Positions 1 to 64,000 of a stretch of 64,000 nucleotides of DNA are shown here, piece by piece (within the stretch, counting starts at the first letter, position 1; each line of letters opens with the position of its first letter). The DNA lies in IMG/VR virus record IMGVR_UViG_3300028833_000001, positions 127,171 through 191,170 of that record; one strand, 5' to 3'. The translations under genes and the position numbers were made by a program. This stretch comes from a virus. Lineage: Duplodnaviria > Heunggongvirae > Uroviricota > Caudoviricetes. Under the pieces are notes generated by a model, which worked only from the letters and a program-made list of their open reading frames with translations, had not been told where the DNA came from and ran no database searches.

Positions 1-921
1 AGTGGCAAGTTTTCCCTCACTGTTAACAGAAACGGCAATCATAGAAAGACCATAGTCGTCAAGCGGACAATTCTTACCAACAATAGGCTTGCAATCCATA
101 AAATCATCCCTAAGGCAAAAATAAAACTGATTCAAACCATCGTTGGTGTATCTTTCAAACATATGACGGTCCTGCGTTATACACCACGATACATAACTAC
201 TGTATGCGCTGGCGTCATCAAATGAATCAATCTTAACTATATTGTACCTTCCTTCACCAGTCTCAAACTTGTTTAATTCCATCCTGCCATTCTTTTCGTT
301 CGCCTCCATCTCACCTCTGAATATGTTCAGCAGGCGTATCAACGACAAACCGTTTAGATTCCTGTCAAATTCATTTATGTGATTACCAGTCACAATAGCG
401 TTCAAAACACCGTTTACCAACTCAACAAAAACATTATGCCTGAATTTAATTGTCTCAATGTTCAGCCTCATAACACCCAATATGAACTTGGAACCCTTGT
501 CCGTCCTCAATATGGGACACTCCCTCCTTATTGTGTTGCGAACCAAATTGTCAGCTTCATCGTGACTCAGCCACAACTTAGACATCGCTAACTTTATAGC
601 AGCCGATATAGACTTTGCAGCCTGGTCCTCGTTCAACAATCTCCTGGTACATTCAGATACCATAGACATTATGTCTTTTCTGCTAATTTTTGTTTCGTTT
701 ACCGAAGATTCATTGTTGCAAGACAAATACCTGTTTAACCCCCTCATTAACTCCTCGGCAAAATAATAATTGGTCTCATAACCATCCCTGCTTCTCCATT
801 TATCGAAAATCTTTCTGAATTCCCTGCCTTCAATATCATTCGGTATGTCCAGGCCAAATTTATCAACTAGTTTCAATATTCCACGCTTGTTGCGCAATAT
901 GTTGTCAATAGTTATCCTCAT
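1..921 (-). CDS. hypothetical protein, C-terminus beyond window start; its N-terminal part resembles the middle of the 57380..60046 protein (YFCLRDDF...DDYGLSMIAVSVNSEG vs YICLRDDF...DEYALSMISVLVGTDG)
   Basis: Manual reverse-strand translation from ATG at 919-921 (MRITIDNILRNKRG...) runs without stops to position 1. It is absent from the ORF track only because it is truncated by the window edge. Confidence 0.5.
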   Translation of the reverse strand, partial: MRITIDNILRNKRGILKLVDKFGLDIPNDIEGREFRKIFDKWRSRDGYETNYYFAEELMRGLNRYLSCNNESSVNETKISRKDIMSMVSECTRRLLNEDQAAKSISAAIKLAMSKLWLSHDEADNLVRNTIRRECPILRTDKGSKFILGVMRLNIETIKFRHNVFVELVNGVLNAIVTGNHINEFDRNLNGLSLIRLLNIFRGEMEANEKNGRMELNKFETGEGRYNIVKIDSFDDASAYSSYVSWCITQDRHMFERYTNDGLNQFYFCLRDDFMDCKPIVGKNCPLDDYGLSMIAVSVNSEGKLAT

Positions 922-1051
922 AAACAATTAATATACTATATTATTCATTATAATACATAAATAGTTGCTAATCCACACAATACTCAATTGACAATAGCAC
1001 AATTTTAATTTATATTACAAATACAATAAGATAAAATATAATTAAAATTAT

Positions 1052-1411
1052 ATGAAACAAGACAAAGAAACCGTTAATTCTGAATTAAACGACAACGTGA
1101 CACAAGAACAACTGGAATTGATTCACTCAATAGCAGATAGCCTCGAAGACTTCTATAAGAAATGCTATAAGGATGCCGAAATATTCAAACCATCAATGGA
1201 TGAACTTACCCAAATCATCAAGACACTCTATAACAATGAAATATCCGAAGACAGAATTAAAATTGAAATCGATGAAATGTCACAACCATGGTGGAACTTC
1301 AAGAAACTTAACGACCACCAATTCATAGCCTCATGCAACATACCAATGGCTGGAAGAAGCTGGCTTATAGACACTGAACGAAATGTGACATTCCTCCTAT
1401 GGCTGAGCTAA
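1052..1411 (+). CDS. hypothetical small acidic protein
   Basis: 119-aa ORF with an AT-rich upstream region and no overlapping alternative. Confidence 0.4.
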   Translation: MKQDKETVNSELNDNVTQEQLELIHSIADSLEDFYKKCYKDAEIFKPSMDELTQIIKTLYNNEISEDRIKIEIDEMSQPWWNFKKLNDHQFIASCNIPMAGRSWLIDTERNVTFLLWLS

Positions 1412-2075
1412 TCGATACGATATCAAACCTACACTATAATAATATTAATATGATATCATTTTGATATCATTCTAATATTAAAATTTCTACGCCAAATTCC
1501 GTTACTTAACGTGTTGATAGTTACTTGATTTTAATTTTATCCGCAACCTAAGAGAATGAGTTAGAATTGTTTATGACAAGTAATTGAAAATAACATCGTT
1601 ACATAACGAGTTGATATGAAATAAGTTTAGATTGGCTAATTTTAATTGGAATTTATTTAATTATGCGTTGTATACGGTTTTAATTAAAATTGGCGTTTGC
1701 TGGGACGAGAAAGATGAAGAGCAACCGTTTTTTTAATTTTAAATTATATTTATATATGAAGTGAAATTTATTTTTTGATTAAGTTTATTTTTTTTGTTAT
1801 TAACAAATGACAGTCAATTTAAATTTTGGCTGTCATTTCTTTTTATACGCGGCAAAACTTGAAATCTCATAGGGTCAAAAAACCGATTCGAACTGTCAGG
1901 TGTCAAAATTTTAATTTAAAATTTAATTTTTTTTTCAACAAATTTTAACATATTCGGCTCAGGCATTAATTAACTATGTTTTAATTAATTACAATTAAAA
2001 TTTTATATATTTGTAATTAATTAAAATTAAATGTATATTTATTAGAAATAAGGATAAATTTAAATTTAAGTTAGC

Positions 2076-2342
2076 ATGAAGAGGTTATATTTGGAGACCG
2101 AGTATGGTGTTAGGGATGCTCATGATTTATGGCGTGGTGTCATGGACGGATATGTAATGGGCATATTGAATGACATTGAATGTGGGGGAGGATTGACGTT
2201 TGACAAGATAGCCAGGATATACAGGCATTTCAACAGTATTGCTGAGGTTGATGAGCCGTTTGAATTGGTATGGTTCAGCAGGGAGGCGGTAAATGTTTTT
2301 TGGCCGAACGACAATTGGAGGGTTACATTTAAATTAAAATGA
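2076..2342 (+). CDS. hypothetical small protein in a GC-elevated segment
   Basis: 88-aa ORF with AAGGA 8 nt upstream. Its composition differs from the flanking AT-rich DNA. Confidence 0.3.
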   Translation: MKRLYLETEYGVRDAHDLWRGVMDGYVMGILNDIECGGGLTFDKIARIYRHFNSIAEVDEPFELVWFSREAVNVFWPNDNWRVTFKLK

Positions 2343-2439
2343 TATCAATAGAAATGGGTTAAAAAATTTTGGTATCATTTTTTTTTGGATAAAATTTTGT
2401 TTATTAAAAATTAGTTTGTAATATAGTGTAGGATTTAGG

Positions 2440-3100
2440 TTCTTTGATAGAAGACACGACACATGGCTCCTGTAGTTATAACGGAATAGAGCACCAATTT
2501 AAAATTTAATTTTAATTGGAGATTATGGTTCGAATCCATACGGGGGCACTGATAAAGATGGTTGACATAGACTGAATCAAGAAAAGAATAAATTTAGGAC
2601 AAAACAGAGAGCAGGACAGCTGCTTCTTTAAAAGTTTTCTTGAGCTGAAGGCTGTCGAATCTATGGAGACTTGGAATTTGCCCTGAAATGATATATGGGC
2701 GAACATCGCTGGTCGGGATAACGAGATTATCTCAATGTAATTGGAAAGGAAACATTCCAGCGAGAACCTGGCAAGGCCAGAGGCGATTATGCCGTATATA
2801 TGCTTCCTTTCTGCGCAATCTACTCGAAGCGCTTGTATAGTTTGAAGAGAGTTGGAATCTTGGGAGCCAAACATATCTAAAGACCGAGCGATGCAAGACG
2901 GAGCCGAAGCGATAAATTATATTGAAAGAGGCTGTCCGAGAAATATAGGCTGCTTGAACGGTGATGTAAAGTCACTAGTTCGGAAAAAACCAAAGCCGTG
3001 ATGAGCAGACCTTGTGGAAGACTAAAAACGGGGTTCCCGACCAGCAGGGTAAAGGCTTACGGATGTAGTTCTGGCAGAATTTAAATTGAGGTTAGGTTTA
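2440..3100 (+). ncRNA. candidate large structured non-coding RNA, GC-elevated and non-coding; the 5' part carries a tRNA-like T-arm (TATGG-TTCGAAT-CCATA, 2525-2541) followed by CGGGGGC-A
   Basis: About 45% GC against a ~30% background. The only ORF here (2512..2874 minus) has an implausible composition. There is an AGACUAAAAACGGGG motif at ~3018, and a strong intrinsic terminator follows at 3163-3200. Confidence 0.25.
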
Positions 3101-3162
3101 ATCCTCGGTGGAAAATTTAAATTGAACTTATATTTCTTTTCATAGTATACCTCCTTTCTTTG

Positions 3163-3200
3163 AAAACGGATGCCAGGGTAACCTCATCCGTTTTTTTTTA
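3163..3200 (+). terminator. rho-independent terminator (ACGGATG-loop-CATCCGT + T9), A-run upstream so potentially bidirectional
   Basis: AAAACGGATGCCAGGGTAACCTCATCCGTTTTTTTTT. Confidence 0.65.
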
Positions 3201-3358
3201 TATTAAAATTTAAATTATGATTACCATATTATGGCTGTGGGGTATATAATAAGATTTAAATTAAAATTTATATATGGAAAAAGAAAAGACTGGAATTTAA
3301 ATTTTCCAGTCTTCATTAGTGTGGTTATTGATGTATGTGTGTTTGTGGGTGTGGTTGT

Positions 3359-3772
3359 TTAGTTATTATCGGTTTGTAATCTTTGTGGATGTTCCCTGGG
3401 CCTTTCATTATGGTCATGATTATGTTGAGGTCCTGGTTGAGCATCGGTATTAGTTTCAGGTTCCGCTGCATACTTACCGAATTTATGGGCCTTGTCTATA
3501 TTCCCGCATCCTTGAAGGAGGACGAATATGGCTATGACGAATATAATGATATTCATCAAAGATGAAGTAAATGTAACGGTTGCTGAGACATAGAACAGGC
3601 AAACTGCCACGATAAACAACGACATCGATAATACACTATTTAAAAAATCCTTCATAACTCTATATGTTAACAACAATAAATAGACATTGGATGTGGAAAA
3701 TAAATTGGTGGTTATATACATTTTACTAATATATATGGGAATATTGAAGATATTTAAATTATGACGGCGCAA
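3359..3772 (-). CDS. membrane protein with a His-rich C-terminus
   Basis: 137 aa with two hydrophobic segments and a C-terminal PQHNHDHNERPREHPQ. Confidence 0.45.
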   Translation of the reverse strand: MRRHNLNIFNIPIYISKMYITTNLFSTSNVYLLLLTYRVMKDFLNSVLSMSLFIVAVCLFYVSATVTFTSSLMNIIIFVIAIFVLLQGCGNIDKAHKFGKYAAEPETNTDAQPGPQHNHDHNERPREHPQRLQTDNN

Positions 3773-3821
3773 CCAGGCTGAGGTCCATTGCTATATGATA
3801 TGTCCGCGCCAAAATAAATAA

Positions 3822-3876
3822 GGTACGCAAACGCGTACCCTTGTTTTAGAAAAACCCGCTTTACGGCGGGTTTTTT
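3822..3876. terminator. two adjacent hairpins: the GGTACGC-AAAC-GCGTACC palindrome, then A5-CCCGC..GCGGG-T7 (a bidirectional intrinsic terminator)
   Basis: aaggtacgcaaacgcgtacccttgtttt ... aaaaacccgctttacggcgggttttttt. Confidence 0.55.
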
Positions 3877-3920
3877 TGTAGGAAAATAATAATACTTTAA
3901 AAATTAAAATTCATTTAAAT

Positions 3921-4622
3921 TTAAAAATTAGGAGAATTTTGTTTTTCTTTTTTAAGTAATTCAATACATTTACGTGCCACATGGATAATTTTCTTAAAGT
4001 CCATAATTCTTGAGTCCACATATGACATACCAGGTTCATATTTCTCACGCAGGACTCTCTTTACAATATCTGCCTCCCATGGGTTGAGGTCATAGTCTTC
4101 CCAGATATCCCATGGTTGGATTTTATGTTGGCTATAATTTGAATTACCTACATTGAATGAACGGATGTCATCCTCTTCCACATTAAAATCTTCATCATAT
4201 TTATCGTCATCTTCATCATAGTCAATATCATCATAATCAATTTCAATTTCAGTATCTCCATTTACGGTGTCAGATTTTTCATCAAACATAAATGGGGGGT
4301 CATCGTCTTCCTCGTCATAGTCATAATTGTTAGGGTACGCAGACGCGTACCTATCTTCCTGGCATTCGTCTTGTGTTTCCGCCTGGCATTCACACATGCC
4401 GTTCATACATTCTTTATCACTACCATGCAACAAGTTGTTGTATGGATTGTCACATTTTTCATATGTGTCAGGTTCTGCACAGACTTCTGTTACAGTTGAA
4501 CTCCACTCAGGAGTGTTGGAGGTTGTTGCTATCGTGTGTGCGTCATTACAACAATTTGGATAACCCGTCAATTTATCTTCGCATTCAGTTTCAATTTTAA
4601 TTGGAATTACTTTTTTTGTCAT
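3921..4622 (-). CDS. Cys-rich, highly acidic protein with D/E/Y-rich repeats
   Basis: 233 aa containing DYDDIDYDEDDDKYDEDF. One copy of the palindrome element sits inside the CDS at 4333-4351. Confidence 0.5.
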   Translation of the reverse strand: MTKKVIPIKIETECEDKLTGYPNCCNDAHTIATTSNTPEWSSTVTEVCAEPDTYEKCDNPYNNLLHGSDKECMNGMCECQAETQDECQEDRYASAYPNNYDYDEEDDDPPFMFDEKSDTVNGDTEIEIDYDDIDYDEDDDKYDEDFNVEEDDIRSFNVGNSNYSQHKIQPWDIWEDYDLNPWEADIVKRVLREKYEPGMSYVDSRIMDFKKIIHVARKCIELLKKEKQNSPNF

Positions 4623-4766
4623 TTAATCAAACGTTTAATCTTATTATTATGCATTATAATAATACAATTAAAATTGACATTAAACAAGGATTATTTGTTT
4701 TTTTTTTTATTAAAATGACAAAAAAAACCAGGAATATTTTTCCTGGCTTTTTTGGACCATGATATA

Positions 4767-5645
4767 TTAGTAAGCAATGGCGGGAGCAATCATTGTTTTA
4801 AGTTTCTCGATAGCACCGTTTCTGAGTTGTCTAACTCGTTCGGATGACAATCCAAGGATTTCGGCAATTTCTTTGTCCTTATACTCCTTATAGTAGTCTC
4901 CGATGCCAGCATACATTTTAATGATTGTAGCTTCACGTTCTGACAGCTCATTCATAGCTGAGGAAAGAATATATGACAGATTATCTTTGTCCATCACATC
5001 CACATAATCGTTATGCGAGGAAGAAACAATTGCAAATTCGGAAGAATCTTCCATAGTGTATTCATCATCATCGGGACTGCAAGAATCGTCAATATACTCA
5101 ATAGAAGCGCCATAGATGTCACCTGAGTTCTTTACATCAATCCCGTATTCTTCATCCAAAATGGCAACAACTTCGGATGCCAAAGGAAGACGATGATGTT
5201 CATTATAGAAGGCTTGTTCAATCTTTTTGATTTTTGGAGACACGCGGGCATTGTTTGTAGGGACAACCATCATATTCTCTTTGTTGAGAAACTGATTAAT
5301 GGAGCGTCTAATATAGTAATCGGCAATAGTAGTGAACCTATACCCCGTGGCAATGTCATAGGCATAGAAGGCTTCAATCGCGCCACAATTAGCCTCGCTG
5401 ATTAAGTCACCGAGAAGGTCATTCGTGGCATATCTTTTTGCGATAGCGAAGATGAATCGCTGATTACCCTCAATGATTTCATTTCTGATTTGGAGTTTTC
5501 TCTCATTGTCTTCACTTGCATTATACTCTTCAAAGAGTTCTTTCTCCCTTTCGGGAGTCATCACTTTGAGTTTATTGAGGTCATGCAGATAAGACTTCAT
5601 AATGTCAGTTCTTTCAATGAAATTCGTTCTTTTCTTAATGTCCAT
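4767..5645 (-). CDS. sigma-70 family RNA polymerase sigma factor with regions 2, 3 and 4
   Basis: Region 2: FIFAIAKRYATNDLLGDLISEANCGAIEAFYAYDIATGYRFTTIADYYIRRSI. Region 4 HTH: IAEILGLSSERVRQLRNGAIEKLK. The sigma-54-type motif lies 44 nt upstream. Confidence 0.85.
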   Translation of the reverse strand: MDIKKRTNFIERTDIMKSYLHDLNKLKVMTPEREKELFEEYNASEDNERKLQIRNEIIEGNQRFIFAIAKRYATNDLLGDLISEANCGAIEAFYAYDIATGYRFTTIADYYIRRSINQFLNKENMMVVPTNNARVSPKIKKIEQAFYNEHHRLPLASEVVAILDEEYGIDVKNSGDIYGASIEYIDDSCSPDDDEYTMEDSSEFAIVSSSHNDYVDVMDKDNLSYILSSAMNELSEREATIIKMYAGIGDYYKEYKDKEIAEILGLSSERVRQLRNGAIEKLKTMIAPAIAY

Positions 5646-5688
5646 ATTCTTCCTAATTTTTGTTTATAAAATATTTTTGGTACATATT

Positions 5689-5705
5689 AGCAAATACCGT
5701 GCCAA
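5689..5705 (-). promoter_or_regulatory. sigma-54-type -24/-12 promoter motif
   Basis: Minus-strand TTGGCACGGTATTTGCT, 44 nt upstream of the sigma-factor ATG at 5645. Confidence 0.5.
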
Positions 5706-5799
5706 AATTTACATTACGCCATAAACCAAAAAAAAACGCTATTAATTTGTAATTAACAATATAATAGCGCTCTACGAAAAAATAAATTAAAATTTGTCA

Positions 5800-6285
5800 C
5801 TAAAAAATATGTTCATACGATATGTTGCTATCAACAAAGGTTATTTTATAGGTAGTTCTTTTCTTATTGTCATCTATGACAAGTAATGACAATTTGTCAG
5901 GTTCAATTTCTCTTACAAGTCTAAATTTCTTGTACTCTGCAAATATGTCAGTCAAGAACTGCCTCAATGTTTGGTTTGGCAGTGACCCTTTCTTTGATGT
6001 AATGGTCACCAAGTTGTCAGCCACGGTTGAATGTTTCAGTTTAACAAGAAACATACGATAAACGATTAGTTTCATATCTTTATTCCAATTCTTAAAATCT
6101 TTGGATTTATTGTCTTGCGGTTCTTTATCATTCTTTTCGCAAATAGTGATATAATCCTCATAGGGGAAATCATTTATCGTATCAACATATAATTCAATTT
6201 CATTTACCATATATGAATAAATTTTAATTTTATTATCAATTATAATATAACACATTTGTATAAAAAAAGAAAGGAGAATCCGCAT
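5800..6285 (-). CDS. hypothetical protein
   Basis: 161-aa ORF. Confidence 0.45.
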   Translation of the reverse strand: MRILLSFFIQMCYIIIDNKIKIYSYMVNEIELYVDTINDFPYEDYITICEKNDKEPQDNKSKDFKNWNKDMKLIVYRMFLVKLKHSTVADNLVTITSKKGSLPNQTLRQFLTDIFAEYKKFRLVREIEPDKLSLLVIDDNKKRTTYKITFVDSNISYEHIF

Positions 6286-6523
6286 TTTAATGCAAATTCT
6301 CCATACTCACAAACACACAATTAAAATTCTTGATTATGACAGGGAATCAAGTACCCTTGTAGCGTTTCGGGAGACAATTTTAATTTGAATGACTATTTTC
6401 GGTATAATAATTCTTAAAAAAAATTTGCTGTACGTCTCCCCAAAGTTTAAATTGTATAACCCTTAATCATCACTACTATAATACAAATTAAAATTGATAA
6501 AAACAAGTTTTTTTTGAAAAAAA

Positions 6524-6913
6524 TTAATTCAATAGAAATTTGTACACAACCTGCCCATACAAGGTTCGTTTTCGCAATACAGCGTAGCAGTTTTTGTCAT
6601 TATAGGTTGTAAGGCAGGCGGATTCTTTATTACCAAGCGGATTGCAACGGTATGTACATTTATCACCTTGTCGGTCAATCCGTGTAATCGGGAATGAATA
6701 GTCAATTAGACCATCAACTCCGTATGTGGAAAACTTCAACGAATCCCCGCAAACAAATGTGGTGTCAATCATAATCCACGCGTCTGAGAGGGCGTATTCC
6801 GTGTCTTCAACCACACACGACTTTTTAACGGGTACAAGCACATCCTGGGCATAAGTCGCGCCAATGATAGATGCGCAAATGAAAATCGCAATAATTGTAA
6901 TAAATTTCTTCAT
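6524..6913 (-). CDS. secreted Cys-rich protein with an N-terminal signal peptide
   Basis: Starts MKKFITIIAIFICASIIGATYAQ and has 8 Cys. Confidence 0.5.
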   Translation of the reverse strand: MKKFITIIAIFICASIIGATYAQDVLVPVKKSCVVEDTEYALSDAWIMIDTTFVCGDSLKFSTYGVDGLIDYSFPITRIDRQGDKCTYRCNPLGNKESACLTTYNDKNCYAVLRKRTLYGQVVYKFLLN

Positions 6914-7123
6914 ACAAATGATTTTATGTTAAACTTTAATTTAATATGTCAAAGAACTTTTTAATTGAGCAGCATAGCAGAGTCGAACTGCCGATTCAAC
7001 CTTGGAAGGGTTGCGTGTTACCACTACACTAATGCTGCTTGTACGCAAATGCGTACCCTACATTTCTGGTGCTTCCAGAGCCAAACCTTTTTAATTATAC
7101 TGATTTTTTTTCAAACAACCAAA

Positions 7124-7360
7124 TTAATATTCATCATCTGCAACCTCAGCGTTTGGTTGGTTGTATGTGTTCTGATTTTTCCAATGCTCTTTCCATAGAT
7201 GCTTCTTACAACCGTCGGAGATGAAGATTACGATGACAAGACTTATTCCGCATAGGATGGTGTACCAAACGGTGGTGAATACTGCGATAGCACCGATTGC
7301 GAGTGTCATAATCACGAATATTAGACCTATGCTTGCCCAAATTGCCTTTTTATTACTCAT
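7124..7360 (-). CDS. small membrane protein
   Basis: Two TM helices. The start was moved to the internal Met to avoid overlap with 7374..7637. Confidence 0.4.
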   Translation of the reverse strand: MSNKKAIWASIGLIFVIMTLAIGAIAVFTTVWYTILCGISLVIVIFISDGCKKHLWKEHWKNQNTYNQPNAEVADDEY

Positions 7361-7373
7361 AGTAACTATTGTT

Positions 7374-7637
7374 TTAATAATTGAAATTAGGATTGTTCTT
7401 GTTGTAGTCAAAGTTCCGCTTTGATGCCCATGCGAATTGGAAGACAGTCTTGATTACATCTTCGGTGGTCACGCGACCTTGTTCCTCTCTAAACCAACGT
7501 TTGTTGGTTTTCCATTGTTCAAGGAGGAAACCAATACCTTCATTCATTGCATTGTCTTCCTTCTTTACCTCTTCAAGCGTATTGATGAGGTTCACTGCGT
7601 CTTTGATTGTTTCGTTGTTGGGATTGATACTTTCCAT
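7374..7637 (-). CDS. hypothetical protein
   Basis: 87-aa ORF. Confidence 0.4.
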   Translation of the reverse strand: MESINPNNETIKDAVNLINTLEEVKKEDNAMNEGIGFLLEQWKTNKRWFREEQGRVTTEDVIKTVFQFAWASKRNFDYNKNNPNFNY

Positions 7638-7865
7638 TGTGTTTCTTTTTTATTTTTAACTATTTTTTATTTTTCACTTATACTGTATCCCGTCAATCCT
7701 TGTCTATCTCCAACCCACCCGATACTCCTTACTACGTGGTAATGTTTTTCAATATAACGCCAAGTATGACCATAGTATTGGCAGGCTTCCTTTTGGGTTT
7801 TGAAAATTTTAATACCCATAATTCTGTTTTTTTTATTATGGGTACGCGGTCGCGTACCCTTGTTA

Positions 7866-8096
7866 TTAATAACGTTTGCTGCGATGATACCAACGCTTAT
7901 GACCGAAGATTCGGTAGATGAGCATCACGATTGCCGCAACGATAATGAACACCAACACGCAGGTGGCAAATGCCGTCCATCCAAGTCCGATGGTTTCAAT
8001 TGCGGCTGCAAGGATAAACAGTTCTCCGATTTCAAAGACCACAAGAGTTGCGGTGATGATTAATGCGATAAAAATTGACGTGATAAATCTTTTCAT
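7866..8096 (-). CDS. small membrane protein
   Basis: 76 aa with two TM helices. The palindrome copy at 7840-7859 lies just downstream. Confidence 0.4.
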   Translation of the reverse strand: MKRFITSIFIALIITATLVVFEIGELFILAAAIETIGLGWTAFATCVLVFIIVAAIVMLIYRIFGHKRWYHRSKRY

Positions 8097-8121
8097 ATCT
8101 CTAAATTTTAATTGGCTTGAC

Positions 8122-8442
8122 TTATAAGTTAATTACAATTTGGTTGTCTTCCATAGGGATAGTGAACAACAAGTTATCACCATCATAGAAACCGTATCCA
8201 TCGATAAGGCTATTATATTGGTCGTTTTTAATAGCCTTCACTTTGATGCCGTTGCTGAACAACAGTTGCATAAATTCATCAGTGAATTGGCTGCAATCGG
8301 TCTTGATAGACATTTCATTTGATTCTCTGAATGCCACCACCTCATCCCCTCTATCATCAACCAAAATAAGGTCGTGAAAATCGCGTTCAAATTTGCAGTT
8401 GTTTGTTTTTATGAAATCCAAAAAAGCGTAAATAAAATACAT
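8122..8442 (-). CDS. hypothetical acidic protein
   Basis: 106-aa ORF. Confidence 0.45.
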   Translation of the reverse strand: MYFIYAFLDFIKTNNCKFERDFHDLILVDDRGDEVVAFRESNEMSIKTDCSQFTDEFMQLLFSNGIKVKAIKNDQYNSLIDGYGFYDGDNLLFTIPMEDNQIVINL

Positions 8443-8461
8443 AATCTTAAAATTTTATTGG

Positions 8462-8968
8462 TTATTTATTAAGTTCGTGAAAAATTGCCGACAGCATATC
8501 AATACTTAAATTAGCAATTGGCTCACTTGTGGTGTATTCAGTACCATCTTCGCCATAGTATCGTACTGACACGCAATATTGATAGTCCTGCCAATACACA
8601 CAATCGTAGTGGTTTCCGTATTCCGATATGGAAATGTCAATGCTATCCTCTCCAACTTTGCTTTTGAGTGCATCGTTGATGATGCTCACAATTGTGAACA
8701 TATTGGCTCTTATGTTGATGTGGGTATTGGCAAACAACGTTTCATACGTTACTCTGCACTCCCAACAATTTTCCAACACATCCTCATCAATTTCATCATA
8801 AGTTTCTTTGAACTCAACTCCGTTGATATAACGGATAACATATTCATCGGTGAATGAGCCGTTTTGGATTTCAAATACGTCACCATTCCATACATCAGCG
8901 GCAAATTGAACATCTCCGTTCTTCTCCACCTCATCGTGGATAACTTTGATTAATTCTTCTTTTGTCAT
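8462..8968 (-). CDS. hypothetical acidic protein
   Basis: 168-aa ORF. The motif at 9002-9018 lies 34 nt upstream. Confidence 0.5.
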   Translation of the reverse strand: MTKEELIKVIHDEVEKNGDVQFAADVWNGDVFEIQNGSFTDEYVIRYINGVEFKETYDEIDEDVLENCWECRVTYETLFANTHINIRANMFTIVSIINDALKSKVGEDSIDISISEYGNHYDCVYWQDYQYCVSVRYYGEDGTEYTTSEPIANLSIDMLSAIFHELNK

Positions 8969-9001
8969 AATTGAAAATCTTAATTTGTTGTTTGCTATAC
9001 C

Positions 9002-9018
9002 TGCAATTATCGTGCCAA
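9002..9018 (-). promoter_or_regulatory. sigma-54-type -24/-12 promoter motif
   Basis: TTGGCACGATAATTGCA, 34 nt upstream of the ATG at 8968. Confidence 0.5.
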
Positions 9019-9021
9019 AAA

Positions 9022-9720
9022 TTAAAACCTACACCATAAGAGACCTTGCACAATTCCATCTTCTGCACCGATGATATATTGAGGTTTATTGATTTTCATA
9101 AAAGAAGCCACAATGTTTTGATAGCGACAAAATTCCAAATCATTATCTCTCAAATCACTAACATCTTTGAGACCCAAGACATCAACATACAGATAACCTT
9201 TAACTTCAACGCAGGATGGATTCTCCAAAGTTTCAAGGTCAATTGGTTCACCGAATAGTTTGTCTATATCCAAAAGGTCGTTATAGGTTAAATCCATTTG
9301 TGATTTCAGTCCATTCTTGGTTGCAAATTTCACAATTTCTTTATAGTTATCAATATTCTCATTGAAATCATTGTAACGTGACGAAACAATTTCCCAAATG
9401 TCACACACATCGTCAAAAATCAATCTATAACTCGCCACTCTATCCTCATTTTCAACCTCAACATAAAATTCGTTATCATCTTTGAAGGTTTTGATTTGCT
9501 TTACTTCTTCACACATTGACGAGGCATATTCAACGTGATTACCGCCATCGTATGCGATATATAAACCATCGTCATACCGCTTGGTTGTGAGATTGATTGT
9601 ACCACCCATTTCTTTAATCATTGTGACAATATCTGAAACAATGTCACATCTCAATGCTAATGTTTTGGAATGATATTCCTCTAAACGAGACTTAATGTCT
9701 TTGTTATTGATTGCCGCCAT
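9022..9720 (-). CDS. hypothetical protein, paralog of 11557..11901 in its C-terminal domain
   Basis: LENPSCVEV...IIGAEDGIVQGLLWCRF compares with LENPTCITT...LIGAENGICKGIMYCVW. Confidence 0.5.
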   Translation of the reverse strand: MAAINNKDIKSRLEEYHSKTLALRCDIVSDIVTMIKEMGGTINLTTKRYDDGLYIAYDGGNHVEYASSMCEEVKQIKTFKDDNEFYVEVENEDRVASYRLIFDDVCDIWEIVSSRYNDFNENIDNYKEIVKFATKNGLKSQMDLTYNDLLDIDKLFGEPIDLETLENPSCVEVKGYLYVDVLGLKDVSDLRDNDLEFCRYQNIVASFMKINKPQYIIGAEDGIVQGLLWCRF

Positions 9721-9777
9721 AATTCTTAATTTTAATTTTATATAAAAATAAAAAGTGTTGTGTTATGTGACATTTTG

Positions 9778-10074
9778 TCAGTTACACCTTGCCAATCTAA
9801 TGACACTATCTTCATAGACGTCAATGATTTCCCAATCCTCATTGTTCATCGTGTCACGCAGAACTGTGTCGGTGGAGATTAGATAGAAGAATATCACTTC
9901 ATCAAAGGTATTGTCACCTGCCAATTTGTCATATTCTTCTTCCGTGCAATAACACATTGTGACACGTTCAGTCTTTCCGTTGTCCTTGAATTTGATTTCA
10001 CAATCAAATGTGAAAGGTGTTGTCGGGGAAGAGATAAGGACATCAGCTAATTTGGTTAAAATTTCTCTATTCAT
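9778..10074 (-). CDS. hypothetical acidic protein
   Basis: 98-aa ORF. Confidence 0.4.
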   Translation of the reverse strand: MNREILTKLADVLISSPTTPFTFDCEIKFKDNGKTERVTMCYCTEEEYDKLAGDNTFDEVIFFYLISTDTVLRDTMNNEDWEIIDVYEDSVIRLARCN

Positions 10075-10086
10075 TGTTTATGGGGT

Positions 10087-10626
10087 TTATTGGTGATTAA
10101 AATTGATGATTTCCTGCGTGTAATCTTCGGCAATTTTGGAAAGTTTGAAATAATCTTCCCACACGTCATCCTCAAAGCTTAACCCATTTACTACACAAGT
10201 TTTGCAGTATTGGGTATCAATGTATTTGACGTGAATGTACTCATCGTGTGTTTCAATTTTGATATTGATGGAATAGCCTTCATTATTGGCTTTATCAACG
10301 ATATTGGCAATTTCATCGCAATCATAAAAACATACATAGTCATTATCGCCAAACAATTCGATTGAGCGCATAAACTCGGTAAATTCTTCGCACGGCATAT
10401 CGCACAATTTTTGAAGAGCATCAACCTGCTCTTCGTTTTTCTGATTGGCAGGTTTTTCTTCACCAACATATTTGAATGACGCACTATAATACTCTCCAAC
10501 GCAGTTTATCTCATCAGCTAATCCATCATAAATAACGTCAAGCGACCCATTATCAATTAGACGTTCTGTATCCGCCAAAGCCTCAGTTACGCGATAATCT
10601 TCCGCTTGAATTTCAACTTTAATCAT
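10087..10626 (-). CDS. hypothetical acidic protein
   Basis: 179-aa ORF with the promoter motif upstream. Confidence 0.5.
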   Translation of the reverse strand: MIKVEIQAEDYRVTEALADTERLIDNGSLDVIYDGLADEINCVGEYYSASFKYVGEEKPANQKNEEQVDALQKLCDMPCEEFTEFMRSIELFGDNDYVCFYDCDEIANIVDKANNEGYSINIKIETHDEYIHVKYIDTQYCKTCVVNGLSFEDDVWEDYFKLSKIAEDYTQEIINFNHQ

Positions 10627-10671
10627 AATTCTAAATTTTAATTGTTACTATTAATTTGTCATTAATCTATA

Positions 10672-10688
10672 TGCAATTATCGTGCCAA
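10672..10688 (-). promoter_or_regulatory. sigma-54-type -24/-12 promoter motif
   Basis: TTGGCACGATAATTGCA, 46 nt upstream of the ATG at 10626. Confidence 0.5.
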
Positions 10689-10691
10689 ACC

Positions 10692-11462
10692 TCACTCTTC
10701 ATACGAAATCACACGAGGCAGTCCGTTCCTTGAAAGATTCTCATAAATTTGAGTTTCATCGGGATTTATATCCTCCGCAAGTGTCAACGCTTCTTCTTCT
10801 GTATGCGCCTCCACGACAAATTCTTCTGTTGTGGTATATTCAACTTTGATTGTGTATTTCTTTTTGGGGGTTTCCAACTCTTCGAAATACTCATTAACTT
10901 CTTCCCGCGACATTTCCGTAAACCACGGCTCAATCTCCTTGTAATTGGTAGGGATGGTATCGGAGACCTCAATCAAATCACCTTTCCACGTTCCAACCAT
11001 TTCCATAAGTGTACCATTGTAGTCTCCACCACCACAACCATTTCCATCAGCAGTAAGAATTGGAAGAGGATGAGCAATTCCGCCCCAACCTTTCATATCG
11101 GGAATTGTCTGCTTTTTGAGGTCAAACCATTCCTTTTTGTCGTGATTGATATAGATGGTATTGTCATCAAGCGCGCGCTTCACAATAGAGATTTCGATTT
11201 CATCTAATGGGTCAACTTTTTCCGCCTTATAGGTCAAATCATAGTAATTATCATTACCGATAACGGCATCGCCATAATCACCTGCCCAAACAAGTCTTTT
11301 AGGGCATTCAATCATTTTGTAGGTAACATTCATCACGAACTTATTACCAATATACGAATGCTCCATTAATTTAGAACCATTATTTGTGTCCCAAGAATCA
11401 AAATATTCTTTTACATTGTCTTTTTTTTCTGTGATGAAACACGCTTTATAATATTGTCCCAT
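10692..11462 (-). CDS. hypothetical protein
   Basis: 256-aa ORF with the promoter motif upstream. Confidence 0.5.
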   Translation of the reverse strand: MGQYYKACFITEKKDNVKEYFDSWDTNNGSKLMEHSYIGNKFVMNVTYKMIECPKRLVWAGDYGDAVIGNDNYYDLTYKAEKVDPLDEIEISIVKRALDDNTIYINHDKKEWFDLKKQTIPDMKGWGGIAHPLPILTADGNGCGGGDYNGTLMEMVGTWKGDLIEVSDTIPTNYKEIEPWFTEMSREEVNEYFEELETPKKKYTIKVEYTTTEEFVVEAHTEEEALTLAEDINPDETQIYENLSRNGLPRVISYEE

Positions 11463-11538
11463 AATTTTAATTTAATTTGTTAATACTAATTTTAATTGTT
11501 TTTAATGAAAGTTGGGTACGCAAACGCGTACCCTATAT

Positions 11539-11555
11539 ACGCAATAATCGTGCCA
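11539..11555 (-). promoter_or_regulatory. sigma-54-type promoter motif followed by the palindromic hairpin
   Basis: TTGGCACGATTATTGCG, with the palindrome GGGTACGCGTTTGCGTACCC immediately downstream (11513-11532). Lies 77 nt upstream of the ATG at 11462. Confidence 0.45.
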
Positions 11556-11556
11556 A

Positions 11557-11901
11557 TTATGCTGACCAAACGCAATACATAATTCCTTTGCAGATTCCGT
11601 TTTCAGCACCAATTAGAAAATCGGGATGGGAAATAGCACCAAGACCAAGAACAATGTCAGAGTATTCGTAACGCTCATCGTAGGTCAATGGAGAGACATA
11701 TTGCGGCAACTCAACAATAATGTATTGGTCTGTTGTGATGCAGGTTGGGTTTTCAAGTGTGTAGCAATCTATGGCTTCGTAACCAATGTCAAATATGAAA
11801 TCAACTTCTTTCCATTCGGAAGATGTTTCGGTTTTGAGATTATTTTTTTCGCAGAAGGCAATGATTTTGTCTTTTACTTCTTGGAATTTTTCACTTGTCA
11901 T
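11557..11901 (-). CDS. hypothetical protein, paralog of the 9022..9720 C-terminal domain
   Basis: Shared C-terminal motif. The start was set to an internal Met to avoid overlap with 11921..12280. Confidence 0.4.
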   Translation of the reverse strand: MTSEKFQEVKDKIIAFCEKNNLKTETSSEWKEVDFIFDIGYEAIDCYTLENPTCITTDQYIIVELPQYVSPLTYDERYEYSDIVLGLGAISHPDFLIGAENGICKGIMYCVWSA

Positions 11902-11920
11902 ATTGTCTATGGATTTAAGG

Positions 11921-12280
11921 TTAGTAAGCGTATTCGGGGATTTTTTCAACGTAATTGTCAATGACTTCTTGAATGTTGTCGCAATAGCATTCATCAACGC
12001 GGTGTTTTAGGTTTCCGTGTGTGGAGACAAACTCCACCTCATAGTAATCCATATAGTTATAAATGACGTGGACGTACCCTTTGAATTTCATACCATTGAC
12101 CTTGAAACGAAGGCAGGGATTGCCTTTTTCGGTCACGGCATACACAAATCCGTGCGCTCCCCAAGACCAATAAACGTGGACATTTGGGTATTTGATTTGG
12201 CTCATAATCGTTGAGGTGATAGTCTTTGCGTCCTCAACTTGACGCTTGGTCTTCGGTGCTACTAACTTGGTTGCTTCCAT
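11921..12280 (-). CDS. hypothetical protein
   Basis: 119-aa ORF with the promoter motif 42 nt upstream. Confidence 0.5.
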   Translation of the reverse strand: MEATKLVAPKTKRQVEDAKTITSTIMSQIKYPNVHVYWSWGAHGFVYAVTEKGNPCLRFKVNGMKFKGYVHVIYNYMDYYEVEFVSTHGNLKHRVDECYCDNIQEVIDNYVEKIPEYAY

Positions 12281-12321
12281 TTCAATAAATTTTAATCGGT
12301 GAATAAATACGTTGTGCTATA

Positions 12322-12338
12322 TGCAAAAAGTGTGCCAA
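12322..12338 (-). promoter_or_regulatory. sigma-54-type -24/-12 promoter motif
   Basis: TTGGCACACTTTTTGCA, preceded by the upstream GTTGTGCTATA element. Confidence 0.5.
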
Positions 12339-12339
12339 A

Positions 12340-12702
12340 CTATTTCACAATAATCATTTCCTCAACGAACTCTAATCCATCAAGTTCTGCGTGTGCAACA
12401 TCGTATGTTTCACCACTATTATAGCTGCAAACTTCAAATCTTAATGTGCCGTCTTGGTCAATGTAAGCACGTTCCAAAGCCACTTCTTCAACCTCATCAA
12501 ATGCGGTGCAGATAACTCTCGGATAAAAGCAACCGTCTTTATCGTTAAAGACATATTCCTTATTAGGCAGGTTTTCAATTTTCGCCACAATATCTTCGCA
12601 GGTCATAGTGTGTGCAGCCACTTTCAAATCAATTGCAGAAATATTGTTCTCTCTTACGAACTTCACAATGGCATCGTTGCTCATTAAAATATCGGTTGTC
12701 AT
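12340..12702 (-). CDS. hypothetical acidic protein
   Basis: 120-aa ORF. Confidence 0.5.
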   Translation of the reverse strand: MTTDILMSNDAIVKFVRENNISAIDLKVAAHTMTCEDIVAKIENLPNKEYVFNDKDGCFYPRVICTAFDEVEEVALERAYIDQDGTLRFEVCSYNSGETYDVAHAELDGLEFVEEMIIVK

Positions 12703-12751
12703 AATCTATAAATTTTAATTGTGAATACTAAATTTGTTTGTACAGCATATA

Positions 12752-12768
12752 TACAAATACCGTGCCAA
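12752..12768 (-). promoter_or_regulatory. sigma-54-type -24/-12 promoter motif
   Basis: TTGGCACGGTATTTGTA, 50 nt upstream of the ATG at 12702. Confidence 0.45.
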
Positions 12769-12844
12769 ACTTATTATATATGGTTTTTATTGATATGACA
12801 TAATGGCACGACAAAATGGCAGACTGACATTTTGGCATATAAAA

Positions 12845-13040
12845 AAATAAAGGGTGTGACGGAGTATACTCTCCTACTCATTTTAAGTGTGACGGAGTAT
12901 ACTCTCCTATCCATTTTACACACATTTAATCCAATGTTCAGCCCTTTTCGGAGCGACCCGCTCCTTACTGCCCCTATGTCCTATGCTATTATGGCGGTTT
13001 CATTGCTGATGATTTAAGTTAGACAATCAGTTTACAATTC
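12845..13040 (-). ncRNA. candidate small non-coding RNA downstream of a perfect-consensus promoter; contains a 2 x 33-bp tandem repeat and a GGAGCG..CGCTCC hairpin, and ends in a T7 run
   Basis: There is no minus-strand ORF of 60 aa or more between the promoter at 13047-13063 and the next promoter at 12752. The repeats GTGTGACGGAGTATACTCTCCTA(C/T)(T/C)CATTTTA lie at 12854-12886 and 12887-12918. Confidence 0.35.
12854..12918. repeat. 33-bp direct tandem repeat, 2 copies, each with an internal GGAG..CTCC hairpin
   Basis: Seen directly in the sequence. Confidence 0.8.
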
Positions 13041-13046
13041 TCTATA

Positions 13047-13063
13047 TGCAAAAAGCGTGCCAA
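13047..13063 (-). promoter_or_regulatory. sigma-54-type promoter motif (perfect consensus) with no protein gene downstream
   Basis: TTGGCACGCTTTTTGCA, part of a ~65-bp cassette repeated at 13955-14030 and 18940-19015. Confidence 0.5.
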
Positions 13064-13107
13064 ACCCATATTAGGAATGGCACGCTGACAACAATTAAAA
13101 TTAAGAT

Positions 13108-13923
13108 TTATTCTTCATACGGGCATTCAGTATCATCCTGCACATTAACGCAGGTGTCAAAACAAACACCATTGGTTTCACCTCTCTTGAATTTATTGAT
13201 TGCCTCTTCAATGGCGGCATCATCATCTCCATCTGCATCAATAACAACTCTTGTTGTCAGTTCAAATGTGACAAGTTTGGCAGTCTTTGGTGACTTTTTG
13301 TCAAAGGTGATGATTGTAGGCTTGTTTTCCTTTTCACACATATCTATTGTGGCATATAACTTGCCGAGGCTATCTTCATAATCACTTCCCTTATACATTT
13401 TAATCTTGTTATCAATGAGGTCAAATTTGAATTTCCAATGAATCTCATATCGTTTTGTCTGTGTGCCATCCCAATAATAACTGATTGGCTTCAAACGGAA
13501 ATGAGTGGTGTTGACATAACTATTAACACGTACATACTCAAACTCCAATGTAGTGCAAGAATGGGTAAAATTCAAATCATCATAGGATATATCGGCAATA
13601 CAACCGATATTAAGTATGTTTTCATTATATCCGTGTATAAACAATGAATATTCTTCATCGTTTCTTAATGCGAGGTTTAATGTCTTATATAGACCACCTT
13701 TGTATTCATTTAAGAGTTTGTATGACGATACCTCGCCAATGCCAGCGATTTCAAGCATAAAACAAATTCCACAACCACGAACATAATCTAATTTTCTTGT
13801 TGATTTGTTAAAGTAAAAATAGCAAGGTCTTTCGTTGAGTTCAACAATTCTTGCTTCACGGACTTCTCTGCCGTTCTCACCTTTGATGTTTGCGTAAAGA
13901 ATAATGTCATTGATGTTTGTCAT
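13108..13923 (-). CDS. hypothetical protein
   Basis: 271-aa ORF. Confidence 0.55.
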   Translation of the reverse strand: MTNINDIILYANIKGENGREVREARIVELNERPCYFYFNKSTRKLDYVRGCGICFMLEIAGIGEVSSYKLLNEYKGGLYKTLNLALRNDEEYSLFIHGYNENILNIGCIADISYDDLNFTHSCTTLEFEYVRVNSYVNTTHFRLKPISYYWDGTQTKRYEIHWKFKFDLIDNKIKMYKGSDYEDSLGKLYATIDMCEKENKPTIITFDKKSPKTAKLVTFELTTRVVIDADGDDDAAIEEAINKFKRGETNGVCFDTCVNVQDDTECPYEE

Positions 13924-13969
13924 ACTTTTTGAATTTTAATTGTAAATATTAATTTGTCACTACCATATA

Positions 13970-13986
13970 TACAAAAAGCGTGCCAA
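13970..13986 (-). promoter_or_regulatory. sigma-54-type -24/-12 promoter motif
   Basis: TTGGCACGCTTTTTGTA, 47 nt upstream of the ATG at 13923. Confidence 0.5.
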
Positions 13987-14027
13987 ACTTATTATGAGTG
14001 ACACGCTGACAACAATTAAAATTAAGA

Positions 14028-14885
14028 TTATTCAATGTATCTCACCTCAACCTTTCCTTCCCAAATGTCATCACCATCCCTCTTATCGTAAATCGTGTAC
14101 TTGGTTGAATTTGAATCTGCGGTTGACATTTCAAATATTTCATCTTCGTCATAAAAAAGGCTAAAAAGGTTATCCACTTTTTTCTTTTCCTCAATCAAGG
14201 CGTCAGAGGCATCGTCATATTCTTCAAAGAGACGAAATGCAAATTCGGGAGAAAAATGCCCTCCGCCATACCACTTTGATGAAAATGCCCAAACCTTTTT
14301 ATGGTTGAACAACGGTTCGTTAGGGTTGTCAATGTTGTACTTGATTTGGTATTGGATAATCATTTCACCGTTGATAATCTTTGCCAAGTGGCAAAGACCA
14401 ACTTTATCGTAAAGATAGGCTACCACTTTTTGTAACTGCTCACAAGAAAGTCTAACACCACTTGTTAGTTTTTTTGCCGCTACAAATGCCATTGTTCTGT
14501 GGAGTTTATGGTTTATAAACTTTTCAATCTCATTGTAATCGTCAATATTCGGGTATTCTTCCGTGTTATACTCACTCACAATGTCATAGATAATGTCATA
14601 GTAAAGGCTTGCCTCAACCACATTTTCGCAGTAGTGTTCAACAATCTTGTGCGCAATAAAATCGTGCAAACTCATCTCAACCTCATCAATTGTGGCTTCG
14701 CATACGTTTTGAATGTAGCACCCATAATCGTTCTCATCAACAACGAAGTCAATAGTGCTTGATGACCCAATTGCATCATCAACTTTCCCTTTCATATAGA
14801 TTTGTGCCAATTTCATCGTTGGATGTACCTCAACCTGCTTTTCGCTGTTTTTCAAATTCGTGAAAGTCAATACATAAATTTTCAT
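14028..14885 (-). CDS. hypothetical protein; its C-terminus resembles that of 19864..20760
   Basis: ...DIWEGKVEVRYIE compares with ...DVWEGRIRKIYVQE. Confidence 0.55.
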   Translation of the reverse strand: MKIYVLTFTNLKNSEKQVEVHPTMKLAQIYMKGKVDDAIGSSSTIDFVVDENDYGCYIQNVCEATIDEVEMSLHDFIAHKIVEHYCENVVEASLYYDIIYDIVSEYNTEEYPNIDDYNEIEKFINHKLHRTMAFVAAKKLTSGVRLSCEQLQKVVAYLYDKVGLCHLAKIINGEMIIQYQIKYNIDNPNEPLFNHKKVWAFSSKWYGGGHFSPEFAFRLFEEYDDASDALIEEKKKVDNLFSLFYDEDEIFEMSTADSNSTKYTIYDKRDGDDIWEGKVEVRYIE

Positions 14886-14932
14886 AATCTATAAATTTTA
14901 ATTTGTAAATAATGAATTAACGTGTTGTGTTA

Positions 14933-14949
14933 TGCAAATAATGTGCCAA
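14933..14949 (-). promoter_or_regulatory. sigma-54-type -24/-12 promoter motif
   Basis: TTGGCACATTATTTGCA, 48 nt upstream of the ATG at 14885. Confidence 0.5.
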
Positions 14950-14952
14950 ATT

Positions 14953-15531
14953 TTAATTCAACCGTGCGACAAGTTTTCCACAATACATCATCACATCACC
15001 ATAGTGGATTTTTTCATCATCGGGCAAGCCACGATACTCTCTGATAGCATCTACCATAGCCTCATCTTTGACAACCTCAGCCATTTTCGGATAAGTCAAA
15101 ATAATAGTGGATGGGTCTGTTTTTTCAAGTGCGTAAGCAAGAGCAGCACCATCGGCACACTCAACAGTATATTCGTGTTCTTCATCATCACCGAAAAAAT
15201 CATTATCGCAGAACATCACACTGTCTTCGCGGACAACACCACTTGCACATTGGTCTGACACAATGTCAGAATTGTCATCATCTGCCAAATTGTCATCATC
15301 ATAGGTTTCCTCAATAAAGTCGGCTGTTGCTTCTCCAAACTGAAATTCTCCGTTAGGGATTTCAACATATTCGGGAAATTCCGATAATGTTTCACAATTC
15401 AGTGCTTCATCTGCCTTGCACAAAGCGTCATACTCACTATCAGCCTTGACGTTCATATACCCATTATAAACGCAGGAGAGGCTTACACGATAGGTCTTTT
15501 GGCTCTTCTTGGTTTCGTTCTTTTTTGCCAT
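14953..15531 (-). CDS. hypothetical acidic protein
   Basis: 192-aa ORF. Confidence 0.5.
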   Translation of the reverse strand: MAKKNETKKSQKTYRVSLSCVYNGYMNVKADSEYDALCKADEALNCETLSEFPEYVEIPNGEFQFGEATADFIEETYDDDNLADDDNSDIVSDQCASGVVREDSVMFCDNDFFGDDEEHEYTVECADGAALAYALEKTDPSTIILTYPKMAEVVKDEAMVDAIREYRGLPDDEKIHYGDVMMYCGKLVARLN

Positions 15532-15564
15532 AATTCTAAAATTTTAATTGTTCACTATACTCTA

Positions 15565-15581
15565 TGCAAATACTATGCCAA
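15565..15581 (-). promoter_or_regulatory. sigma-54-type promoter motif (GC to AT variant at -24: TGGCAT)
   Basis: TTGGCATAGTATTTGCA, 34 nt upstream of the ATG at 15531. Confidence 0.4.
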
Positions 15582-15615
15582 AATTGCAAGATAGCCTTTC
15601 TCTCGGTGCTTATCT

Positions 15616-15882
15616 TTAATTATTTTCAATGTATTCTTTAACCATTTCAATTGCATCATCCAAATTTCGGGCATTTCCGATGGCTTCGTTCTCAATGCTT
15701 GGTTTTGATGAGTAATTGTCTGGCTCAATCACTACCGAACAATATTTATCATCACGGAGTATCACGTTTCCGTATGCAACACATAATTTGTTCCACGCAG
15801 TTACATATACCTTTAACGTGTATATATTGCCGTTTCTTTCAATGCTGATTGGTAAGGATTCAATGCTATTCATATTATTCAC
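15616..15882 (-). CDS. hypothetical protein
   Basis: 88-aa ORF. Confidence 0.4.
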   Translation of the reverse strand: MNNMNSIESLPISIERNGNIYTLKVYVTAWNKLCVAYGNVILRDDKYCSVVIEPDNYSSKPSIENEAIGNARNLDDAIEMVKEYIENN

Positions 15883-15923
15883 AAATCATTTTAATTTTTT
15901 TTTGTCGGTTTTTAAGTTATTAA

Positions 15924-16214
15924 TTATTCTTCATCCCAATTTGGCTCTTCCTCATAGGCATAGGTGCAAAGGTACATAACCTTTTTCGGTATTGTAATCG
16001 TTCTATCATCTCCTATGTCCATTTGTTCCCAAGATACGATATAAACAACCGATATAGAGAGAATTTCAACATTCTCCCCAAGTCTTTGTTTGAAATTCCA
16101 TACAATAGGGTTTTTAACCGCCTCGTTGCCGTAATTTCTGCGGATTTCTTCTTCGTTATGGACATAATAGTCCATCATACACATATCAGTTGCGACTTTC
16201 TTTATGTTTGCCAT
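15924..16214 (-). CDS. hypothetical protein
   Basis: 96-aa ORF. Confidence 0.4.
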   Translation of the reverse strand: MANIKKVATDMCMMDYYVHNEEEIRRNYGNEAVKNPIVWNFKQRLGENVEILSISVVYIVSWEQMDIGDDRTITIPKKVMYLCTYAYEEEPNWDEE

Positions 16215-16224
16215 AATTCTAATT

Positions 16225-16431
16225 TTAATTGTTGATAATATGTGGATATATGAAATTGTTTAAGATTAACCAATCACTTCCGCTATTCGCCAACTCACAA
16301 AATTCTTGCAATGTGAATATGTCACAATACTTTTCATTTGCTAATTCATATCTTTCATTAGATGACATTTTATCCAATTCTTCACGCTCAAAATCATCAG
16401 CACAAAATAATAAAATAATCGTTTTTTCCAT
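16225..16431 (-). CDS. hypothetical acidic protein
   Basis: 68-aa ORF. Confidence 0.35.
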   Translation of the reverse strand: MEKTIILLFCADDFEREELDKMSSNERYELANEKYCDIFTLQEFCELANSGSDWLILNNFIYPHIINN

Positions 16432-16445
16432 ATTTATCCTAAATT

Positions 16446-16865
16446 TTAATAGTTAAACAATTTCAAGGCACAATCCAATTCGTTTTTTTCATTGTTTAAT
16501 ATCAATAATTTGTTTCTCACCTCATTGTAACGTTTTGTTAATTCTTTTTTTATTGCTTTAATCCTGCCATCCTTATATTCATCTTCTTCTTCTTCCAATC
16601 TAACCCAAAAATATCTATTGCATTGGTCAACAATTGAGTATGCTTGCAATTCAAATGTATGTTTGCCGTTCTCCATAGGGTATTCATACAATTTAGCATT
16701 ATCAATATCATAATCTTCGGAATTAATTTTAGTAAAGCAAAGATAATGTTTGATGATTGCGTTAGAACTATTGTCGTTGGCAAGATTGATATTGTATTTG
16801 TTCAATATCTCCAAATCCCAATCAACCCTTTTATTAAACTCTTGTATAAAATTTTCTATTGTCAT
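16446..16865 (-). CDS. hypothetical protein
   Basis: 139-aa ORF with a degenerate motif at 16882-16900. Confidence 0.45.
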   Translation of the reverse strand: MTIENFIQEFNKRVDWDLEILNKYNINLANDNSSNAIIKHYLCFTKINSEDYDIDNAKLYEYPMENGKHTFELQAYSIVDQCNRYFWVRLEEEEDEYKDGRIKAIKKELTKRYNEVRNKLLILNNEKNELDCALKLFNY

Positions 16866-16898
16866 AATTCTAATTATTATATTTCCCCTATATACAAA

Positions 16899-17233
16899 TC
16901 ACCAAATTTTACGAAATTTTGTTGTCCGTATTCTGCGTCCTACACCATAGTTTTCGTTGTGTACTCTTTCATCTTTGCAGATATAGACATCGCCAACAAG
17001 AATGGGATGCCCGAAACGAGGTACATATTCATTGTTCATCAACGATTCTTTGATATGAGGAAACAATTTATAAAAGTTTCCCCATACATTTTTGTTTCGT
17101 TTCAACGATGGCACTCTTATATTATATCCACAACTACAAGGTGTTCCGCTTGTGTTGTAGTAATCTTTGTTGTCCCGTCCTTTCTTTTCGTTATAAAAGA
17201 CAGTAGGATATTTTGCTCTTATTTTCTTTTTCA
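16899..17233 (-). CDS. hypothetical basic protein
   Basis: The track ORF starts with TTG inside the promoter motif, so the start was reset to the first ATG (VMKKKIRAKYP...). Confidence 0.4.
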
Positions 17234-17261
17234 TCACTTCAATTTTTATTCGTTTGCTATT

Positions 17262-17278
17262 ATACAAAAACTATGCCA
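17262..17278 (-). promoter_or_regulatory. sigma-54-type promoter motif (TGGCAT variant)
   Basis: TTGGCATAGTTTTTGTA, ~29 nt upstream of the ATG at 17233. Confidence 0.4.
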
Positions 17279-17555
17279 AAAGTTCCCTCAATGCCGAAAT
17301 AGTTTCATTGAATACTGATATTTTCTCTTCGTCAGTCATTCGGCAAAATGTCTTACCGAATTTGTATTTTGGATTATTATCCATTTGTTCAAGGCAAAGG
17401 TAATAAATAAATGGCGGATATTCACGCTCATTCTTACTCTTCAAAACCTCATCAAGCTCATTCTCCGCCAATGATATTGCCTTGTTGAAACAATCCTCGT
17501 CATTATCCAAATGATAGTTACGGACTAAATGAAATAAACTATTTTCGTTTACCAT
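17271..17555 (-). CDS. hypothetical protein
   Basis: 94-aa ORF. Confidence 0.4.
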   Translation of the reverse strand: MVNENSLFHLVRNYHLDNDEDCFNKAISLAENELDEVLKSKNEREYPPFIYYLCLEQMDNNPKYKFGKTFCRMTDEEKISVFNETISALRELLA

Positions 17556-17556
17556 A

Positions 17557-17787
17557 TTATTTCAGTTTTTCCAATATTTCTTCAATTCTTACACAATCTT
17601 TCGCATCAGCCAACCCATATTTATCCAACCTGCGAAATTCAATCTCATCACCATTGCAGATGTCGGCAACATAATCAACACCCAACGCTTGCGACACCTT
17701 TGAAGATAAAGATTGCATTGCAAGTTCAAGTTCGTTGCTCTTCTGCAAACACTTGGCATACGCTTTATTTATTTCACTCTTTGTCAA
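17557..17787 (-). CDS. hypothetical protein
   Basis: 76-aa ORF. Confidence 0.4.
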   Translation of the reverse strand: MTKSEINKAYAKCLQKSNELELAMQSLSSKVSQALGVDYVADICNGDEIEFRRLDKYGLADAKDCVRIEEILEKLK

Positions 17788-17796
17788 TGTGTTGTG

Positions 17797-18177
17797 TTAT
17801 TTTGTTGTGTACATATCCTCGGTGGCTTCCAATGCAAGCCCCATAGGAATTAAACCATAGTAATCAAAGTGATTGGAATTTAACCAATGTACCCAATTCA
17901 CTGCGTTTCGGTAATTGAAAATAGAGTTGGAATTGATAAATTTGTCATATTCGTATCTCTCCTCCATAGTCATAGATGACATTGGTCGTAGGTAGGGTTT
18001 AACATCAGTTAAATATACGGAATAGCAATCATCGGTTCTAAAAGAAATATTTGGGACTATACTTAAAATGCCTTGAATTGTTTGTGGTGTGTCGTGCCCT
18101 TTTACAAAAATTTTTACCCCATAAGGCAACATTGCACAAATGACTTGTAGTAACAATTCTTTTTCTTCTTGTGTCAT
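17797..18177 (-). CDS. hypothetical protein
   Basis: 126-aa ORF. Confidence 0.45.
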   Translation of the reverse strand: MTQEEKELLLQVICAMLPYGVKIFVKGHDTPQTIQGILSIVPNISFRTDDCYSVYLTDVKPYLRPMSSMTMEERYEYDKFINSNSIFNYRNAVNWVHWLNSNHFDYYGLIPMGLALEATEDMYTTK

Positions 18178-18220
18178 AATAATCTAAATTTTAATTAACG
18201 TTTGTTTTGAATTTTAATTA

Positions 18221-18478
18221 TTACAAATTATCCTCATCAGTTTCATTGTAGTCAGCGAGGCATCGTTCAATTGAAATATGAGCATCGCCAAAGCATATTT
18301 CATCATCCTTAAACGTTTCCCAATCGGTGATTGCCGTTTCTTTTATGTCCTCCACAACGTCATACAAATAATCTTTCGCAATGGTTTTTGCCTCTTCGTT
18401 GTCACATCCGAGACTTGTTTCGGCAAAGAAAAAAATCTCATCTTTTACCAATTCAATTTGTCTTTTTGTCAGTTCCAT
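18221..18478 (-). CDS. small hyper-acidic protein
   Basis: 85 aa with more than 30% D/E. Confidence 0.45.
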   Translation of the reverse strand: MELTKRQIELVKDEIFFFAETSLGCDNEEAKTIAKDYLYDVVEDIKETAITDWETFKDDEICFGDAHISIERCLADYNETDEDNL

Positions 18479-18496
18479 ATCATTTGTGTTTTTGGT

Positions 18497-18922
18497 TTAC
18501 AAATATTGCAGGATGGTGATGATTGCCTCACGCTTTTGGTCCTCATCATAAATCAAAATCTCCTCCGCATCCTTATCTGTGTATGGATTTCCGCTCCAAA
18601 AATAGATGTCAGCTCCGTTAGTAGTAACATTGGTAATTGTCGCTCCGTTGCATTTGATACCAAAATCTTCAACTGACAAATTGTCAGTATCAAACTCATC
18701 GAATTGGTCTCTCAATTCACATTCCAAGTTGAAAAGGCTTCGTTCATCGTCCCAAATTTCCATCAAGTCATCTCTTGTCTCCGCATCCTCAACGGAGCAG
18801 AGTTCAACAAAATCAAATTCAGCAGGGATGTTCATCATCTCAAATTTGCTTTTTATTTCAGCAATGGAGTCACCACTAAATTTCTTTGCCACTCTAAAAG
18901 TTACGATTGCTTGTTTTTCCAT
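18497..18922 (-). CDS. hypothetical acidic protein
   Basis: 141-aa ORF with the promoter motif 35 nt upstream. Confidence 0.5.
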   Translation of the reverse strand: MEKQAIVTFRVAKKFSGDSIAEIKSKFEMMNIPAEFDFVELCSVEDAETRDDLMEIWDDERSLFNLECELRDQFDEFDTDNLSVEDFGIKCNGATITNVTTNGADIYFWSGNPYTDKDAEEILIYDEDQKREAIITILQYL

Positions 18923-18956
18923 ACCATAAATTTTAATTGGTTAGACGCACCATATA

Positions 18957-18973
18957 TACAAAAAGCGTGCCAA
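18957..18973 (-). promoter_or_regulatory. sigma-54-type -24/-12 promoter motif within a repeated cassette
   Basis: TTGGCACGCTTTTTGTA. The flanking AATTGGTTAGACGC and CACGCTGACAACAATTAAAATTAAGATT are shared with other copies. Confidence 0.5.
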
Positions 18974-19013
18974 ACTTATAAAGCAGGCACGCTGACAACA
19001 ATTAAAATTAAGA

Positions 19014-19418
19014 TTATGATAAATTGATAGTATCTAAATCAATATTACAAATGTAGTCAAAATCTTCAAACCAATCCGATTTATGGTTGTAAACGGTCGG
19101 GTGCGTGTATGGTTTCATATCATCATTTAAGTAACAATATTGATAATAGTAACATTTGCCGTCTCTTGATGGTTTGGAATCAAGTATTGCTATATAATAT
19201 TGGTAATTTCGTAATGGTTCAAATGGATTGTTCGTATCACTAATATTGAAGCATCCATAAACTCCACCAATCTTCAATTGGTCTTTGTTATCATTTTTTT
19301 TCTTCTTGTCATTTATGTTTTCAACAATACATTCAATTGATTTGAATATGAAGAAAGAGAAAACAAGAACGACAAAATTGTAAATGATAAACGATAGTAA
19401 TGTAGTAAACGTAATCAT
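19014..19418 (-). CDS. membrane-anchored protein, tandem paralog of 19430..19852
   Basis: N-terminal TM helix, then IGGVYG...YYIAILDSKPSRDGKCYYYQY...DIDLDTINLS. Confidence 0.5.
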   Translation of the reverse strand: MITFTTLLSFIIYNFVVLVFSFFIFKSIECIVENINDKKKKNDNKDQLKIGGVYGCFNISDTNNPFEPLRNYQYYIAILDSKPSRDGKCYYYQYCYLNDDMKPYTHPTVYNHKSDWFEDFDYICNIDLDTINLS

Positions 19419-19429
19419 AAGTTTTTTGA

Positions 19430-19852
19430 TTATGAAACTTTTATGCTATTCAAGTCAATATCCTTTACATATTCCCAATTATCAAAATAATTTGTTTGAT
19501 TACTATAAATCATAGTGTCACTATAACTGCTATATGGTGACATATTGTCATTTAGAAAGACATATTGGCAGTATTCACAATGTCCATCCCTTGATGGTTT
19601 TATGTCAAGGATTGCCACATAATAACCATAGTCGTGAATAGGGGAAAATGGGTCATTATTATCACCATAAAATCGTCTTTTTCCATATATTCCACCAATA
19701 TTCAATGATGACTTGACTTTTTTCTCTTTTTGTATCTTCTTATTGCTCCTAATATTATCAATGATGTGGCGGAAAAATTTGAAAAATGTGATTGAAAACA
19801 CACTAATGAAGATTGTGAATGAAATAAATGATGGTATATTAAAGGTAATCAT
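19430..19852 (-). CDS. membrane-anchored protein, tandem paralog of 19014..19418
   Basis: IGGIYG...YYVAILDIKPSRDGHCEYCQY...DIDLNSIKVS. The start was set to the internal Met to avoid overlap. Confidence 0.5.
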   Translation of the reverse strand: MITFNIPSFISFTIFISVFSITFFKFFRHIIDNIRSNKKIQKEKKVKSSLNIGGIYGKRRFYGDNNDPFSPIHDYGYYVAILDIKPSRDGHCEYCQYVFLNDNMSPYSSYSDTMIYSNQTNYFDNWEYVKDIDLNSIKVS

Positions 19853-19863
19853 AATTTTAATTT

Positions 19864-20760
19864 TTATTCTTGAACGTAAATCTTTCTTATTCTTCCCTCC
19901 CACACATCAAGACGATAGGAATCCACAAAACTTACTTGGTATACGTCATCGGAACACCGATATGTGACGTTTTCGCCAACGTATTGACTATTGAATGCCT
20001 CAACGGCTTCTTCATATTTTTTCTTCATCGCAGCGGCAGCGGAAGCGTGAGACTTATAAACAGTTGTATCCTCTTCAAGACCAAATCTACTGCCATCCTC
20101 CCAAACCGATGTTGCGACATAGACATAATCTAAATTGAATACCACTTTACGTTGTTCCCTATTGATTTCACCCTTAACATCCTCAATGGCATCTTCTTCA
20201 CCATTGATTACAGCAAGAATTAATGACAATCCACGATTGTCCTTCAAATAATCGGCAACGATTTGGAAATATTTGTTTTGGAAATCATTGTCATAACCGC
20301 TAACAATTTTTGCTGCGGCACGTTTTGCAAACCTTTCCCTCAATTCGGTATCAACGAAATGCTCAATTTCTTCATCATAGAACGGCAAATCATTTTCGGT
20401 GTAACATAATAGTTCATACATAATCAGTTCACGATGCTCTTCGCAAGCACCCGAAAACATCATCACCTTATCAATGATTCTCTCCACTTGCATTTGGTAG
20501 GTGTCCATTGATGTTTGTTTGATTTCATACTCAACCCTATTACCATCGGAAATGGTGGCATAATCATTACCTTTCCAAACATCATACCCGTTGAAAACGA
20601 AATGCTCGCCTTTGCTTGCAAGTATATCTTTTTTAATTTTAATTTCACTTGCAACTTCTGCGAACATAACTTCTTGTGCTTGCGTAAAAGTTGGGAATGA
20701 CCAAACAAGCGTATCGTTATGCAGTTGAGTTCTGATGACATTAAAAATTTTAATCTTCAT
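19864..20760 (-). CDS. hypothetical protein
   Basis: 298-aa ORF with the promoter motif 52 nt upstream. Confidence 0.55.
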   Translation of the reverse strand: MKIKIFNVIRTQLHNDTLVWSFPTFTQAQEVMFAEVASEIKIKKDILASKGEHFVFNGYDVWKGNDYATISDGNRVEYEIKQTSMDTYQMQVERIIDKVMMFSGACEEHRELIMYELLCYTENDLPFYDEEIEHFVDTELRERFAKRAAAKIVSGYDNDFQNKYFQIVADYLKDNRGLSLILAVINGEEDAIEDVKGEINREQRKVVFNLDYVYVATSVWEDGSRFGLEEDTTVYKSHASAAAAMKKKYEEAVEAFNSQYVGENVTYRCSDDVYQVSFVDSYRLDVWEGRIRKIYVQE

Positions 20761-20811
20761 AATCTTATATTTTTAATTGTTGATGATTTGAATTACTTGT
20801 GTTGTGCTATA

Positions 20812-20828
20812 TGCAATTATTGTGCCAA
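20812..20828 (-). promoter_or_regulatory. sigma-54-type -24/-12 promoter motif
   Basis: TTGGCACAATAATTGCA with the upstream GTTGTGCTATA element. Confidence 0.5.
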
Positions 20829-20829
20829 A

Positions 20830-21057
20830 TTAAAAATAGTAACTCACCTCATCCTCATTAAAAGATGTTCCGTTTTCGTTGTTGTAGTCTTCAATTGCAA
20901 GTGATGGGATGTAGGATTCACCTGCAAGTTCAAACTTGCCATTCTTAATGAGTTCCTCCAAAACTGAATTGTCATCGGCAGATAACAATTTTTTGATTGT
21001 ATCTTCATCTGCCTTTATGTCAACACCTACTCTCATCCAAATTTTTTGTTCTTGCAT
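20830..21057 (-). CDS. hypothetical acidic protein
   Basis: 75-aa ORF. Confidence 0.4.
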   Translation of the reverse strand: MQEQKIWMRVGVDIKADEDTIKKLLSADDNSVLEELIKNGKFELAGESYIPSLAIEDYNNENGTSFNEDEVSYYF

Positions 21058-21104
21058 AATACTGAATTTTAATTGTGAATATTAATTTTAAGTGTTGTGC
21101 TATA

Positions 21105-21121
21105 TGCAATTATTGTGCCAA
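21105..21121 (-). promoter_or_regulatory. sigma-54-type -24/-12 promoter motif
   Basis: TTGGCACAATAATTGCA, 48 nt upstream of the ATG at 21057. Confidence 0.5.
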
Positions 21122-21271
21122 CTTACCTGCGCCTCCAATATAATTTTCCGATGAGGTGTTTTCTATTTGATGGCTCAATGATAAACCATTTCCACCATTC
21201 AAGTCTTCCGATATTGATATACTCCCCTACAATCAGTTGAGGGCGGCTCGCCATAGCGATTATGTCATCCA

Positions 21272-21481
21272 TTATTCGTTACCACCATTAAGTTCAAGGT
21301 AAATGTCAGTACACATATCGTCAAAATTGGTTGTGCCGTCATTATAATCATCAAGGACTTCAATGATGGTTTCGTAGTCGCTATCAGCGTCAAGGTTGTC
21401 GGAAATGAGGTTGTTAATTCTAACAATGTCATCTTCACCCAATTCAAGGGCGAATGAATAATCTCTAATAATTTCTTCCAT
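21272..21481 (-). CDS. small hyper-acidic protein
   Basis: 69 aa, extremely D/E-rich. Confidence 0.4.
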   Translation of the reverse strand: MEEIIRDYSFALELGEDDIVRINNLISDNLDADSDYETIIEVLDDYNDGTTNFDDMCTDIYLELNGGNE

Positions 21482-21494
21482 AATGTTATTAATT

Positions 21495-21728
21495 TTAATT
21501 AAACAAATTCATAAATCTACTTTCAAAATCTCTTAAAGTATCTTCGGCAAAATCATCCCACCAATCTTCGCGCTGGCAAGCGCGCAAATATGTAATATTT
21601 GCAACAATATTATTATACTCTTCACAAAACCGTTTTTTCTCCACATTTCGTTTTAAGTTAATGGTTGCCAATGTAATGAAGAAAATTACAATCAATGATA
21701 AGATGATGATTAAAATTATAATTGTCAT
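21495..21728 (-). CDS. small membrane protein
   Basis: N-terminal TM helix. Confidence 0.4.
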   Translation of the reverse strand: MTIIILIIILSLIVIFFITLATINLKRNVEKKRFCEEYNNIVANITYLRACQREDWWDDFAEDTLRDFESRFMNLFN

Positions 21729-21763
21729 ATTCTTATTCTTTTTGCGATATTACAAATATTAAA

Positions 21764-22012
21764 TTAATTTTCAAAATATAAAAAATTCTCAATGCCATCA
21801 ATATCCTCGCAAGAACCGAGAAATTCGTCATTCTCATATACGTTGTACCCACCAACGATGTCGGGTTCAATTGTATAATCATCCTCCCAATAATACGGCT
21901 CTACCGATAGAGTTCTATCGTCAACTTCAAAATAGACGTTGAAGCATTCGCCAACTTTCGGTTGGTATTCGTTGAGGTTTTCGGAATTGATGGTTACGAT
22001 GTTCTTACTCAT
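21764..22012 (-). CDS. small acidic protein
   Basis: 82-aa ORF with the promoter motif 38 nt upstream. Confidence 0.45.
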   Translation of the reverse strand: MSKNIVTINSENLNEYQPKVGECFNVYFEVDDRTLSVEPYYWEDDYTIEPDIVGGYNVYENDEFLGSCEDIDGIENFLYFEN

Positions 22013-22049
22013 AGTGATAAAATTTTAATTGGTTAGACGCTATCATATA

Positions 22050-22066
22050 TGCAAAAAGCGTGCCAA
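22050..22066 (-). promoter_or_regulatory. sigma-54-type -24/-12 promoter motif (perfect consensus)
   Basis: TTGGCACGCTTTTTGCA. Confidence 0.5.
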
Positions 22067-22112
22067 ACCGTTTGACACGCTTAACTGACACATTGGCATT
22101 TGATTTGTGACA

Positions 22113-22379
22113 TTATGGCATAAATGCCATAGAAATCGCTTCTTTTAACTTGTTTTGGTAGTCATCTTCGTTATCGGTGTCATATTCAAACCAACCGACA
22201 ATTTCACCATCAAAATATAGTGTTGCAGCATCTCCGTCATATTCTACTTCAACCAATCCACAGTCGGTTGTTGATAGGTCTTCAAGCGCGTCCTGCTTCT
22301 CTCCATAGACAATAATTGTGTTGTCATCAAAGCAAAGAGGCGTTTTATCTTCTTTAATGATAATGTAATCAATAACCAT
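22113..22379 (-). CDS. small acidic protein
   Basis: Start set at the internal Met (MVIDYIII...) preceded by CAATTAAAATTA. Confidence 0.4.
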   Translation of the reverse strand: MVIDYIIIKEDKTPLCFDDNTIIVYGEKQDALEDLSTTDCGLVEVEYDGDAATLYFDGEIVGWFEYDTDNEDDYQNKLKEAISMAFMP

Positions 22380-22383
22380 AATT

Positions 22384-23169
22384 TTAATTGTTTTTTGAAT
22401 ATTCTTTAATCGCTCCCTCAATCGCTTCTTTCACCTCTTCATAGGTGCAACGTACAGAAGCGTCAAACGTGTACTCCATAGCGTATTTTCCTGCGATTTG
22501 AGAGATTTTTTCATCCTCATTGGTATTGTCGGTCAATGAGGACTTAAACACCGCCAAATACTCCGTTTTTTTCTTTTCAGTAAAATCATCAATAAAATCG
22601 TAATAGTCAGTAAAGTCATCATCATCTCTTTCTTCCCACAACTTTTCCGCCTGCAATGCCCAATCTTGGATTTTACCGACAATAACATCTCTCGGAATGT
22701 CGGTTGTTGATGATATTTCCTCAAAACATTGCAGGGCAATCTCAATGCAGTTCTCCTGCACACGCAGGTTACGATAATGTGCGTCCAAATCAATCGGATT
22801 TTTGACGGGAGGAATAATGGCATCACGAACGGACTTACAAGCCTCCATATCTCCACGCATAGTGGCATAGAGCAAGTCAATCCAACTGACATTATGCAAG
22901 TCCATAAGGTTTCTTGCTTTCTCACCATCCATAAAATTGTTAAAGTCATCAATAGTTACGTTGCAATTGTCAGCACCGATTTGACGGAATGTACCCATCA
23001 AATCTTCAAAAACGAAGAGTTCTATTGACTTTTCGTATAATTCAGAATCGGAATAGTGTTCAAGTGCTTGAATCACCACTTCTTTGGTTATAGTGGTTTT
23101 AGCGTTCGGGTATCTATCTTTGAGATAGGAAATGATGACTTCTGCCATTGAATTTTTAATTTCACTCAT
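22384..23169 (-). CDS. hypothetical protein
   Basis: The first ATG at 23196 is only 10 nt from the promoter motif, so the second Met (MSEIKN...) is the likelier start. Confidence 0.5.
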   Translation of the reverse strand: MSEIKNSMAEVIISYLKDRYPNAKTTITKEVVIQALEHYSDSELYEKSIELFVFEDLMGTFRQIGADNCNVTIDDFNNFMDGEKARNLMDLHNVSWIDLLYATMRGDMEACKSVRDAIIPPVKNPIDLDAHYRNLRVQENCIEIALQCFEEISSTTDIPRDVIVGKIQDWALQAEKLWEERDDDDFTDYYDFIDDFTEKKKTEYLAVFKSSLTDNTNEDEKISQIAGKYAMEYTFDASVRCTYEEVKEAIEGAIKEYSKNN

Positions 23170-23205
23170 AATCACTAAATTTAATTGGTTAGGCATTATC
23201 CATTA

Positions 23206-23222
23206 TGCAAAAAGCGTGCCAA
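23206..23222 (-). promoter_or_regulatory. sigma-54-type -24/-12 promoter motif (perfect consensus)
   Basis: TTGGCACGCTTTTTGCA. Confidence 0.5.
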
Positions 23223-23301
23223 AAATACAAATTGTCATATAAAAAAAACCCACCATTTAGGTGGGTTACATTCATATCACACAAAACCACTCAGAGGTCT
23301 A

Positions 23302-23817
23302 TTACTTGTTGATGGTATTGACAATACCACGGATAAGACTGACAACGTTGTCACGCAAATCTGCCACGCTGTCAGTATGTAACATTTCGGCAGCCTCCAA
23401 TTCAGCTTCGCGATTATCCAATTCAGCTCCACGAGCATTCAGTTCCTCTTCACGCTCATCAAGGTCAATCTCTCGTTCGTCCAATTCAGCATCTCTAACG
23501 TTGAGGTCGTGTTCCCTACCATCAAGTTCATCTTCTCTTGCGTCAAGTTCCTCCTTGCGCTCATCATAGTTGTGACAACAAGTGTTCTCACAAACTTCAT
23601 CATCGCACTCGTCACCATCAACGGAAAGAATGTCCTTCGCCAACTTGATGTAGCGTTCAATCGAAGTGTTGTCGGTAGCAGGTGCAGATTTCGGCATAAT
23701 CGCCTTGATGACGATAGCGTCAAGCATTGAATCAAGCATCATAATGTCCGTGATGGACATATTAGCAATAGCATTCATAATTCCGTTAATAACCATCTTC
23801 TTAATGTTGTTCTTCAT
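23302..23817 (-). CDS. coiled-coil protein with tandem heptad repeats (ELDxREx) x ~7
   Basis: LDAREDELDGREHDLNVRDAELDEREIDLDEREEELNARGAELDNREAELEAAE. Confidence 0.5.
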   Translation of the reverse strand: MKNNIKKMVINGIMNAIANMSITDIMMLDSMLDAIVIKAIMPKSAPATDNTSIERYIKLAKDILSVDGDECDDEVCENTCCHNYDERKEELDAREDELDGREHDLNVRDAELDEREIDLDEREEELNARGAELDNREAELEAAEMLHTDSVADLRDNVVSLIRGIVNTINK

Positions 23818-23867
23818 ACTTTTGAAATTTTAATGTTTATAAAAAATTGTTATTGGATTTTGTTCTA

Positions 23868-23884
23868 TGCAACTATCGTGCCAA
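23868..23884 (-). promoter_or_regulatory. sigma-54-type promoter motif adjacent to the palindromic hairpin (23888-23907)
   Basis: TTGGCACGATAGTTGCA, 51 nt upstream of the ATG at 23817. Confidence 0.5.
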
Positions 23885-23915
23885 AATGGGTACGCAAATG
23901 CGTACCCTATATTTT

Positions 23916-24602
23916 TTAATATCCGTAGTTGTAAATCATATTGGAGTAATTGAAATTGACAAAGTTAATAGTATCGTCATATTCCAACTTCTCAATGAAA
24001 TCCTGCGGCTCAACTCCCTCATTGATGAAAGTGTTGATTTGCTCGCAGAAATGGATATTCTGCTCATCAACCTCTTCGGTTGTATGTGCACCAAATGAGA
24101 GGCATCTTGCCTCCGATGGATTGCTGACAAACATATAGGTAAAGAAACCACGTAGCTTGTAGCGTGTAGCGAACTCGGAGGCATAGCACCATATACCAAT
24201 AATCTCTCTATAACGCAGTAAATCCACGTTGTCGGCATCAATGATATATGGAGACATCCTGCTATAACCAACCGCAATGTCAGCGTCGAGACAATATTGA
24301 CCGCTCATATCCATACAATCACCATAAATGGCATCGTAATAGGTATCATAGTCCATAATATCGTCCAAGTCGGAATATTGATTGTTAATAACCTCAATGT
24401 CATCATCGGCACGGAAAAGACCGCTGCCAGTTCCGTGACCAAGAAATAGACACGTTTCATAGGGTCTATTGCGTAAGACCTCTTCCAATTCAGACCTCTT
24501 TGGGTTGACCAATACAATGTTGTCGGGATTGGCTGACAAATTGTCAAAGAGACGTGACATAATGTCGGTGTCGTGTTGTGTGTTAATGTGTACAGCTATC
24601 AT
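23916..24602 (-). CDS. hypothetical protein
   Basis: 228-aa ORF. Confidence 0.5.
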   Translation of the reverse strand: MIAVHINTQHDTDIMSRLFDNLSANPDNIVLVNPKRSELEEVLRNRPYETCLFLGHGTGSGLFRADDDIEVINNQYSDLDDIMDYDTYYDAIYGDCMDMSGQYCLDADIAVGYSRMSPYIIDADNVDLLRYREIIGIWCYASEFATRYKLRGFFTYMFVSNPSEARCLSFGAHTTEEVDEQNIHFCEQINTFINEGVEPQDFIEKLEYDDTINFVNFNYSNMIYNYGY

Positions 24603-24667
24603 AACTCTATCTAATGATTTTTAATATTATTATACAAACTTTTTTCTTGTCTGCCAAATATACCTTA

Positions 24668-24684
24668 TTCAAATATAGTGCCAA
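24668..24684 (-). promoter_or_regulatory. degenerate sigma-54-type motif (TGGCACT-N4-TTGAA) adjacent to the palindromic hairpin (24690-24708)
   Basis: Minus-strand TTGGCACTATATTTGAA, 66 nt upstream of the ATG at 24602. Confidence 0.3.
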
Positions 24685-24714
24685 ACTTTGGGTACGCAAG
24701 TGCGTACCTAAAAA

Positions 24715-25071
24715 TTAAAGATATTGTTCAATGCTTTCGCAAAGGCAATAAAGAGTTGGAGAGACACAGCACATACCGCCGAATATGGAATACCAACCAT
24801 CATCGTTTAGTACCTCATCATCGGTCATACCATCCAAACTTTCGTTAGAAGAAGCAGGCAGCACACACACTTCACCATCAAATAAAGCAACCGCAAGCAC
24901 TTTGTTTTCGGTGGTTGTCTCCAACGCTTCATCAAAGATGTAGCAGTAGATAGTGTCTTTGTACCAATCTTCATCGGTACGGATAAGCCCGTTGTGTTGT
25001 CTTAAAACGTCCGCCACAGCGTCATTCATACGCTTGTTGAGGGCAATTTGCTCATTAAGTAAATCAGTCAT
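24715..25071 (-). CDS. hypothetical acidic protein
   Basis: 118-aa ORF. Confidence 0.5.
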   Translation of the reverse strand: MTDLLNEQIALNKRMNDAVADVLRQHNGLIRTDEDWYKDTIYCYIFDEALETTTENKVLAVALFDGEVCVLPASSNESLDGMTDDEVLNDDGWYSIFGGMCCVSPTLYCLCESIEQYL

Positions 25072-25105
25072 AACTTTGAAATTTTGTTGAACACTAAATT
25101 GTCAA

Positions 25106-25122
25106 TACAATAATCGTGCCAA
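25106..25122 (-). promoter_or_regulatory. sigma-54-type -24/-12 promoter motif, the first (most upstream) of the array
   Basis: TTGGCACGATTATTGTA, 35 nt upstream of the ATG at 25071. Confidence 0.45.
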
Positions 25123-25129
25123 ACTATAT

Positions 25130-25770
25130 TATATATGGACTGACAATGTGCTATACTGACAACTGACAAAGTGTCATACTGACAAAGTGTCAGGTACTCC
25201 CACCTATATGGGTAGGGTATGGTAGGTGTCCCCTCCCTCCCTAACTCCCCGCAGGCAAAAACCCAAAATAGCACCGCACAGTTGCTTCCGAGAATTTTAC
25301 CCAATTTTTTCGATTTTTCCAGGGGGGGGTCTTTTTTTATTCAAAAGGTACTCCTTTTTTCAAAAATTTTCCATATAAAAATTTCAATTTTTCAAAGTGT
25401 GGGCCAATTTAATTTCAATAGGTACTCCTTTTTCAAAAAAAATTCCACATATAAATTTTCAATTAAATTTCGGCTTTATACGTTGATTATTAAAATTTTT
25501 GTTAATGACATAGACGTTGACCTATAGATAATAAAAAAGGGCGAATCTCTCAGATTCACCCGTTATACAAACAGTTTTGTTGTATATTCCATCCAATCTC
25601 AAATGGATAGAGCTGCACCATTACGAAGTTTTATATTTCATTATTAATTTACTAATACTATTATACAATAAAATAAATTAAAATCCAAACCATTTTCACA
25701 ACATAAATTTAATTTCAATAGGTACTACTTTCTGAAAAAATTTTCCATGGTAAAAATTTGAATTAAGATT
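25130..25770. repeat. non-coding region with iteron-like direct repeats: 3 copies of ~50 bp (GGTACTCCTTTTTTCAAAAATTTTCCATATAAAAATTTCAATT) at ~25347-25395, 25404-25470 and 25704-25770; ACTGACAA x4 at 25139-25190; a C-rich block and a G8 tract
   Basis: Seen directly in the sequence. It separates the promoter array from the next gene block, so it is a candidate origin or regulatory region. Confidence 0.6.
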
Positions 25771-26977
25771 AATTAAAATCTTTTATTACTTTGGATAAAA
25801 ACGATTTATCGTCAATATTTTTTGAATTTTTGATTTTGTTTATAGCCAAGTGTAATCTTGAATCATACCTATACTGTTGTATTTGTTGTAATTTTCGTAT
25901 TGATGTTATGTCAAATGTTGATAAAACATCGTAAGTGTTTTTTGTAATATAATCTTTAAAAGCGTCAGACATTTTTCTAATTGTTTCACAAGCATGATTA
26001 TTTCTATAATCTATGGCATCTTGTAGGTTGTCAAAGCAACCGACATTAGTAATTGCTGCACCGTGTTTATCTTTTTCATGTTCAGTAGTTGTTGCAATCC
26101 AACGCCCATCATCAGTATGTCTGATACATTGGCCAACATAATAATACTTATCACCAAATTTTTTAAAATCTTCCTCATTTAATGCATAATTTGCGACATT
26201 TTGAACTCTTCTGTTTAGTGCTTCTGGCAAGTAGCATATTGTATCTGGTCCTAAGGGTTGCTTCTCAAGTCTTAATACATCACAATTAACGCCCATTGGA
26301 TATTTCTGACTTTTTGGTTTATGTTTTTTAACATATTCATAAAATGAATATAAGTCATCGAAATTACCATAATCAGCAGGTTGTTTTGTTTTTGAAATTA
26401 TATTAGAATAGAAAAAATTAAAATCATCAATCATCACATAATGAGAATTTTGTTTATTTTGATTGGTTTGTTTTTCTTGAACGTTAACAGTTTGTTTTAA
26501 GGTAGGTTGTTTGGTTTCTTGTTTCTTTTTATTTTTCTGATTTTCTTCTAATTTTTCTAATTTTTGTTTAATGTCTTTTATTGTTTTAATAAGGTATTCC
26601 ACATCACATTTGAACCATTCGTTTCCAAAGTTGGCTCTTTCAATGTTGTTTTCTAAAAGATGTTTGTGTATTGTTTTGTCTGTAATGCGCATCCATTGCT
26701 GTTTTCTACCAGACCAATACATAGCGCTTTCCGTATAGAGTAGAACATAATCAATACCCGCTGTTTTTGTATATGTGTCAATTCTAGCTATAGCACATTT
26801 ATTTAACGATTCGCTGTTTGGTTTGTCAAGCATGTTGCTTGGGTCGGCAAAAGAAGTTTCGCCGATTTTAATATAACAATTATGCTTTTCATCTGGAATG
26901 GTAAAAGCATATATCAATTTTGGATTGTGATTATGTTCATATCGAGCCATTAATAGAAAAATAAAATTAAAATCCAA
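25769..26977 (-). CDS. GIY-YIG/T5orf172-like N-terminal domain protein with a Lys-rich linker and an unknown C-terminal domain
   Basis: N-terminus LIYAFTIPDEKHNCYIKIGETS resembles the GIY-(10)-YIG module. Linker: KLEKLEENQKNKKKQETKQ. Confidence 0.35.
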   Translation of the reverse strand: MDFNFIFLLMARYEHNHNPKLIYAFTIPDEKHNCYIKIGETSFADPSNMLDKPNSESLNKCAIARIDTYTKTAGIDYVLLYTESAMYWSGRKQQWMRITDKTIHKHLLENNIERANFGNEWFKCDVEYLIKTIKDIKQKLEKLEENQKNKKKQETKQPTLKQTVNVQEKQTNQNKQNSHYVMIDDFNFFYSNIISKTKQPADYGNFDDLYSFYEYVKKHKPKSQKYPMGVNCDVLRLEKQPLGPDTICYLPEALNRRVQNVANYALNEEDFKKFGDKYYYVGQCIRHTDDGRWIATTTEHEKDKHGAAITNVGCFDNLQDAIDYRNNHACETIRKMSDAFKDYITKNTYDVLSTFDITSIRKLQQIQQYRYDSRLHLAINKIKNSKNIDDKSFLSKVIKDFN

Positions 26978-27000
26978 TTGGTTTACTTGGTTTTGTCATC

Positions 27001-27351
27001 TTATTTATTTTTACATTTGGAAATCAGTCTGTCAAGAATTTCATCAACTCTATCTGCGTCTGCCAGGTCTATTCCGAAAATCGGCTCATATAGATATGTG
27101 AAATTTTCTGTGTATGTATTTTCTCCATCAGTAACAGTTACAATCCATTCTGTATTTTTGCAGTCAAGGTCAAGATACCATTGTATCCCATCTTCATCAC
27201 CTGAGCTGTAGTGCTCGTCTTTGTAGATGTTTGAATCTGATTTACTTGGAGCATCAATCGGATACCAATGAAATCCGTTGGTGTTTAATTCTTCATGTTC
27301 AAGTTTGTTTAACTGGTTATTTTCAGTTATTTTATCTATATTACTCATCAT
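27001..27351 (-). CDS. hypothetical acidic protein
   Basis: 116-aa ORF. Confidence 0.45.
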   Translation of the reverse strand: MMSNIDKITENNQLNKLEHEELNTNGFHWYPIDAPSKSDSNIYKDEHYSSGDEDGIQWYLDLDCKNTEWIVTVTDGENTYTENFTYLYEPIFGIDLADADRVDEILDRLISKCKNK

Positions 27352-27358
27352 TTATATA

Positions 27359-27592
27359 TTACACTTTAATTTCCTCATGACATTCTGGACAAATTACATA
27401 CCAATAACATTGTTGTGCAAGTTCATGTGCTTTTCCACTTGGAAGAATGCCTAGGCTAGGCATAGAATGAAATTTAATCTCAGTTTTTGTATCATATAAA
27501 AATTCACACTCACATTTTGGGCAAATTTGTTTTACTCTTGTTTTTCCGTGTTTTAAAACTTCCATATCACTAAAAATTATCAATTTATACAA
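27359..27592 (-). CDS. zinc-ribbon protein with 2 x CxxC
   Basis: CPKCECEF...CPECHEE. Confidence 0.45.
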   Translation of the reverse strand: MYKLIIFSDMEVLKHGKTRVKQICPKCECEFLYDTKTEIKFHSMPSLGILPSGKAHELAQQCYWYVICPECHEEIKV

Positions 27593-27836
27593 AAAATGCA
27601 GGGAATATCAATGGAGCCGTTTGGTATATGACATATCCGCACCACACAAGTCCTAAAATGCATATTATATTCAAGATATATTTGTCAATGGTCATAACTA
27701 TGCTCATAGTATTGTCACTTAGTTTCAATTTTTGCAATATTTTGAACACAATCAAACCAAAAATGCCATAACCAATAAGTATGACTGACATTGTAATTGA
27801 AAATTTGAATATTGTTGTTATTGCTACGATGCTCAT
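27585..27836 (-). CDS. small membrane protein with 3 TM helices
   Basis: Hydrophobic throughout. Confidence 0.45.
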   Translation of the reverse strand: MSIVAITTIFKFSITMSVILIGYGIFGLIVFKILQKLKLSDNTMSIVMTIDKYILNIICILGLVWCGYVIYQTAPLIFPAFFV

Positions 27837-27841
27837 ATTAA

Positions 27842-28036
27842 TTATAGATTGTTAAATTCCCTATTATAAAATTCACATTCCGTTCTCCAGAACTTATCAT
27901 AAACTCCCATACATTGTTTAGAGTTGCATGATTCGCAGTGGTCCTTATAGAATTTATCAAAACGATTGAATTTATCCATTAATTCTGTAAGTTTTCCGCT
28001 TTCAATGAATTCTTGCGATGAATTTGTTTTTGCCAT
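27842..28036 (-). CDS. small Cys-containing protein
   Basis: 64-aa ORF. Confidence 0.35.
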   Translation of the reverse strand: MAKTNSSQEFIESGKLTELMDKFNRFDKFYKDHCESCNSKQCMGVYDKFWRTECEFYNREFNNL

Positions 28037-28097
28037 ATTGAATTTTAATTTGATTTTATAGTAATCATACAGTGATTAAAGTTAAAATCCAAATAAA

Positions 28098-28135
28098 AAA
28101 TGTCGGAATTATATGGTATTTTTCCGACATTTTTA
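28098..28135. terminator. bidirectional intrinsic terminator
   Basis: AAAATGTCGGAA-loop-TTCCGACATTTTT. Confidence 0.55.
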
Positions 28136-28159
28136 ATAAGTTCAGCAAGTACAGTATGA

Positions 28160-28948
28160 TTACAATACGTTTGCTGTAAATTGTTTAATGAATTTTATGT
28201 TTTGTGGTGGAATATTTTCGTATGTGAAGTATGCATCGAAGTCTTCAACGTTCCAGTCCCTGTAGAATTTGACGTTGTTGAGTCCTTTTAATGAAATGCC
28301 GAAAAGTGCATATTCTCCGTTATTGTATTGGTTTCTGTCCACGGTATAGAGCATGTCGGCCATCATTTGTGGGTTGTCTTTATTTCCGTCATTATAAATA
28401 AGGTGGACTCTGTCTGGGTATACCAGGAATTGGTTTTTGGATTTCGGGACCAAGCCGTTTTTGAGGATTTTATCTGCATATCGTATTGGTGATACATGGA
28501 AAAACGTGTTGCCTCTTTTTTTTCTGAATTCAGAGCCTTTTATATATTCGTCGAATTTTGGTTCGAATTGCATCATAACTACACCATTAATTATCTTCTC
28601 GAAAGAACAGAAATATCCAAAAACATCCATCGCGTGCTTCAATGTTTTTATTGACGGCGATTTTTTTTTGATTTTAACAATGAATTGTTTTATGTCTTCT
28701 TGCGCCGAAAATGATATAAAGTCATGATTTGCGTTTCGTTGTATATATTTTACAACCCACTCAAACGGATAAGTTCTAACAAGGCCCTCTTCCACTAAAG
28801 CTCTTTCTAGTATTTGGTCTTCTGGGTTTGTGAAATGCCTGAATTCATTTGACGGGAATGGTTTGGCTTCGCCAATTATCGTCTTTATCGTGGATTTCAC
28901 GATTCCCTCTATATGATTTTTCAATTCTTGTTCTGTAATTTTCATCAC
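28160..28948 (-). CDS. hypothetical protein carrying the recurrent N-terminal I-T-E-Q-E-L-K motif
   Basis: 262 aa starting MMKITEQELKNHIEGIVKSTIKTIIGE. Confidence 0.5.
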   Translation of the reverse strand: MMKITEQELKNHIEGIVKSTIKTIIGEAKPFPSNEFRHFTNPEDQILERALVEEGLVRTYPFEWVVKYIQRNANHDFISFSAQEDIKQFIVKIKKKSPSIKTLKHAMDVFGYFCSFEKIINGVVMMQFEPKFDEYIKGSEFRKKRGNTFFHVSPIRYADKILKNGLVPKSKNQFLVYPDRVHLIYNDGNKDNPQMMADMLYTVDRNQYNNGEYALFGISLKGLNNVKFYRDWNVEDFDAYFTYENIPPQNIKFIKQFTANVL

Positions 28949-29095
28949 TATGTTTTTTCTTTAAATATCTTGATAACTTTAATTTAATAATATAAAAATT
29001 TAATTTAATTGGCAAGTTTACTTATTTCTTGATATTTATATGGTGATAATCATACTATTATAGTATATAATGAATCAAAGAAAAATTAGTTATTA

Positions 29096-31486
29096 ATGAA
29101 AAAGATACGTTTGACGGAAGAACAATTTATAGAATATCTCGCAAAGAGTCTTTGTGAATCTTTCTTGCAAGAGAAAGGGTCTGAAGGAAAGGGCATAAAC
29201 GCATTTGCGCAAAGAAGGGCGACAGATGTGATAAACCAGATAAAAGACAAGGCTGGTCTGGCTGGTTATGATTCTGACAGCGACATAATGAAATTGGCTG
29301 ATGAGTACGGTATAAATCCAGATTCATTAAGAAGGGATTTTGACAAACAGAAATATATGGATTACCGTAAAAAGGAAATTGATAGGTTGCAGAAGGACTC
29401 AAAAGAGATAAACAAGTGGATTTGTAAGTACATTGACCAATTAAGGGCTTGTTGTGCTGGTGAGTCTTTTATGAGAGACAAAGACAGTTTCAAGATTGAC
29501 AAGGATGGAAATATGCACACGCATAATACTGGTGATACGCCAATGGCTTTTGACAAGATAAAAGACCAGAAGACACGTGCTAATGTTTTGAGACTGAAAG
29601 ATTTTTTGGATAAGATAGGCCTATCGTGTCTTTATAGGGATGCCCCAGCCCCAAAGGGATATCAGAAGAAATACGGTGTGGAATCTTTGGCTTCATTAAA
29701 TAAAAACACGTCTAAGAAAGAGATTATGGCCATGGACTTCATGTCTGCCAGTGATGATGAACTATATGATTTCTACAGCAGTGGAACCAGATATGACACT
29801 ATTAACAAAGATGCTGCGGCTAATTCACCAGGTTTTGATATTAAGGATTCAAAGCGTGATACATTTAATGCGGAAGAAAACGCATATGTAAAAGTGGCCG
29901 CAAAAGTTGGCTTGTTAAAACAACGTTGTGACAGATATCTTGACAGGACATATGGTGTGACTCTAGATTTTGGTGAGAACAACGACATGTTTAAGTTTGG
30001 CAACGCTAAAATACATGATGACACATTAATTGTTAATTTCGAGTCGGCTTTCAGGTGCCCTGCGTGGAACGAGTGCATTCTTAAAGACGCATGTTATGCC
30101 AAAGCAAGTGAGGTTGGATATGACAATACATTGTCTTCAAACTTGAAAAAAGGATTCATATGGTCTCAAACAAAAGAAGACAAGGGGCTTATGGATGCCA
30201 TGTGTGTTTTAATAAGGTCATGCATGTTTGATTATACAAGCGCTTGGCCTAAAATTAGCGCACTTAAAACGTTCAATGACAATAAAGAATACAAACAAAG
30301 ATACAAGGATGCGCTTAATGCGGCCCCAAGTGAAAAAGTAAAGGGTGTTAGAAGCCAGAAAACCGAACAGGGTGCGTTAATGCTTGCTAAGATGACGTTT
30401 TCTGATATACAGAGAGAGTTTGGTGACGAAGCAATTGACATATTGAAAAATGGTGTTGCTAGAAAAACTAAAGAAGGTGTGTCAATGATTAAAAAGGGAA
30501 GTGTAATAAGGTTAAATGAAAATGGCGACTTTATCGGCCAATGGCTTGTAGATGCATGGGAAAAAATAGCTGAGGATTTCAAAATTGTTGATGTTAGAGT
30601 TGCTGCATATACTTGTCGTGCATTAAATTACACTAATGTTAAAAATCTAATACTTAACATTTCTCAAGCAAGTCTAGTGAATAATCAAGAATCTGAAGGG
30701 TTCGCACATTTCTTTTATGCCATATCACACAGGGATTATAATGATTTCCCTGATACATATAACGGAAAAGACCATTCTCTAAACATAGACCAAGAGACCT
30801 TTAAAATCACACCAGTTTATAGAAACTTAATTAATGAAGAAGGCAATTTGGTTGGGTATTATTATAAGTGTCCTTGTGGACGTGGTAAAAGAAAATACAT
30901 ACCAGTTGAAGCAACAAACCAAATAAAGAAAAATGCGGTTGCTTACGATAAAATGCCAAGTTGTCTCGAAGGTGGTGATAAATATATCAATGTTAACGGC
31001 GAATATTTTCAAAGTGTTGAAAACAAAGATATAACAACAAAGGCTGATTGCTATATGTGTAGAATATGTTATGGTAGAAACGAAGACGCTGACATAACCG
31101 TTGAAGGTGGTGGAAAGCCACAGCCTGGGTTGCCTATTTTCGCTCTTGTTGCCACTCATGGAACAAACCAAGACGATTCTAAGGGTATTAACACTAATGA
31201 TTATAGACGAATACTTGGAAAGCCAATTACTTATTGGACTAATTTGATTAAAAACCAAAAACATGTTGGGGTACAAGTTAATCCAGAGGTAGAACCAGCA
31301 TTTTCTACAATTAATGAAGAAATGACTGGGGACCTTAACCAAGGCGCTAACGATGATGAAGTAATAAATCAAATAACAAAAAATATGACTTATAGCGTCG
31401 CAAATATGATGACAAGAAAGTTAAATAGGGTTAATGAAATAAAGAACAATTTCAATAAAACATTGAAAATGTTGGAAGAGTATTAA
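29096..31486 (+). CDS. large hypothetical protein (796 aa) with the recurrent N-terminal motif and CxxC pairs
   Basis: Starts MKKIRLTEEQFIEYLAKSL and contains YKCPCGRGKRKY and CYMCRICYG. A terminator follows at 31515-31556. Confidence 0.6.
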   Translation: MKKIRLTEEQFIEYLAKSLCESFLQEKGSEGKGINAFAQRRATDVINQIKDKAGLAGYDSDSDIMKLADEYGINPDSLRRDFDKQKYMDYRKKEIDRLQKDSKEINKWICKYIDQLRACCAGESFMRDKDSFKIDKDGNMHTHNTGDTPMAFDKIKDQKTRANVLRLKDFLDKIGLSCLYRDAPAPKGYQKKYGVESLASLNKNTSKKEIMAMDFMSASDDELYDFYSSGTRYDTINKDAAANSPGFDIKDSKRDTFNAEENAYVKVAAKVGLLKQRCDRYLDRTYGVTLDFGENNDMFKFGNAKIHDDTLIVNFESAFRCPAWNECILKDACYAKASEVGYDNTLSSNLKKGFIWSQTKEDKGLMDAMCVLIRSCMFDYTSAWPKISALKTFNDNKEYKQRYKDALNAAPSEKVKGVRSQKTEQGALMLAKMTFSDIQREFGDEAIDILKNGVARKTKEGVSMIKKGSVIRLNENGDFIGQWLVDAWEKIAEDFKIVDVRVAAYTCRALNYTNVKNLILNISQASLVNNQESEGFAHFFYAISHRDYNDFPDTYNGKDHSLNIDQETFKITPVYRNLINEEGNLVGYYYKCPCGRGKRKYIPVEATNQIKKNAVAYDKMPSCLEGGDKYINVNGEYFQSVENKDITTKADCYMCRICYGRNEDADITVEGGGKPQPGLPIFALVATHGTNQDDSKGINTNDYRRILGKPITYWTNLIKNQKHVGVQVNPEVEPAFSTINEEMTGDLNQGANDDEVINQITKNMTYSVANMMTRKLNRVNEIKNNFNKTLKMLEEY

Positions 31487-31514
31487 TTGAATTTTCTAAA
31501 GTTAAATTAAATAA

Positions 31515-31556
31515 AAATGGTCGGAAATTTTTTAAATTATTCCGACCATTTTATTA
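31515..31556. terminator. bidirectional intrinsic terminator
   Basis: AATGGTCGGAA-loop-TTCCGACCATTTTATT. Confidence 0.6.
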
Positions 31557-31571
31557 TCGTTAATATTTGTT

Positions 31572-32420
31572 TTACTTTTCTTTGATACCCCAGACAGGTA
31601 TACCTGTGTTAGTTCCAATCATAACGTCAACATTGACATTTTTCTTGTTCTTAATCATTTCAATTTTCTGGTTTTCAAGTTCCAGTGATTTCAGTGCGAT
31701 GAACTGTTGCGGAGAGAAACCGATTGTTGCTTGGTATTCCTTATCTGCCAATGCTCTCTTGTGCTCAGTAATGCGTCTCTCTTCCTGCATTTGTTGCTCC
31801 ATAATTGCAGTTTGTTTTTGCTGCATCTTGATTGCAGTGTTATTAAGTTCCTCAAGAACACCAGCGTTTGGTCGAGCCTTGTCAACGATAACATTACAAA
31901 CTTCGATTGGGAATTCTGCTGTTGTCGACAAACTTGTAATATAAGCGTTAATTCTTTGCATAATGTCAATTTTAACAGTATCATAAATTTCACGCTCGGA
32001 AATAAGACTTCTCATATCGTATGTGCTGATAAAATTTCTGACTGCCTCCCTAAAGATTTCCTTGATGTTGTTCTCATACCACTTAGGGCCATAATTTTGG
32101 TGCAATACAGGTGATTTTCCAGGCTTCAATTTTAATACAATATGAGCTGTCATATCAATAGGTGTGCCGTCATCTGATGCAATATCATCGAAAGTCTCAT
32201 CGAATCTTGTCGGAACTGACGAATAAGTATAAAACCGTGTAGTGAACACTTTCCATTCAGAACCGCTTGTAAGAGGCTCTTGGGACACGCCTCCATCTCC
32301 GAAAAACCAAGGCTGCTTCACGAACACGCCTTCTTCGGTACCATCAACCCTGCAAACATCGCAAGAAGTAAAAGACAACGCAAACAATGCCAGCGTCAAG
32401 GCAAAAATAAATCTCTTCAT
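31572..32420 (-). CDS. SPFH/band-7 (prohibitin/HflC-like) domain lipoprotein
   Basis: Signal peptide plus lipobox (LSFTSC). The SPFH-like core is followed by a coiled coil (QQKQTAIMEQQMQEERRITEHKRALADKEYQ). Confidence 0.55.
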   Translation of the reverse strand: MKRFIFALTLALFALSFTSCDVCRVDGTEEGVFVKQPWFFGDGGVSQEPLTSGSEWKVFTTRFYTYSSVPTRFDETFDDIASDDGTPIDMTAHIVLKLKPGKSPVLHQNYGPKWYENNIKEIFREAVRNFISTYDMRSLISEREIYDTVKIDIMQRINAYITSLSTTAEFPIEVCNVIVDKARPNAGVLEELNNTAIKMQQKQTAIMEQQMQEERRITEHKRALADKEYQATIGFSPQQFIALKSLELENQKIEMIKNKKNVNVDVMIGTNTGIPVWGIKEK

Positions 32421-32542
32421 AATTTGTTAAAATTTTAAGTTAAACTTTTTGTTATAAATTTCAATTTCGATTATACGATAAATTATTTTAATAACCAAAC
32501 ATTATTTTATTTCTATTTATGTGTTAAAGGTGTTTTTTTAAT

Positions 32543-33568
32543 ATGATAAAGATTAACGAAAACAATATAAGATTTATGGTCAACAAGGTGATTAACCAGT
32601 TGCTGGCTGAAAGTGTTAGTAGTGTTGTATATCATTTCACAAGCGTCAACACTTTGATTGATATTTTACGAAGAAACGAGTTTTTTCTTACCATGGCGAC
32701 AAATAAGTCTGATTCTATTGACAAAAAAAGATTATTCTATATGTCGGTACAAAGAACAAGAAGTAATCAGGTCGGCTATGGATATAATAGCGGGCACGCA
32801 AATGTAAGGATTGAACTTGACGGGGAAATGTTGAACCAAAGGTATGCTGGTAAATCATATGATTATTGGTATATGGGTACTGTACAGGGTGAAAGGGCGA
32901 AAAATGACTACCACAGACGTTCTTTTGAGTTCGAGGATAGGGTTTTATCTAACGACCCTGTTATTCCAAATGCACGTAAATATATCAGAAGGGTTGATAT
33001 TTTGCTGAACGGTCGTGTTAAAGATGAGGTTGTTCTGGCGTCTATGGCGTTGCACATGCTTCGAGAAAAAGTTTTTGTCTATGACAATATTCGTGACTTC
33101 AATGCGCAAACAGACAACACAGTAAACGACAGTATATCCAATGAGTATCAAAACGGTGTTGTTCCATTGAATAAAAGTGTGTTTAACAGTTTGAAAAAAA
33201 AGAAAAATATTGAAACGTTACGCTACCTTTGTTCTTTATATGTCAGGAAAATGACAAAATCAAAATACGAGCTTAAAGACAAGAACGCGCTAGTTTCAGG
33301 AATCCTGAAAAAATTCAATCTTCAGGATTATTGTGGGGATGTAATAACACGTATTTGGGCGAACGAGGTATTCAGCGACTATAATATGGCTGAATTTGCA
33401 CATTTGTTGATTAACACTTCTGGTTATTCGCCAAGAAAATTAAACCACGAACAAATGTCTGACGAATCAAACAATGTGATGCGTTTTGCCGCATATGTAC
33501 TTAAAATTTATGGGTGCTCATCATTCAACGAATTGGCTGTCAAGTTTCATAATAATGAAATAAAATAA
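32543..33568 (+). CDS. hypothetical protein with the recurrent N-terminal motif
   Basis: Starts MIKINENNIRFMVNKVINQLLAE. Confidence 0.55.
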   Translation: MIKINENNIRFMVNKVINQLLAESVSSVVYHFTSVNTLIDILRRNEFFLTMATNKSDSIDKKRLFYMSVQRTRSNQVGYGYNSGHANVRIELDGEMLNQRYAGKSYDYWYMGTVQGERAKNDYHRRSFEFEDRVLSNDPVIPNARKYIRRVDILLNGRVKDEVVLASMALHMLREKVFVYDNIRDFNAQTDNTVNDSISNEYQNGVVPLNKSVFNSLKKKKNIETLRYLCSLYVRKMTKSKYELKDKNALVSGILKKFNLQDYCGDVITRIWANEVFSDYNMAEFAHLLINTSGYSPRKLNHEQMSDESNNVMRFAAYVLKIYGCSSFNELAVKFHNNEIK

Positions 33569-33643
33569 CACATTTTAATCTTAATGGTTAAATTTAACTT
33601 ACTATTTATTATTTGAATAATAATAAAAAAATTATGATATATT

Positions 33644-34183
33644 ATGCCTAAAAATGAAAATTATACACATTTTGCTGTAAATAAAAAAACTGGTTTAATT
33701 GTTAATGGATGGGATTACAGTGGATACGATTCAGATGATTTGAGAAGATATAAAAAGGATTATTTTATTAATGACCTTATTGACTACGAGTTTGACCCAA
33801 AAGACTATGTAATTTTAACAAGAAGTACTTGTATAAGAAGGGGAATAAATCCAGATGACATGGAGAATTGCTGGTCTAATAGGGGTGAATTGCCGTTAAA
33901 CAAGGAGAAAAGCACCAAGATTAATGAATCCAAAATAAGGGGGATGGTTGAAGAAGCAGTCAAACGGATTCTTTTTGAAAACGAAAGTTACGGATGGGAA
34001 GTTGACGAAAGCGAAGCGAACTCCGCATATGAATATTTGTGCAACGAAATTGGAGAACAAGAGGCAAACGCAGCAATTGTCAGGTCAATTGGTTCAGAAG
34101 CTTTAGCCGCATCGTTGGCTTATATATTCAGAATGTACGACATGAGGGGATGGAAGGAATATAAGGATGGCGAAATGCAATAA
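33644..34183 (+). CDS. hypothetical protein with an internal copy of the recurrent motif
   Basis: KINESKIRGMVEEAVKRILFENE lies at ~residue 90. Confidence 0.5.
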   Translation: MPKNENYTHFAVNKKTGLIVNGWDYSGYDSDDLRRYKKDYFINDLIDYEFDPKDYVILTRSTCIRRGINPDDMENCWSNRGELPLNKEKSTKINESKIRGMVEEAVKRILFENESYGWEVDESEANSAYEYLCNEIGEQEANAAIVRSIGSEALAASLAYIFRMYDMRGWKEYKDGEMQ

Positions 34184-34207
34184 CAATACAAACAAGAAAA
34201 TTGGCGT

Positions 34208-35020
34208 ATGTTCAATTATGATTTGAACGAAATAGGAAGTGTTATATTTCAACTGAATTTCGACAACGATTACTATAATGAGTGGCTGTCTGAAAACGGT
34301 ATAAGTGATTCGCGACAGGCAAGTATTTCGTTTGTAAGGGATTGCTGTGATTATGATGTTGAATATACCGACAGTGAGACCTACCATCATCTTGGGTATG
34401 CCACAATGACAATTGATGAAATAGAAAACGTGTTTGGGCAGAAAATGGCTATGGATGTTCTGAAGTCTTGCATGGATGGAAATGAACACACGTTCGAACC
34501 GTTAGAATATCAAAAAGATGAGGTCGATTTAAGTGACCCAGAACAATTGTCTAACGCAGCGATGAAATACTTGAAATATGGTAAATATTTCAAAGGTGCA
34601 AGGGGTTTTATATTGCCTAATGGTCTTGTTGTTTATACAGAGACTGAGCATAATATGTGTTCAAGAATACCTGGGGTTGACGGTACGTTTCAATTCATAG
34701 AGTTGGGTTGTATTAGGGTTTTGCCAAATTCTATCGATATGGCCAAAATGCCGACAGAAGAACAATTCAACACAATATATCGGGTGTTGAGATGTTATGA
34801 GGACAGTGACTTGTATTTGGACTTAATAAACAAACAGATTGGTAATTTCAGTAAAAAATATTCATATTACGACCCAGACGATGTGGTTTCTGATATAGAA
34901 AGGTATTTCAAAGGCGGTGTGATGAAGAAACAGAATGTGTATGAAAACAAAATACCGATAACATTGGCTGACGTTAATATGATGGTATATGAAACTATTA
35001 AAAAACTTTACAAGAAGTAA
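34208..35020 (+). CDS. hypothetical protein
   Basis: 270-aa ORF followed by a terminator at 35023-35055. Confidence 0.5.
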   Translation: MFNYDLNEIGSVIFQLNFDNDYYNEWLSENGISDSRQASISFVRDCCDYDVEYTDSETYHHLGYATMTIDEIENVFGQKMAMDVLKSCMDGNEHTFEPLEYQKDEVDLSDPEQLSNAAMKYLKYGKYFKGARGFILPNGLVVYTETEHNMCSRIPGVDGTFQFIELGCIRVLPNSIDMAKMPTEEQFNTIYRVLRCYEDSDLYLDLINKQIGNFSKKYSYYDPDDVVSDIERYFKGGVMKKQNVYENKIPITLADVNMMVYETIKKLYKK

Positions 35021-35091
35021 AAATCTCAAGCTTGGAAATCCCAAGCTTTTTTTGTATAATTTAATTTGTAATATTAAATTATATAATAATA

Positions 35092-35714
35092 TGATTATCA
35101 ACAATTTTGAAAAATTAAACAATATCCTCAAATTTTATACCGAGGATGATTTTTACATGTTGCAGATTATTAAGCGCAGAAAGGAAAATCCAGACATGGA
35201 TAAGAATTCCGTCGCAATTAAGACTGTTTATTTGCATAGAGAAAACCAGTTGCTTGATTTAAAGGATGATTTGATTGACCTTGCAAATAAGAATAATGCG
35301 AGAATTTATCTTAACCCAAACAGAAAATCATTCAAGAAATGTACTCTTGGGTGTTTGAAAGAGTTCGCTAATAGAATTGAAGCTGAGAATTATTACAAAC
35401 CATATAAGATTTTCGATGCTGTTGCTGGCGCTTGTGGTTCCAAAAATGCGGTATGGGTCATCGATGTTGATTGGGCTGATATTGATGGTGTTAATGTTGA
35501 AAATGAATTTGAGCGTAAATTATATATTAACAAGTTGTGCGAATTTGTAAATTCGTTACAGCCTATTGATGTTGGTTGGAAGATTTTGTTGATTAATCAG
35601 ACAAAGAATGGTGTTCATATCCTGACAACACCGTTTAATATAAAAGATTTTATGGATAAGTATAAAATTCAGGTTCATAAGAATAATCCAACCCTTGTTT
35701 GGTGCGGGGAATAA
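35092..35714 (+). CDS. hypothetical protein
   Basis: Start set at MIINNFEKL, the first Met after the terminator. Confidence 0.45.
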
Positions 35715-35725
35715 TATAAATTGCT

Positions 35726-36196
35726 ATGGAAAACATTTATTTAATTGAAACCTCAGTAATGAATGGGGTGCACAAAAACTCGGTTGAACGGACGTGTATC
35801 GGTTCTTTCGATTTAGTAAATAAAGTAAAAAAGGCTGTTGATGACGCCAACAAAAATTCTCCTATGAACGTTATAACGGATATTTACCCAGTAAAATTAT
35901 ACCGTTTAGAGTCTGAAATTCCATTGTTTAATCCAGATATTCAGTATGCTAAAGAAAAAACACATAAAGAAATGGCTAAGGAATTACAGGAAAGGCTTGT
36001 ACAATGCTGCATTGATTACATAAACGAAAATGGTGATAAAGATATTCAAGAGGTCCATTTTAATGCTGATGAGTTACAAGAATCCGCAAAAAACAAAAAG
36101 TGGTCTCCTTGTACAGATTCTTATATTGAATTGGATTCATACGAAAAGGAAGATGGTGGATTAGATTATAGAAATATTTTAGCAATCCATAATTAA
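35726..36196 (+). CDS. hypothetical acidic protein
   Basis: 156-aa ORF followed by a bidirectional terminator at 36222-36251. Confidence 0.5.
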   Translation: MENIYLIETSVMNGVHKNSVERTCIGSFDLVNKVKKAVDDANKNSPMNVITDIYPVKLYRLESEIPLFNPDIQYAKEKTHKEMAKELQERLVQCCIDYINENGDKDIQEVHFNADELQESAKNKKWSPCTDSYIELDSYEKEDGGLDYRNILAIHN

Positions 36197-36231
36197 GTTA
36201 AAAGCTTTGTAAAACTATAAAGAAAAAACCG

Positions 36232-36786
36232 CTAACATAGCGGTTTTTTTGTTCTGGCAATAATATTCGTGATAACGCCATCTTTTGTTTCCCAATTTCC
36301 ATTAAACCACTTTATTGGCTTTTGATAAATGCCATCATTATTTGCAAAAATAACTAGATAATAACCATCGAATGTTGGAAATTCATTTGTGAAGACGAAA
36401 TCGTTGTCTTTAAATTCAATAATTTTTTTAGTGTTAATAGACAGGTTCCATTCAAGTCTTTTTCGCTCGTTATCTTTGTTTTCCCACCATTCTTTAAGTG
36501 TTGGCGGGGTTCGTAAATTCCCAATTCCATATCCAAGAATATGGTCATACCATTCAAATAAACTTTTTTCGTCAACAGAATTGTCTATTGCATATTTTAT
36601 GTTGTTGAAACTGAAGTAGTAATCGCAGATATACAAAACGCCATCAAAACAATTATCGCCTATCCAATAAGAGTCATCATATACATCATTATCAAAATAC
36701 CTATGTTTAAATTCCGAAACATACTCTTCAACGGCATCATTATATTTTTTTTCTATACTATTATCCATAAATTTATTTAATATCAA
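36232..36786 (-). CDS. hypothetical protein
   Basis: 184-aa ORF. Confidence 0.45.
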   Translation of the reverse strand: MILNKFMDNSIEKKYNDAVEEYVSEFKHRYFDNDVYDDSYWIGDNCFDGVLYICDYYFSFNNIKYAIDNSVDEKSLFEWYDHILGYGIGNLRTPPTLKEWWENKDNERKRLEWNLSINTKKIIEFKDNDFVFTNEFPTFDGYYLVIFANNDGIYQKPIKWFNGNWETKDGVITNIIARTKKPLC

Positions 36787-36789
36787 AAA

Positions 36790-37311
36790 TTAACCATTAT
36801 TTTCTTGTATTTCACAATCTTTAAACGAATCGATTATTTGGTTGATTTCGTCGTCATAGAAAATTTCTCTTATATATTCTATTTTTTCTTTAATTTCCGT
36901 TTTAATTTTAAAAAAATTTGAATCATAAGCAAAATAATCATCGCATTTTACTGCTTTGATAAACAGTATTAAATCTTCTACAATATTATATGTTGTATCA
37001 ATGATTTCTTCTTTTGATAACGAATCAGTATTATTATATAATTCTAATGTACCATCATCAGAATTTTTATATAATGAATACACATTATATCTTGCACTAT
37101 TTCTAACGGCGAATTCATATAATTTTATCTTACTAAGCAAATCGTCTATAATTATAGGCGTTTTTTTGCTAACACTTGACATGCAATAGACCAAAATATC
37201 GATTTCCTGAGACCTTTGGTAATATATGTCTGTGGCGTATGAATCTTCACAATATGGCTTATACGTATTAATTTGTTCCTCTGTTGGCTTAAAAATTCTA
37301 AATGTTCGCAT
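36790..37311 (-). CDS. hypothetical protein
   Basis: 173-aa ORF. Confidence 0.45.
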   Translation of the reverse strand: MRTFRIFKPTEEQINTYKPYCEDSYATDIYYQRSQEIDILVYCMSSVSKKTPIIIDDLLSKIKLYEFAVRNSARYNVYSLYKNSDDGTLELYNNTDSLSKEEIIDTTYNIVEDLILFIKAVKCDDYFAYDSNFFKIKTEIKEKIEYIREIFYDDEINQIIDSFKDCEIQENNG

Positions 37312-37318
37312 TTTATTA

Positions 37319-38092
37319 CTATTGTTTTTTATTTTCTATTAAAGTATCGTCTTTAAATTTTCTTATTTCTCCATTTTCACTTATATAGTATATTTCTTGT
37401 GTGTCAAGGCAATATAAATCATATAACCCACAATTAACAAAAATTGGTTTTTGTATCCAAGTATGACCAACTACTTGAATAAGGTTATTTGGGACATTGG
37501 TATTAATGTTAAGATGCAGATTTTTAATATCGATTATGTGTTCGTGTATGTCTGTCCATACAGGCGAGCCAGCTAAATCATATCCTCCTCTATATTCTGA
37601 TATGTCGCATAATATGTTTATTAAATTTTCATTCTTGATAGAATTTAACTCATCTGCCGTATAATTAAAGTTATCGCCTAAAATATCTTTATGCTTATTA
37701 ACCCAAAAAGGGTTTATTCCTGCATGTGTTAGTAGAAATCTGTTGCCATTTATTTCAATATCATAGGCAAGTTTAAATAAATTTTTATTTTCTTCAAATA
37801 TACGTTCTATTTTTTTTAAGTTTTTCCAATCGTGTCTACAAGAACACATTTCTTTACTTTTAAACGCATAGCTATCATGGTTTCCGTATAATAGCACAAC
37901 CCTATCTATATTTTTTTTTGTAAATTCAATAATTTCATTAAAATTATCTATCGCTTCATCTGGAGTAATCCCTTCAATTGATGTGTATGGGTCAAGATAA
38001 TCACCAAGAAAAACTATTTTTGTGTCCACAACGTTTTTTATGTCTTTCCAAAATGTCCTACCATGAACATCTGGAATGATTATTAATTCCAT
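37319..38092 (-). CDS. calcineurin-like metallophosphoesterase (PP-lambda/ApaH-like)
   Basis: Motifs DVHG, GDYLD and GNHD in canonical order. Confidence 0.65.
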   Translation of the reverse strand: MELIIIPDVHGRTFWKDIKNVVDTKIVFLGDYLDPYTSIEGITPDEAIDNFNEIIEFTKKNIDRVVLLYGNHDSYAFKSKEMCSCRHDWKNLKKIERIFEENKNLFKLAYDIEINGNRFLLTHAGINPFWVNKHKDILGDNFNYTADELNSIKNENLINILCDISEYRGGYDLAGSPVWTDIHEHIIDIKNLHLNINTNVPNNLIQVVGHTWIQKPIFVNCGLYDLYCLDTQEIYYISENGEIRKFKDDTLIENKKQ

Positions 38093-38116
38093 ATCAATCG
38101 TTAAACTAATAAATTA

Positions 38117-38431
38117 TTATTTAAGTGCCATTTTATTTGCTATTTTGTTATATATTTTTTGACCCTTTTCGTTAAATTTCCACCGCCATATAACTTCATT
38201 ATCGCAAGTTACCTCCTTTTCCATGTCAACTATATAATCTCTCCAAGATTCTGTCATTTGATGATATAGCCAACTAACCATAGCGCCAGTTGTTTTAAAA
38301 TCCTCTTTTGTTATATATTTTAAATTATCTACTTGAAATTTACAAGTACCTTCTATTTTGTATTTATTGAACAGATTAAGTAGTTCTGCTATTTTTTCAT
38401 TTTGTTTTTTTAGTTTTTTCAAGTATTCCAT
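38117..38431 (-). CDS. hypothetical protein
   Basis: Start reset to MEYLKKLKK to avoid overlap with the upstream gene. Confidence 0.4.
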   Translation of the reverse strand: MEYLKKLKKQNEKIAELLNLFNKYKIEGTCKFQVDNLKYITKEDFKTTGAMVSWLYHQMTESWRDYIVDMEKEVTCDNEVIWRWKFNEKGQKIYNKIANKMALK

Positions 38432-38441
38432 AATTTTAATT

Positions 38442-38990
38442 TTAATCAATAACTTCGTATCCGAACGGAACCGTGCCATCAACGATATTTTTCCAATGTT
38501 CGGCAACTTTTTCACATGCTGGTAATGCGTATTCATCACCGTTTTCAAGTCGGGCTTTTTCTGACAAATATTCATTATATAGTTCAGATGCCTTCTCTTG
38601 CATTTTTTTCCATGTTTCCGAATCTATCGTTTTTTCAAAACAGTCTTCATATTGCGGATAAAGCATTTGGTTGTAATTTAAAAGTTTCATTCCACAATCG
38701 TGCTCAGATATAAGTAATTTGTCAATAATTCCCCACATGATACATCCAACCTGGAATCCACTTAATCCAAATTGTTCTGCACACATCTCAACTGCCGCAT
38801 ATGCTAAAGATGTTGCTGCATTTGCCGTTTCTTCGTATCCATCAGCTCCGTTTAATTTATTGCAATATTCGACAAGTTTATTAGCAAACCTTTTCAAATC
38901 CTCAGGAGTATGGATTTGTGTTTTAGCTTCATTGGACCATGCTTCTTTATTTTCTGCCCATCGTTTTCTTTGTTCTTCTGTAATTTCCAT
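38442..38990 (-). CDS. hypothetical protein
   Basis: 182-aa ORF. Confidence 0.45.
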   Translation of the reverse strand: MEITEEQRKRWAENKEAWSNEAKTQIHTPEDLKRFANKLVEYCNKLNGADGYEETANAATSLAYAAVEMCAEQFGLSGFQVGCIMWGIIDKLLISEHDCGMKLLNYNQMLYPQYEDCFEKTIDSETWKKMQEKASELYNEYLSEKARLENGDEYALPACEKVAEHWKNIVDGTVPFGYEVID

Positions 38991-38998
38991 TTTAATAT

Positions 38999-39910
38999 CT
39001 ATTTGTTTTGTTCTTTAATAAAATTTTCTACAAAATCATGAAATGAATCAAATTTTTCAATTTCACATCCAAATTTAGTTGTTTTTGACAATTCATTAAG
39101 GTTGACATTGGTGTTATAAGGTGCAGCAATAAGCACTCCGTGTTCGGCTTTGCAGTTTTTAAAATTCCAATCATTGTCGTCAATAAAATAATCACAATCA
39201 ACTATTGATTTGTCTTTTGCAAAAACAATACTGTCATATTCAACACAATTTTTTTCGAGCCATTCCAGTGTTTGTTGTTTGTTTAAAGGCGTTTTTTGAT
39301 AGGTAACTATTACAATATCGCCGTATTCTTTAAGTTTTTTAATGTCTTCTGAAACATAATTGAATGGTTTTGCTTCAACAAACAATTCATGCGAATGGTC
39401 CTGAAAGAACCATTTACTTGAGGTTTGGCCAGTTTCCTCTTCTATCTTTGGGAACTCAATCTCTGTTTTATAGTTTGTAATAGTTGAAACATCTTTTGTG
39501 TCATTGAAATGCTCATTATAAAGCTTAACCATTTCTCCCAGATTATCTCTTAGTACGTTGTCAACATCAATAGCAAAAACCAATCGTTTTGTTTCGGCTT
39601 CTTGTTGTTTTAGCCATTCGTCTATTTCATCATCAACTCTTGCTTCAGTTAGCAGGAAAATATCGCGCAAGTTATTAAATTCATCAGATAAATCTCGGTG
39701 TAGTTTTTTTTCTGTATTTTTGAGGATTTGGTTATATTTTTCATACAAAACTCTTTCACCCCAAACGTATGTTTTCCATTCCTGTTGCGAAGAGTATTCT
39801 GTTATTCCGTTTTCAGTGATGCTTTTCATAACAGAACATACTTTATCAAGAACATCATTCATTCCATTATTTCTTAAAATTTTTCTAGCTTTGGCTCTTT
39901 GGTTATTCAT
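38999..39910 (-). CDS. HAD-superfamily 5'(3')-deoxyribonucleotidase-like protein
   Basis: HAD motif I (IDVDNVL) in the C-terminal half. The N-terminal ~120 aa are unknown. Confidence 0.45.
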   Translation of the reverse strand: MNNQRAKARKILRNNGMNDVLDKVCSVMKSITENGITEYSSQQEWKTYVWGERVLYEKYNQILKNTEKKLHRDLSDEFNNLRDIFLLTEARVDDEIDEWLKQQEAETKRLVFAIDVDNVLRDNLGEMVKLYNEHFNDTKDVSTITNYKTEIEFPKIEEETGQTSSKWFFQDHSHELFVEAKPFNYVSEDIKKLKEYGDIVIVTYQKTPLNKQQTLEWLEKNCVEYDSIVFAKDKSIVDCDYFIDDNDWNFKNCKAEHGVLIAAPYNTNVNLNELSKTTKFGCEIEKFDSFHDFVENFIKEQNK

Positions 39911-39931
39911 TTCAAAAAAATTAAATTAATA

Positions 39932-40138
39932 TTAACTATGTTTATTAACTATTTTTGCGACGATGTAAGGTAATAGGGATAAAAATATAATAAGCGCACT
40001 AAATAATATGAAACCAATCCATAATGGAGACAGAACCCAAATGTAACTCCACGCAATAACGCCAAAAATTTTTAAAACAATAAAAACTATTGTTAAAACT
40101 ATAATAAACATTGCTACTTTAATACTTGGATTTGACAT
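39932..40138 (-). CDS. small membrane protein
   Basis: 68 aa with two TM helices. Confidence 0.4.
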   Translation of the reverse strand: MSNPSIKVAMFIIVLTIVFIVLKIFGVIAWSYIWVLSPLWIGFILFSALIIFLSLLPYIVAKIVNKHS

Positions 40139-40194
40139 ATTTTATCAATTTTTATTTACGTTATTTTTTAATTGAAAATACGGTATGTGAATTA

Positions 40195-40539
40195 TTATGT
40201 AAATATTTTACCAATTAGTGAATAATTTGAATCATAAACTTCAATTATATCTGACTTTTCTCCAATTTCAAATATTTTTTTACACATTTTTTTACCGTTT
40301 TTTGTTTGAACTACAATATCATTGTTCACGACCTTACATATTAGAAATACACAATCAACATGATATTGATTTGGTAGCTCGTTATTTAACGATAAACATT
40401 TAACAATCCTTCCTCTTCTGAATAATTCCTTCCTGACTTTAAAATCATTAACTTCCGTATAATGACAACATAATATGAATGTAGCTAAAATAGATAATAC
40501 AAATAAAACTATCCAAATCGTAAACGCTTGCGTGGCCAT
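40195..40539 (-). CDS. membrane-anchored protein
   Basis: N-terminal TM helix. Confidence 0.4.
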   Translation of the reverse strand: MATQAFTIWIVLFVLSILATFILCCHYTEVNDFKVRKELFRRGRIVKCLSLNNELPNQYHVDCVFLICKVVNNDIVVQTKNGKKMCKKIFEIGEKSDIIEVYDSNYSLIGKIFT

Positions 40540-40565
40540 AATAATTGATTTTTTTCATTAAAACA

Positions 40566-41003
40566 TTACTTTCCAGTATGGCCAAATCCGCCAGTACCTC
40601 TTTCTGTTTTACTTAGTTCATCAACAACAACAAACTCCATAATTGGGTATGGCATTACTTGAATTTGTGCCACTCTATCACCAACGCTATATGGCTTTGG
40701 CATGTATTTATCATTGTCTTTAGTTGATTTATACTTAATAAGTAATTCTCCTCTATATCCGCTGTCTAGAATACCAACTGAGTTTGGTAGATAGCATATT
40801 GTTTTGGTGTTGCTTGAACGTGGATAAATTTTCAAACAATATCCTTCTGGTATTTCAAAGGCTAAACCAGTATGGTACACATGTAAATCGTTTTTAAGGT
40901 CATATTCATAACTGATTGCTGTTACATCACAACAAGCATCTCCATTTTTTGCGTATGATGGAATTACAGCATTTTCGTTAAGTTTTTTAATTCTAATTTT
41001 CAT
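40566..41003 (-). CDS. dut: dUTP diphosphatase
   Basis: Motifs AKNGDACCDV, RSS, GILDSGYRGEL and ERGTGGFGHTG (dUTPase motifs 1, 2, 3 and 5). Confidence 0.8.
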   Translation of the reverse strand: MKIRIKKLNENAVIPSYAKNGDACCDVTAISYEYDLKNDLHVYHTGLAFEIPEGYCLKIYPRSSNTKTICYLPNSVGILDSGYRGELLIKYKSTKDNDKYMPKPYSVGDRVAQIQVMPYPIMEFVVVDELSKTERGTGGFGHTGK

Positions 41004-41113
41004 ATTAATACAACATTTTATTGTTATAATACATTTTTTTTACCGCAAAACAAAATTGTTGCGCCATATAATATCTTATGAGACTATTTATGGTAGAATT
41101 AAAATAAATTAAT

Positions 41114-41452
41114 ATGGGTAAAACGAATAAAATAATTATATCAGAATCTAATTTACGCGATTTGGTTACTGAATGTTTTGAAAAATTATTAAAAGAAGTT
41201 ATTGGCTCTTATAACGGACACTTCGGAATGGACAACAAACACTCGATAGAAAGAGTTGCTGATGCTTTGTCTAAATTTGATGATGCTATGATATCTGATA
41301 CATACACTAATAATAATAGAATTGTAATTGAGTTTAAACCAAATTCAACACATATAAATCAAGTAATTGACATGATGAAAGAATATGGCTATAGATATTA
41401 CTCAATGAACAGTACAACATCTAAAACATTGGTTGTTTTCAAACGTAAATAA
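41114..41452 (+). CDS. hypothetical protein with the recurrent N-terminal motif
   Basis: Starts MGKTNKIIISESNLRDLVTECFEKLLKEV. Confidence 0.5.
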   Translation: MGKTNKIIISESNLRDLVTECFEKLLKEVIGSYNGHFGMDNKHSIERVADALSKFDDAMISDTYTNNNRIVIEFKPNSTHINQVIDMMKEYGYRYYSMNSTTSKTLVVFKRK

Positions 41453-41580
41453 CTTGCTATTGAAATAACCATCAACGACATACACAACTTAGTTTTAGGG
41501 GCTGTGACTGAAACAATCCGTCCATGATATAGACGACGATAGGACATTCATGTCGATAATAAAAATTTAATGATGTAAAG

Positions 41581-42408
41581 ATGAGTGTGTTTGAAAGTGA
41601 TGATAAAAAATTAATATCTCCAGAAGAAGCTAAAAAATTAGGGTTTGCGATACCTGATGAAAATCTTATCGGTTACGTTGACGGTGAATTTGTTATACCA
41701 ACAAATATAGGTGTTGGTTATAAAGTGTTTGAGCTGAAAGACGGTAAATTATATCCTCCAATGGTTAGAAACGCCAACAACTCTAACACCGAGATTGGTG
41801 TTTGGATACCAGCAAGTACACCTCCAGTTGTTGGCTATACAGCAAAAGAGCATAGACCTCAAGTAGCTGCAAAAGGTTCCACAAGCAAGACGTTAAGTTT
41901 TAGACCTGGTTGGCATCTTGGTAAATTACCAATAGCGTTACAATTTATAAAAAAACACAATAAAAAGCCTATGCTATATAAAGGACGGTTCGTTTGGCCA
42001 TCAAATTTAGTTTGGGCAAAATGCTATTATAGTAAAGACATTGATTATCAAGAAGCAGCTATGAGTTATGGAAAAACAAAAAATGGTGGATTTATTCATA
42101 GCAGAGCTGGTCTTCCAATGGTGCCGAAAAACGGAAGTTATGAGTATAGAACAAATCCAGACCCAAAAACAGAGGCTTGGGTTATTACTGGGGCCATGAA
42201 AATTGTTGATATTTTGTCTTTCGATGAAGTTGATAAAATTTTAACCGATAATGGTATTACGCCTCCAGTTGTAATGACAAACGATGAAATTAAAAAATAC
42301 AGGGAAAAATTAAAAGAATCACCTATTGAGATAGATGAAAATAAGATGAAGGAACTAGTACACGATGTGTTTAACAAACTTATTTTGGAAATATTAAATT
42401 CTAATTAA
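41581..42408 (+). CDS. hypothetical protein with the recurrent motif at its C-terminus
   Basis: Ends ...IEIDENKMKELVHDVFNKLILEILNSN. A terminator follows at 42446-42475. Confidence 0.5.
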   Translation: MSVFESDDKKLISPEEAKKLGFAIPDENLIGYVDGEFVIPTNIGVGYKVFELKDGKLYPPMVRNANNSNTEIGVWIPASTPPVVGYTAKEHRPQVAAKGSTSKTLSFRPGWHLGKLPIALQFIKKHNKKPMLYKGRFVWPSNLVWAKCYYSKDIDYQEAAMSYGKTKNGGFIHSRAGLPMVPKNGSYEYRTNPDPKTEAWVITGAMKIVDILSFDEVDKILTDNGITPPVVMTNDEIKKYREKLKESPIEIDENKMKELVHDVFNKLILEILNSN

Positions 42409-42478
42409 ATTTGTCAAAATAGTGGTGGTAAATAATGTTAAAAAAAATGGGCCCATGTTTTAGGGCCCATTTATTATT

Positions 42479-42985
42479 TTATTTTAATGAATCTCTAACT
42501 TTATCTAAAACTTTACCCAAAAGATTTTTGCCTTTCCATGTTGATTCGTCATCTGATGCCGTTTTAAAACTAACCCCTATGCCCCATATTTTATCGTATG
42601 GACTACCTTCGACAAAATGCTTATCAGCTATTGTTTCATCCATTAATTTTTCAAACAAGTCTCGGTTTTGGGTATATTTAAGGTAATTAGCATCAAACAT
42701 TATATTTTCTTTAACTTCATTCCATTTCTTATCATCGTAGTTTCTTACTAGTCTACCAAGTCTTTTAGCTTCTTTTGGGTTCGAACCATTTTCAATTATT
42801 TCGTGCGCAATATCAATGTCGTTAAAGTATAAGGCTTTTAGAAACATAAAATATTGTTCTGTATTATAAAACATATATTCAGTATTGTTTATTGTCGCAG
42901 TGAATTTTGACGGATACCAATTTGACGGCCATCCGAACCAGAAGAATATATGTTTATCAGTTACTCGTATGTTTTTATCGTTCAT
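42479..42985 (-). CDS. NADAR (YbiA/DUF1768) domain protein
   Basis: FFWFGWPSNWYPSKF...EYMFYNTEQYFMFLKALYFND...EAKRLGR...EGSPYDKIWGIGVS matches NADAR signatures. Confidence 0.7.
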   Translation of the reverse strand: MNDKNIRVTDKHIFFWFGWPSNWYPSKFTATINNTEYMFYNTEQYFMFLKALYFNDIDIAHEIIENGSNPKEAKRLGRLVRNYDDKKWNEVKENIMFDANYLKYTQNRDLFEKLMDETIADKHFVEGSPYDKIWGIGVSFKTASDDESTWKGKNLLGKVLDKVRDSLK

Positions 42986-43039
42986 ATAGTTTTTATATAT
43001 ATTTGTATATTATTATCATTTTTTACGATTAACGTGCAA

Positions 43040-44405
43040 GAAAGCCCACTGCTTTAGCTGTGGGATGAATTGCACTCTATTATAATATACATTTTTTTTG
43101 AAAAAACAAAACTTTTTTAAAAAACACACTATTTATAAGTACATGATACAGTACAGGACATATACAATCAGGCTGTTTCCGAACAGGGAGCAGGAACAGG
43201 AACTCAAAAACCTGTCCCTTGCAAGGAACACATTGTACAACATGCTTGTCGGAATCGAACAGAAAACCTACGAAGAGACCAGAAAAATAAAAACCGAGTT
43301 CGACCTCGACAGGGATATCACTGTGCTGCGAAAAGAACACCCGTTCCTGACCAAACTCAACTCCAAGGCGAGCCAAAGGGTCGCCAAGGAGGTGTATTCA
43401 GCCTATAAATCGTTCTTTAGCCTTGTCAAAAAGGACAATACAGCGAAGCCGCCTCAGCAGATAAAAGACGTGGATAGGTTCCATACTGTGGCATACAACC
43501 AGACTGGCTGGAAGTTTATCAGTGAGAACATCTTGAAACTGAACGGTTTAGTCGTGAACTACAAGGGAATCCCTGGCATGGACTACAAGTTCATGTCGAT
43601 TAAGGAAGTCAAGCTGAAACGTGTGAATGGCAAGTATCTGCTGGACTTGGGTGTGGCAAACAGTGTGGAGGAAAAACAAACAATAACCAATGAAAACAAG
43701 GTGCTTGCGATAGACCTCGGACTCAAGAACCTTTGCAACGGCGTGGACAACATAGGCTCAGTTGTAGTGTTACCAAACAAAGCCAGAAGAATAAACAGGT
43801 ACTTCAGGAAACAGATATCGGCTATACAGTCGAAGATGGACAAGCGCATCAAGGGCAGCAGCCGACACAGCAAGCTTAAAAAAACGAAAAGGAAACTGTA
43901 CAACAGAAGGAACGCACAAATAAAACAGACTCTGCATATCCAGAGCAAAAAACTAGTGGATATGAACTACAAGACGATTGTAGTTGGTGACTTGAGCGTG
44001 AAGAAGCTGATGGAGAAGGGGAGCAACAAGCTGACCAAGACTTCCAGAAGCTTCAGCGAATCATCTATAGCCACATTCATGGAATACCTTGCATACAAGT
44101 GCCAGAACAGTAACACGGAGCTGGTGACAATCAACGAGATGTGGACAACACAGCAGAACTGTCTGACAGGCAAGCTGTTCAAGGAGAAGGTCGGATTGTC
44201 CGACAGGACTGTCATGCTTTCGGATTCCATAGAGATAGACCGTGATTTGAACGCCGCAATCAACATAATGAAGCGGTACGAGCAGAATCACCTTGCGCTG
44301 CTGACAGCGCCGCTGGATGTTTCCAGTGTGGTCAACAGGCACAACCTGTTGACAGATACGTGTTCTTGAAAGAAGTCAAGAACCCCACGGTTTCAACCGT
44401 GGGAG
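43040..44405 (+). mobile_element. IS200/IS605-family TnpB-only (IS1341-like) insertion, with GC content above the surrounding DNA and subterminal hairpins at 43044-43065 and 44384-44403
   Basis: Right end: CCCACGGTT-TCA-ACCGTGGG immediately 3' of the tnpB stop. Left end: GCCCAC-N10-GTGGG. No tnpA is present. Confidence 0.7.
43143..44369 (+). CDS. tnpB: TnpB (OrfB_IS605) RNA-guided nuclease-like protein; the RuvC motifs are intact but the zinc-finger cysteines are lost
   Basis: MIQYRTYTIRLFPNREQ (OrfB N-terminus), DLGLKN (RuvC-I), DRDLNAAINIMK (RuvC-III). The CxxC..CxxC region reads QNCLTGK...LSDS. The start was taken at Met16 of the track ORF. Confidence 0.8.
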   Translation: MIQYRTYTIRLFPNREQEQELKNLSLARNTLYNMLVGIEQKTYEETRKIKTEFDLDRDITVLRKEHPFLTKLNSKASQRVAKEVYSAYKSFFSLVKKDNTAKPPQQIKDVDRFHTVAYNQTGWKFISENILKLNGLVVNYKGIPGMDYKFMSIKEVKLKRVNGKYLLDLGVANSVEEKQTITNENKVLAIDLGLKNLCNGVDNIGSVVVLPNKARRINRYFRKQISAIQSKMDKRIKGSSRHSKLKKTKRKLYNRRNAQIKQTLHIQSKKLVDMNYKTIVVGDLSVKKLMEKGSNKLTKTSRSFSESSIATFMEYLAYKCQNSNTELVTINEMWTTQQNCLTGKLFKEKVGLSDRTVMLSDSIEIDRDLNAAINIMKRYEQNHLALLTAPLDVSSVVNRHNLLTDTCS

Positions 44406-44443
44406 TATGTCAGTATTGTACATTATTTTTTTGTTTAATACAA

Positions 44444-44734
44444 CTATTTTGGGTATTGTAGTATATCATTAAATTTTGTATCAATAATAGTACATATATT
44501 AAATGGTACTATTGATATGCATTGCCCTCCAGCAGCCAATAGCATATTTTCATTGTCATTAAACGTATCTAATCTTTTTTGTTTTAACGATTCCGCAATA
44601 TTTGGATTGTCTAAACACTGCTTGGCGTATTTATCCCAATGTTCAGAGACATCTTCTTTGGTTTGTGGGTAAAAAAACCAATCTTTAAATGCATCAGAAT
44701 CTTGATTTAATTTAATTTTTACAAATTTATACAT
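44444..44734 (-). CDS. hypothetical protein
   Basis: 96-aa ORF. Confidence 0.4.
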   Translation of the reverse strand: MYKFVKIKLNQDSDAFKDWFFYPQTKEDVSEHWDKYAKQCLDNPNIAESLKQKRLDTFNDNENMLLAAGGQCISIVPFNICTIIDTKFNDILQYPK

Positions 44735-44807
44735 ATGTTTTATTATAAAAATAATAAAATATAGAAAATAGTAAACTAAAAGCTATTTATGTAAAATTAC
44801 TTTAATT

Positions 44808-45644
44808 ATGGGATTTATTAATAGTATAATTCAATTTTTCCGTGATTTGTTTTGTAACGAAAAAACAAACACAGAGACTGTAGTCACAATAAACGAGACT
44901 GATTCTAAGGTTTCTGACGATACTACTATTAAAGTGGAAAACAATGTTGAAACTGACGAAAAAGATAACACTATCAACGTTGAAAGTGCTGATGAACCAC
45001 AAGATTTGGGGCTTAAACAATTTCACGTACTGATTGATAACGGCCACGGTAAAAATACTAGTGGAAAGGGTAGCCCGTATTCGTTGGCAGGTGTTGAACC
45101 AAAGTTGTCATATAAAGAATATGCATGGGCAAGAGAAATAGCTGGTATGATTGAGGCTGAATTAAGTAAGCACGGAATAAACGCAGAAAGAATAGTTCCA
45201 GAAGAAACGGATATTACACTAACAGAAAGGGTCAGAAGGGTTAATACTAAGTGTAATTTGTACGGCGTTAAAAACACCATTTTAATATCAATACACAGTA
45301 ACGCTGCTGGCAACGGATTAAAGTGGATGACTGGACGCGGATGGAGTGCTTATACAAGTAAAGGCCAAACTTCTGCCGACATTCTTTGTGAATGTCTATA
45401 TAAAGAAGCAGAAAAAAACTTTAAGGGTATGAAAATCAGAAAAGACACGACTGATGGCGATAGCGATATGGAAGAAAATTTCACGATGTTAAAGAAAACA
45501 TCTTGCCCAGCAGTTTTAACAGAAAACTTCTTTCATGATAACATAGAGGACGTTGAATTTATTACATCTGATATCGGCAAAAATGCAGTTGTTAAAACTC
45601 ATGTTGATGGTATAATAGAGTATTTTAAACAAAAAATAAAATAA
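44808..45644 (+). CDS. N-acetylmuramoyl-L-alanine amidase (Amidase_3), a putative endolysin
   Basis: FHVLIDNGHG, ISIHSNAAGNG and LTENFFHDN, with a ~70-aa acidic N-terminal extension. A terminator follows at 45652-45677. Confidence 0.75.
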   Translation: MGFINSIIQFFRDLFCNEKTNTETVVTINETDSKVSDDTTIKVENNVETDEKDNTINVESADEPQDLGLKQFHVLIDNGHGKNTSGKGSPYSLAGVEPKLSYKEYAWAREIAGMIEAELSKHGINAERIVPEETDITLTERVRRVNTKCNLYGVKNTILISIHSNAAGNGLKWMTGRGWSAYTSKGQTSADILCECLYKEAEKNFKGMKIRKDTTDGDSDMEENFTMLKKTSCPAVLTENFFHDNIEDVEFITSDIGKNAVVKTHVDGIIEYFKQKIK

Positions 45645-45651
45645 TATTAAA

Positions 45652-45677
45652 GGCCGCTGTTTAGCGGCCTTTTTTTG
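45652..45677. terminator. intrinsic terminator
   Basis: AGGCCGCT-GTTT-AGCGGCCT + T6. Confidence 0.7.
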
Positions 45678-45691
45678 TTTAGCACAGTTGA

Positions 45692-46153
45692 TTACTTCTT
45701 TTTGTTTTTAGTCACTTTAATTGTTGTTTCTTCTGGTTCGCAATCAGTTTCCATTACATTTGTTTTCTTTGCTGTAATTTTAAGTTTTCCATCTTTACAT
45801 AGTTTAGCTTCTAGTGTTGAAGCATCAGCATCGTTTGGCAATGTGGTTGAAAAGTATGTTGAATTTTTGCAACTATGATTGTCATCTGACCACTCATAAT
45901 CACTTGAAATCTCAACAACATTCATTCCATCATTTTCGTCTACGTTGACTTTGATGTTTGAATCTTTGGCATTTGGCCCAAAGGCTGTTTCCATAACGTA
46001 TTCTCCATCAATTTCCTGGAATCCATCAATCTTGGAGGATGGTACATTCAAATTATCATACAAATCTGAAAATTTTAAACTTTTAAAGTCAACATTGCAA
46101 ATGTCATCAATAAGCTTATCAATAAAGCTTGATTTTTTTGTTAAATTACTCAT
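45692..46153 (-). CDS. Hsp20/alpha-crystallin-like small heat-shock protein
   Basis: ACD-like core (FQEIDGEYVMETAFGP...IKVNVDENDGMNVVEI...AKLCKDGKLKITAKK). Confidence 0.45.
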   Translation of the reverse strand: MSNLTKKSSFIDKLIDDICNVDFKSLKFSDLYDNLNVPSSKIDGFQEIDGEYVMETAFGPNAKDSNIKVNVDENDGMNVVEISSDYEWSDDNHSCKNSTYFSTTLPNDADASTLEAKLCKDGKLKITAKKTNVMETDCEPEETTIKVTKNKKK

Positions 46154-46179
46154 AGTACTTTAATTTTATTAAAAATTTA

Positions 46180-46398
46180 TTAAGATAGTCTTCTACTAAT
46201 ACGACCTTTTGTTAAATCGTATGGCGACATTTCAATAAGGACCTCATCGCCTTCTATTACTTTAATTCTATTTTTTCTCATTTTGCCACTTAAAACACAT
46301 AATATTGTGTGGCCATTTTCTAGTTCCACTTTAAACATTGTGTTTGGTAGTGCTTCTATAACTGTTCCTTCAATTTCTATTGGTTCTATTTTTGCCAT
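46180..46398 (-). CDS. infA: translation initiation factor IF-1
   Basis: [67 protein letters not shown] is collinear with bacterial IF-1 (S1-like OB fold). Confidence 0.9.
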
Positions 46399-46399
46399 A

Positions 46400-47524
46400 T
46401 TAAATTATACTTTTTTTTATTGATTCATAAGAATCGTTGTCATTATAAAATATGTCAGACAAGGACATAGGCTTATTTGATTTATCATAACCTAACTCTT
46501 CAAGTAGTTTATTGGTTTTTTCAATACATAAATTTTTAAATTCATATTTTGATACCAATCTACCCCTTCTTAATAATGCTGGGTCAATGTTTTTAATATC
46601 ATCGTTAAACGTACAAATAAACTTAATTCCAAGGTCATCAGATAAAATACCATCAGTCATGTTTAATAGTAGTGATACTGATGATGCGCTATTGTTTTGT
46701 CTTCTATCTTGAATTACGTTTTCACAATCCTCAACAACTATAATGTGATTGTTTAATGATGATAAAAAACTACCGAATGATGGCTCACTAAACGAAGAAA
46801 CTAAGTTAGATGGTACATATACAAATTTTTTTGTTGGATTAACATGTATTAAATGCTTAATATATGTACTTTTACCAGTACCTTTATCTCCGTGTAAAAT
46901 AACTAATCCGTTTGCGTCTTTAGTTTCGATGAAATTTTTTATTTTTTCGTCTTCTTTTTTAAAATCATCGTTATAGATTTTATCTATATCAAAATTTTCT
47001 GGGCATTTAATTTTACCTTTTGTTAAATAATACGAGCCGCTTGACATTGCAAGTCGCCAATATGTGTCAGTCTGAGCATTTTCGTCACTTATTAATTGTT
47101 TAATTGAGTCTGCTAGCTCTTGAGCTTCTTTAATATGGTTGTTATCGAATAAAATATAAGATTCTGTTGCTAATCTTTCTATTCTACCATAAATATTTAA
47201 TCCGTTTATGATAAAATTAATAGAATAGTTATCGTCTTGTTGCGTATCAGTTTCACATATCTTCTTTGTGATATATGGTATAATTTCTAAATCATATTGT
47301 TCATTGTAATTTTTAATCAAAAGTTCAATAACGGCTTGTGTATTAATGTACATATCTCCAACCCTTTCGTCATATTCAAATAGGATACATCCAGGAAAAC
47401 ACTTATGCCTTGTATAAAATAAATTTTGTAGTGATAATCCATCGATGTTGCCATATAATTTGGCATCATCTTCTGACATACTAATATTAGCTTTATTATG
47501 AAGTAAATTTTCCATTTTTTCCAT
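46400..47524 (-). CDS. classical AAA ATPase
   Basis: Walker A ([11 protein letters not shown]), Walker B (IIVVEDCE) and SRH-like [10 protein letters not shown]. Confidence 0.65.
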
Positions 47525-47569
47525 ATCATTTTTATTAATAATACAATTAAATCACGAAAAAAACAAAAT

Positions 47570-47782
47570 TTAAATTACTCTATTCGAATTGCATTTCAAT
47601 GGTTTGCCACCAAATTTCAATGACCACACATTTTGTGACATATCTGATGAATAATTACTATCAAATAACTTATATATTGAAGCAAAATCATAAGAAACGT
47701 CACCACCGAATGTAATATAGTCATAATAATCAAACACCGAATCAGTGTCAGAAGACATTTTTCTAAATCTAGTTAACCCCAT
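47570..47782 (-). CDS. hypothetical small protein
   Basis: 70-aa ORF. Confidence 0.35.
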   Translation of the reverse strand: MGLTRFRKMSSDTDSVFDYYDYITFGGDVSYDFASIYKLFDSNYSSDMSQNVWSLKFGGKPLKCNSNRVI

Positions 47783-49365
47783 TAATTTTGTATTTCTTGT
47801 TTTATTTTTTTTAATTCTGTATATAGTGAAATAGAGTCAACCCCATACTGCTTTGGACTAAATTCTTTTTCTGAAATAAAGTTTAACGACAATTTAGGTC
47901 TAGTAGACATTACATATAGCAAATGTTGCTCTTCTTCAATTTCCCAATCTAGTTCTGCAAATCTACTTGGTATTAACGATGGGCATAGAATAAAAACATT
48001 ATCAGCTTCCATGCCCTTAGCCCTATGAATAGTCGAAAGCATCACTCCGTCAGAAGTTTCATCTTTAAACACATCTTTAATAAACAATTCCAATTCATAT
48101 CTATTTGTTACTGTTTTAGGCAACGATTCCATGGTTCTTATGGTGTCTAATAACGAAGCAAGTCTTTTATCGTTTGAGGCTTCTTGTTCGTTTTCACCAT
48201 TTATTTCTTGGATTTGTGACCACATATCAATAAGTACGTGTTTCATTTCGAGTATCATTCCTTCTACATCGTCGCTCTCTGTACAATCAGTTGCTAATAT
48301 AATATTTCTACCAAGTTCCTCGCTTATAAAATATGCTTTCTGACCTATTGAGATTAATTGTCTATAAAGTCTCATTAGCGGGGCTATGTTTCTGCATAAA
48401 ACCATATCGTTGTTTTTAATTGCAGTCAATTGAACATCAAAATTAACGGAGCCGTCTATTGCGTCATCTTTTGCATGTATATTATTATTTGTATATTGTT
48501 TTGCATATTCTATAATTTTTTTACCACATCTGTAGTTTGTTGTTAACGGAAGTTCTACGGCATCACGTCTAAATGTTGTTGGGTCTTGTAAATGCTCGAA
48601 CGAATCGGTATCACTACCGCACCATGAATTAATTGTTTGGTCTCTATCGCCAAAAGCGAAAAGCCTGGTATTTCTCTTAAAACACCTACTAATAATATCT
48701 TGTTGTGCAATAGATGCGTCTTGAGCTTCGTCAAGCATTATAACATCAGCTAAATATTTTTTTGTAAAGTATCCATACTCAGAAGGAAACCATAGTAAAT
48801 CTTGATAATCAACCACATCTATAACGGTTTCACCCCATTTTAACACTTTTGCAACGCACTCAAACTCGTTGGCTATACTAGTTATGCCGTATTTTTTTGT
48901 TGCTAGTTTTCTAATTTCTTTTTCTGATTGTTTAAGATTATGCCTAGCCTTGTTGATTAAGTCAAATACAGTTGCTTTATAAGTGGATTTTGAGTTTTTA
49001 TCTAACGAGATGTATTCTTCACCGCCTAATTCGGTTATATTTGCATTTACGTATTTTCTATATTTATCGTCATCTATTGTAGGCTCTAAGTCAAAGTGTT
49101 CGGTAAACATTCTCCATGCTAGTCCGTGTAATGTATATATTTTTATGTTATCACTATTACCTATTCTTTGCTTAAGTGTATCTCTCGTAGACCTGTTATG
49201 AGCTAAAATAAGTACTTTTTTTGCTGTGTCAATTCTATTTGCACATTCTACTAATGTAGTAGTTTTGCCAGCACCAGCAACTGCTTGTACTATAAGGTTT
49301 AGCACCCCCTTTTCGGCTTGTTCAAAAATATCTTTTTGCTCTTGGCTATATTCAAAATTTGACAT
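47782..49365 (-). CDS. UvrD/Rep/PcrA-like SF1 DNA helicase
   Basis: Motif I AVAGAGKTTTL, motif II VIMLDEAQD and downstream SF1 motifs. Confidence 0.75.
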   Translation of the reverse strand: MSNFEYSQEQKDIFEQAEKGVLNLIVQAVAGAGKTTTLVECANRIDTAKKVLILAHNRSTRDTLKQRIGNSDNIKIYTLHGLAWRMFTEHFDLEPTIDDDKYRKYVNANITELGGEEYISLDKNSKSTYKATVFDLINKARHNLKQSEKEIRKLATKKYGITSIANEFECVAKVLKWGETVIDVVDYQDLLWFPSEYGYFTKKYLADVIMLDEAQDASIAQQDIISRCFKRNTRLFAFGDRDQTINSWCGSDTDSFEHLQDPTTFRRDAVELPLTTNYRCGKKIIEYAKQYTNNNIHAKDDAIDGSVNFDVQLTAIKNNDMVLCRNIAPLMRLYRQLISIGQKAYFISEELGRNIILATDCTESDDVEGMILEMKHVLIDMWSQIQEINGENEQEASNDKRLASLLDTIRTMESLPKTVTNRYELELFIKDVFKDETSDGVMLSTIHRAKGMEADNVFILCPSLIPSRFAELDWEIEEEQHLLYVMSTRPKLSLNFISEKEFSPKQYGVDSISLYTELKKIKQEIQN

Positions 49366-49501
49366 AATATATATTCGTATTAATATTATTAATTATAATA
49401 ATATTATTTTTTTGTGTTTTTTCAAAATTAATTAATATTTATTTCTCGTAAAATGATTGCGGGGCGGAGTGCCGCGTTTCGTTTTAGGGCACCGCAGCTG
49501 C

Positions 49502-49535
49502 TTCGTTTTCAAGATGGTCATCTGGCCATCTTTTT
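49502..49535. terminator. intrinsic terminator (AGATGG-loop-CCATCT + T9), preceded by a GC-rich element at 49450-49500
   Basis: gatggtcatctggccatcttttttttt. Confidence 0.5.
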
Positions 49536-49571
49536 TTTTGTATATCCTATTTATTGAAAAATTAGTATTAT

Positions 49572-50318
49572 ATGGTTCCAACAGAAGAATGGGTAGAAGA
49601 AAATTTTTTTAAATACAATAGAATATATTTTAACGGAGAACTTCCAACCCCAAGAATTATAGTTTCTGAAGATTGCACTTATAATGGCGAAGATTGTTTT
49701 GGATATTACAGCCTATTTGGGTGCAGATTCGATAAAATCAATAGAAAAATTATTAGTTTACGAAATAATGGTACATTATGTATTTCGTCAAAATATGACA
49801 GACCAGAAAAAGATATAATAGGAACATTGTTGCACGAAATGATACATGTATATGTTAACCTTTGTTTATTAGTGTATCCTAAAAATCCTCATGGTAAAGA
49901 ATTTACAAAAATGGCAAATAAAATAAACGCAGATGGGTGGGATATATCAGAGTCAAATGAGATGGGTGCTGGATTTGTTGCTGGTTCTGGAGGGAGTGAT
50001 GGCTCTGGCAGTCAACCAGTTTTCGGAATATTATGTCTTATTTACAAACCAACTGGTACTGATTATAAATATTGGTTTTGCAGGGCTGAGCCAAATCAAT
50101 TTGATGCAATAAGACATACAGCGTCAACGTGGGGTTCAGATATACAAGTACATTTTTACCAGACAAAATCATCGAAATTGATGTCACTTGAGGCTAACGT
50201 AGCAACACTTCCTGGTTTTGGTTCAATGAACGTTAATGATGCTATACGTAATTTGGCTAACTTTTTAGGTGAATCTATTGACGTTTTTTCAACTCATAAT
50301 TTACAGAAAATAAACTAA
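49572..50318 (+). CDS. SprT-like zinc metalloprotease domain protein
   Basis: N-terminus FFKYNRIYFNGELPTP...LLHEMIHVYV (SprT_N with HExxH) plus a Gly/Ser-rich linker. Confidence 0.55.
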   Translation: MVPTEEWVEENFFKYNRIYFNGELPTPRIIVSEDCTYNGEDCFGYYSLFGCRFDKINRKIISLRNNGTLCISSKYDRPEKDIIGTLLHEMIHVYVNLCLLVYPKNPHGKEFTKMANKINADGWDISESNEMGAGFVAGSGGSDGSGSQPVFGILCLIYKPTGTDYKYWFCRAEPNQFDAIRHTASTWGSDIQVHFYQTKSSKLMSLEANVATLPGFGSMNVNDAIRNLANFLGESIDVFSTHNLQKIN

Positions 50319-50686
50319 TGAACATAACTCCAATCATTAATATTAGGGCATTATTAATTTGGGAATACATGTCTGAAAAGAAAATATCCGATATTTCAAA
50401 TTCAGATGATGATATCCAAAACATGAAGTATTCCTCATTTATCTCTGGAGGGGCTTCAATTACGAAGTCGGGATTTAACATACTTTATGGTTCATATGAT
50501 TTCAGAAATAACTTTGATACTGTGTTTTTGTCTTCTTTTAATAATTTTGAATTATACGGTAAACATTTATTTACTACATATACTGTAAAAGATTTGATTT
50601 TTTTGCTAATGGAAAAATACAAAATAGATTATGAAACTATAGTGAATAAGATGACTTTCCAAGAAATAAACATGTTGCTAAAATAA
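50318..50686 (+). CDS. hypothetical protein
   Basis: 122-aa ORF followed by a terminator at 50687-50720. Confidence 0.4.
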   Translation: MNITPIINIRALLIWEYMSEKKISDISNSDDDIQNMKYSSFISGGASITKSGFNILYGSYDFRNNFDTVFLSSFNNFELYGKHLFTTYTVKDLIFLLMEKYKIDYETIVNKMTFQEINMLLK

Positions 50687-50693
50687 AAGGGCC

Positions 50694-51287
50694 TTATTTT
50701 GAGGCCCTTTCTTTTAATTTATTCTTTAATACCAACGCATAGTCCTTAAACGGCTTTTGTTGCTTGTTCCCTCTGTATAACCACTTTTTAAAAATTGGTA
50801 TTGTAACTTTTGTTATTGCCATAAATCCATGCCAATTTTTACTATAATTTGATAAGTATGCTTTTTTTGCCTCTTCTTTTGATAAAAATCCCAACATTAC
50901 TTTGCTTTCATCGAAACTTCCGTCTTTTCCTTTTTGGTCAACAACAAAAACATGTTCAAAGTCATCGACATGATTACCAATGAAAACGTCTACAGCGTCA
51001 CCGTCTTTTCCGTTTCCGCTTGTATTTTTGAAATATCCATAATGGTTCTTCATTGTTGTATGGCCTTCTTTTCCGTTTTGGTCTTTCCATTTTCTAATAC
51101 TACCCTTTGGGTTTTCTATGGAAATACCCATGCCTTTTATGTATATATGCCCATGTTTGTAGTTGTTTGCGCTGATTTGCAATTCTGTTGGGTTTTGATT
51201 TGCATCATACGCCCTTTCTTCAATATCTGACTGTGATATTTCGTTTAAAAGATTTTTAAACTGAGTCTGAGTTAATATAATATCCAT
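50694..51287 (-). CDS. hypothetical protein with the recurrent N-terminal motif
   Basis: Starts MDIILTQTQFKNLLNEISQ. Confidence 0.5.
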   Translation of the reverse strand: MDIILTQTQFKNLLNEISQSDIEERAYDANQNPTELQISANNYKHGHIYIKGMGISIENPKGSIRKWKDQNGKEGHTTMKNHYGYFKNTSGNGKDGDAVDVFIGNHVDDFEHVFVVDQKGKDGSFDESKVMLGFLSKEEAKKAYLSNYSKNWHGFMAITKVTIPIFKKWLYRGNKQQKPFKDYALVLKNKLKERASK

Positions 51288-51298
51288 AACGTATTTTA

Positions 51299-51730
51299 TT
51301 ATAAATGATTAATTGGCAACATACCAAGTGGTGATATTTTATCATCAAACCAATAATTTATTATTTTATTCATGAAAAGTTGCCTTTCATTCTTATCTGA
51401 AAACATGTTTTGGAATCGTGTAATAACTTGGTCCTCTAAATCGTCTAAATACATGTTTCGTAAAATGTTTCCGCTATCTTTGTCCAATAAACCAACCACT
51501 TTTACCTTTTCTTGCATGCCGTTTGGGCCAATTCTAGTCATTGTAGCCCTTTCAAAATTATTGTCCAAAAATTTTTTAACAATTTTTACTTTGTTTGGGT
51601 CTATACAATACGGTTTGTTGGTGGATTTCATACCAGGATTTTGCGGGCCTGGTTCAGAATATATTTCTTTTCCAGATAAGTTTTCCATCAACAATTTGAA
51701 TTGCTTTTCATTTAAAATAATGTTTCTCAT
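51299..51730 (-). CDS. hypothetical protein with the recurrent N-terminal motif
   Basis: Starts MRNIILNEKQFKLLMENL. Confidence 0.5.
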   Translation of the reverse strand: MRNIILNEKQFKLLMENLSGKEIYSEPGPQNPGMKSTNKPYCIDPNKVKIVKKFLDNNFERATMTRIGPNGMQEKVKVVGLLDKDSGNILRNMYLDDLEDQVITRFQNMFSDKNERQLFMNKIINYWFDDKISPLGMLPINHL

Positions 51731-51812
51731 ATGTATATACGTTTATATCAATTAATAAATAGTTTATAGGTCTTGTTTTAAATAAAAATGACCGCTTGTT
51801 GCGGTCATTTGT

Positions 51813-54362
51813 CTATCTAACAGTAACACATTCATCGTTTTTATTGATTTCTGCATAAAATACATGCTCGTTGTCATATGTGTTTTCTATTAGTAAATCA
51901 GTTATCTGATTTTCAATAATATCCTGAATTGCCCTTATAATTGGCCTTGCACCATATTCTTTGTCATTTTTAATATATTCTAAAATATAATCTATTACGT
52001 CATCTGATATTGAAAGACTATAACCTATATTGTTTAGACGTTCTTTTAATTTATTAATTTCCAAATTAATAATTCGTTTTAAATCATCATCACTTAATTG
52101 ATTGAAATATACTATATTATCGATTCTGTTTAAGAATTCTGGCGGAAATTTCGACTTCAAATGTTTTATTAGTATTTTTTTCGTATTTTGGTCTTTGTCT
52201 TCATTAAATCCTATTCCGTTTCCAAATTCGCCAGCACTTTTTACCCCTATATTTGATGTGAATATAACTATAACGTTTTTAAAATCAATTTTTTGGCCAG
52301 AATTATCAGTTAAAAAGCCTTCATCTAATACCTGCAAAAATACATTATATATCTCTTTATCTGCTTTTTCTATTTCATCAAGTAACAATATGCAATGTTT
52401 TTTATTTTTAATGGCCTCAGTCAATTGACCACCTTCTTCATATCCAACATATCCTGGGTTTGAGCCTATTAATTTGTTTACCGCTACTTTATCTGAAAAT
52501 TCAGACATATCAAATCTAACAAGAGACTTTTCATTTCCGAATAATTCTTTTGCTAACTTTTTGGCCAAAAGAGTCTTACCAACTCCAGATTTTCCAATCA
52601 TCATTGCACTGAACATGCAACCATTTTTTGTTAGACCGACCCTATTTCTCTTTAACGCTTTGCACACTGTGTCAATTGCTTCGTCTTGCCCAATTATTTC
52701 ACTTTTTAGTCTATCGTTAATTGTTGCCAATTTTTGTTTATCATCAGAAGTTAGATTTGTAATTGGTATTCCAGTTTTTTTTGATACTATTGTAAGTATA
52801 TCATTAACCCCTATAGTCGACGGATTGTTCTTTTTGTCTTCCATCATCTTTTCTTTAGCTTTGTTAAATGAAACTTTTAGCCAAGACAAATATTCTTCTT
52901 TTTTATTACTTTCTTCGTAATCCCCTTTCTTTTTACTGTTGGCAATTTCAGATTCTGTATACTTAATTTTATTTCTGAGGATTCTAATATTTTTTGGTTC
53001 ATTACCTGTTCCAATATAAGCACCTGTTTCATCAAGTATGTCTATGGCTGAATCTGGTAAATTTCTTTCTGTTATATACTTGTTGGCTAGTTTTACACAT
53101 GATTTAATGGCGTCATCTGTATATTTCACACCGTGAAAATCTTCATATGATTTTCTAATACCAAACATGATGTCAATGGTTTCAGAAACTGTTGTTGCTT
53201 CAACTATTATTTTTTGAAAGCGTCTTGCTAATGATGGGTCCTTATCAAACGTCTTTCTATACGACATAAAATCTGATGTCCCTATAACCTGTAATTCCCC
53301 AGTTTCCAATGACCTGGATAACATTGCGGATATTTCATAATCGTTTTTTCCTTTATCAGCTAAAATCGCCCCAATATTGTCCATAAACAAAATATATTTG
53401 TTATTGGCCTTTATTTCGTCTAATATTCCTTTTACCCTCTCTTCAAACATGCCTCTAAGTGTGGTCCCAGCCATAAGCGCTGTCATGTCCAACGATACTA
53501 TTTCTTTGTCTGATAAGAAACCAGGTACATCGCCATTTATTATTTTAACTGCTAAATATTCTCCAATAGCTGTTTTTCCTACTCCCTCACCACCTAATAA
53601 TATTGCATTGTTTTTGTTTTTTCGGCCTAAAATTCGTATAATTTCTTCCATTTCCTTTTCTCTTCCGATTAATGGCGATATTTTGCCTTCTTCTGCTAAT
53701 CTATTGAGATTAGTACAATAAGACTCTATGTATGAACCAGAATTGCCTTTTTTTGTTGGTGCCATGTTTTGAGTAACTGTTGCTGTTATTTTAACAGGAT
53801 TTATTTTTTCATTTTGAACTTTGTTTTGTTGGCCTAATTTTTCCTCTGTGATTTCTGACTGTAATTGTGACCTTAAATTAGCGTATGTAATCCCGCCAGA
53901 TTTTGAAAATACACTCCTTATTGTGTTGTTTGGTGAATCATCTTTTAGTATTGCCAGAAAAATTAATTCTGTGGTTATTTTGTCTGATGTTAAACTTATA
54001 GCCTCTTCATTCGCAGTAACTATTGCGTTAAAAAAATTTTCACTCATTAAAGGCTCACGATTTGGCTTTATAGCATTTAATGATTTTGATGATAGCTTTT
54101 GATACCATGTATCATAAATTGAATCTAACGAGCTTGACATCAATTGATTATTAAGTCGTTTGTACAATAGATTATTTTTATCTGAAATACACGCAAATAT
54201 AAAATAATCTAAATCAATAACCAACGTTGGAAATTCTTTAATCAAGTCATCCTTGCACATGTTCAAAATTCTTAAACACTCTTCTGAAAAGCTTAAAGTG
54301 TTCACATGTTTTGTGCTTTTAACTATTTTTATTTCGTCCATAATATTAATGTGTAATTTCAT
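51813..54362 (-). CDS. ClpA/ClpC-like Hsp100 ATPase with two AAA+ modules
   Basis: D1: AILLGGEGVGKTAIGEYLAVKIINGDVP and SLARRFQKI. D2: MIGKSGVGKTLLAKKLA, RFDMSEF and GSNPGYVGYEEGGQLTEAIKNKKHCILLLDEIEKA, collinear with ClpA/ClpB. Confidence 0.8.
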   Translation of the reverse strand: MKLHINIMDEIKIVKSTKHVNTLSFSEECLRILNMCKDDLIKEFPTLVIDLDYFIFACISDKNNLLYKRLNNQLMSSSLDSIYDTWYQKLSSKSLNAIKPNREPLMSENFFNAIVTANEEAISLTSDKITTELIFLAILKDDSPNNTIRSVFSKSGGITYANLRSQLQSEITEEKLGQQNKVQNEKINPVKITATVTQNMAPTKKGNSGSYIESYCTNLNRLAEEGKISPLIGREKEMEEIIRILGRKNKNNAILLGGEGVGKTAIGEYLAVKIINGDVPGFLSDKEIVSLDMTALMAGTTLRGMFEERVKGILDEIKANNKYILFMDNIGAILADKGKNDYEISAMLSRSLETGELQVIGTSDFMSYRKTFDKDPSLARRFQKIIVEATTVSETIDIMFGIRKSYEDFHGVKYTDDAIKSCVKLANKYITERNLPDSAIDILDETGAYIGTGNEPKNIRILRNKIKYTESEIANSKKKGDYEESNKKEEYLSWLKVSFNKAKEKMMEDKKNNPSTIGVNDILTIVSKKTGIPITNLTSDDKQKLATINDRLKSEIIGQDEAIDTVCKALKRNRVGLTKNGCMFSAMMIGKSGVGKTLLAKKLAKELFGNEKSLVRFDMSEFSDKVAVNKLIGSNPGYVGYEEGGQLTEAIKNKKHCILLLDEIEKADKEIYNVFLQVLDEGFLTDNSGQKIDFKNVIVIFTSNIGVKSAGEFGNGIGFNEDKDQNTKKILIKHLKSKFPPEFLNRIDNIVYFNQLSDDDLKRIINLEINKLKERLNNIGYSLSISDDVIDYILEYIKNDKEYGARPIIRAIQDIIENQITDLLIENTYDNEHVFYAEINKNDECVTVR

Positions 54363-54459
54363 AAGTTATTATATCAATAATATAAAAAAAAATATTAAAT
54401 TACAACACACAACACTTGATATTACTGGTAGTTTTAGATTATCTTTTAATAAAAAAATT

Positions 54460-55185
54460 ATGATAATTAAAAAAATTTACGACGAACAAACAAGAACACA
54501 GAAAATATGGTATGATTCATCAATGCTTCTATATTCTGAAATGGTTGAATCTGAAACAGAAAATAACGGTGATTTATACATAACGTTCAAAAACGGGACA
54601 ACTTATAAGTATAATAACGTTTCACTTGAAGATTATGTATTATTAATTGGCGCTTCAACAGACGCTTCGCATGGTAAAACATTAAACAAAATCATAAAAC
54701 AAAAATATGAATGTTCAAAAATAGGAGATGCAGATGTTGAAAAAATTAATAAAGAATTACTAGAAGTTATCGATAAATCATCTGATAAAGCTAAAACATA
54801 TTTTATTTCTGGACATAGAAATATAACGGATATTGAATTTGAAAATTATTACCACGCAATGATTAATTATGCGTTAAGCGAGACAAACGACGCTAAATTT
54901 GTCGTAGGCGATTATTACGGAGTGGATATAATGGCACAAAATTATTTAATAGATGTATTAGGAATAGAGCCAGAACGAATAACAGTGTATCATATGTTTG
55001 ATTCCCCAAGAAACTTTAACCCAAAAATAACTAAATTTGTTGGTGGATTTAAAACAGATGATGATAGAGATGAAGCAATGACAAATGCTTCATTTGATGA
55101 TATAGCAATGGTCAGAGATTGTAATGAATTATCTGGCACTGCTAAAAATATTTTAAGACGCCATATGTTTGGCAATTTTGTTTAA
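54460..55185 (+). CDS. KTSC-domain protein fused to a Rossmann-like (SLOG/DprA-like) domain
   Basis: IWYDSSMLLYSEMVE...LYITFKNGTTYKYNNVSLEDYVLLIGASTDASHG matches the KTSC signature. The start was reset downstream of the clpA-like overlap. Confidence 0.4.
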   Translation: MIIKKIYDEQTRTQKIWYDSSMLLYSEMVESETENNGDLYITFKNGTTYKYNNVSLEDYVLLIGASTDASHGKTLNKIIKQKYECSKIGDADVEKINKELLEVIDKSSDKAKTYFISGHRNITDIEFENYYHAMINYALSETNDAKFVVGDYYGVDIMAQNYLIDVLGIEPERITVYHMFDSPRNFNPKITKFVGGFKTDDDRDEAMTNASFDDIAMVRDCNELSGTAKNILRRHMFGNFV

Positions 55186-55209
55186 AAATACTATTTATTG
55201 AATAAATAA

Positions 55210-57036
<1,827 letters not shown>

Positions 57037-57072
57037 ATAAAAGAAAATAATAATATTTAAAAAGATAATAAA

Positions 57073-57261
57073 ATGGACAAGTTTAATACTTATGATTACA
57101 TTGAAGGTACTGAATTTGAAGGCTTAATGCCTGCTGTACTCAAAAAATTACCAACCATTGGTGCTACAGAGGAAAAAAAGAACATTAATTTTTTTGAAAA
57201 TTTCCAACGTGGGAATGATTATCTAGAAGTTGTTGATACGCAAAAAATGTACGACGAGTAA
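57073..57261 (+). CDS. small protein sharing an N-terminal motif with the fibre protein
   Basis: YDYIEGTEFEGLMPAVLKK compares with [20 protein letters not shown] terminator follows at 57284-57314. Confidence 0.4.
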   Translation: MDKFNTYDYIEGTEFEGLMPAVLKKLPTIGATEEKKNINFFENFQRGNDYLEVVDTQKMYDE

Positions 57262-57379
57262 TTTTTAGTTAATAGCGATAATATAGCCAGGCAACATTTG
57301 TCTGGCTTTTTTAATTACTTTTTTGTAAAAAATTCATACTATTTATTTTGTATAAAACATTTTAATCAATAAGTATTTT

Positions 57380-60046
57380 ATGAAAATTTTTGAACTAACA
57401 AATAAAGAAATACAAAAACGTAAAAAGGCTATACAAATTAAAGTCGAGGAACATATTTCTAAAAATGTTCCTGTGATATTAAAAAGTAAACTGAATGACC
57501 CAATCGTTAAGGTTAGTTGGTTTTCAGTTTATTCACAAAGCGATTCGCCAGCTTCTCAATTATACTGGAGTGTGGCTAAAAACAGAAGTGGTCGTTTTTT
57601 CGTGTGGAGTTCGGTATTAAATAAATGGTGTGACCTTGGTGGGCCAAACGGTAAAGATAATCCACATGAAGTTAAAGATAGTTCTGGCCACGTAATAGAG
57701 GTTGTTGACTATGAATTAGACCCATATAAAGTATTTTCCACAAAAGAAGAATTATTTTCAAACGTTCCTCATGGTCAAGCTGGCGATATGTATTTAATTG
57801 GTGCTAAAAACAGACTTATTGATTTTTTAAGGCTTAACTTGTATTCTCAATTTTCTGTTGGTTTTAATAGTGGCCCAGAACAATATTTGCCTGGAATAGC
57901 AAGAATAGCTTGTGGCGAGTTAGGGTTTTATTCTTTTAACTATGCAGAAATGAAAGGCGGCGAAATATCTAAGTTGGCTAAATACATGAACTTATTGTAT
58001 AGGTGTAAGGATATTATATTTGGTAACGATTTCGATTTTGATAGCGATTTAAACGGATTAACATATACTGAGTTAGAAAGTATTTTGTCTGACGGATACA
58101 ATAAATTTAAAGAAGAAGAAAATTTAAAATTATCTAATTTCATAAAAGATAATGATGGTCATAAATATAAGATAATATCTATCGATGATAGGCCGTCACC
58201 TCAAGCTGGTTATGTTCCAATTGGAAGCGGAAAAAATATTTTACACAAATTGTCTCAATATGTTGATTGGTGCATATGTAATGATGATAGTGAATTTTCA
58301 CAATATACTGGTAACGGAGGAAAATTTTATATCTGTTTACGAGACGACTTTAAAGCTATAAAAAAACCAGAAAACAAAAACGATGATTCTCTTGATGAAT
58401 ATGCATTATCTATGATATCTGTTTTAGTTGGTACTGATGGATATCCAGATTTAATAACAACTAGATGGAATCATAATTATGGTGGAGAAAACAATAAAGG
58501 ATTGTGGAGGGCTAGCCAGCTTCAAAAAATACTTAATGTAGAATATTTCTCAGTGTTTAAACCTAGAACAAGAGAAGAACTAGAACAATCACATCTTTAT
58601 GAATCAAAAAGTATTTCGGCACAAGACCAAGTGCACAACAAAGTTAACGCTGGAATTATGGACGGCGTTTGTGCTGGAGAGTGCGCATTAGAAGAATCTA
58701 ATGAATCAGAAGGTAAAAATACCGCAATCCAAAAATTAATGACTTCAATTGCCAACTTCATGGCTAATGAAGGGCTAAATGTTAAGCCGTTTCCAACAGT
58801 AGAACTTAATTGGGACGAACAAGACGGAGTTTTTATAAAAACTGGATACTACTCTCCAGAAGAGAAAAAAATAGTTGTTTTCTGTAAAGATAGGCATATT
58901 AAAGATATATTAAGAAGCTTTTCTCATGAAATGATTCACCATATACAGAATTTGGACGGTGAAAATCTTGATTTTACAAATAGTGATGGTCTTGAAAGTA
59001 ACAAAAAATTAGAACAGATAGAAGGCGATGCTTTTTTGCGTGGTAATCTATATTTTAGAAAATGGACTGAAAGAAATGACGGAATTAAAAGAAAAGAATT
59101 AAATGAAAGCAATAAGAAACCAGTATTTAACGATGAAGGTAAATTGGTTCCAGAAAAATGTGATAAATGTGGGGCGAAAATAGGGGTATATATTTGTGGT
59201 GAACCTATTTATAAGTGTACAAAGTGTGGTAAATATTACGGAACGATGCCTTTCACGTTAAATGAAGATAAAGAAATTGAAGAATATCTTGAGCCAGACG
59301 AAGTTGATTTATCATCTTTTAACATAAAGCATAACCTTAACCCTAAATTTTGGAAAGATGAAAGATTGGATTCTAGAATAAGAATGAAACTTCTTGACAT
59401 TGCCGATGATTTCATTGATTTTTTAAATGTTGATTGGATTGACCCAGAAGACATTGTTATTACTGGCTCACTAGCCAATTTTAATTGGGATAAACAATTT
59501 TCGGATATAGATATACATGTGATTTATGATTTCAAAAAAATAGATGATAATTTTGATTTCGTAAATGATTATTTTTACTCAAAGAAAAAATTATGGAATG
59601 ACGAACATAAAAATTTAACAATATATGGTTTTCCTGTTGAAATGTATGTTGAAGATATTAATAATGATAGATGTTCAACTGGTGTTTATTCATTAGAATC
59701 AGATGAATGGATTGAAGAACCGAATAGAAAAACATTGGCGTCATCCAAAATTAACAAATCTCTTATCTGTAAAATAGTGTCTATATATACTAAGAAAATA
59801 GACAAATTGTCTAACGAATATGAACAATCTGGACAAGATAATTATAAATTAGAAAAAATTAACAAAAAAGCATTAGATTTATTTGACGAAATTAAAAAAA
59901 TGAGAAAAGAAAGCTTATCTAAAAGCAAAAAAGAAATTTCTAACGGAAATATTATATTTAAAACTCTTCGTAGAATTGAATATATTGATAAATTAACTAA
60001 TATAATCCAAAATTCATATAATGAATTAAATTCAATTGACGAATAA
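57380..60046 (+). CDS. large multidomain protein (888 aa): a paralog-like region shared with the window-start gene, an HExxH motif, a C4 zinc ribbon and a pol-beta-type nucleotidyltransferase motif
   Basis: FYICLRDDF...YALSMISVLVG; SFSHEMIHHIQN; CDKCGAKIGVYICGEPIYKCTKCGKYY; ITGSLANFNWDKQFSDIDIHVI. Confidence 0.6.
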   Translation: MKIFELTNKEIQKRKKAIQIKVEEHISKNVPVILKSKLNDPIVKVSWFSVYSQSDSPASQLYWSVAKNRSGRFFVWSSVLNKWCDLGGPNGKDNPHEVKDSSGHVIEVVDYELDPYKVFSTKEELFSNVPHGQAGDMYLIGAKNRLIDFLRLNLYSQFSVGFNSGPEQYLPGIARIACGELGFYSFNYAEMKGGEISKLAKYMNLLYRCKDIIFGNDFDFDSDLNGLTYTELESILSDGYNKFKEEENLKLSNFIKDNDGHKYKIISIDDRPSPQAGYVPIGSGKNILHKLSQYVDWCICNDDSEFSQYTGNGGKFYICLRDDFKAIKKPENKNDDSLDEYALSMISVLVGTDGYPDLITTRWNHNYGGENNKGLWRASQLQKILNVEYFSVFKPRTREELEQSHLYESKSISAQDQVHNKVNAGIMDGVCAGECALEESNESEGKNTAIQKLMTSIANFMANEGLNVKPFPTVELNWDEQDGVFIKTGYYSPEEKKIVVFCKDRHIKDILRSFSHEMIHHIQNLDGENLDFTNSDGLESNKKLEQIEGDAFLRGNLYFRKWTERNDGIKRKELNESNKKPVFNDEGKLVPEKCDKCGAKIGVYICGEPIYKCTKCGKYYGTMPFTLNEDKEIEEYLEPDEVDLSSFNIKHNLNPKFWKDERLDSRIRMKLLDIADDFIDFLNVDWIDPEDIVITGSLANFNWDKQFSDIDIHVIYDFKKIDDNFDFVNDYFYSKKKLWNDEHKNLTIYGFPVEMYVEDINNDRCSTGVYSLESDEWIEEPNRKTLASSKINKSLICKIVSIYTKKIDKLSNEYEQSGQDNYKLEKINKKALDLFDEIKKMRKESLSKSKKEISNGNIIFKTLRRIEYIDKLTNIIQNSYNELNSIDE

Positions 60047-60131
60047 AGATATATTTAATAATATTTTCTATTATTCGACCTATTTATATGAAAAAACGAA
60101 AATAATTATTACGAAAAAAATATTAAACAAT

Positions 60132-61910
60132 ATGTCAAGTTTTGAAGAAACCCTAGCCAGAATGAAAGGGCTTTATACTTACGGACAAGAACTTAATGAA
60201 GATAAAAGAACACCTAATTGCACATTGGAATACCATAAATTGGGCGCCGATGGAGTTAATTATGGTATAGTTAAAGAATGTAGTAAGTATTATATCAAAT
60301 CAGCCCCTAAGGGCAAGGAAAATATTGCGGAAGCTTATGACTATCTAGGCGGATTCTGCAATAAAAAAAATTATGAATATACAAGTTATGCGAATGCACT
60401 AAAACATTTCAAATTAAAACTTGGTTCTATAAATGAAGCGTATGATTCAAATGTACAAACGGAAAATACTGATAGTTTTATGTCAAATTCGCTAATGACT
60501 GAATCAAGCGAAAGCATGATGCGTGAAATTGCACGTCAGCGCCAAATCATGTACAATGTATCAATGATTATGAACGAATCATGCGATATTAATCCGAACA
60601 AATACCCAGTTAAATGCAATGACAAAAATCCTGAAGCAGAAACTGGTAAATCTGGTAGTGAAGGGTACACAAAAACTAATGCAAAGCCAGAATATAACGG
60701 ACAAAAAACTAAAGGCTTGCAAAAGAAAGCTGCACCTTTTAAAGATGAACCAAAAAAATCTGAAGACCAACTAGAAGAATGTTGTTGTTCTTCTGAAGAT
60801 GACTGGGGGTCAAGAGGTTTGTGTAAAGGTAAAGACCCTAAAAAAATAGGTTGGGAAATGGATAATCAAGAAGTGGTATCTGAAGAGTGCGAAGAGTGGG
60901 ACGAAGGATTGCCTAACACTTCTGGAGTTGGTGAAGCTGATACCAGCAAAAACAATGCTCCATTTAATAAAAGTGTGAATGAAGAAGAAGACAACGATTT
61001 TGATTATGAAGTATCAGATGATGATATTGATTCTGACGATGATATTGATTCTGACGATGATATTGATTTAGGTGTCGATGGTGATATTGACAATTCAGAA
61101 GATGAAGATGTTATAGATTCTGATGAAGATATGCCAGAAGGAGATGAAGATATGCCAGAAGGAGATGAAGATGCTGTGGATTCTGATGAAGATATGCCAG
61201 AAGACAGTGAAGATGTTGAGGGTTCTGATGAAGATATTGCAAACGACGATGAATTTGCTGATGGCGAAGAAGACAATGCTGACATTGATGGTGATGTAAC
61301 AACAGATGATATTGACATTGATGACGACATCGATGATTTAGATTTAGATTTTGGCGCCACAGACGACTATGACAATGAAGATGACTTTGACGGTGACAAT
61401 GATTTTGAGTCTGAAGACGAAATTGAAGGTAACGATGAGTCAGATTTAGGAACGGAATACGACAATGACGATAACATTGATTTCGGTGAAGAATATAATG
61501 ATGATTTTTCAGATGATGAGTTTGAAAACGACGATTTAGACAATGAAAACAATGAAATTGAAGAATGTGGCGATGGATGTAATCCTAATCCAAACGCAAT
61601 GTTAGAATCTAAACGTAAAAAAATGGACCAAATTGTTGAAAATGTAGTATCAAAAATATTATCAGAAGATGAGCTACATGTATTCGGTAAACATCCTGGA
61701 TATAGGAAAAAACCTTTCACATTGCCACAAACTGGAGAAGATAAAAATCAGTGGGGTGAAGATTGGAATGACGAAAGCGTGTATAGCGAACAACCATTTG
61801 GGGAAACAATTGGCGACGGAAAACCTTTTGACGAATTAGTACAAAAAATTACTAACGATGTTCTTTACCAATTAAAGACTGGTTCGGCTTTTAAAAAAAA
61901 AGTCAAGTAA
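60132..61910 (+). CDS. hyper-acidic low-complexity protein (D/E-rich repeats)
   Basis: DDDIDSDDDIDSDDDIDLGVDGDID...DEDMPEGDEDMPEGDED. Start set at MSSFEETLARMKG. Confidence 0.55.
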   Translation: MSSFEETLARMKGLYTYGQELNEDKRTPNCTLEYHKLGADGVNYGIVKECSKYYIKSAPKGKENIAEAYDYLGGFCNKKNYEYTSYANALKHFKLKLGSINEAYDSNVQTENTDSFMSNSLMTESSESMMREIARQRQIMYNVSMIMNESCDINPNKYPVKCNDKNPEAETGKSGSEGYTKTNAKPEYNGQKTKGLQKKAAPFKDEPKKSEDQLEECCCSSEDDWGSRGLCKGKDPKKIGWEMDNQEVVSEECEEWDEGLPNTSGVGEADTSKNNAPFNKSVNEEEDNDFDYEVSDDDIDSDDDIDSDDDIDLGVDGDIDNSEDEDVIDSDEDMPEGDEDMPEGDEDAVDSDEDMPEDSEDVEGSDEDIANDDEFADGEEDNADIDGDVTTDDIDIDDDIDDLDLDFGATDDYDNEDDFDGDNDFESEDEIEGNDESDLGTEYDNDDNIDFGEEYNDDFSDDEFENDDLDNENNEIEECGDGCNPNPNAMLESKRKKMDQIVENVVSKILSEDELHVFGKHPGYRKKPFTLPQTGEDKNQWGEDWNDESVYSEQPFGETIGDGKPFDELVQKITNDVLYQLKTGSAFKKKVK

Positions 61911-61999
61911 GTAGTATTTCTGAAGATAAAAAAAAAGTTATTAAAATAAAGAAAAAAGCGCCTTCTGCACCAGTCGATAATGGTGAAGGTGCTTTTTCT

Positions 62000-62467
62000 A
62001 TGCCACAGCAAAACGTGCCTGAACCTTCTAATATTGATACGGAACCAATTGGACAAGATACTCCTATGGACCAAGATACTCCTATGGACCAAGAACCTCC
62101 TATGGACCAACCAATGAATGACATGGGAAATACTGATATGCCACAAGACGATATGGGAAGTATGCCTGAAAATGGAGACAATATTGGTGATATGGGTGAT
62201 GACAGTACAATGGGTATAATTAACCAATTAAGTGATACCGACAAAAAAGCAGTACGAGCATACGCTGAAAGTATGTTAGATAGAGATGAAACACCAAATG
62301 ATAATAATATGTATGAAAATTTTATTTTCACAAAAGGTCAATTAGATAAAATACATGAAGTGTTAATGGCGAATGACGATAACCATGAAAAAGACCCAAT
62401 AGACAAAGTTAATAAAAAAACAAAAAAAGGTAATACTAAATCGCCGTTCGATTCTCCGTTTGCATAA
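62000..62467 (+). CDS. acidic protein with DTPMDQ repeats
   Basis: QDTPMDQDTPMDQEPPMDQPMNDMGNTDMPQDDMG. Confidence 0.45.
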   Translation: MPQQNVPEPSNIDTEPIGQDTPMDQDTPMDQEPPMDQPMNDMGNTDMPQDDMGSMPENGDNIGDMGDDSTMGIINQLSDTDKKAVRAYAESMLDRDETPNDNNMYENFIFTKGQLDKIHEVLMANDDNHEKDPIDKVNKKTKKGNTKSPFDSPFA

Positions 62468-62489
62468 TATATAAATAAAAATTTATAGT

Positions 62490-63143
62490 ATGAAAAAGAA
62501 ATTTATAATAACAAAAGCCCAATTACGACACATACAAGAAAGCGTTGACGTTTCTGTTAAACCAGCTGGCAACAACGTATCATCAGTTACACAAGCACTT
62601 ACAAGTCCAGAAACACTGAACGATATAAATAAGGCAAAACAAACAAGTAACGATGTTAATGCTGTTATACAATCAGACGATGACAAACCAGTTGTCGATT
62701 TAAATGTTGCAAAAGGTGAAACAGTCCAATCTGCTATTGCAAACAATCAAGATGTTCAAAAAGCCATAAACAACAACGCTGGCTTAAGAGTTCATGGCGA
62801 TGGTTATCCAAATGAGTCAAAATTGTACACCAAGTCAAAAATAGAGGAAATGAGACTTGGTAAGATGTTAGACAATGGTGTTGCAATCAAGAAAGGTTTA
62901 TTTGAAGAAGCTGTAAATACTAACACTGGCTATAAATCTTGGACACCAGAAATACTTGAAGAAATTTATTCAAATATAGAGGATTATAGTAAAAATAGTG
63001 AAGAATATAAAGCTGTAAGGCACGCAGTGCTTGAAATGCAGAGACGTGGTATTAAATATCCGTTTTTATGCAAAGATAAATTTCCAAGCATTTTAATGTA
63101 CGAAGGAAGCTATTTTGCTAACGGTAATTTAATTGAAGATTAA
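62490..63143 (+). CDS. hypothetical protein with the recurrent N-terminal motif
   Basis: Starts MKKKFIITKAQLRHIQESV. Confidence 0.5.
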   Translation: MKKKFIITKAQLRHIQESVDVSVKPAGNNVSSVTQALTSPETLNDINKAKQTSNDVNAVIQSDDDKPVVDLNVAKGETVQSAIANNQDVQKAINNNAGLRVHGDGYPNESKLYTKSKIEEMRLGKMLDNGVAIKKGLFEEAVNTNTGYKSWTPEILEEIYSNIEDYSKNSEEYKAVRHAVLEMQRRGIKYPFLCKDKFPSILMYEGSYFANGNLIED

Positions 63144-63165
63144 AATAAAATTTCATTCATCAAAG

Positions 63166-64000
63166 ATGAGAACAATCTTTTTAAATGAATCACAATTAAA
63201 CGATATTGTTCCTTCTGTTAAAGGAGCAAATTCCGATATTGGCAATAATATGGGTTTAGAAATGAATGAAAAGATTATTAACGACATGGCAAACAACACC
63301 ACATTTTTTGGTGACTGTTTAAGCGGATATGAAGTTAATGGCGAATCATGGATTGAAAAAATTGTAGTACCAACATTTGACGGACTTTTGAAAAACAAAA
63401 TAATGTCTGGGTTGAATACGGTTGCAGATATTGAACTAAGGCTTTCTAAATTAATGGCTAAATGTGTTGAACTTGAAAAACCAGTACGTGAAAACCTTGA
63501 AAAAGCATGTTTTAACTACGTAATTGAATTGTTTGGAGTTCCAGATGATTTTATAATGATTGATTTAAAGCTATGTGATAATATTGACATGAGAGATGAG
63601 AATATTATACTTGACCCAATAGATGGGGACATGCAAAATAAAGATGCTGGAATAAGTTTAAAACATGAAATAAATAAACGAAAACTTTTATTAGCGTTAT
63701 GCGTTGGATGTGGAATGTGCTTTTCAAGAGATAGTAAAAACTATTGTCAAGATTTACCAATAGAAAATGAAAAATTGTCTGAATTATATCATGAAATTTT
63801 AATTTTAAATACTTTATTGCTGTTTCTTAAAAGCGAAGATTCAATTACAGATAAAGATAAAAAGCAAATAGGTTGTTCAATTGTAAAACTTGGAAATAGT
63901 GAGAATAAAACTCGTATTTCTGTACAAGCTAAAATATTTCCAGTATTACTCAGTGAAACCATTAGCGCTTTAATGGAGTTGTTCATATCTCATGGTTTAC
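63166..64000 (+). CDS. hypothetical protein, 3'-truncated by the window end, with the recurrent N-terminal motif
   Basis: Starts MRTIFLNESQLNDIVPSV and stays open to the window edge. It is not in the ORF track because it is truncated. Confidence 0.45.
   Translation, partial: MRTIFLNESQLNDIVPSVKGANSDIGNNMGLEMNEKIINDMANNTTFFGDCLSGYEVNGESWIEKIVVPTFDGLLKNKIMSGLNTVADIELRLSKLMAKCVELEKPVRENLEKACFNYVIELFGVPDDFIMIDLKLCDNIDMRDENIILDPIDGDMQNKDAGISLKHEINKRKLLLALCVGCGMCFSRDSKNYCQDLPIENEKLSELYHEILILNTLLLFLKSEDSITDKDKKQIGCSIVKLGNSENKTRISVQAKIFPVLLSETISALMELFISHGL

What the first reader, a model, noticed from the sequence alone, without database searches (positions are those of the whole stretch)
2070..3200. 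GC-elevated non-coding island with a tRNA-like T-arm and a strong terminator: candidate large structured RNA
Bases 2440-3100 are ~45% GC in a ~30% GC genome and lack credible ORFs. The island begins with a canonical T-arm (TATGG/TTCGAAT/CCATA) followed by CGGGGGC-A, yet no complete cloverleaf can be drawn. It contains an AGACUAAAAACGGGG stretch reminiscent of a group I P7 region and ends at a textbook intrinsic terminator (3163-3200). Candidates are a large structured phage ncRNA, a ribozyme or intron remnant, or a tRNA-like element. A strong GGAGG plus 8-codon mini-ORF is encoded on the opposite strand at 3127-3150.
Basis: partly seen in the sequence, partly recalled or inferred. Interest (0 to 1): 0.6.

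Follow-up and report, generated by a model that had tools for sequence, protein, structure and literature searches.

The report
New large phage RNA beside tRNAs
The flagged stretch encodes a roughly 590-base, intricately folded non-coding RNA of a giant gut or rumen phage, made behind a crippled tRNA; it sits in phage tRNA clusters as the mysterious ROOL and GOLLD RNAs do, but matches neither.

Summary
The "group I/P7" and "no cloverleaf" readings are wrong.

- **tRNA-like element (2466-2548, +):** it scores 37.4 bits on Rfam tRNA. It derives from the syntenic phage tRNA-Arg(ACG), whose anticodon arm was replaced by a 26-nt AT hairpin.
- **Structured RNA (2549-~3142):** a terminator follows at 3163-3200.
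- **Relatives:** homologues occur in about 8 lineages of metagenomic phage contigs. Apart from L017/L018, which share the window's tRNA-like-plus-terminator layout, each starts directly after a tRNA. Where the 3' end is on the contig, it ends 3-17 nt before the next tRNA.
- **Structure:** covariation is strong. In the core, 59 pairs including a pseudoknot are 92.5% paired, against 36-45% in slid controls, and 36 pairs carry double changes.
- **Not coding:** there is no codon periodicity, indels break frame, and no ORF is conserved.
- **Not a known family:** no Rfam 15 family matches at E<=5-10, ROOL and GOLLD included. A family profile finds nothing in ROOL, GOLLD or OLE sequences.

Best reading: a third, undescribed family of tRNA-island large RNAs, released by tRNA-processing enzymes. 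Its function is unknown.

The parts
2439..2449 (+). Conserved box GTTCTTTGATA, 17 nt upstream of the tRNA-like element. Candidate promoter element (inferred).
   Evidence: GTT(C/A)TTTGA(C/T)A is aligned about 17-24 nt upstream of the leading tRNA or tRNA-like element in the window, L017, L019, L032 and L042. It is not a canonical sigma-70 match.
2466..2548 (+). tRNA-like element. The acceptor, D and T arms are intact. The anticodon arm is replaced by a 26-nt AT hairpin (2493-2518). No CCA is encoded.
   Evidence: Rfam tRNA scores 37.4 bits against a gathering score of 29, but only with permissive filters. Default ARAGORN misses it. ARAGORN -i draws a cloverleaf with a 9-nt insert and anticodon AAA. 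Its closest relative is the syntenic tRNA-Arg(ACG) of L008-L010 and L006. L017/L018 keep it, with changes only in the hairpin loop, one base next to the anticodon stem and one T-loop base.
2549..2679 (+). 5' domain of the RNA, optional in the family. Outer helix 2560-2570/2661-2671, helix 2572-2574/2612-2614 and hairpin 2615-2621/2650-2656. The invariant 9-mers 2577-2585 (UCAAGAAAA) and 2635-2643 (UUUUCUUGA) are complementary.
   Evidence: RNAalifold and pair counts on 7 sequences give 29 pairs, 94.5% paired against 27-49% in slid controls, with 15 pairs changed on both sides. L042 lacks the domain, and L034 has a simple hairpin instead. Coordinates were checked.
2680..2937 (+). Universally conserved core: ten helices including a pseudoknot. 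Hairpin 2734-2738/2752-2756 has a loop (2743-2751, GGAAAGGAA) that pairs with 2804-2812 (UUCCUUUCU).
   Evidence: Nine sequences give 59 pairs, 92.5% paired against 36-45% in slid controls. 36 pairs change on both sides, and 0 of 500 shuffles reach this. The rival nested helix shows no covariation. Invariant G-U pairs fix the strand as +.
2684..2696 (+). Invariant 13-nt hairpin loop UGAAAUGAUAUAU. It contains the palindrome AUAUAU and is closed by a covarying stem, 2680-2683/2697-2700.
   Evidence: The loop is identical in all 9 sequences, while the stem changes GCCC/GGGC to CUCC/GGAG (L006) and GAGG/CCUC (L043). The same loop occurs in unrelated hairpins of other phage contigs.
2938..3142 (+). 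3' domain, closed by long-range helix 2938-2949/3127-3138. It holds hairpin 2996-3006/3055-3062 (CCGUGAUGAGC...GCUUACGG) and a helix formed by two ATTTAAAT copies (3078-3086/3115-3123).
   Evidence: In 7 lineages the 12-13 nt after the invariant AAGAGGCUGUCC pair with the last nucleotides before the next tRNA or terminator. The sequences are entirely different between lineages. Alifold gives 31 compensatory pairs. Sub-types were compared, and coordinates were checked.
3013..3046 (+).
   Evidence: L017/L018 replace 30 nt with a GGAA-capped short stem. It is absent from the L019, L042 and L043 3' domains.
3149..3162 (+). Single-stranded linker ACCUCCUUUCUUUG between the RNA body and the terminator. 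It resembles the 3' tail of 16S rRNA.
   Evidence: CCUCCUUUCUUUGAAAACGG is conserved in L017, while the opposite-strand ATG is not. The 16S resemblance comes from my own knowledge and was not tested.
3163..3200 (+). Intrinsic terminator that ends the transcript in this lineage. A tRNA sits here in the other lineages whose 3' end is on the contig.
   Evidence: Terminal hairpin plus a run of nine U. L017 keeps it with loop changes only.

Best explanation
**What it is.** Bases 2466-3200 (+) are one non-coding transcription unit of a roughly 361-kb phage.

- It starts with a tRNA-shaped leader. This is a former tRNA-Arg(ACG) that kept its acceptor, D and T arms but lost a usable anticodon loop.
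- The leader is followed directly by a roughly 590-nt multi-domain, pseudoknotted RNA (2549-~3142).
- An intrinsic terminator closes the unit.

**How it relates to other sequences.** The RNA belongs to a family that I could not find described, 479-638 nt long, living inside phage tRNA arrays.

**How it most likely works (inferred, not shown).**
- The RNA is cut out of the primary transcript by the host's tRNA-processing enzymes.
- RNase Z-type cleavage after the discriminator base of the upstream tRNA or tRNA-like element makes its 5' end.
- In relatives, RNase P cleavage at the next tRNA makes its 3' end. In this window the terminator does that job.
- The tRNA-like element survives as a processing handle.

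**Proposed function, by analogy only.** The mature RNA would act in trans as a self-contained RNA (or RNP) particle during infection. ROOL and GOLLD, the other two large RNAs of phage tRNA islands, form RNA-only multimers. The invariant loop UGAAAUGAUAUAU is the best candidate contact point, either for self-association or for a partner. The biochemical function is unknown.

**My estimates.**

| Claim | Probability |
|---|---|
| Structured ncRNA | ~0.9 |
| tRNA-type processing | ~0.6 |
| Multimeric assembly | ~0.25 |
For: **Shown by tool results**
- **Conservation.** Window 2616-3113 is 73% identical to L006 and L011, with perfectly conserved blocks up to 76 nt. In the same pair, neighbouring proteins are 49-70% identical.
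- **Context.** In L006/L011, L019, L032, L042, L043 and L034/L041 the RNA starts directly after a tRNA, and the window and L017/L018 have the tRNA-like element there. Where the 3' end is on the contig (all of these except L032), the next tRNA follows within 3-17 nt. Surrounding protein contexts differ between lineages.
- **Core covariation.** 59 pairs including a pseudoknot are 92.5% paired, against 36-45% in slid controls. 36 pairs change on both sides.
- **5' domain covariation.** 15 of 29 pairs covary.
- **Closing helix.** It is rebuilt with different sequences in 7 lineages.
- **Strand.** Invariant G-U pairs fix the + strand.
- **Not coding.** Mismatches by codon position are 53/41/53, against 72/47/162 for the sigma gene. 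Indels are not multiples of three. Stops occur in all frames.
- **tRNA-like origin.** It derives from the syntenic tRNA-Arg(ACG). L017/L018 keep the same layout and terminator.
- **No known family.** No Rfam 15 family matches in any homologue. A family profile run against ROOL env-120, GOLLD env-38 and OLE gives no hit at E<=100. GenBank phages give no match.

**From the literature**
- ROOL and GOLLD sit in phage tRNA islands and form RNA-only cages (PMC5737381, PMC12286853, PMC12990946).
Against: - There is no expression or end-mapping data, so processing by RNase P and RNase Z is inferred from anatomy only.
- Only about 8 lineages are known, all metagenomic, so the covariation statistics rest on few independent events.
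- The RNA is accessory. It is absent at the syntenic site in L008-L010, and from the 10 kb around the sigma gene in more distant relatives.
- A remote common origin with ROOL or GOLLD cannot be excluded by sequence or covariance-model searches alone.
- The invariant loop also occurs in unrelated stand-alone hairpins. That argues for an outside partner rather than self-association.
- The literature library is incomplete, so a prior description under another name is possible.
Confidence: 0.78

Rival explanations
1. It is a very divergent member of ROOL or GOLLD, homologous but beyond the reach of the models.
For: The size class, the phage tRNA-island context and probably the rumen habitat are the same as for ROOL.
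Against: No hit to any Rfam family, ROOL and GOLLD included, at E<=5-10 in six divergent homologues, even with lax filters on a 621-nt query. The family profile finds nothing in ROOL env-120 or GOLLD env-38. None of the family's invariant motifs occurs in the published ROOL or GOLLD alignments.
Confidence: 0.07
2. It is only a cis-acting spacer that organises processing or stability of the tRNA-array transcript, with no trans function.
For: It lies directly behind a tRNA or tRNA-like element in every lineage, with a tRNA just downstream in most, and no partner gene is conserved nearby.
Against: The window and L017 lineage has lost every working tRNA of the array. It still keeps the RNA, a tRNA-shaped handle and its own terminator. 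A spacer would not need about 480 nt of invariant loops and a pseudoknot.
Confidence: 0.1
3. It is a ribozyme or intron remnant (group I or II), or a tRNA-directed catalytic RNA such as an RNase P-like RNA.
For: It is large, pseudoknotted and tRNA-associated. Short resemblances such as GGAAAG and GGCUUA recall RNase P motifs, but that comparison is from memory only.
Against: No group I, group II, RNase P or tmRNA model matches. The "P7-like" stretch is dispensable. No flanking exon is interrupted, because the upstream tRNA-like element is complete before the RNA begins.
Confidence: 0.04
4. It is a protein-coding gene or pseudogene, possibly read in an alternative genetic code.
For: A 120-aa ORF lies on the minus strand of the window. 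A 131-aa ORF lies on the sense strand of L019. Some relatives carry an amber-suppressor tRNA.
Against: The ORFs fall in different frames in different lineages. All three stop codons occur in every + frame, and the best minus frame needs both TAG and TAA to be read through. There is no 3-periodicity, 1-5-nt indels fall in conserved blocks, and compensatory base-pair changes run throughout.
Confidence: 0.01

Closest known systems
ROOL RNA (Rumen-Originating, Ornate, Large; Weinberg et al. 2017, PMC5737381)
   Same: About 0.5-0.6 kb, with many helices and pseudoknots. Encoded by phages and prophages, often next to tRNA islands, with no conserved protein partner. Probably the same habitat: the contig names STEW19, TONG22 and SHIW14 suggest ruminant metagenomes, which is my inference.
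   Different: No detectable sequence or covariance-model similarity. ROOL is known from Firmicutes prophages, plasmids and chromosomes. This family was found only on large metagenomic phage contigs and not in 185,579 GTDB genomes with two conserved patterns. Whether it multimerises is unknown.
GOLLD RNA (Weinberg et al. 2009; PMC12286853)
   Same: Sits in phage tRNA arrays and is modular, with a conserved part plus variable or optional domains. tRNAs directly abut it.
   Different: GOLLD is larger (about 700-830 nt). Its conserved part is the 3' domain, whereas here the centre is conserved and both ends vary. No model or profile similarity.
tRNA-like processing handles such as mascRNA at the 3' end of MALAT1 / MEN-beta
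   Same: A tRNA-shaped element that does not decode is kept next to a long ncRNA. It can recruit RNase P or RNase Z to define that RNA's end (inferred here).
   Different: Those are eukaryotic and sit at the 3' end of the long RNA. Here the handle is at the 5' end, is bacterial or phage, and visibly descends from a phage tRNA-Arg gene. No cleavage data exist.
Phage tRNA-Arg(ACG) genes of the same phage group (L010 7011-7084, L006 14806-14878)
   Same: The acceptor, D and T arms of the window's element align with them base for base, at the same genomic position downstream of the 88-aa gene.
   Different: The 17-nt anticodon stem-loop is replaced by a 26-nt AT-rich hairpin. That hairpin carries the genome's ATTTAAAT-type palindrome, and there is no 7-nt anticodon loop.

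Membership tests
ROOL RNA | Match to the Rfam ROOL covariance model at or above its gathering score | tested here: not met
   No ROOL hit even at E<=10 on the 621-nt RNA alone, nor at E<=5-10 in L006, L019, L032, L034 and L042. The family profile finds nothing in ROOL env-120.
ROOL RNA | Large (about 580 nt) RNA in phages or prophages near tRNA genes | tested here: met
   479-638 nt, and directly behind a tRNA or tRNA-like element in every lineage.
ROOL RNA | Homo-oligomeric nanocage (hexamer or octamer) | not testable with these tools
   Needs SEC, native gels or cryo-EM of the transcript.
GOLLD RNA | Match to the Rfam GOLLD covariance model; conserved 3' domain | tested here: not met
   No GOLLD hit and no profile hit to GOLLD env-38. 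In this family the 3' domain is the variable part.
tRNA (Rfam tRNA family), for 2466-2548 | Covariance-model score above the gathering score (29 bits) | tested here: met
   37.4 bits, E=8.5e-06, model positions 1-71. Not found with default filters.
tRNA (functional decoder), for 2466-2548 | 5-bp anticodon stem with a 7-nt loop (U33, purine 37) and a conserved anticodon | tested here: not met
   12 nt stand in place of 3 in the loop. It folds as a long AT hairpin. Default ARAGORN finds nothing. The forced reading gives anticodon AAA plus a 9-nt insert. L017 changes the loop so that position 37 would be U.
Group I intron | Match to the Rfam group I model; conserved P7/P3 core with a G-binding site | tested here: not met
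   No hit at E<=10. The proposed P7 stretch is deleted in L017/L018.
tmRNA (standard or two-piece) | tRNA-like domain split around a tag reading frame; detected by ARAGORN or Rfam | tested here: not met
   ARAGORN -m finds nothing in 2400-2620, and Rfam gives no tmRNA hit in the window region. Both acceptor strands lie within 2466-2548.
Bacterial RNase P RNA | Match to the Rfam RNase P models (conserved P4 core) | tested here: not met
   No RNase P family among hits at E<=10.
Intrinsic (Rho-independent) terminator, 3163-3200 | Stable GC-containing hairpin followed immediately by a U tract | tested here: met
   10-bp stem plus a run of nine U, the first four of which form the stem's 3' end. The stem is conserved in L017 and the loop differs.

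The most novel reading that the evidence does not exclude
This would be a third, evolutionarily independent family of giant phage tRNA-island RNAs. Like ROOL and GOLLD it would build an RNA-only multimeric particle, or alternatively act on the tRNA or translation machinery. It would be matured purely by tRNA-processing enzymes. The window's lineage would then show a tRNA gene being converted into a dedicated processing handle for the RNA.
Probability: 0.3. Interest if true: 0.85.

Novelty: new variant of a known kind. Interest (0 to 1): 0.7.

Why it matters
- **A rare class of RNA.** Only a handful of bacterial or phage non-coding RNAs above 400 nt lack a known function. Two of them, ROOL and GOLLD, share exactly this genomic niche, and both were recently shown to form RNA-only nanocages.
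- **A recurring niche.** A third, unrelated family in the same place would show that phage tRNA islands repeatedly evolve or recruit large ornate RNAs. This gives a new, compact core of about 480 nt for structural and functional work.
- **A direct functional test.** The window lineage is a natural experiment. The tRNAs are gone, while the RNA and a tRNA-shaped stub remain. So the idea that these RNAs are matured by RNase P and RNase Z, and matter independently of tRNA supply, can be tested directly.

Tried and rejected
- **Rfam.** The gathering-threshold scan of the whole window found only tRNA-Gly at 6968-7038. E-value scans of the region, and of six homologous loci, found no family for the island.
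- **GenBank phage records.** blastn found no match for three versions of the RNA or for 25 kb of the window.
- **IMG/VR.** The 233-aa neighbour, the T-arm/acceptor 22-mer, the "P7" 21-mer and two other blocks gave nothing. The last scan gave only chance hits beyond L042 and L043.
- **GTDB genomes.** Two conserved patterns gave nothing.
- **More distant sigma-factor relatives (46-51% identity).** No RNA within 10 kb.
- **Coding reading.** Rejected.
- **Nested alternative to the pseudoknot (2807-2812/2846-2851).** No covariation.
- **K-turn or C/D-like, and GAAA-receptor, readings of the invariant loop.** Considered by eye only and left unresolved.
- **A sigma-70 or Bacteroidetes-type promoter upstream.** Only a conserved box could be shown, with inconsistent spacing to a second TTTG.
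- **Literature.** I found no description of this family. Fremin et al. 2023 candidates are at most 151 nt.
Full report
**1. What the window is**

The window carries phage-type genes. These include a sigma-70 family factor (4767-5645, minus strand; PHROG "RNA polymerase sigma factor") and a ClpB-like ATPase. The sigma protein is found on a contig of 361,445 bp. An identical 18-kb contig, L001, covers the region at 100% identity. No GenBank phage resembles it at the DNA level. Overall GC is 0.337.

**2. Checking the observation**

- **GC content.** GC is 0.44-0.46 across 2601-3100, against 0.17-0.29 in the flanking AT-rich spacers. Coding parts of this genome also reach 0.40-0.44, so the "island" stands out mainly against intergenic DNA.
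- **Reading frames.** Every + frame contains many TAA, TAG and TGA codons.
- **T-arm and acceptor.** The T-arm (2524-2540) and the 3' acceptor strand (2541-2547) are as described.
- **Cloverleaf.** The statement that no cloverleaf can be drawn is wrong.
  - With permissive filters the Rfam tRNA model scores 37.4 bits (gathering score 29) over 2466-2548, with 12 nt in place of 3 in the anticodon loop.
  - ARAGORN in intron mode draws a complete cloverleaf with a 9-nt insert.
  - Default ARAGORN and the default Rfam scan miss it.
- **Terminator.** The hairpin plus a run of nine U at 3163-3200 is real. A relative keeps it.
- **Start of the interval.** 2076-2342 is a genuine 88-aa gene, 49% identical to its homologue in L006.

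**3. Relatives**

Homologues of the sigma factor led to syntenic contigs, and pattern scans of JGI metagenomes and IMG/VR added unrelated contexts.

| Loci | How found | Layout around the RNA |
|---|---|---|
| L017/L018 | sigma 80% identical | same as the window: tRNA-like element, RNA, terminator |
| L006/L011 | sigma about 70% identical | RNA 73% identical to the window; between tRNA-Glu(UUC) and tRNA-Gly(GCC) inside a tRNA array |
| L008-L010 | sigma 62% identical | RNA absent; a tRNA-Arg(ACG) sits at the syntenic site |
| L019 | JGI pattern scan | tRNA-Ile(UAU), RNA, then tRNA-Gly(UCC) cut by the contig end |
| L032 | JGI pattern scan | after tRNA-Ile(UAU); its 3' end runs off the contig |
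| L042 | IMG/VR pattern scan | exactly between tRNA-Met and tRNA-Leu; lacks the 5' domain |
| L043 | IMG/VR pattern scan | between tRNA-Leu(UAG) and tRNA-Leu(GAG) |
| L034/L041 | IMG/VR pattern scan | between tRNA-Glu and tRNA-Ala |

- Lengths are 479-638 nt and GC is 0.40-0.48.
- GTDB genomes, GenBank phages and more distant sigma relatives gave nothing.

**4. It is a structured RNA, not a gene**

- **Conservation pattern.** Invariant blocks alternate with variable segments. One 76-nt block is identical between the window and L006.
- **Whole RNA.** RNAalifold on three lineages gave 134 pairs, 31 of them with compensatory change.
- **Universal core (window 2680-2937; nine sequences).**
  - A model of ten helices including a pseudoknot has 92.5% of cells paired, against 36-45% when partners are slid by 1-3 columns.
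  - 36 pairs change on both sides, and 0 of 500 shuffles reach the observed values.
  - The pseudoknot pairs the loop GGAAAGGAA (2743-2751) with UUCCUUUCU (2804-2812). L043 supports it with GGAACUAGU/ACUAGUUCU. It beats a nested alternative that never covaries.
- **5' domain.** It has 29 pairs, of which 15 covary.
- **3' domain.**
  - It exists in at least two sequence types.
  - It is always closed by a helix between the nucleotides right after the invariant AAGAGGCUGUCC and the last nucleotides of the RNA.
  - That helix is rebuilt with unrelated sequences in seven lineages.
- **Strand.** Invariant G-U pairs fix the + strand.
- **Substitutions and indels.** Substitutions show no codon periodicity (53/41/53, against 72/47/162 in the sigma gene). 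Indels are 1-23 nt and mostly not multiples of three.
- **ORFs.** ORFs differ in frame and strand between lineages.

**5. The tRNA-like element**

- Outside the anticodon arm, its best match among 128 tRNAs of all loci is the tRNA-Arg(ACG) at the same position in L008-L010. L006 also has it.
- The anticodon stem-loop has been replaced by a 26-nt AT hairpin that includes the local ATTTAAAT-type palindrome.
- L017 differs only in the hairpin loop, one base next to the anticodon stem and one T-loop base.
- No CCA is encoded here or in the relatives' tRNAs.
- I infer that it no longer decodes but is kept as an acceptor/T-arm substrate for RNase P and RNase Z.
  - In relatives, real tRNAs bracket the RNA. 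The closing helix ends 3-17 nt before the next tRNA's first base.
  - tRNA processing would therefore release the RNA precisely.
  - In the window a terminator replaces the downstream tRNA.
- A conserved box GTT(C/A)TTTGA(C/T)A about 17-24 nt upstream of the leading tRNA or tRNA-like element in five loci may be a promoter element. No canonical sigma-70 site is there.

**6. Comparison with known families**

- ROOL and GOLLD are the two described large RNAs of phage tRNA islands (PMC5737381; PMC12286853; PMC12990946).
- Both are in Rfam, yet no Rfam 15 family reaches E<=5-10 on any version of this RNA.
- A profile of the family finds nothing in ROOL env-120, GOLLD env-38 or OLE at E<=100 with filters off (sequences; result).
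- The family's invariant motifs do not occur in the published ROOL and GOLLD alignments.
- So it works like a ROOL or GOLLD-type RNA in context and scale, but fails their membership test.
- I found no paper describing it. The library is incomplete, so I rate prior description at roughly 10-15%.

**7. Verdict**

This is a real, conserved, pseudoknotted phage ncRNA of about 0.6 kb behind a tRNA-derived handle. It is most likely a new family of the tRNA-island large-RNA kind. Its function is unknown, and its processing and any multimerisation are inferred.

Noticed in passing
window 1817-3913: The palindrome ATTTAAAT occurs 10 times in 2.1 kb, and only 12 times in the whole 64 kb. 500 dinucleotide shuffles of the region give 0.47 +/- 0.69, with a maximum of 4. 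Copies sit in the loops of two terminator-like hairpins (1805-1838, 3285-3314), at both ends of the 88-aa gene, twice inside the RNA where they pair with each other, and degenerately in the tRNA-like anticodon arm. In L006 the two RNA copies are replaced by other, still complementary sequences. This could be a protein-binding site or a regulatory hub.
   Followed up: partly
L006 14452-14625 (-); L033 8075-8218 (+); L034 5416-5571 (-): Three tRNA genes in phage arrays carry inserts of about 75-115 nt in the anticodon loop. The L006 and L033 inserts hold their own T-arm-like hairpin, and in L033 also an acceptor-like stem. ARAGORN does not call these genes. Rfam gives a 47-bit tRNA hit over 156 nt for L034. 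The inserts are too short for group I introns, so this may be an undescribed kind of tRNA insert.
   Followed up: partly
L036 ~6958-6994; L039 ~206-242 and ~5705-5741; L040 2425-2451; L033 7818-7834 / L038: The RNA's invariant loop UGAAAUGAUAUAU also occurs outside the family. It is capped by unrelated perfect stems (AAAAGCUCCC/GGGAGCUUUU, GACACC/GGUGUC), after genes or inside another tRNA array. It looks like an independent recognition module, and its partner is unknown.
   Followed up: partly
window 3149-3162 (+): The linker ACCUCCUUUCUUUG between the RNA and its terminator matches the 3' tail (anti-Shine-Dalgarno region) of 16S rRNA, as far as I remember that sequence. CCUCCUUUCUUUGAAAACGG is conserved in L017, although the opposite-strand mini-ORF start is lost there. 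It could simply be the relic of an opposite-strand ribosome-binding site.
   Followed up: partly
L042 488-559; L043 4242-4311: The tRNA arrays that carry the RNA in IMG/VR contigs include a tRNA with anticodon CUA, which ARAGORN labels "Pyl". That is an amber suppressor and suggests TAG recoding in those phages.
   Followed up: no
window 6967-7038 (-): tRNA-Gly(UCC) is the only standard tRNA in the window. It keeps its position upstream of the sigma gene in every syntenic contig that reaches that position: L001, L006, L008, L011, L016 and L017.
   Followed up: no
L034 5583-5965 (-) and L041 4341-4723 (-): ARAGORN calls a "tmRNA" with tag peptide GQAYC* that overlaps a tRNA-Lys(UUU) gene. Rfam tmRNA gives only 16 bits there. 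It is probably a false call caused by odd tRNA-like sequence in the array.
   Followed up: no
window 25-141 and L001 14885-15001 (about 1.9 kb left of the window start): A 117-nt stretch is repeated at 92% identity in the same orientation on the phage contig.
   Followed up: no

Follow-up and report, generated by a model that had tools for sequence, protein, structure and literature searches.

A seven-copy palindrome in a promoter-rich gene block of an uncultured large phage as a candidate site for a dimeric regulator

Introduction

Multi-copy palindromic operators are known from phages lambda, 434, and P22 and, as the KorA and KorB sites, from plasmid RK2, and auxiliary operators that lie within genes are exemplified by lac O2 and gal OI. 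Class II activator sites of the FNR/CRP type have the form TTGAT-N4-ATCAA and are centered at −41.5, and activation of sigma54 promoters normally requires an AAA+ enhancer-binding protein. At the RNA level, short hairpins are repeated in early operons, as in the nut/boxB hairpins of lambda and the RNase III sites of T7 early mRNA. Transcription from the hairpin promoters of the N4 virion RNA polymerase starts ∼11 nt from the hairpin center. REP elements, the partners of RAYT, are GC-rich intergenic palindromes of ∼20 nt that occur in many copies. Lastly, the promoter-early stem-loop (PeSL) cassettes of T4-type phages contain terminator-like stem-loops whose sequence differs between phage pairs (PMC2839356, PMC4122927).

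Here, we describe a repeated palindrome in a 64,000-nt stretch of DNA (the window) from a large uncultured phage that has no close relative in GenBank. Like the multi-copy operators, it is a short perfect dyad repeated within one replicon, with half-site centers about one helical turn apart, an unspecified spacer of fixed length, and a position relative to the promoter that varies (upstream, over the start, or distant). Like lac O2 and gal OI, one conserved copy lies within a coding sequence, ∼0.5 kb from another. Unlike the multi-copy operators, many copies lie close behind a stop codon, the orientation of the flanks is constant with respect to transcription, the promoters are of the −24/−12 (sigma54-like) and not the −35/−10 type, and Pfam analysis of 50 ORFs in the block revealed no cognate DNA-binding protein. 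The palindrome shares with FNR/CRP class II sites a 5-N4-5 dyad, for which the modal 8-nt spacing would give a center near −42.5 from the inferred start; however, its spacing is variable and its promoter motif is sigma54-like. No AAA+ enhancer-binding protein was seen in the window, and no CRP-family protein was identified. As in the PeSL cassettes, a stem-loop directly upstream of a promoter is repeated between the small genes of a hyperplastic region and is associated with some indels between relatives, but the palindrome is invariant over far more divergent phages, lacks a U-tract, and is adjoined by separate true terminators. In its GC-richness, intergenic location, length of ∼20 nt, and copy number, it resembles REP elements, from which it differs in that the copies are all in one orientation with none clustered and that no GTAG-type 5′ tetranucleotide is conserved across lineages. 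No host-genome family of the palindrome was seen.

Results

The first-pass annotation of this DNA had described a seven-copy palindrome, which is borne out by our analysis. A search of the window with GGGTACGCNNNNGCGTACCC, allowing up to two mismatches, returned exactly seven matches (starts 3821, 4333, 7039, 7840, 11514, 23888, and 24690), within 1 to 2 nt of the positions originally given, as compared to none in 100 dinucleotide-preserving shuffles. All seven fit GGGTACGC-N4-GCGTACCC with zero to two mismatches (chance expectation 0), and all seven contain the 16-nt core GTACGC-N4-GCGTAC exactly. The sole extra match to the core at up to two mismatches, at 22471, is at chance level. In this phage, the palindrome extends to WWGGGTACGC-N4-GCGTACCCWW, and the G+C content of the 20-mers is 50 to 75% against ∼35% for the region, in agreement with the GC-richness noted before. 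The copies are confined to a 22-kb minus-strand early-gene block, which is made up of small genes; none was found from 25 to 64 kb of the window or in the 5.2 kb past its left edge (L179). Six of the seven are intergenic, though only 12.3% of the block is intergenic (binomial P = 2e-5).

The block holds ∼22 sigma54-like motifs of the −24/−12 type (TGGCAC-N5-TTGC), which we infer to be its promoters and from which the putative transcription starts were placed. Palindrome copies are restricted to this promoter-rich block, and in several independent viral contigs, too, they are found together with such blocks. Small genes, shuffled into a mosaic together with repeated promoter cassettes, make up the region around the copies. 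A phage sigma70-family factor (Sigma70_r2 + r4) is encoded at 4767..5645; in the related loci L030 and L155, the promoter of the sigma70-family gene is followed by a palindrome copy.

All copies and the features annotated around them are on the minus strand. Copy 1 (24690..24709), which reads AGGTACGC-ACTT-GCGTACCC on the sense strand, is separated by 5 nt from the stop codon of the preceding ORF (24715..25071) and by 6 nt (8 nt when counted from the GCGTAC core) from the downstream promoter motif TGGCACTATATTTGA (24669..24683), which has one mismatch in its −12 element. Copy 2 (23888..23907; GGGTACGC-ATTT-GCGTACCC) follows the stop codon of ORF 23916..24602 by 8 nt and precedes the −24/−12 motif TGGCACGATAGTTGC (23869..23883) by 4 nt (6 nt if measured from the core). 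An ortholog of copy 1 is retained in L020, L024, and L027, and one of copy 2 in L020, L029, L027, and L024. Copy 3 (11514..11533) lies downstream of its promoter motif, TGGCACGATTATTGC (11541..11555), at a distance of only 7 nt (9 nt when measured to the core), and therefore spans the inferred transcription start; the orthologous promoter/5′UTR of L013 lacks it. The placement of these three copies relative to promoters is as first proposed. Copy 4 (7840..7859; loop GACC) occupies a 46-nt intergenic spacer that lacks a promoter motif, and the ATG of a 50-aa ORF (7667..7819) follows 20 nt downstream. Copy 5 (7039..7058) lacks the outer pairs on its 3′ side, and its core stops 2 nt short of the 5′ end of tRNA-Gly(tcc) (6967..7038), a spacing that is 50 to 128 nt in L163. 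Copy 6 (4333..4352) is indeed in frame within ORF 3921..4622, as had been reported, but it encodes RYASAYP and not AYASAYP, the first residue having been misassigned. Its equivalent is in frame in the L030 homolog (KYATAYN) and half decayed in L172. Copy 7 (3821..3840) is situated 9 nt after a canonical intrinsic terminator, ACCCGCCGTAAAGCGGGTTTTT (3850..3871), and 9 nt ahead of a degenerate promoter-like motif (3797..3811). Downstream is the gene for a small protein with two transmembrane helices (3359..3721), probably a regulated target.

The palindrome is also conserved in related phages. Related phage loci totaling 178 kb contain 38 exact TACGC-N4-GCGTA cores where 0.1 would be expected, and only four one-mismatch variants (2.4 expected). 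The core is retained at orthologous positions though neighboring proteins drop to 40 to 57% identity. Copies flank homologs of a 228-aa protein at 86, 71, 63, and 57% identity, follow homologs of a 271-aa gene in four lineages, and, in six phages, follow a terminator upstream of the membrane-protein gene (the sigma factors being 40–55% identical to that of the window where measured). The invariant unit across relatives is RTACGC-RNNY-GCGTAY, with a conserved half-site (RTACGC) of 5 to 6 bp in place of the 8 bp assigned earlier, and the dyad symmetry reaches the degenerate positions, position 1 being R and position 16 being Y. The spacer is always 4 nt and AT-rich, and it invariably starts with R (29 A, 9 G) and ends with Y (37 T, 1 C); the half-site centers are 9 to 10 bp apart. 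Spacers were never GNRA or UNCG tetraloops, and no compensatory pair change was present in any copy examined. The loop sequence, the outer pairs, and the promoter distance all drift. Judged from these comparisons, it is the sequence itself, and not merely the structure, that is conserved. The flanks are ATAGG in the closer relatives of the window and TA...ATA in more distant ones. In one group of relatives, the flanks are oriented and the sense strand reads ATACGC...GCGTAC in nearly all copies (one in-gene copy has GCGTAT), and one contig has both G and A at the degenerate position. About half of the copies lie 0 to 10 nt past a stop codon, and 17 of ∼40 precede a promoter motif by 2 to 26 nt, most commonly by 8 to 9 nt.

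Discussion

The palindrome copies most likely serve as docking sites for a regulatory protein and not as terminators. An intrinsic (factor-independent) terminator or attenuator stem, one of the options offered in the first-pass annotation, would suit the GC-rich stem of 5 to 9 bp, the 4-nt loop, and the frequent location at gene ends, and a permissive consensus terminator scan flagged the copies at 11514 and 3821 on the sense strand and those at 7840, 3821, and 23888 on the antisense strand. These flags, however, fall on inconsistent strands and have interrupted T tails, and of 43 copies from the phage family as a whole, a single one carries five or more T within the 8 nt that follow the stem on the sense strand. 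In six phages, a bona fide terminator with hairpin and U-tract is found directly upstream of the palindrome, at a distance of 6 to 33 nt. This membrane-protein locus provides an internal control, where the terminator stems are unrelated in all six phages and the palindrome is invariant, which is unexpected of terminators. The conserved copy inside a coding sequence, the copy abutting a tRNA gene, and the copies just past promoters likewise speak against termination. Based on the drift of the loop and outer pairs without compensation, the adjoining terminators, and the single U-rich tail, we therefore reject both a terminator, which we find hardly credible, and a hairpin conserved for structure only.

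Our working hypothesis, held tentatively and at a little under even confidence, is that the palindrome is bound, as double-stranded DNA, by a symmetric dimeric regulator. The proposal of an operator for a dimeric binder, already made for this DNA, gains from the dyad-symmetric consensus, the spacing of the half-site centers, the free sequence of a fixed-length spacer, and the lack of covariation, whereas the binding protein was not found. The 16-bp dyad would be bound by a sequence-specific dimer, most likely a phage-encoded transcription regulator, possibly a host factor, and the sites would mark a subset of transcription-unit boundaries within the −24/−12 promoter block. Assuming that transcription begins 12 nt beyond the GC in the −12 element, the usual site, 8 to 9 nt upstream of the −24 element, would be centered near −42/−43; in four cases, the site overlaps or follows the inferred start, and in six phages it has an intrinsic terminator on one side and the next gene on the other. 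Since the sites are located at unit boundaries, the putative bound protein would gate particular promoters, the direction of its effect being either repression or activation from a promoter-proximal position, and it might also prevent read-through from one unit into the next. An auxiliary operator role is conceivable for the conserved in-gene copy, which is ∼500 bp away from the post-terminator one. In the Pfam analysis of the 50 block ORFs, only a sigma factor and no DNA-binding regulator was recognized. Three binder candidates chosen by position are not DNA binders, as one is a membrane protein, one a helical domain without a structural match, and one has a weak match to a caspase/CHAT-like fold. 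Several observations count against a regulator. The 2- to 26-nt promoter spacing is unlike that of a stereospecific activator, and the promoter-less copies (7840 and the tRNA-abutting one) have no obvious operator role. The near-constant ATACGC...GCGTAC with oriented flanks could reflect a strand-specific function or copy-paste spread, an argument that is weakened because one contig carries both G and A. The stop-codon-proximal half of the copies also suits a 3′-UTR RNA element.

The chief rival of the DNA-site reading is a hairpin in the sense transcript, the GUACGC stem of which is recognized by a phage or host RNA-binding protein or endoribonuclease; we regard this as unlikely but worth serious consideration. 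Such a hairpin would direct the processing of polycistronic mRNA, leaving a protective structure at the upstream 3′ or downstream 5′ end, or, as lambda nut/boxB does, would serve to load an antitermination factor. In its favor, every copy has the same transcribed orientation in a co-directional gene block, the flank asymmetry follows the direction of transcription, about half of the copies are close behind stop codons, one core ends just ahead of a mature tRNA 5′ end, and some copies at about +1 of promoters would form 5′-terminal hairpins. For the window copies, the folding energies are −11 to −15.5 kcal/mol (z-scores −2.8 to −4.8), and, like nut/boxB and the T7 RNase III sites, copies occur after first genes and after promoters and are conserved within a phage. 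Unlike in those systems, the loop, on which RNA-binding proteins usually depend for recognition, is not constrained in sequence, and the stem is too short for RNase III. Outer pairs are lost to A·C or G·A on the sense strand, the stem is just 5 bp in 23 of 43 copies, and the minimum free energy is −7 to −9 kcal/mol in about half. The tRNA adjacency is not conserved, and Rfam gave no match to the element. Promoter and downstream palindrome are separated by 6, 9, 12, or 28 nt, which in two promoter-proximal cases places the inferred start within the left arm, so that the transcript could not form the hairpin. In six phages, a conserved copy lies between a strong terminator and the next promoter and would therefore rarely be transcribed; this placement in largely untranscribed spacer speaks against a function at the RNA level.

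That the palindrome is a promoter of the hairpin type used by a phage-specific RNA polymerase, as in N4, appears very improbable to us. Each intergenic copy does have a same-strand gene downstream, and the tRNA 5′ end is ∼11 nt from the center of the copy at 7039; however, the loop and the tRNA adjacency are not conserved, a perfect palindrome has no directionality, and no phage RNA polymerase was recognized in the window. The palindrome is also a candidate target, in our estimation a quite improbable one, for a site-specific nuclease, nickase, or other DNA-transaction protein, which would produce localized single-strand interruptions, initiate replication or recombination, or be a homing endonuclease. 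A dyad with a 4-bp unspecified center resembles interrupted-palindrome enzyme sites, GIY-YIG-type genes (T5orf172) adjoin the block in the window and in L024, and the promoter-less and in-gene copies are easily accommodated. This role does not predict the tight link to stop-codon/promoter boundaries and to the promoter block, and the endonuclease-like genes are not conserved between relatives. Improbable as well is a small recombination or mobility element that, like PeSL or REP elements, would spread by copy-paste and mediate the shuffling of gene cassettes, with no regulatory role of its own. The copy at 11514 is absent in L013, those at 12020 in L013 and 13801 in L020 lack an equivalent in the window, the flanks are uniform in any one genome, copy orientation is constant, and the surroundings are a small-gene mosaic with repeated promoter cassettes, for which PeSLs offer a precedent (PMC2839356, PMC4122927). 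Most copies, however, lie within continuous homology blocks and not at breakpoints, the 11514 indel is a replacement and not a clean insertion, target-site duplications are absent, PeSL stems differ between phage pairs, and no Y1 transposase or RAYT was recognized among the 50 block ORFs. Moreover, ten core positions are invariant across phages at 40% protein identity, which argues for purifying selection for a sequence-specific function and not for spread alone. An unrelated TnpB is present at 43 to 44 kb of the window.

The palindrome lies within a block of small minus-strand genes

Between 3.3 and 28 kb, the window contains a block of ~50 small ORFs on the minus strand, nearly all of which lack a recognisable family. 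The source is an uncultured phage type known from contigs of 0.3-0.4 Mb (300-400 kb). Megablast searches with the 3-12 kb and 40-64 kb regions returned no nucleotide match among GenBank phages, and even the closest protein matches, which reach no more than 39% identity, are to Prevotella Lak, Maribacter and Flavobacterium phages. Outside the block, the window includes genes for tail-fibre, endolysin, ClpB-like, UvrD-like and TnpB proteins, the last being an IS605-type OrfB/TnpB gene within the phage at 43098-44369(+) with OrfB_IS605 and Cas12f1-like TNB and HTH domains. A match to the Rfam tRNA model at 2466-2548(+) (37 bits, above the gathering score) was not reported by ARAGORN.

The block is marked by the motif TGGCAC-N5-TTGC, of which 12 exact copies are found at 5.7-25.1 kb (5690-25121), all on the minus (coding) strand, where 0.11 would be expected, together with ~10 near-matches. 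A start codon lies ~35-60 nt downstream of each motif, and the extended consensus is TT-TGGCACG.T..TTGC-ATATAG. Given their sigma54 -24/-12 pattern, these motifs are read here as putative promoters. Equally dense arrays recur outside the window, in loci L012, L013, L016, L030, L157 and L163 and in a number of independent IMG/VR contigs 30-300 kb long, and no report of phage regulons on such promoters was found in the literature searched.

Exactly seven sites in the window match GGGTACGCNNNNGCGTACCC when no more than two mismatches are allowed, with starts at 3821, 4333, 7039, 7840, 11514, 23888 and 24690, and no site at this threshold appeared in 100 dinucleotide-preserving shuffles of the window. 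These are the seven copies proposed in the first-pass annotation, the coordinates of which were correct to 1-2 nt. All seven have an exact 16-nt core, GTACGC-N4-GCGTAC, and the contrast with an AT-rich background that had been described is evident, as the 20-mers are 50-75% G+C versus ~35% for the surrounding region. Intergenic sequence makes up only 12.3% of the block but contains six of the seven palindromes (P=2e-5). The palindrome is absent from 25-64 kb of the window and from the 5.2 kb past its left edge.

On the minus strand, along which all seven copies are read, copies 24690 and 23888 flank an ORF of 228 codons (23916..24602(-)). The former is 5 nt past a stop codon and 6 nt ahead of a promoter motif, and the latter is 8 nt past a stop codon and 4 nt ahead of a promoter motif. 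Copy 11514 is located 7 nt downstream of a promoter motif and thus covers the predicted transcription start. The first-pass annotation had likewise placed this copy after a promoter and the former two before one. Copy 7840 is in a 46-nt spacer without a promoter motif, copy 7039 has a core that stops 2 nt short of a tRNA-Gly, and copy 3821 lies 9 nt past a canonical terminator (3850-3871) and 9 nt ahead of a degenerate promoter-like motif. Copy 4333 is in frame within ORF 3921..4622, as had been suggested, but it encodes RYASAYP rather than AYASAYP.

The core is invariant across related phages

Related loci were gathered by exact-protein look-up and homolog search and represent a graded series of divergence. 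On either side of the 228-aa gene, the copy has an unchanged core in relatives with protein identities of 86, 71, 63 and 57%. Among these relatives, the loops differ (ACTT, GTTT, ATCT, AAAT), the outer pairs GG..CC become GG..AT, and the distance to the promoter ranges from 2 to 13 nt. Phages at ~43% identity contain many copies of the form ATACGC-(AGTT/AACT/AATT/AAAT)-GCGTAC, for example seven in 20.5 kb of L030. Over 178 kb of family loci, 38 exact TACGC-N4-GCGTA cores were counted versus 0.1 expected, and only four one-mismatch variants versus 2.4 expected by chance. The ten core positions are invariant in the 38 copies, the spacer is always 4 nt, and its first base is always a purine and its last always a pyrimidine, which results in a fully dyad-symmetric consensus, RTACGC-RNNY-GCGTAY. 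Compensatory substitutions were seen in no copy; the outer pairs are simply lost. The palindrome is a real, non-random, lineage-wide conserved element; conservation in related phages was one of the checks that the first-pass annotation had named.

A conserved locus separates the palindrome from the terminator

One gene order is common to six distinct phages (the window, L030, L172/L186, L163/L184, L185 and L187), the sigma factors of which are, where measured, 40-55% identical to that of the window. The locus proceeds from the end of the preceding gene to a U-tract intrinsic terminator, then after 6-33 nt to the palindrome, sometimes to a promoter motif, and finally to a gene encoding a small two-transmembrane-helix protein (3359..3721(-) in the window). 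Wherever the upstream region could be examined, the preceding genes are a sigma-factor gene and a 233-aa-type gene. The terminator stems are unrelated in sequence among the six phages, whereas the palindrome core is identical. This provides an internal control, which shows that the palindrome is not the terminator and that its sequence, not its fold, is constrained. We read this copy as a conserved post-terminator, pre-promoter element in a mostly untranscribed spacer. The in-frame copy is also conserved in L030, with its reading frame unchanged (KYATAYN) although the protein around it is unalignable, and is half decayed in L172. Its distance from the post-terminator copy is ~500 bp (512 bp in the window, 492 bp in L030).

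Several other features of this locus were recorded. The window sigma factor (4767-5645(-)) is a phage sigma70-family protein with Sigma70_r2 and r4 domains and its own TGGCAC-N5-TTGC motif upstream (5690-5704), and homologs are present in L030, L163 and L172. Homologs of ORF 3359..3721 (L030 at 20430, L172/L186, L187, L183 and L185) have the sequence ACTATTTAT(A/T)T 20-90 nt ahead of their start codon; since this sequence is present even without the palindrome and without the TGGCAC motif, it may be a different promoter class. A ~200-nt conserved leader between the promoter and the membrane-protein gene (L184 2790-3000, L185 2750-3000), with the sequence ..CATATTAAACAATTGGATGGC.AAATGC.ACACAGGGGCTG..GAGTAGACTCC.., may be a structured RNA.

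Terminator, RNA hairpin or DNA site

An intrinsic terminator or attenuator stem had been one suggestion of the first-pass annotation. The palindrome does form a GC-rich stem-loop, with stems of 5-9 bp, a 4-nt loop and MFE values of -7 to -15.5 kcal/mol, but the stem is only 5 bp in 23 of 43 copies, its sequence is invariant, and at least five T in the 8 nt past the stem on the sense strand are found in only one of the 43. The tails past the stem are not conserved, and a permissive consensus scan flags a few window copies, but these do not agree in strand and their T tails are interrupted. Because copies are also located inside coding sequence, against a tRNA and just past promoters, and because true terminators adjoin the palindrome in six phages, an intrinsic (Rho-independent) terminator was rejected. 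The main rival, ranked second and in our judgment unlikely, is a sequence-specific RNA hairpin, in which case the palindrome would be a new type of sequence-specific processing signal. Roughly half the copies sit just past stop codons, the orientation of the flanks is constant relative to transcription, the window copies have good folding energies and one of them adjoins a tRNA, all of which would suit such a hairpin. However, the tRNA adjacency is not kept in relatives, many of which have 5-bp stems of only -7 to -9 kcal/mol; the loop sequence is free, with no GNRA or UNCG loops; and outer pairs are lost, including to A.C on the sense strand. A covarying or Rfam-family RNA was rejected, as compensatory changes are absent and no copy has an Rfam match. 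Placement after terminators and ahead of promoters also argues against an RNA function, as do promoter-palindrome spacings of 6, 9, 12 and 28 nt, which in two cases put the predicted start within the left arm.

The reading that we find most plausible, although we hold it tentatively, is that the palindrome is a protein-recognition site on DNA that would control selected transcription units of the sigma54-like promoter block. The architecture would suit a symmetric dimer, with an invariant half-site of 5-6 bp, a fixed 4-bp spacer of free sequence and half-site centres 9-10 bp apart, and the dyad symmetry of the consensus holds even at degenerate positions. Seventeen of ~40 copies are 2-26 nt upstream of a motif read as a promoter, with a mode of 8-9 nt, four are just downstream of one, and the remaining copies have no recognisable promoter nearby. 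If transcription begins 12 nt past the GC of the motif, the palindrome would be centred near -42/-43 at the modal spacing. Spacing as varied as this would be more in keeping with repression or road-blocking than with stereospecific activation. At ~500 bp from its post-terminator counterpart, the in-gene copy is reminiscent of auxiliary operators, of which lac O2 is an example.

Mobility and known repeat families

Presence or absence between relatives differs for three copies, while most copies lie within continuous homology, and the difference at 11514 is a replacement without target duplication. Around the copies, shuffled cassettes form a mosaic in which promoter segments recur, reminiscent of the promoter-early stem-loop (PeSL) cassettes of T4-type phages. 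A PeSL, however, combines a terminator-like stem-loop with an early sigma70 promoter, whereas the palindrome lacks a T-run and stands beside the TGGCAC-N5-TTGC motif. No matching transposase was recognised for the palindrome. A REP/RAYT system was rejected since the 50 block ORFs include no Y1_Tnp and the 5' flank is lineage-dependent (TAGG vs TA), so that the tetranucleotide is not kept. Copy-paste spread may explain the uniformity of the flanks within a genome, but it does not explain the invariance of the core across deep divergence.

Other known elements were also considered. The palindrome does not match the non-canonical LexA box of Bacteroidota, GGA-N5-TCC or CTAA-N5-TTAG (PMC8565304). 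CRISPR-repeat or solitary-repeat mimicry was rejected because conservation stops at ~22 nt, a TnpB/IS605 link because the palindrome is absent near 43-44 kb, and mimicry of a GG-N10-GC sigma54 site because the variant in distant relatives lacks the GG. The exact 20-mer pattern has only five single, unrelated matches in IMG/VR. In 185,579 species genomes, scanned with the full 20-mer pattern rather than the 14-bp core, the matches listed were scattered, almost always single and for the most part in genomes of high GC content, and among them none resembled the window and no host-genome family was found.

Candidate binding proteins and a proposed regulon

The suggestion in the first-pass annotation of an operator for a dimeric binder agrees with the symmetry of the site, but no such binder was found among the 50 block ORFs. 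By Pfam, these contain no HTH or other DNA-binding family, and Pfam and PHROGs searches of the flanking ORFs and all 50 block ORFs recognised solely the sigma70-family factor (4767..5645). The enhancer-binding-protein signature GAFTGA is absent from the window. Three neighboring products were considered and set aside as binders. ORF 3359..3721 encodes a membrane protein with two transmembrane helices. The 233-aa protein, for which no relatives were found in IMG/VR, has a C-terminal domain that is a conserved, widespread small phage domain; its AlphaFold model is helical (pLDDT 78) with no PDB fold match, and a suspected likeness to DUF3310/SaV found no confirmation in Pfam. For the 228-aa protein, the AlphaFold model is confident (pLDDT 85), but its only PDB matches are weak (SAVED-CHAT, caspases) and are caspase/CHAT-like rather than of a DNA-binding fold. 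His56 (LGHG) and Cys139 (WCYAS) are invariant in this protein, which together with the weak fold match suggests that it may be a phage caspase-like protease. A host factor is a possible binder of the palindrome.

A more specific and more doubtful proposal is that a phage regulator not yet recognised gates a regulon of sigma54-type (-24/-12) promoters, with the palindrome as its operator. If so, an uncultured Bacteroidota-type giant-phage clade would run its early/middle programme through ~20 RpoN-like promoters per 20 kb, and one invariant 16-bp site would control a subset of them, including the promoter of the phage's own sigma70-family factor in some members and that of the small membrane-protein gene in all. 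Neither an operator-gated phage regulon of this kind nor a sigma54-type promoter programme is described in the literature searched. A multi-copy operator-like palindrome is an ordinary kind of thing; the specific element, the phage clade and the promoter context are undescribed in the sources searched. In phages that have no close GenBank relative and whose block genes nearly all lack a family, a site conserved base for base is a rare handle on regulation. The palindrome would mark specially controlled units, namely those that open the promoter block, the operon of the sigma factor and the conserved membrane-protein gene, and would add a layer of control to the sigma54-like promoter blocks of these phages. 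The 20-bp palindrome could also be used as bait for capturing its regulator.

Additional upstream elements

Immediately ahead of the block's first promoter, the 697-nt intergenic region 25072-25768 contains three copies of a ~35-nt repeat (..GGAGTACCT(A/T)TTGAA..) together with a G-rich stretch and clustered TGTCAG/GACA repeats, and may be a control or origin-like region. Within the block, a box CTTAATTTTAATTGTTGTCAGCGTG with TGTCA repeats is common to the intergenic regions 13924-14027, 12915-13107, 18923-19013 and 22013-22112, where it precedes a promoter subclass, TGGCACGCTTTTTG[CT]. This box is a second upstream element, distinct from the palindrome. In most block-gene leaders, the place of a Shine-Dalgarno sequence is taken by the motif (A)CAATTAAAATTT, 5-15 nt ahead of the start codon. 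Lastly, the 216-kb IMG/VR contig L012 contains another recurrent hairpin, CC(N)GGGG-TATATTAAA-N5-TCCC(N)GG, 15-25 nt upstream of many TGGCAC promoters. Its loop is conserved and its stem changes are apparently compensatory, in contrast to the invariant stem of the palindrome.

Follow-up and report, generated by a model that had tools for sequence, protein, structure and literature searches.

Phage sigma cascades are the standard textbook example of how genes are controlled in time. In Bacillus subtilis phage SPO1, early gene 28 is transcribed by host sigma-A, and its product gp28 redirects the core polymerase to middle promoters. Late transcription of phage T4 is performed by gp55, gp33 and gp45 at TATAAATA. 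To our knowledge, the first step of every phage cascade studied is taken by the host primary sigma factor or by a phage polymerase. In the Bacteroidota, the primary sigma factor is a short sigma-A without region 1.1, and its promoters carry TTTG at -33 and TAnnTTTG at -7. Sigma-54 works by a different mechanism, in which the closed complex stays locked until it is remodelled by an ATPase. A literature search retrieved no report of a phage using sigma-54-type promoters, which gives a sigma-54 reading of phage DNA a low prior, and no phage described with a cascade from host sigma-54 to a phage sigma factor. According to PMC4641369, sigma-54 promoters need an enhancer-binding protein (EBP) without exception.

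The DNA analysed here, referred to as the window, is a stretch of 64,000 nucleotides from an IMG/VR record (IMGVR_UViG_3300028833_000001, positions 127,171 to 191,170); all coordinates below are those of the window. It belongs to a giant T4-like phage, probably of rumen or gut Bacteroidota. Genes for a T4-type Gp23 capsid protein and a gp21-type protease are located just right of the window, the closest cultured capsid relatives infect Flavobacterium, and a Shine-Dalgarno-like core was present at only 2 of 90 ORFs. Bacteroidota are plausibly the host. TnpB and IF-1 were also used for host assignment: the former had no relative in 185,579 genomes, and the latter was too conserved to resolve the phylum. 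A megablast search with 22 kb against 50,697 phage records gave no match to a close relative. In the cultured relative Flavobacterium phage immuto, the first 50 kb contained no sigma-54-type motif, the remaining 110 kb being outside the scan. All 27 Bacteroidia genomes surveyed (PMC12316311 S1) carry rpoN, among them Prevotella ruminicola 23, which has 7 EBPs.

The left part of the window is occupied by an array of early-looking units, mostly small ORFs of unknown function, that share an upstream element. The pattern TGGCAY-N5-TTG[CTA] was found in 19 co-oriented copies between 5.7 and 25.1 kb, including one in front of a phage sigma factor gene, and all 19 were on the gene strand and ahead of ATGs. 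The other 18 copies, located by pattern search at 9003..25121 on the minus strand, have their first bases at 25121, 24683, 23883, 23221, 22065, 21120, 20827, 18972, 17278, 15580, 14948, 13985, 13062, 12767, 12337, 11555, 10687 and 9017. The distance from motif to ATG was mostly 34-52 nt, with extremes of 78 and 10 (23221, as called). The motif count in the array is beyond chance. With at most one mismatch, TGGCAC-N5-TTGC gave 19 matches where 2.73 were expected, and 18 of these were minus-strand copies at 5690-25121; the strict pattern TGGCACG-N4-TTGCT gave 8 against 0.20 expected, all on the minus strand. The spacer was equally specific: N5 yielded 19 minus-strand matches, and the other spacers between N2 and N9 yielded 0-2 each. 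Between 25.2 and 64 kb no copy was located ahead of any gene, and the motif is confined to the small-gene array.

For comparison, the sigma-54 consensus was used as quoted in PMC12316311. The motif fits TGGCAC-N5-TTGC, with GG-N10-GC matched at every defining position, and the label "sigma-54-type" given to it in the sequence-only reading is accurate at the sequence level. The flanks also agree with sigma-54 preferences (T-T before GG, G after CAC, A/T after GC). Conservation extends beyond the search pattern to a TT preceding TGG, to G at +6, to T at +8 (19/19) and to ATATA after TTGC, the last of which is outside the sigma-54 consensus. Some copies also form the 3' arm of a terminator hairpin, and several overlap the terminator of the preceding gene.

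Related loci were compared for the promoter upstream of the sigma gene. In five of them (L001, L003, L006, L009 and L010) the motif was found 28-51 nt upstream of this gene, in two of the five as tandem copies; the encoded sigma proteins are 44-70% identical, and GC contents are 36-44%. At a further locus, L005 (P0036), all array promoters, including that of the sigma gene, are of a TTGAAAC/TATAAT type, tTTGAAACATTTT-N12-CCGTATAATATAGT. This promoter is stereotyped and does not match the Bacteroidota primary-sigma consensus; it was not enriched in the 64-kb window. The sigma-54-type consensus was also present in arrays on the IMG/VR contigs L152, L102 and L127, which have no detected protein similarity to the window.

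Among 88 window ORFs swept with Pfam and PHROG, none was a relevant sigma-54 gene or activator. GAFTGA and RpoN-box patterns were absent from six-frame translations of the window, of about 16 kb of flanks and of all related loci, and the ESELFG pattern from those of the window and the loci. These searches covered about 80 of about 361 kb of the phage genome. Two candidates were rejected as activators: a Sigma54_activat match belonged to a ClpB-like protein with generic AAA+ similarity, and a 374-aa AAA protein was of the Rpt/FtsH type. Within 200 bp ahead of the motifs, no k-mer recurred that could mark an activator site, apart from a duplicated cassette and TGTCA repeats. Since the DNA examined yielded no sigma-54 gene, activator ATPase or activator site, we infer the reader of the motif, and host RNA polymerase with host sigma-54, plus an ATP-dependent activator, would be the most likely one. 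The activator would probably act from solution, as the intergenic spaces are short and leave no room for upstream sites.

The absence of an EBP, rpoN or activator site from the DNA examined also suits a reader other than sigma-54. This could be a phage factor or polymerase, such as a virion-delivered RNA polymerase or a MotA/AsiA-like protein that appropriates the host primary sigma; the likeness to sigma-54 promoters would then be convergent, and the sigma gene would still be early and act elsewhere. The ATATA after TTGC resembles an AT-rich, -10-like element, and the wholesale replacement of the promoters at L005 by a different stereotyped type is expected if a phage factor specifies the type. 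On contig L127, moreover, 21 motif copies on both strands of 6.5 kb with few ORFs recall a protein-binding array more than a set of promoters. Against this stands the motif itself, because a match at twelve positions with the exact GG-N10-GC spacing is unlikely to arise by convergence. Recurrence of the consensus on viral contigs that differ in GC content and are unrelated by detected similarity is easier to reconcile with a universally conserved host factor than with phage factors that co-evolve. Furthermore, neither a phage RNA polymerase nor a MotA/AsiA-like gene was recognised in the window. We consider a reader other than sigma-54 unlikely, although it deserves to be kept in mind.

The sigma gene (4767..5645, minus strand, stop codon included) encodes a sigma-70-family factor of 292 aa, which was analysed with Pfam, NCBIfam, phmmer and AlphaFold. 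Regions 1.2, 2 and 4 are clear, region 1.1 is missing, and an apparently reduced region 3 is followed by an acidic 3.2 linker. The NCBIfam superfamily model TIGR02937 scored 81.9 bits (cut-off 42.9). The Pfam models Sigma70_r4 (PF04545; residues 230-283) and Sigma70_r2 (PF04542; residues 58-122) scored 45.1 bits against a cut-off of 24.1 and 24.4 bits against a cut-off of 24.0, respectively. By phmmer, residues 53-283 were aligned with residues 183-409 of Thermus SigA, and residues 10-45 matched region 1.2 weakly. The protein had been described from the sequence as full-length with regions 2, 3 and 4. Regions 2 and 4 were borne out by Pfam, while region 3 appears to be reduced: its Pfam match was sub-threshold and misplaced, although full-length alignments with RpoD, RpoS and SigA cover the region. 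In the AlphaFold model (mean pLDDT 75.5), region 3 consists of only two helices at residues 132-167, and a disordered acidic linker follows at 178-210. Alignments to the RpoS, RpoD, RpoH and FliA models ran from end to end but remained far under the equivalog cut-offs, with best scores of 85-92 bits against NCBIfam equivalog or subfamily cut-offs of 190-379.

The start codon at 5645 is backed by the N-terminus MDxKxxTxFxxRTD, which is conserved across 19 homologues. These proteins form a clade of their own, composed of metagenomic sequences, and members are carried on contigs of up to 384 kb. A pattern scan for the sigma factor across IMG/VR gave no relative, and all tblastn matches in phages were below 30% identity. 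The family is 35-82% identical overall. In region 2, the family alignment contains the motifs DLIxEaNxGxxxA and YIRR, and the region 2.3-2.4 block is invariant or strongly conserved, as are E269, R270, R272 and Q273 of the region 4.2 recognition helix, which are invariant in the 19 homologues. Conservation of this helix and of the 2.3-2.4 block in a diverged family points to selection on DNA recognition. Compared with primary sigma factors, region 2.3-2.4 carries what we take to be the changes Y430I, W433Y, W434Y, Q437R and T440N (E. coli numbering, mapped onto the alignments).

Besides the motif array, the window contains a second promoter-like class, the 8-mer aCTATTTAT. Plus-strand copies, 14-52 nt upstream of an ATG, start at 32513, 33602, 41084, 43129, 44783, 49547, 55191, 57339 and 60080 (span 32513..60087), and an intragenic copy is located at 59205 on the same strand. 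On the minus strand, copies were found at 957..964, upstream of a gene (1-921) that runs off the left window end, at 51755..51762, upstream of the gene 51299-51730, and at 3676..3683, upstream of a small membrane-protein gene (ATG 3655, MKDFL...). The last copy and its gene occupy the same place in L001, L003, L005, L006, L009 and L010. Thus 12 of 13 window copies are just upstream of ORF starts. When the window and seven related loci were taken together, an ORF of 50 aa or longer began within 60 nt after 32 of 34 copies, compared with 14.7% for permuted 8-mers. The element was present in all sigma-bearing lineages, ahead of structural and other genes and apart from the motif array. On the basis of this co-occurrence across lineages, it is the best candidate for the target class of the phage sigma factor. 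A -35 element was looked for in the window and the seven loci, and none was found; its absence contrasts with the invariant region 4.2 of the sigma protein.

As the phage is T4-like, a gp55-type factor could read aCTATTTAT instead of the phage sigma factor. The sigma homologue would in that case be a competitor or decoy on the host core, or would displace the host primary sigma and contribute to host shut-off, with the later promoters left to a T4 gp55-type factor encoded elsewhere. The Gp23 capsid and gp21-type protease suit this proposal, as does the -10-only architecture of the element, which, like T4 late promoters, has no -35 box. Enrichment of k-mers in the intergenic regions returned only AATTAAAATT, the sigma-54-type motif, CTATTTAT, a hairpin of GGGTACGC and A/T-rich words, so that a third, G/C-containing promoter motif was not seen. 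A mere decoy is at odds with the conserved recognition helix and 2.3-2.4 block, which indicate selection on DNA recognition, and a gp55-like PHROG was not matched by any window protein, including 28 further ones, in searches that covered about 80 of about 361 kb of the genome. We regard the decoy as improbable.

It had also been suggested that the sigma-70 homologue itself reads the motif (TGGCAC-N5-TTGC) and autoregulates; it would then drive the array and, by positive autoregulation, its own gene. The Pfam and PHROG sweeps recognised no other transcription factor in the array, and the altered residues of region 2.3-2.4 make an unusual specificity possible. The comparison with L005 nevertheless disfavours autoregulation. 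The sigma protein of L005 is nested in the tree beside those of L009 and L010, is 56-58% identical to its motif-bearing relatives, and keeps WYIRRAIN and SERVRQ. Its region 2.4 and 4.2 residues are thus unchanged, although both the L005 array and the sigma gene in it carry TTGAAAC/TATAAT-type promoters. Sigma protein and array promoter type do not covary across lineages, and a promoter swap with unchanged recognition residues argues that the phage sigma factor is not the reader of the array motif. In addition, autoregulation alone cannot start expression, and elements only about 11 bp apart, as in a -24/-12 geometry, are at odds with the spacing between region 4 and region 2 in sigma-70-family holoenzymes. 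Autoregulation through the motif is hence very improbable. Of other host-type promoters, none was enriched in the window: the Bacteroidota primary-sigma pattern gave 4 matches, and a generic sigma-70 pattern 23 against 23.3 expected.

The promoter candidate of the sigma gene is the sigma-54-type -24/-12 element TGGCACGGTATTTGCT at 5689..5704 on the minus strand (5704->5689). The TGGCACG-N4-TTGCT element that had been noted 44 nt from the ATG is an exact match here; the gap between TGGCACGGTATTTGCT and the A of the ATG is 43 nt, or 44 if counted from the C of TTGC. If this is a sigma-54 promoter, transcription would start near 5678 and produce a leader of about 33 nt. The gene occupies, as had been stated, the downstream end of the array, where it is the last motif-bearing unit. 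Between the upstream gene (5800-6285) and the promoter candidate, a terminator-like hairpin, CGCTATTA...TAATAGCG, with a U9 run behind it is located at 5728..5770 on the minus strand. Folding of the RNA of 5705-5800 (minus strand) gave -18.3 kcal/mol (z = -2.3); a simple terminator scan had overlooked this hairpin because of its long loop. Directly 3' of the sigma stop codon, the terminator scan identified, on both strands, a strong bidirectional intrinsic terminator at 4721..4753 that consists of CCAGGAA...TTCCTGG flanked by A and T runs (-18.6 kcal/mol, z = -3.8). With terminator-like hairpins on both sides, the sigma gene looks like a transcription unit of its own. That the motif is no functional promoter there and the gene is expressed by read-through from upstream units could be argued from those array copies that double as a terminator arm and may have another role, but is scarcely credible given the hairpin and U9 run, the constant position of the motif across five diverged lineages (tandem in two), and the lack of a complementary upstream arm at this copy. 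The earlier proposal that the repeated-motif regulon includes the sigma gene agrees with its own motif copy, the upstream hairpin with U9, the downstream terminator and the five orthologous loci; membership in this regulon, as opposed to mere read-through, is well supported by the sequence and by the comparison of loci.

From these features the following cascade is proposed. The class-I regulon would comprise at least 19 window units, each behind a sigma-54-type -24/-12 promoter, with the sigma gene as a separate monocistronic unit. Read by host sigma-54 polymerase, this unit would supply the phage sigma factor early. The protein would use its conserved region 2.2 and its region 4 to bind the host core and would then direct transcription from a different promoter class, for which the -10-only aCTATTTAT is the best visible candidate. 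That the phage sigma factor redirects core polymerase to later promoters had been implied before and is retained here as a presumed step. We give about an even chance to a cascade from host sigma-54 to phage sigma in which the sigma gene belongs to the class-I regulon and its product acts on another promoter class. A wider interpretation, to which we give slightly less than an even chance, is that widespread, uncultivated giant T4-like phages of Bacteroidota place their whole early programme, including the sigma gene, on sigma-54-type promoters and hijack the host sigma-54 holoenzyme by means of an activator without upstream sites, which would either be supplied by the phage or be a host EBP activated by stress. 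Such a sigma-54-to-sigma-70-family cascade would be the first in a virus, and the same trick would apparently have arisen on other viral contigs without detected similarity.

If about 20 early units and the phage's own sigma gene are under sigma-54 promoters, the phage needs a new solution to the activator problem; otherwise, a perfect -24/-12 element can be read by something else. Both outcomes are relevant to the enhancer-free firing of sigma-54 promoters and on host takeover by Bacteroidota phages, whose transcription is poorly known. For a large family of phage sigma factors, the comparison also provides a clean prediction of specificity, as the same sigma is combined with swapped early promoters and a conserved aCTATTTAT.

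Compared with T4, the phage shares the T4-type capsid and protease, and structural genes are located behind a -10-only, A/T-rich 8-mer with no -35. The element differs from the T4 late box in that, read along the transcript, it is CTATTTAT, close to the reverse complement of that box; unlike gp55, of which no homologue was found in the DNA examined, the sigma factor is full-length with region 4. It resembles the Bacteroidota primary sigma factor in size (292 aa), in the presence of region 1.2, in the lack of region 1.1 and in the conserved region 4.2, but differs in scores far below the RpoD equivalog cut-offs, in a changed region 2.3-2.4 and in the lack of enrichment of the corresponding promoter pattern across the window. 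With bacterial RpoN promoters of the glnAp2, nifH and pspA type, the array elements share TGGCAC-N5-TTGC, GG-N10-GC, the flank preferences and a position upstream of, and co-oriented with, genes. They differ from these in having no detectable upstream activator sites and no EBP in the DNA examined, in their number (about 19 within 20 kb of phage DNA), in very short intergenic spacers, in the additional downstream ATATA and in the overlap with terminators. The closest parallel in organisation is SPO1. Its early class depends on primary-sigma -35/-10 promoters, unlike the sigma-54-type -24/-12 element of the window, and its sigma factor differs from the full-length, group-1/2-like protein with region 1.2 described here. 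As in SPO1, a phage sigma-70-family factor appears to be encoded in an early, host-read class, a distinct promoter class precedes the later genes, and each class seems to have its own stereotyped promoter.

The ORF at 4767..5645(-) encodes a protein of 292 aa that scored above the cut-offs of the Pfam models Sigma70_r2 and Sigma70_r4 and of the NCBIfam sigma-70 superfamily model. It was aligned over its full length with the RpoS, RpoD and RpoH models, at scores far under their equivalog cut-offs. By sequence it belongs to the sigma-70 family but falls outside every named bacterial orthologue group. Residues 53-283 were aligned with Thermus SigA 183-409 and residues 10-45 weakly with region 1.2; region 1.1 is absent. 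An AlphaFold model based on 19 homologues contained confident sigma-2 (12-122) and sigma-4 (213-291) domains; sigma-3 consisted of two helices only (132-167), followed by an acidic disordered linker (178-210). The sequence-only reading had described regions 2, 3 and 4. Regions 2 and 4 are borne out by Pfam and the model, region 3 only loosely by the two helices. Region 2.3-2.4 departs from primary sigmas, with I, Y, Y, R and N at positions which we take to be Y430, W433, W434, Q437 and T440 of E. coli sigma-70 (numbering mapped onto the alignments). In E. coli sigma-70 these residues contact the -12/-11 region, which makes an altered -10 specificity of the phage sigma plausible.

The window (33.7% GC) is a portion of a phage contig of ~361 kb, as judged from an identical sigma protein (P0001) whose contig has a recorded length of 361,445 bp. 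Genes for a T4-type prohead protease and a Gp23 major capsid protein are located directly right of the window. Within it are encoded virion proteins, endolysins, a dUTPase, a UvrD-like helicase, a ClpB/ClpA-like ATPase with full double AAA+ (51813-54362, -), an IF-1 homologue (46180-46398, -; 60-69% identical to bacterial IF-1) with an adjoining gene for an Rpt/FtsH-like AAA protein (46400-47524, -), and an IS605-type TnpB (43143-44369, +), of which no close relative was found in 185,579 genomes. A host among the Bacteroidota is likely, since a Shine-Dalgarno-like core precedes just 2 of the 90 ORFs of the window, the closest cultured relatives by capsid are Flavobacterium phages (40% identity), and the sample names of related contigs suggest rumen or gut metagenomes. 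The stretch 1412-3358 (~2 kb) has no convincing ORF and is AT-rich with a GC-richer core (2540-3180). It contains many copies of AATTAAAATT and ATTTAAAT and a tRNA-like sequence with an AT-rich insertion (2466-2548, +), which reached 37 bits only when Rfam was searched with a small region and was not called by ARAGORN.

Homologues of the sigma were retrieved from metagenomes (n=74), many on contigs of 50-384 kb, and 7 distinct orthologous loci (9 places) were used for comparison. In most of them a small-gene array is followed by the sigma gene and a DUF3310 gene. Intergenic k-mer enrichment yielded few motifs, namely AATTAAAATT, a sigma-54-type element, the GGGTACGC hairpin and CTATTTAT. The promoter-like sequence aCTATTTAT has 13 copies in the window, and in 12 cases an ATG follows at a distance of 14-52 nt. 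Most precede genes of the 25-64 kb part, and additional structural genes to the right are preceded by it too. Across the window and the seven loci, an ORF start followed within 60 nt after 32 of 34 copies, compared with 14.7% for permuted 8-mers. The sequence was found in every sigma-bearing lineage, the locus L005 and the distant 27%-GC locus L008 included, and it precedes the orthologous gene for a small membrane protein beside the sigma and DUF3310 pair. This co-occurrence makes aCTATTTAT the best candidate for the target of the phage sigma. A -35 element was looked for and none was found, yet the region 4.2 helix is invariant across the homologues in the family alignment. In T4-like phages, -10-only late promoters are served by a gp55-type factor. 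Caution is warranted because such a factor might read aCTATTTAT in place of the sigma, the phage being T4-like and the sequence having no -35 element; no gp55-like protein was seen in the window, outside which most of the genome lies.

Copies of the sigma-54-type element are spread between 5.7 and 25.1 kb. When one mismatch was allowed, the strict pattern had 8 matches in the window (0.20 expected), and TGGCAC-N5-TTGC had 19 (2.73 expected), 18 of these on the - strand between 5690 and 25121. With a somewhat looser pattern, 19 copies were obtained on the - strand, mostly 34-52 nt upstream of a same-strand ATG. Spacer length is strict, with 19 copies at N5 and 0-2 at any other of N2 to N9. Conservation extends outside the search pattern to TT before TGG and, in 12 of 19 copies, G after CAC; T at +8 is invariant among the array copies and ATATA follows TTGC, neither being fixed by the search. 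The motif is a genuine promoter-like repeat and marks one gene class, comprising small ORFs of unknown function, tRNA-Gly and, last, the sigma gene; no gene between 25.2 and 64 kb is preceded by a copy. The tRNA-Gly(TCC) gene (6967-7038, -) has small ORFs on both sides. According to Barrios et al. 1999, the sigma-54 consensus reportedly reads YTGGCACG-N4-TTGCW. The motif core equals the consensus quoted as TGGCAC-N5-7-TTGCT (PMC12316311), and in terms of sequence the element fits the definition of a sigma-54 promoter.

Four of the five TGGCACGCTTTTTGC-form promoters (13062, 13985, 18972 and 22065, all -; also in the related loci L001 and L003) double as the 3' arm and U-tract of a hairpin with an upstream GCGTGCC or GCGTGTC, so that their -24 box is also the terminator of the gene before. 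The palindrome GGGTACGC-N4-GCGTACCC (~10 occurrences, e.g. 3820-3841, 7840-7859, 11510-11530, 23885-23905 and 24685-24705) is nearly always intergenic, often immediately before the promoter motif, and is shared with L006, L010 and L152; it looks like a terminator hairpin family. At 12840-13047(-), a sigma-54-type promoter is followed by the mini-ORF ATGAAACCGCCATAATAG (MKPP-stop-stop), a GC-richer stretch of ~190 nt with two copies of TAGGAGAGTATACTCCGTCACAC, and a T-run. The Pro-Pro-stop mini-ORF or a remnant of its sequence was also present in L001, L003, L009, L010 and L208. This region, for which Rfam gave no match, may represent a small RNA or a leader of the arrest-peptide kind. A cluster of TGTCA/TGACA repeats (CTGACAA, TTGTCAG) is found where the array begins on its upstream side (25122-25218) and could be a regulator-binding region. 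AATTAAAATT occurs 45 times in the window (3.65 expected), 41 times within 1-22.4 kb. In the array it stands 8-12 nt upstream of nearly every ATG, promoter motif present or not (e.g. 10634-10643, 12711-12720 and 14894-14903, all -); genes in 25-64 kb are almost without it, and both orientations are found in non-coding 1412-3358. Possible roles are a translation signal specific to this gene class and an operator site for a protein or RNA.

Five lineages have the motif before the sigma gene, 28-51 nt from its ATG: L001 (sigma 70% identical), L003 (62%), L010 (51%), L009 (46%; 44% GC) and L006 (44%). A second, tandem copy precedes the gene in L006 and L010, and all five have additional copies along the array. 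Given the motif density, chance placement before all five sigmas is very unlikely. Upstream of the sigma gene of L005 the motif was looked for and is absent; tTTGAAACATTTT-N12-CCGTATAATATAGT precedes at least 11 array genes, the sigma gene among them (scaffold ena:ERZ28633636 scaffold_219, 1-10000). This element departs both from the primary-sigma consensus of Bacteroidota and from the sigma-54 type; synteny is the same. The L005 sigma (P0036) shares 56-58% identity with the sigmas of L009 and L010. By neighbour joining it branched among these, and L006, which bears the motif, fell outside. P0036 retains the family region 2.3-2.4 block (WYIRRAIN) and region 4.2 helix (TSERVRQL). Thus the array promoter type was swapped while the recognition residues of the sigma stayed unaltered, which argues that the phage sigma is not the reader of the array promoters. 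The alternative that it recognises the motif and autoregulates is disfavoured by this comparison and by geometry, elements ~11 bp apart being incompatible with the distance from region 4 to region 2 in sigma-70-type holoenzymes. The sigma orthologue of L008, the most distant relative (314-kb contig), belongs to an operon that lacks both types of array promoter; L008 also encodes another sigma-70-family protein, which is shorter (233 aa), and a DnaJ homologue (19091-19792 and 5085-6116).

In the simplest reading, the array motif, a complete match to the consensus, would be read by the host sigma-54 holoenzyme. TGGCAY-N5-TTGC arrays were also found on viral contigs in IMG/VR without detected protein similarity to the window (L152, L102, L127, L134, L137, L118 and L091). 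On the 222-kb contig of L152, a 14-kb stretch contains 10 copies that share one orientation and precede ATGs, and L102 has 10, each after a CCGAACCGGTTCGG palindrome; the 21 copies of L127, on both strands of 6.5 kb with few ORFs, are unlike promoters. A universally conserved host factor would explain arrays on such contigs better than co-evolving phage factors. All 27 Bacteroidia genomes of one survey have rpoN, among them that of Prevotella ruminicola, with 7 enhancer-binding proteins (PMC12316311). Counting against this reading, sigma-54 promoters require an ATP-dependent protein of this kind (PMC4641369), and no gene for an enhancer-binding protein or sigma-54 was found in the window, ~16 kb of flanks or the related loci, ~280 kb of the phage genome lying outside, and no conserved upstream activator site was found near the motifs. 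Given the very short spacers between genes, any activator would have to act from solution, in the manner of FlgR and CtcC, enhancer-binding proteins without a DNA-binding domain. Neither the Bacteroidota primary-sigma pattern nor a generic -35/-10 pattern was enriched in the window, so that no host-like promoter class other than the sigma-54 type is visible there.

The sigma gene lies at the downstream end of the array behind its own copy of the motif, TGGCACGGTATTTGCT (5704->5689, -, the strand of the gene), 43 nt before the ATG, in agreement with the sequence-only reading. A hairpin (5737-5769) followed by nine U is located between the upstream gene (5800-6285) and this motif, and a strong bidirectional terminator (4721-4753, both strands) directly after the stop codon, so that the gene looks like its own transcription unit; both structures count against expression by read-through alone, named beforehand as the refuting case. 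The gene is one of the two ORFs with a Shine-Dalgarno-like core (AGGAAG), and the exact AATTAAAATT borne by most array genes is missing from its upstream region (5646-5665).

The best-supported reading as a whole is a cascade, in which an early, host-read gene would encode the phage sigma and the latter would redirect core to the next promoter class. Its first step, a motif-driven sigma gene, is supported by anatomy and comparison (own motif copy, terminators, five lineages); for the second, we infer redirection of core to a later class. The literature searched, in which subscription journals are thinly represented, described no phage with promoters of the sigma-54 type. Such a cascade would be of a known kind, that of phage sigma cascades; the more surprising background to it is that phage genomes carry entire arrays of promoters of the sigma-54 type. 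The proposed scheme is like the SPO1 gene-28 cascade in that an early host-read gene would encode a sigma that redirects core, and unlike it in having early promoters of the -24/-12 type.
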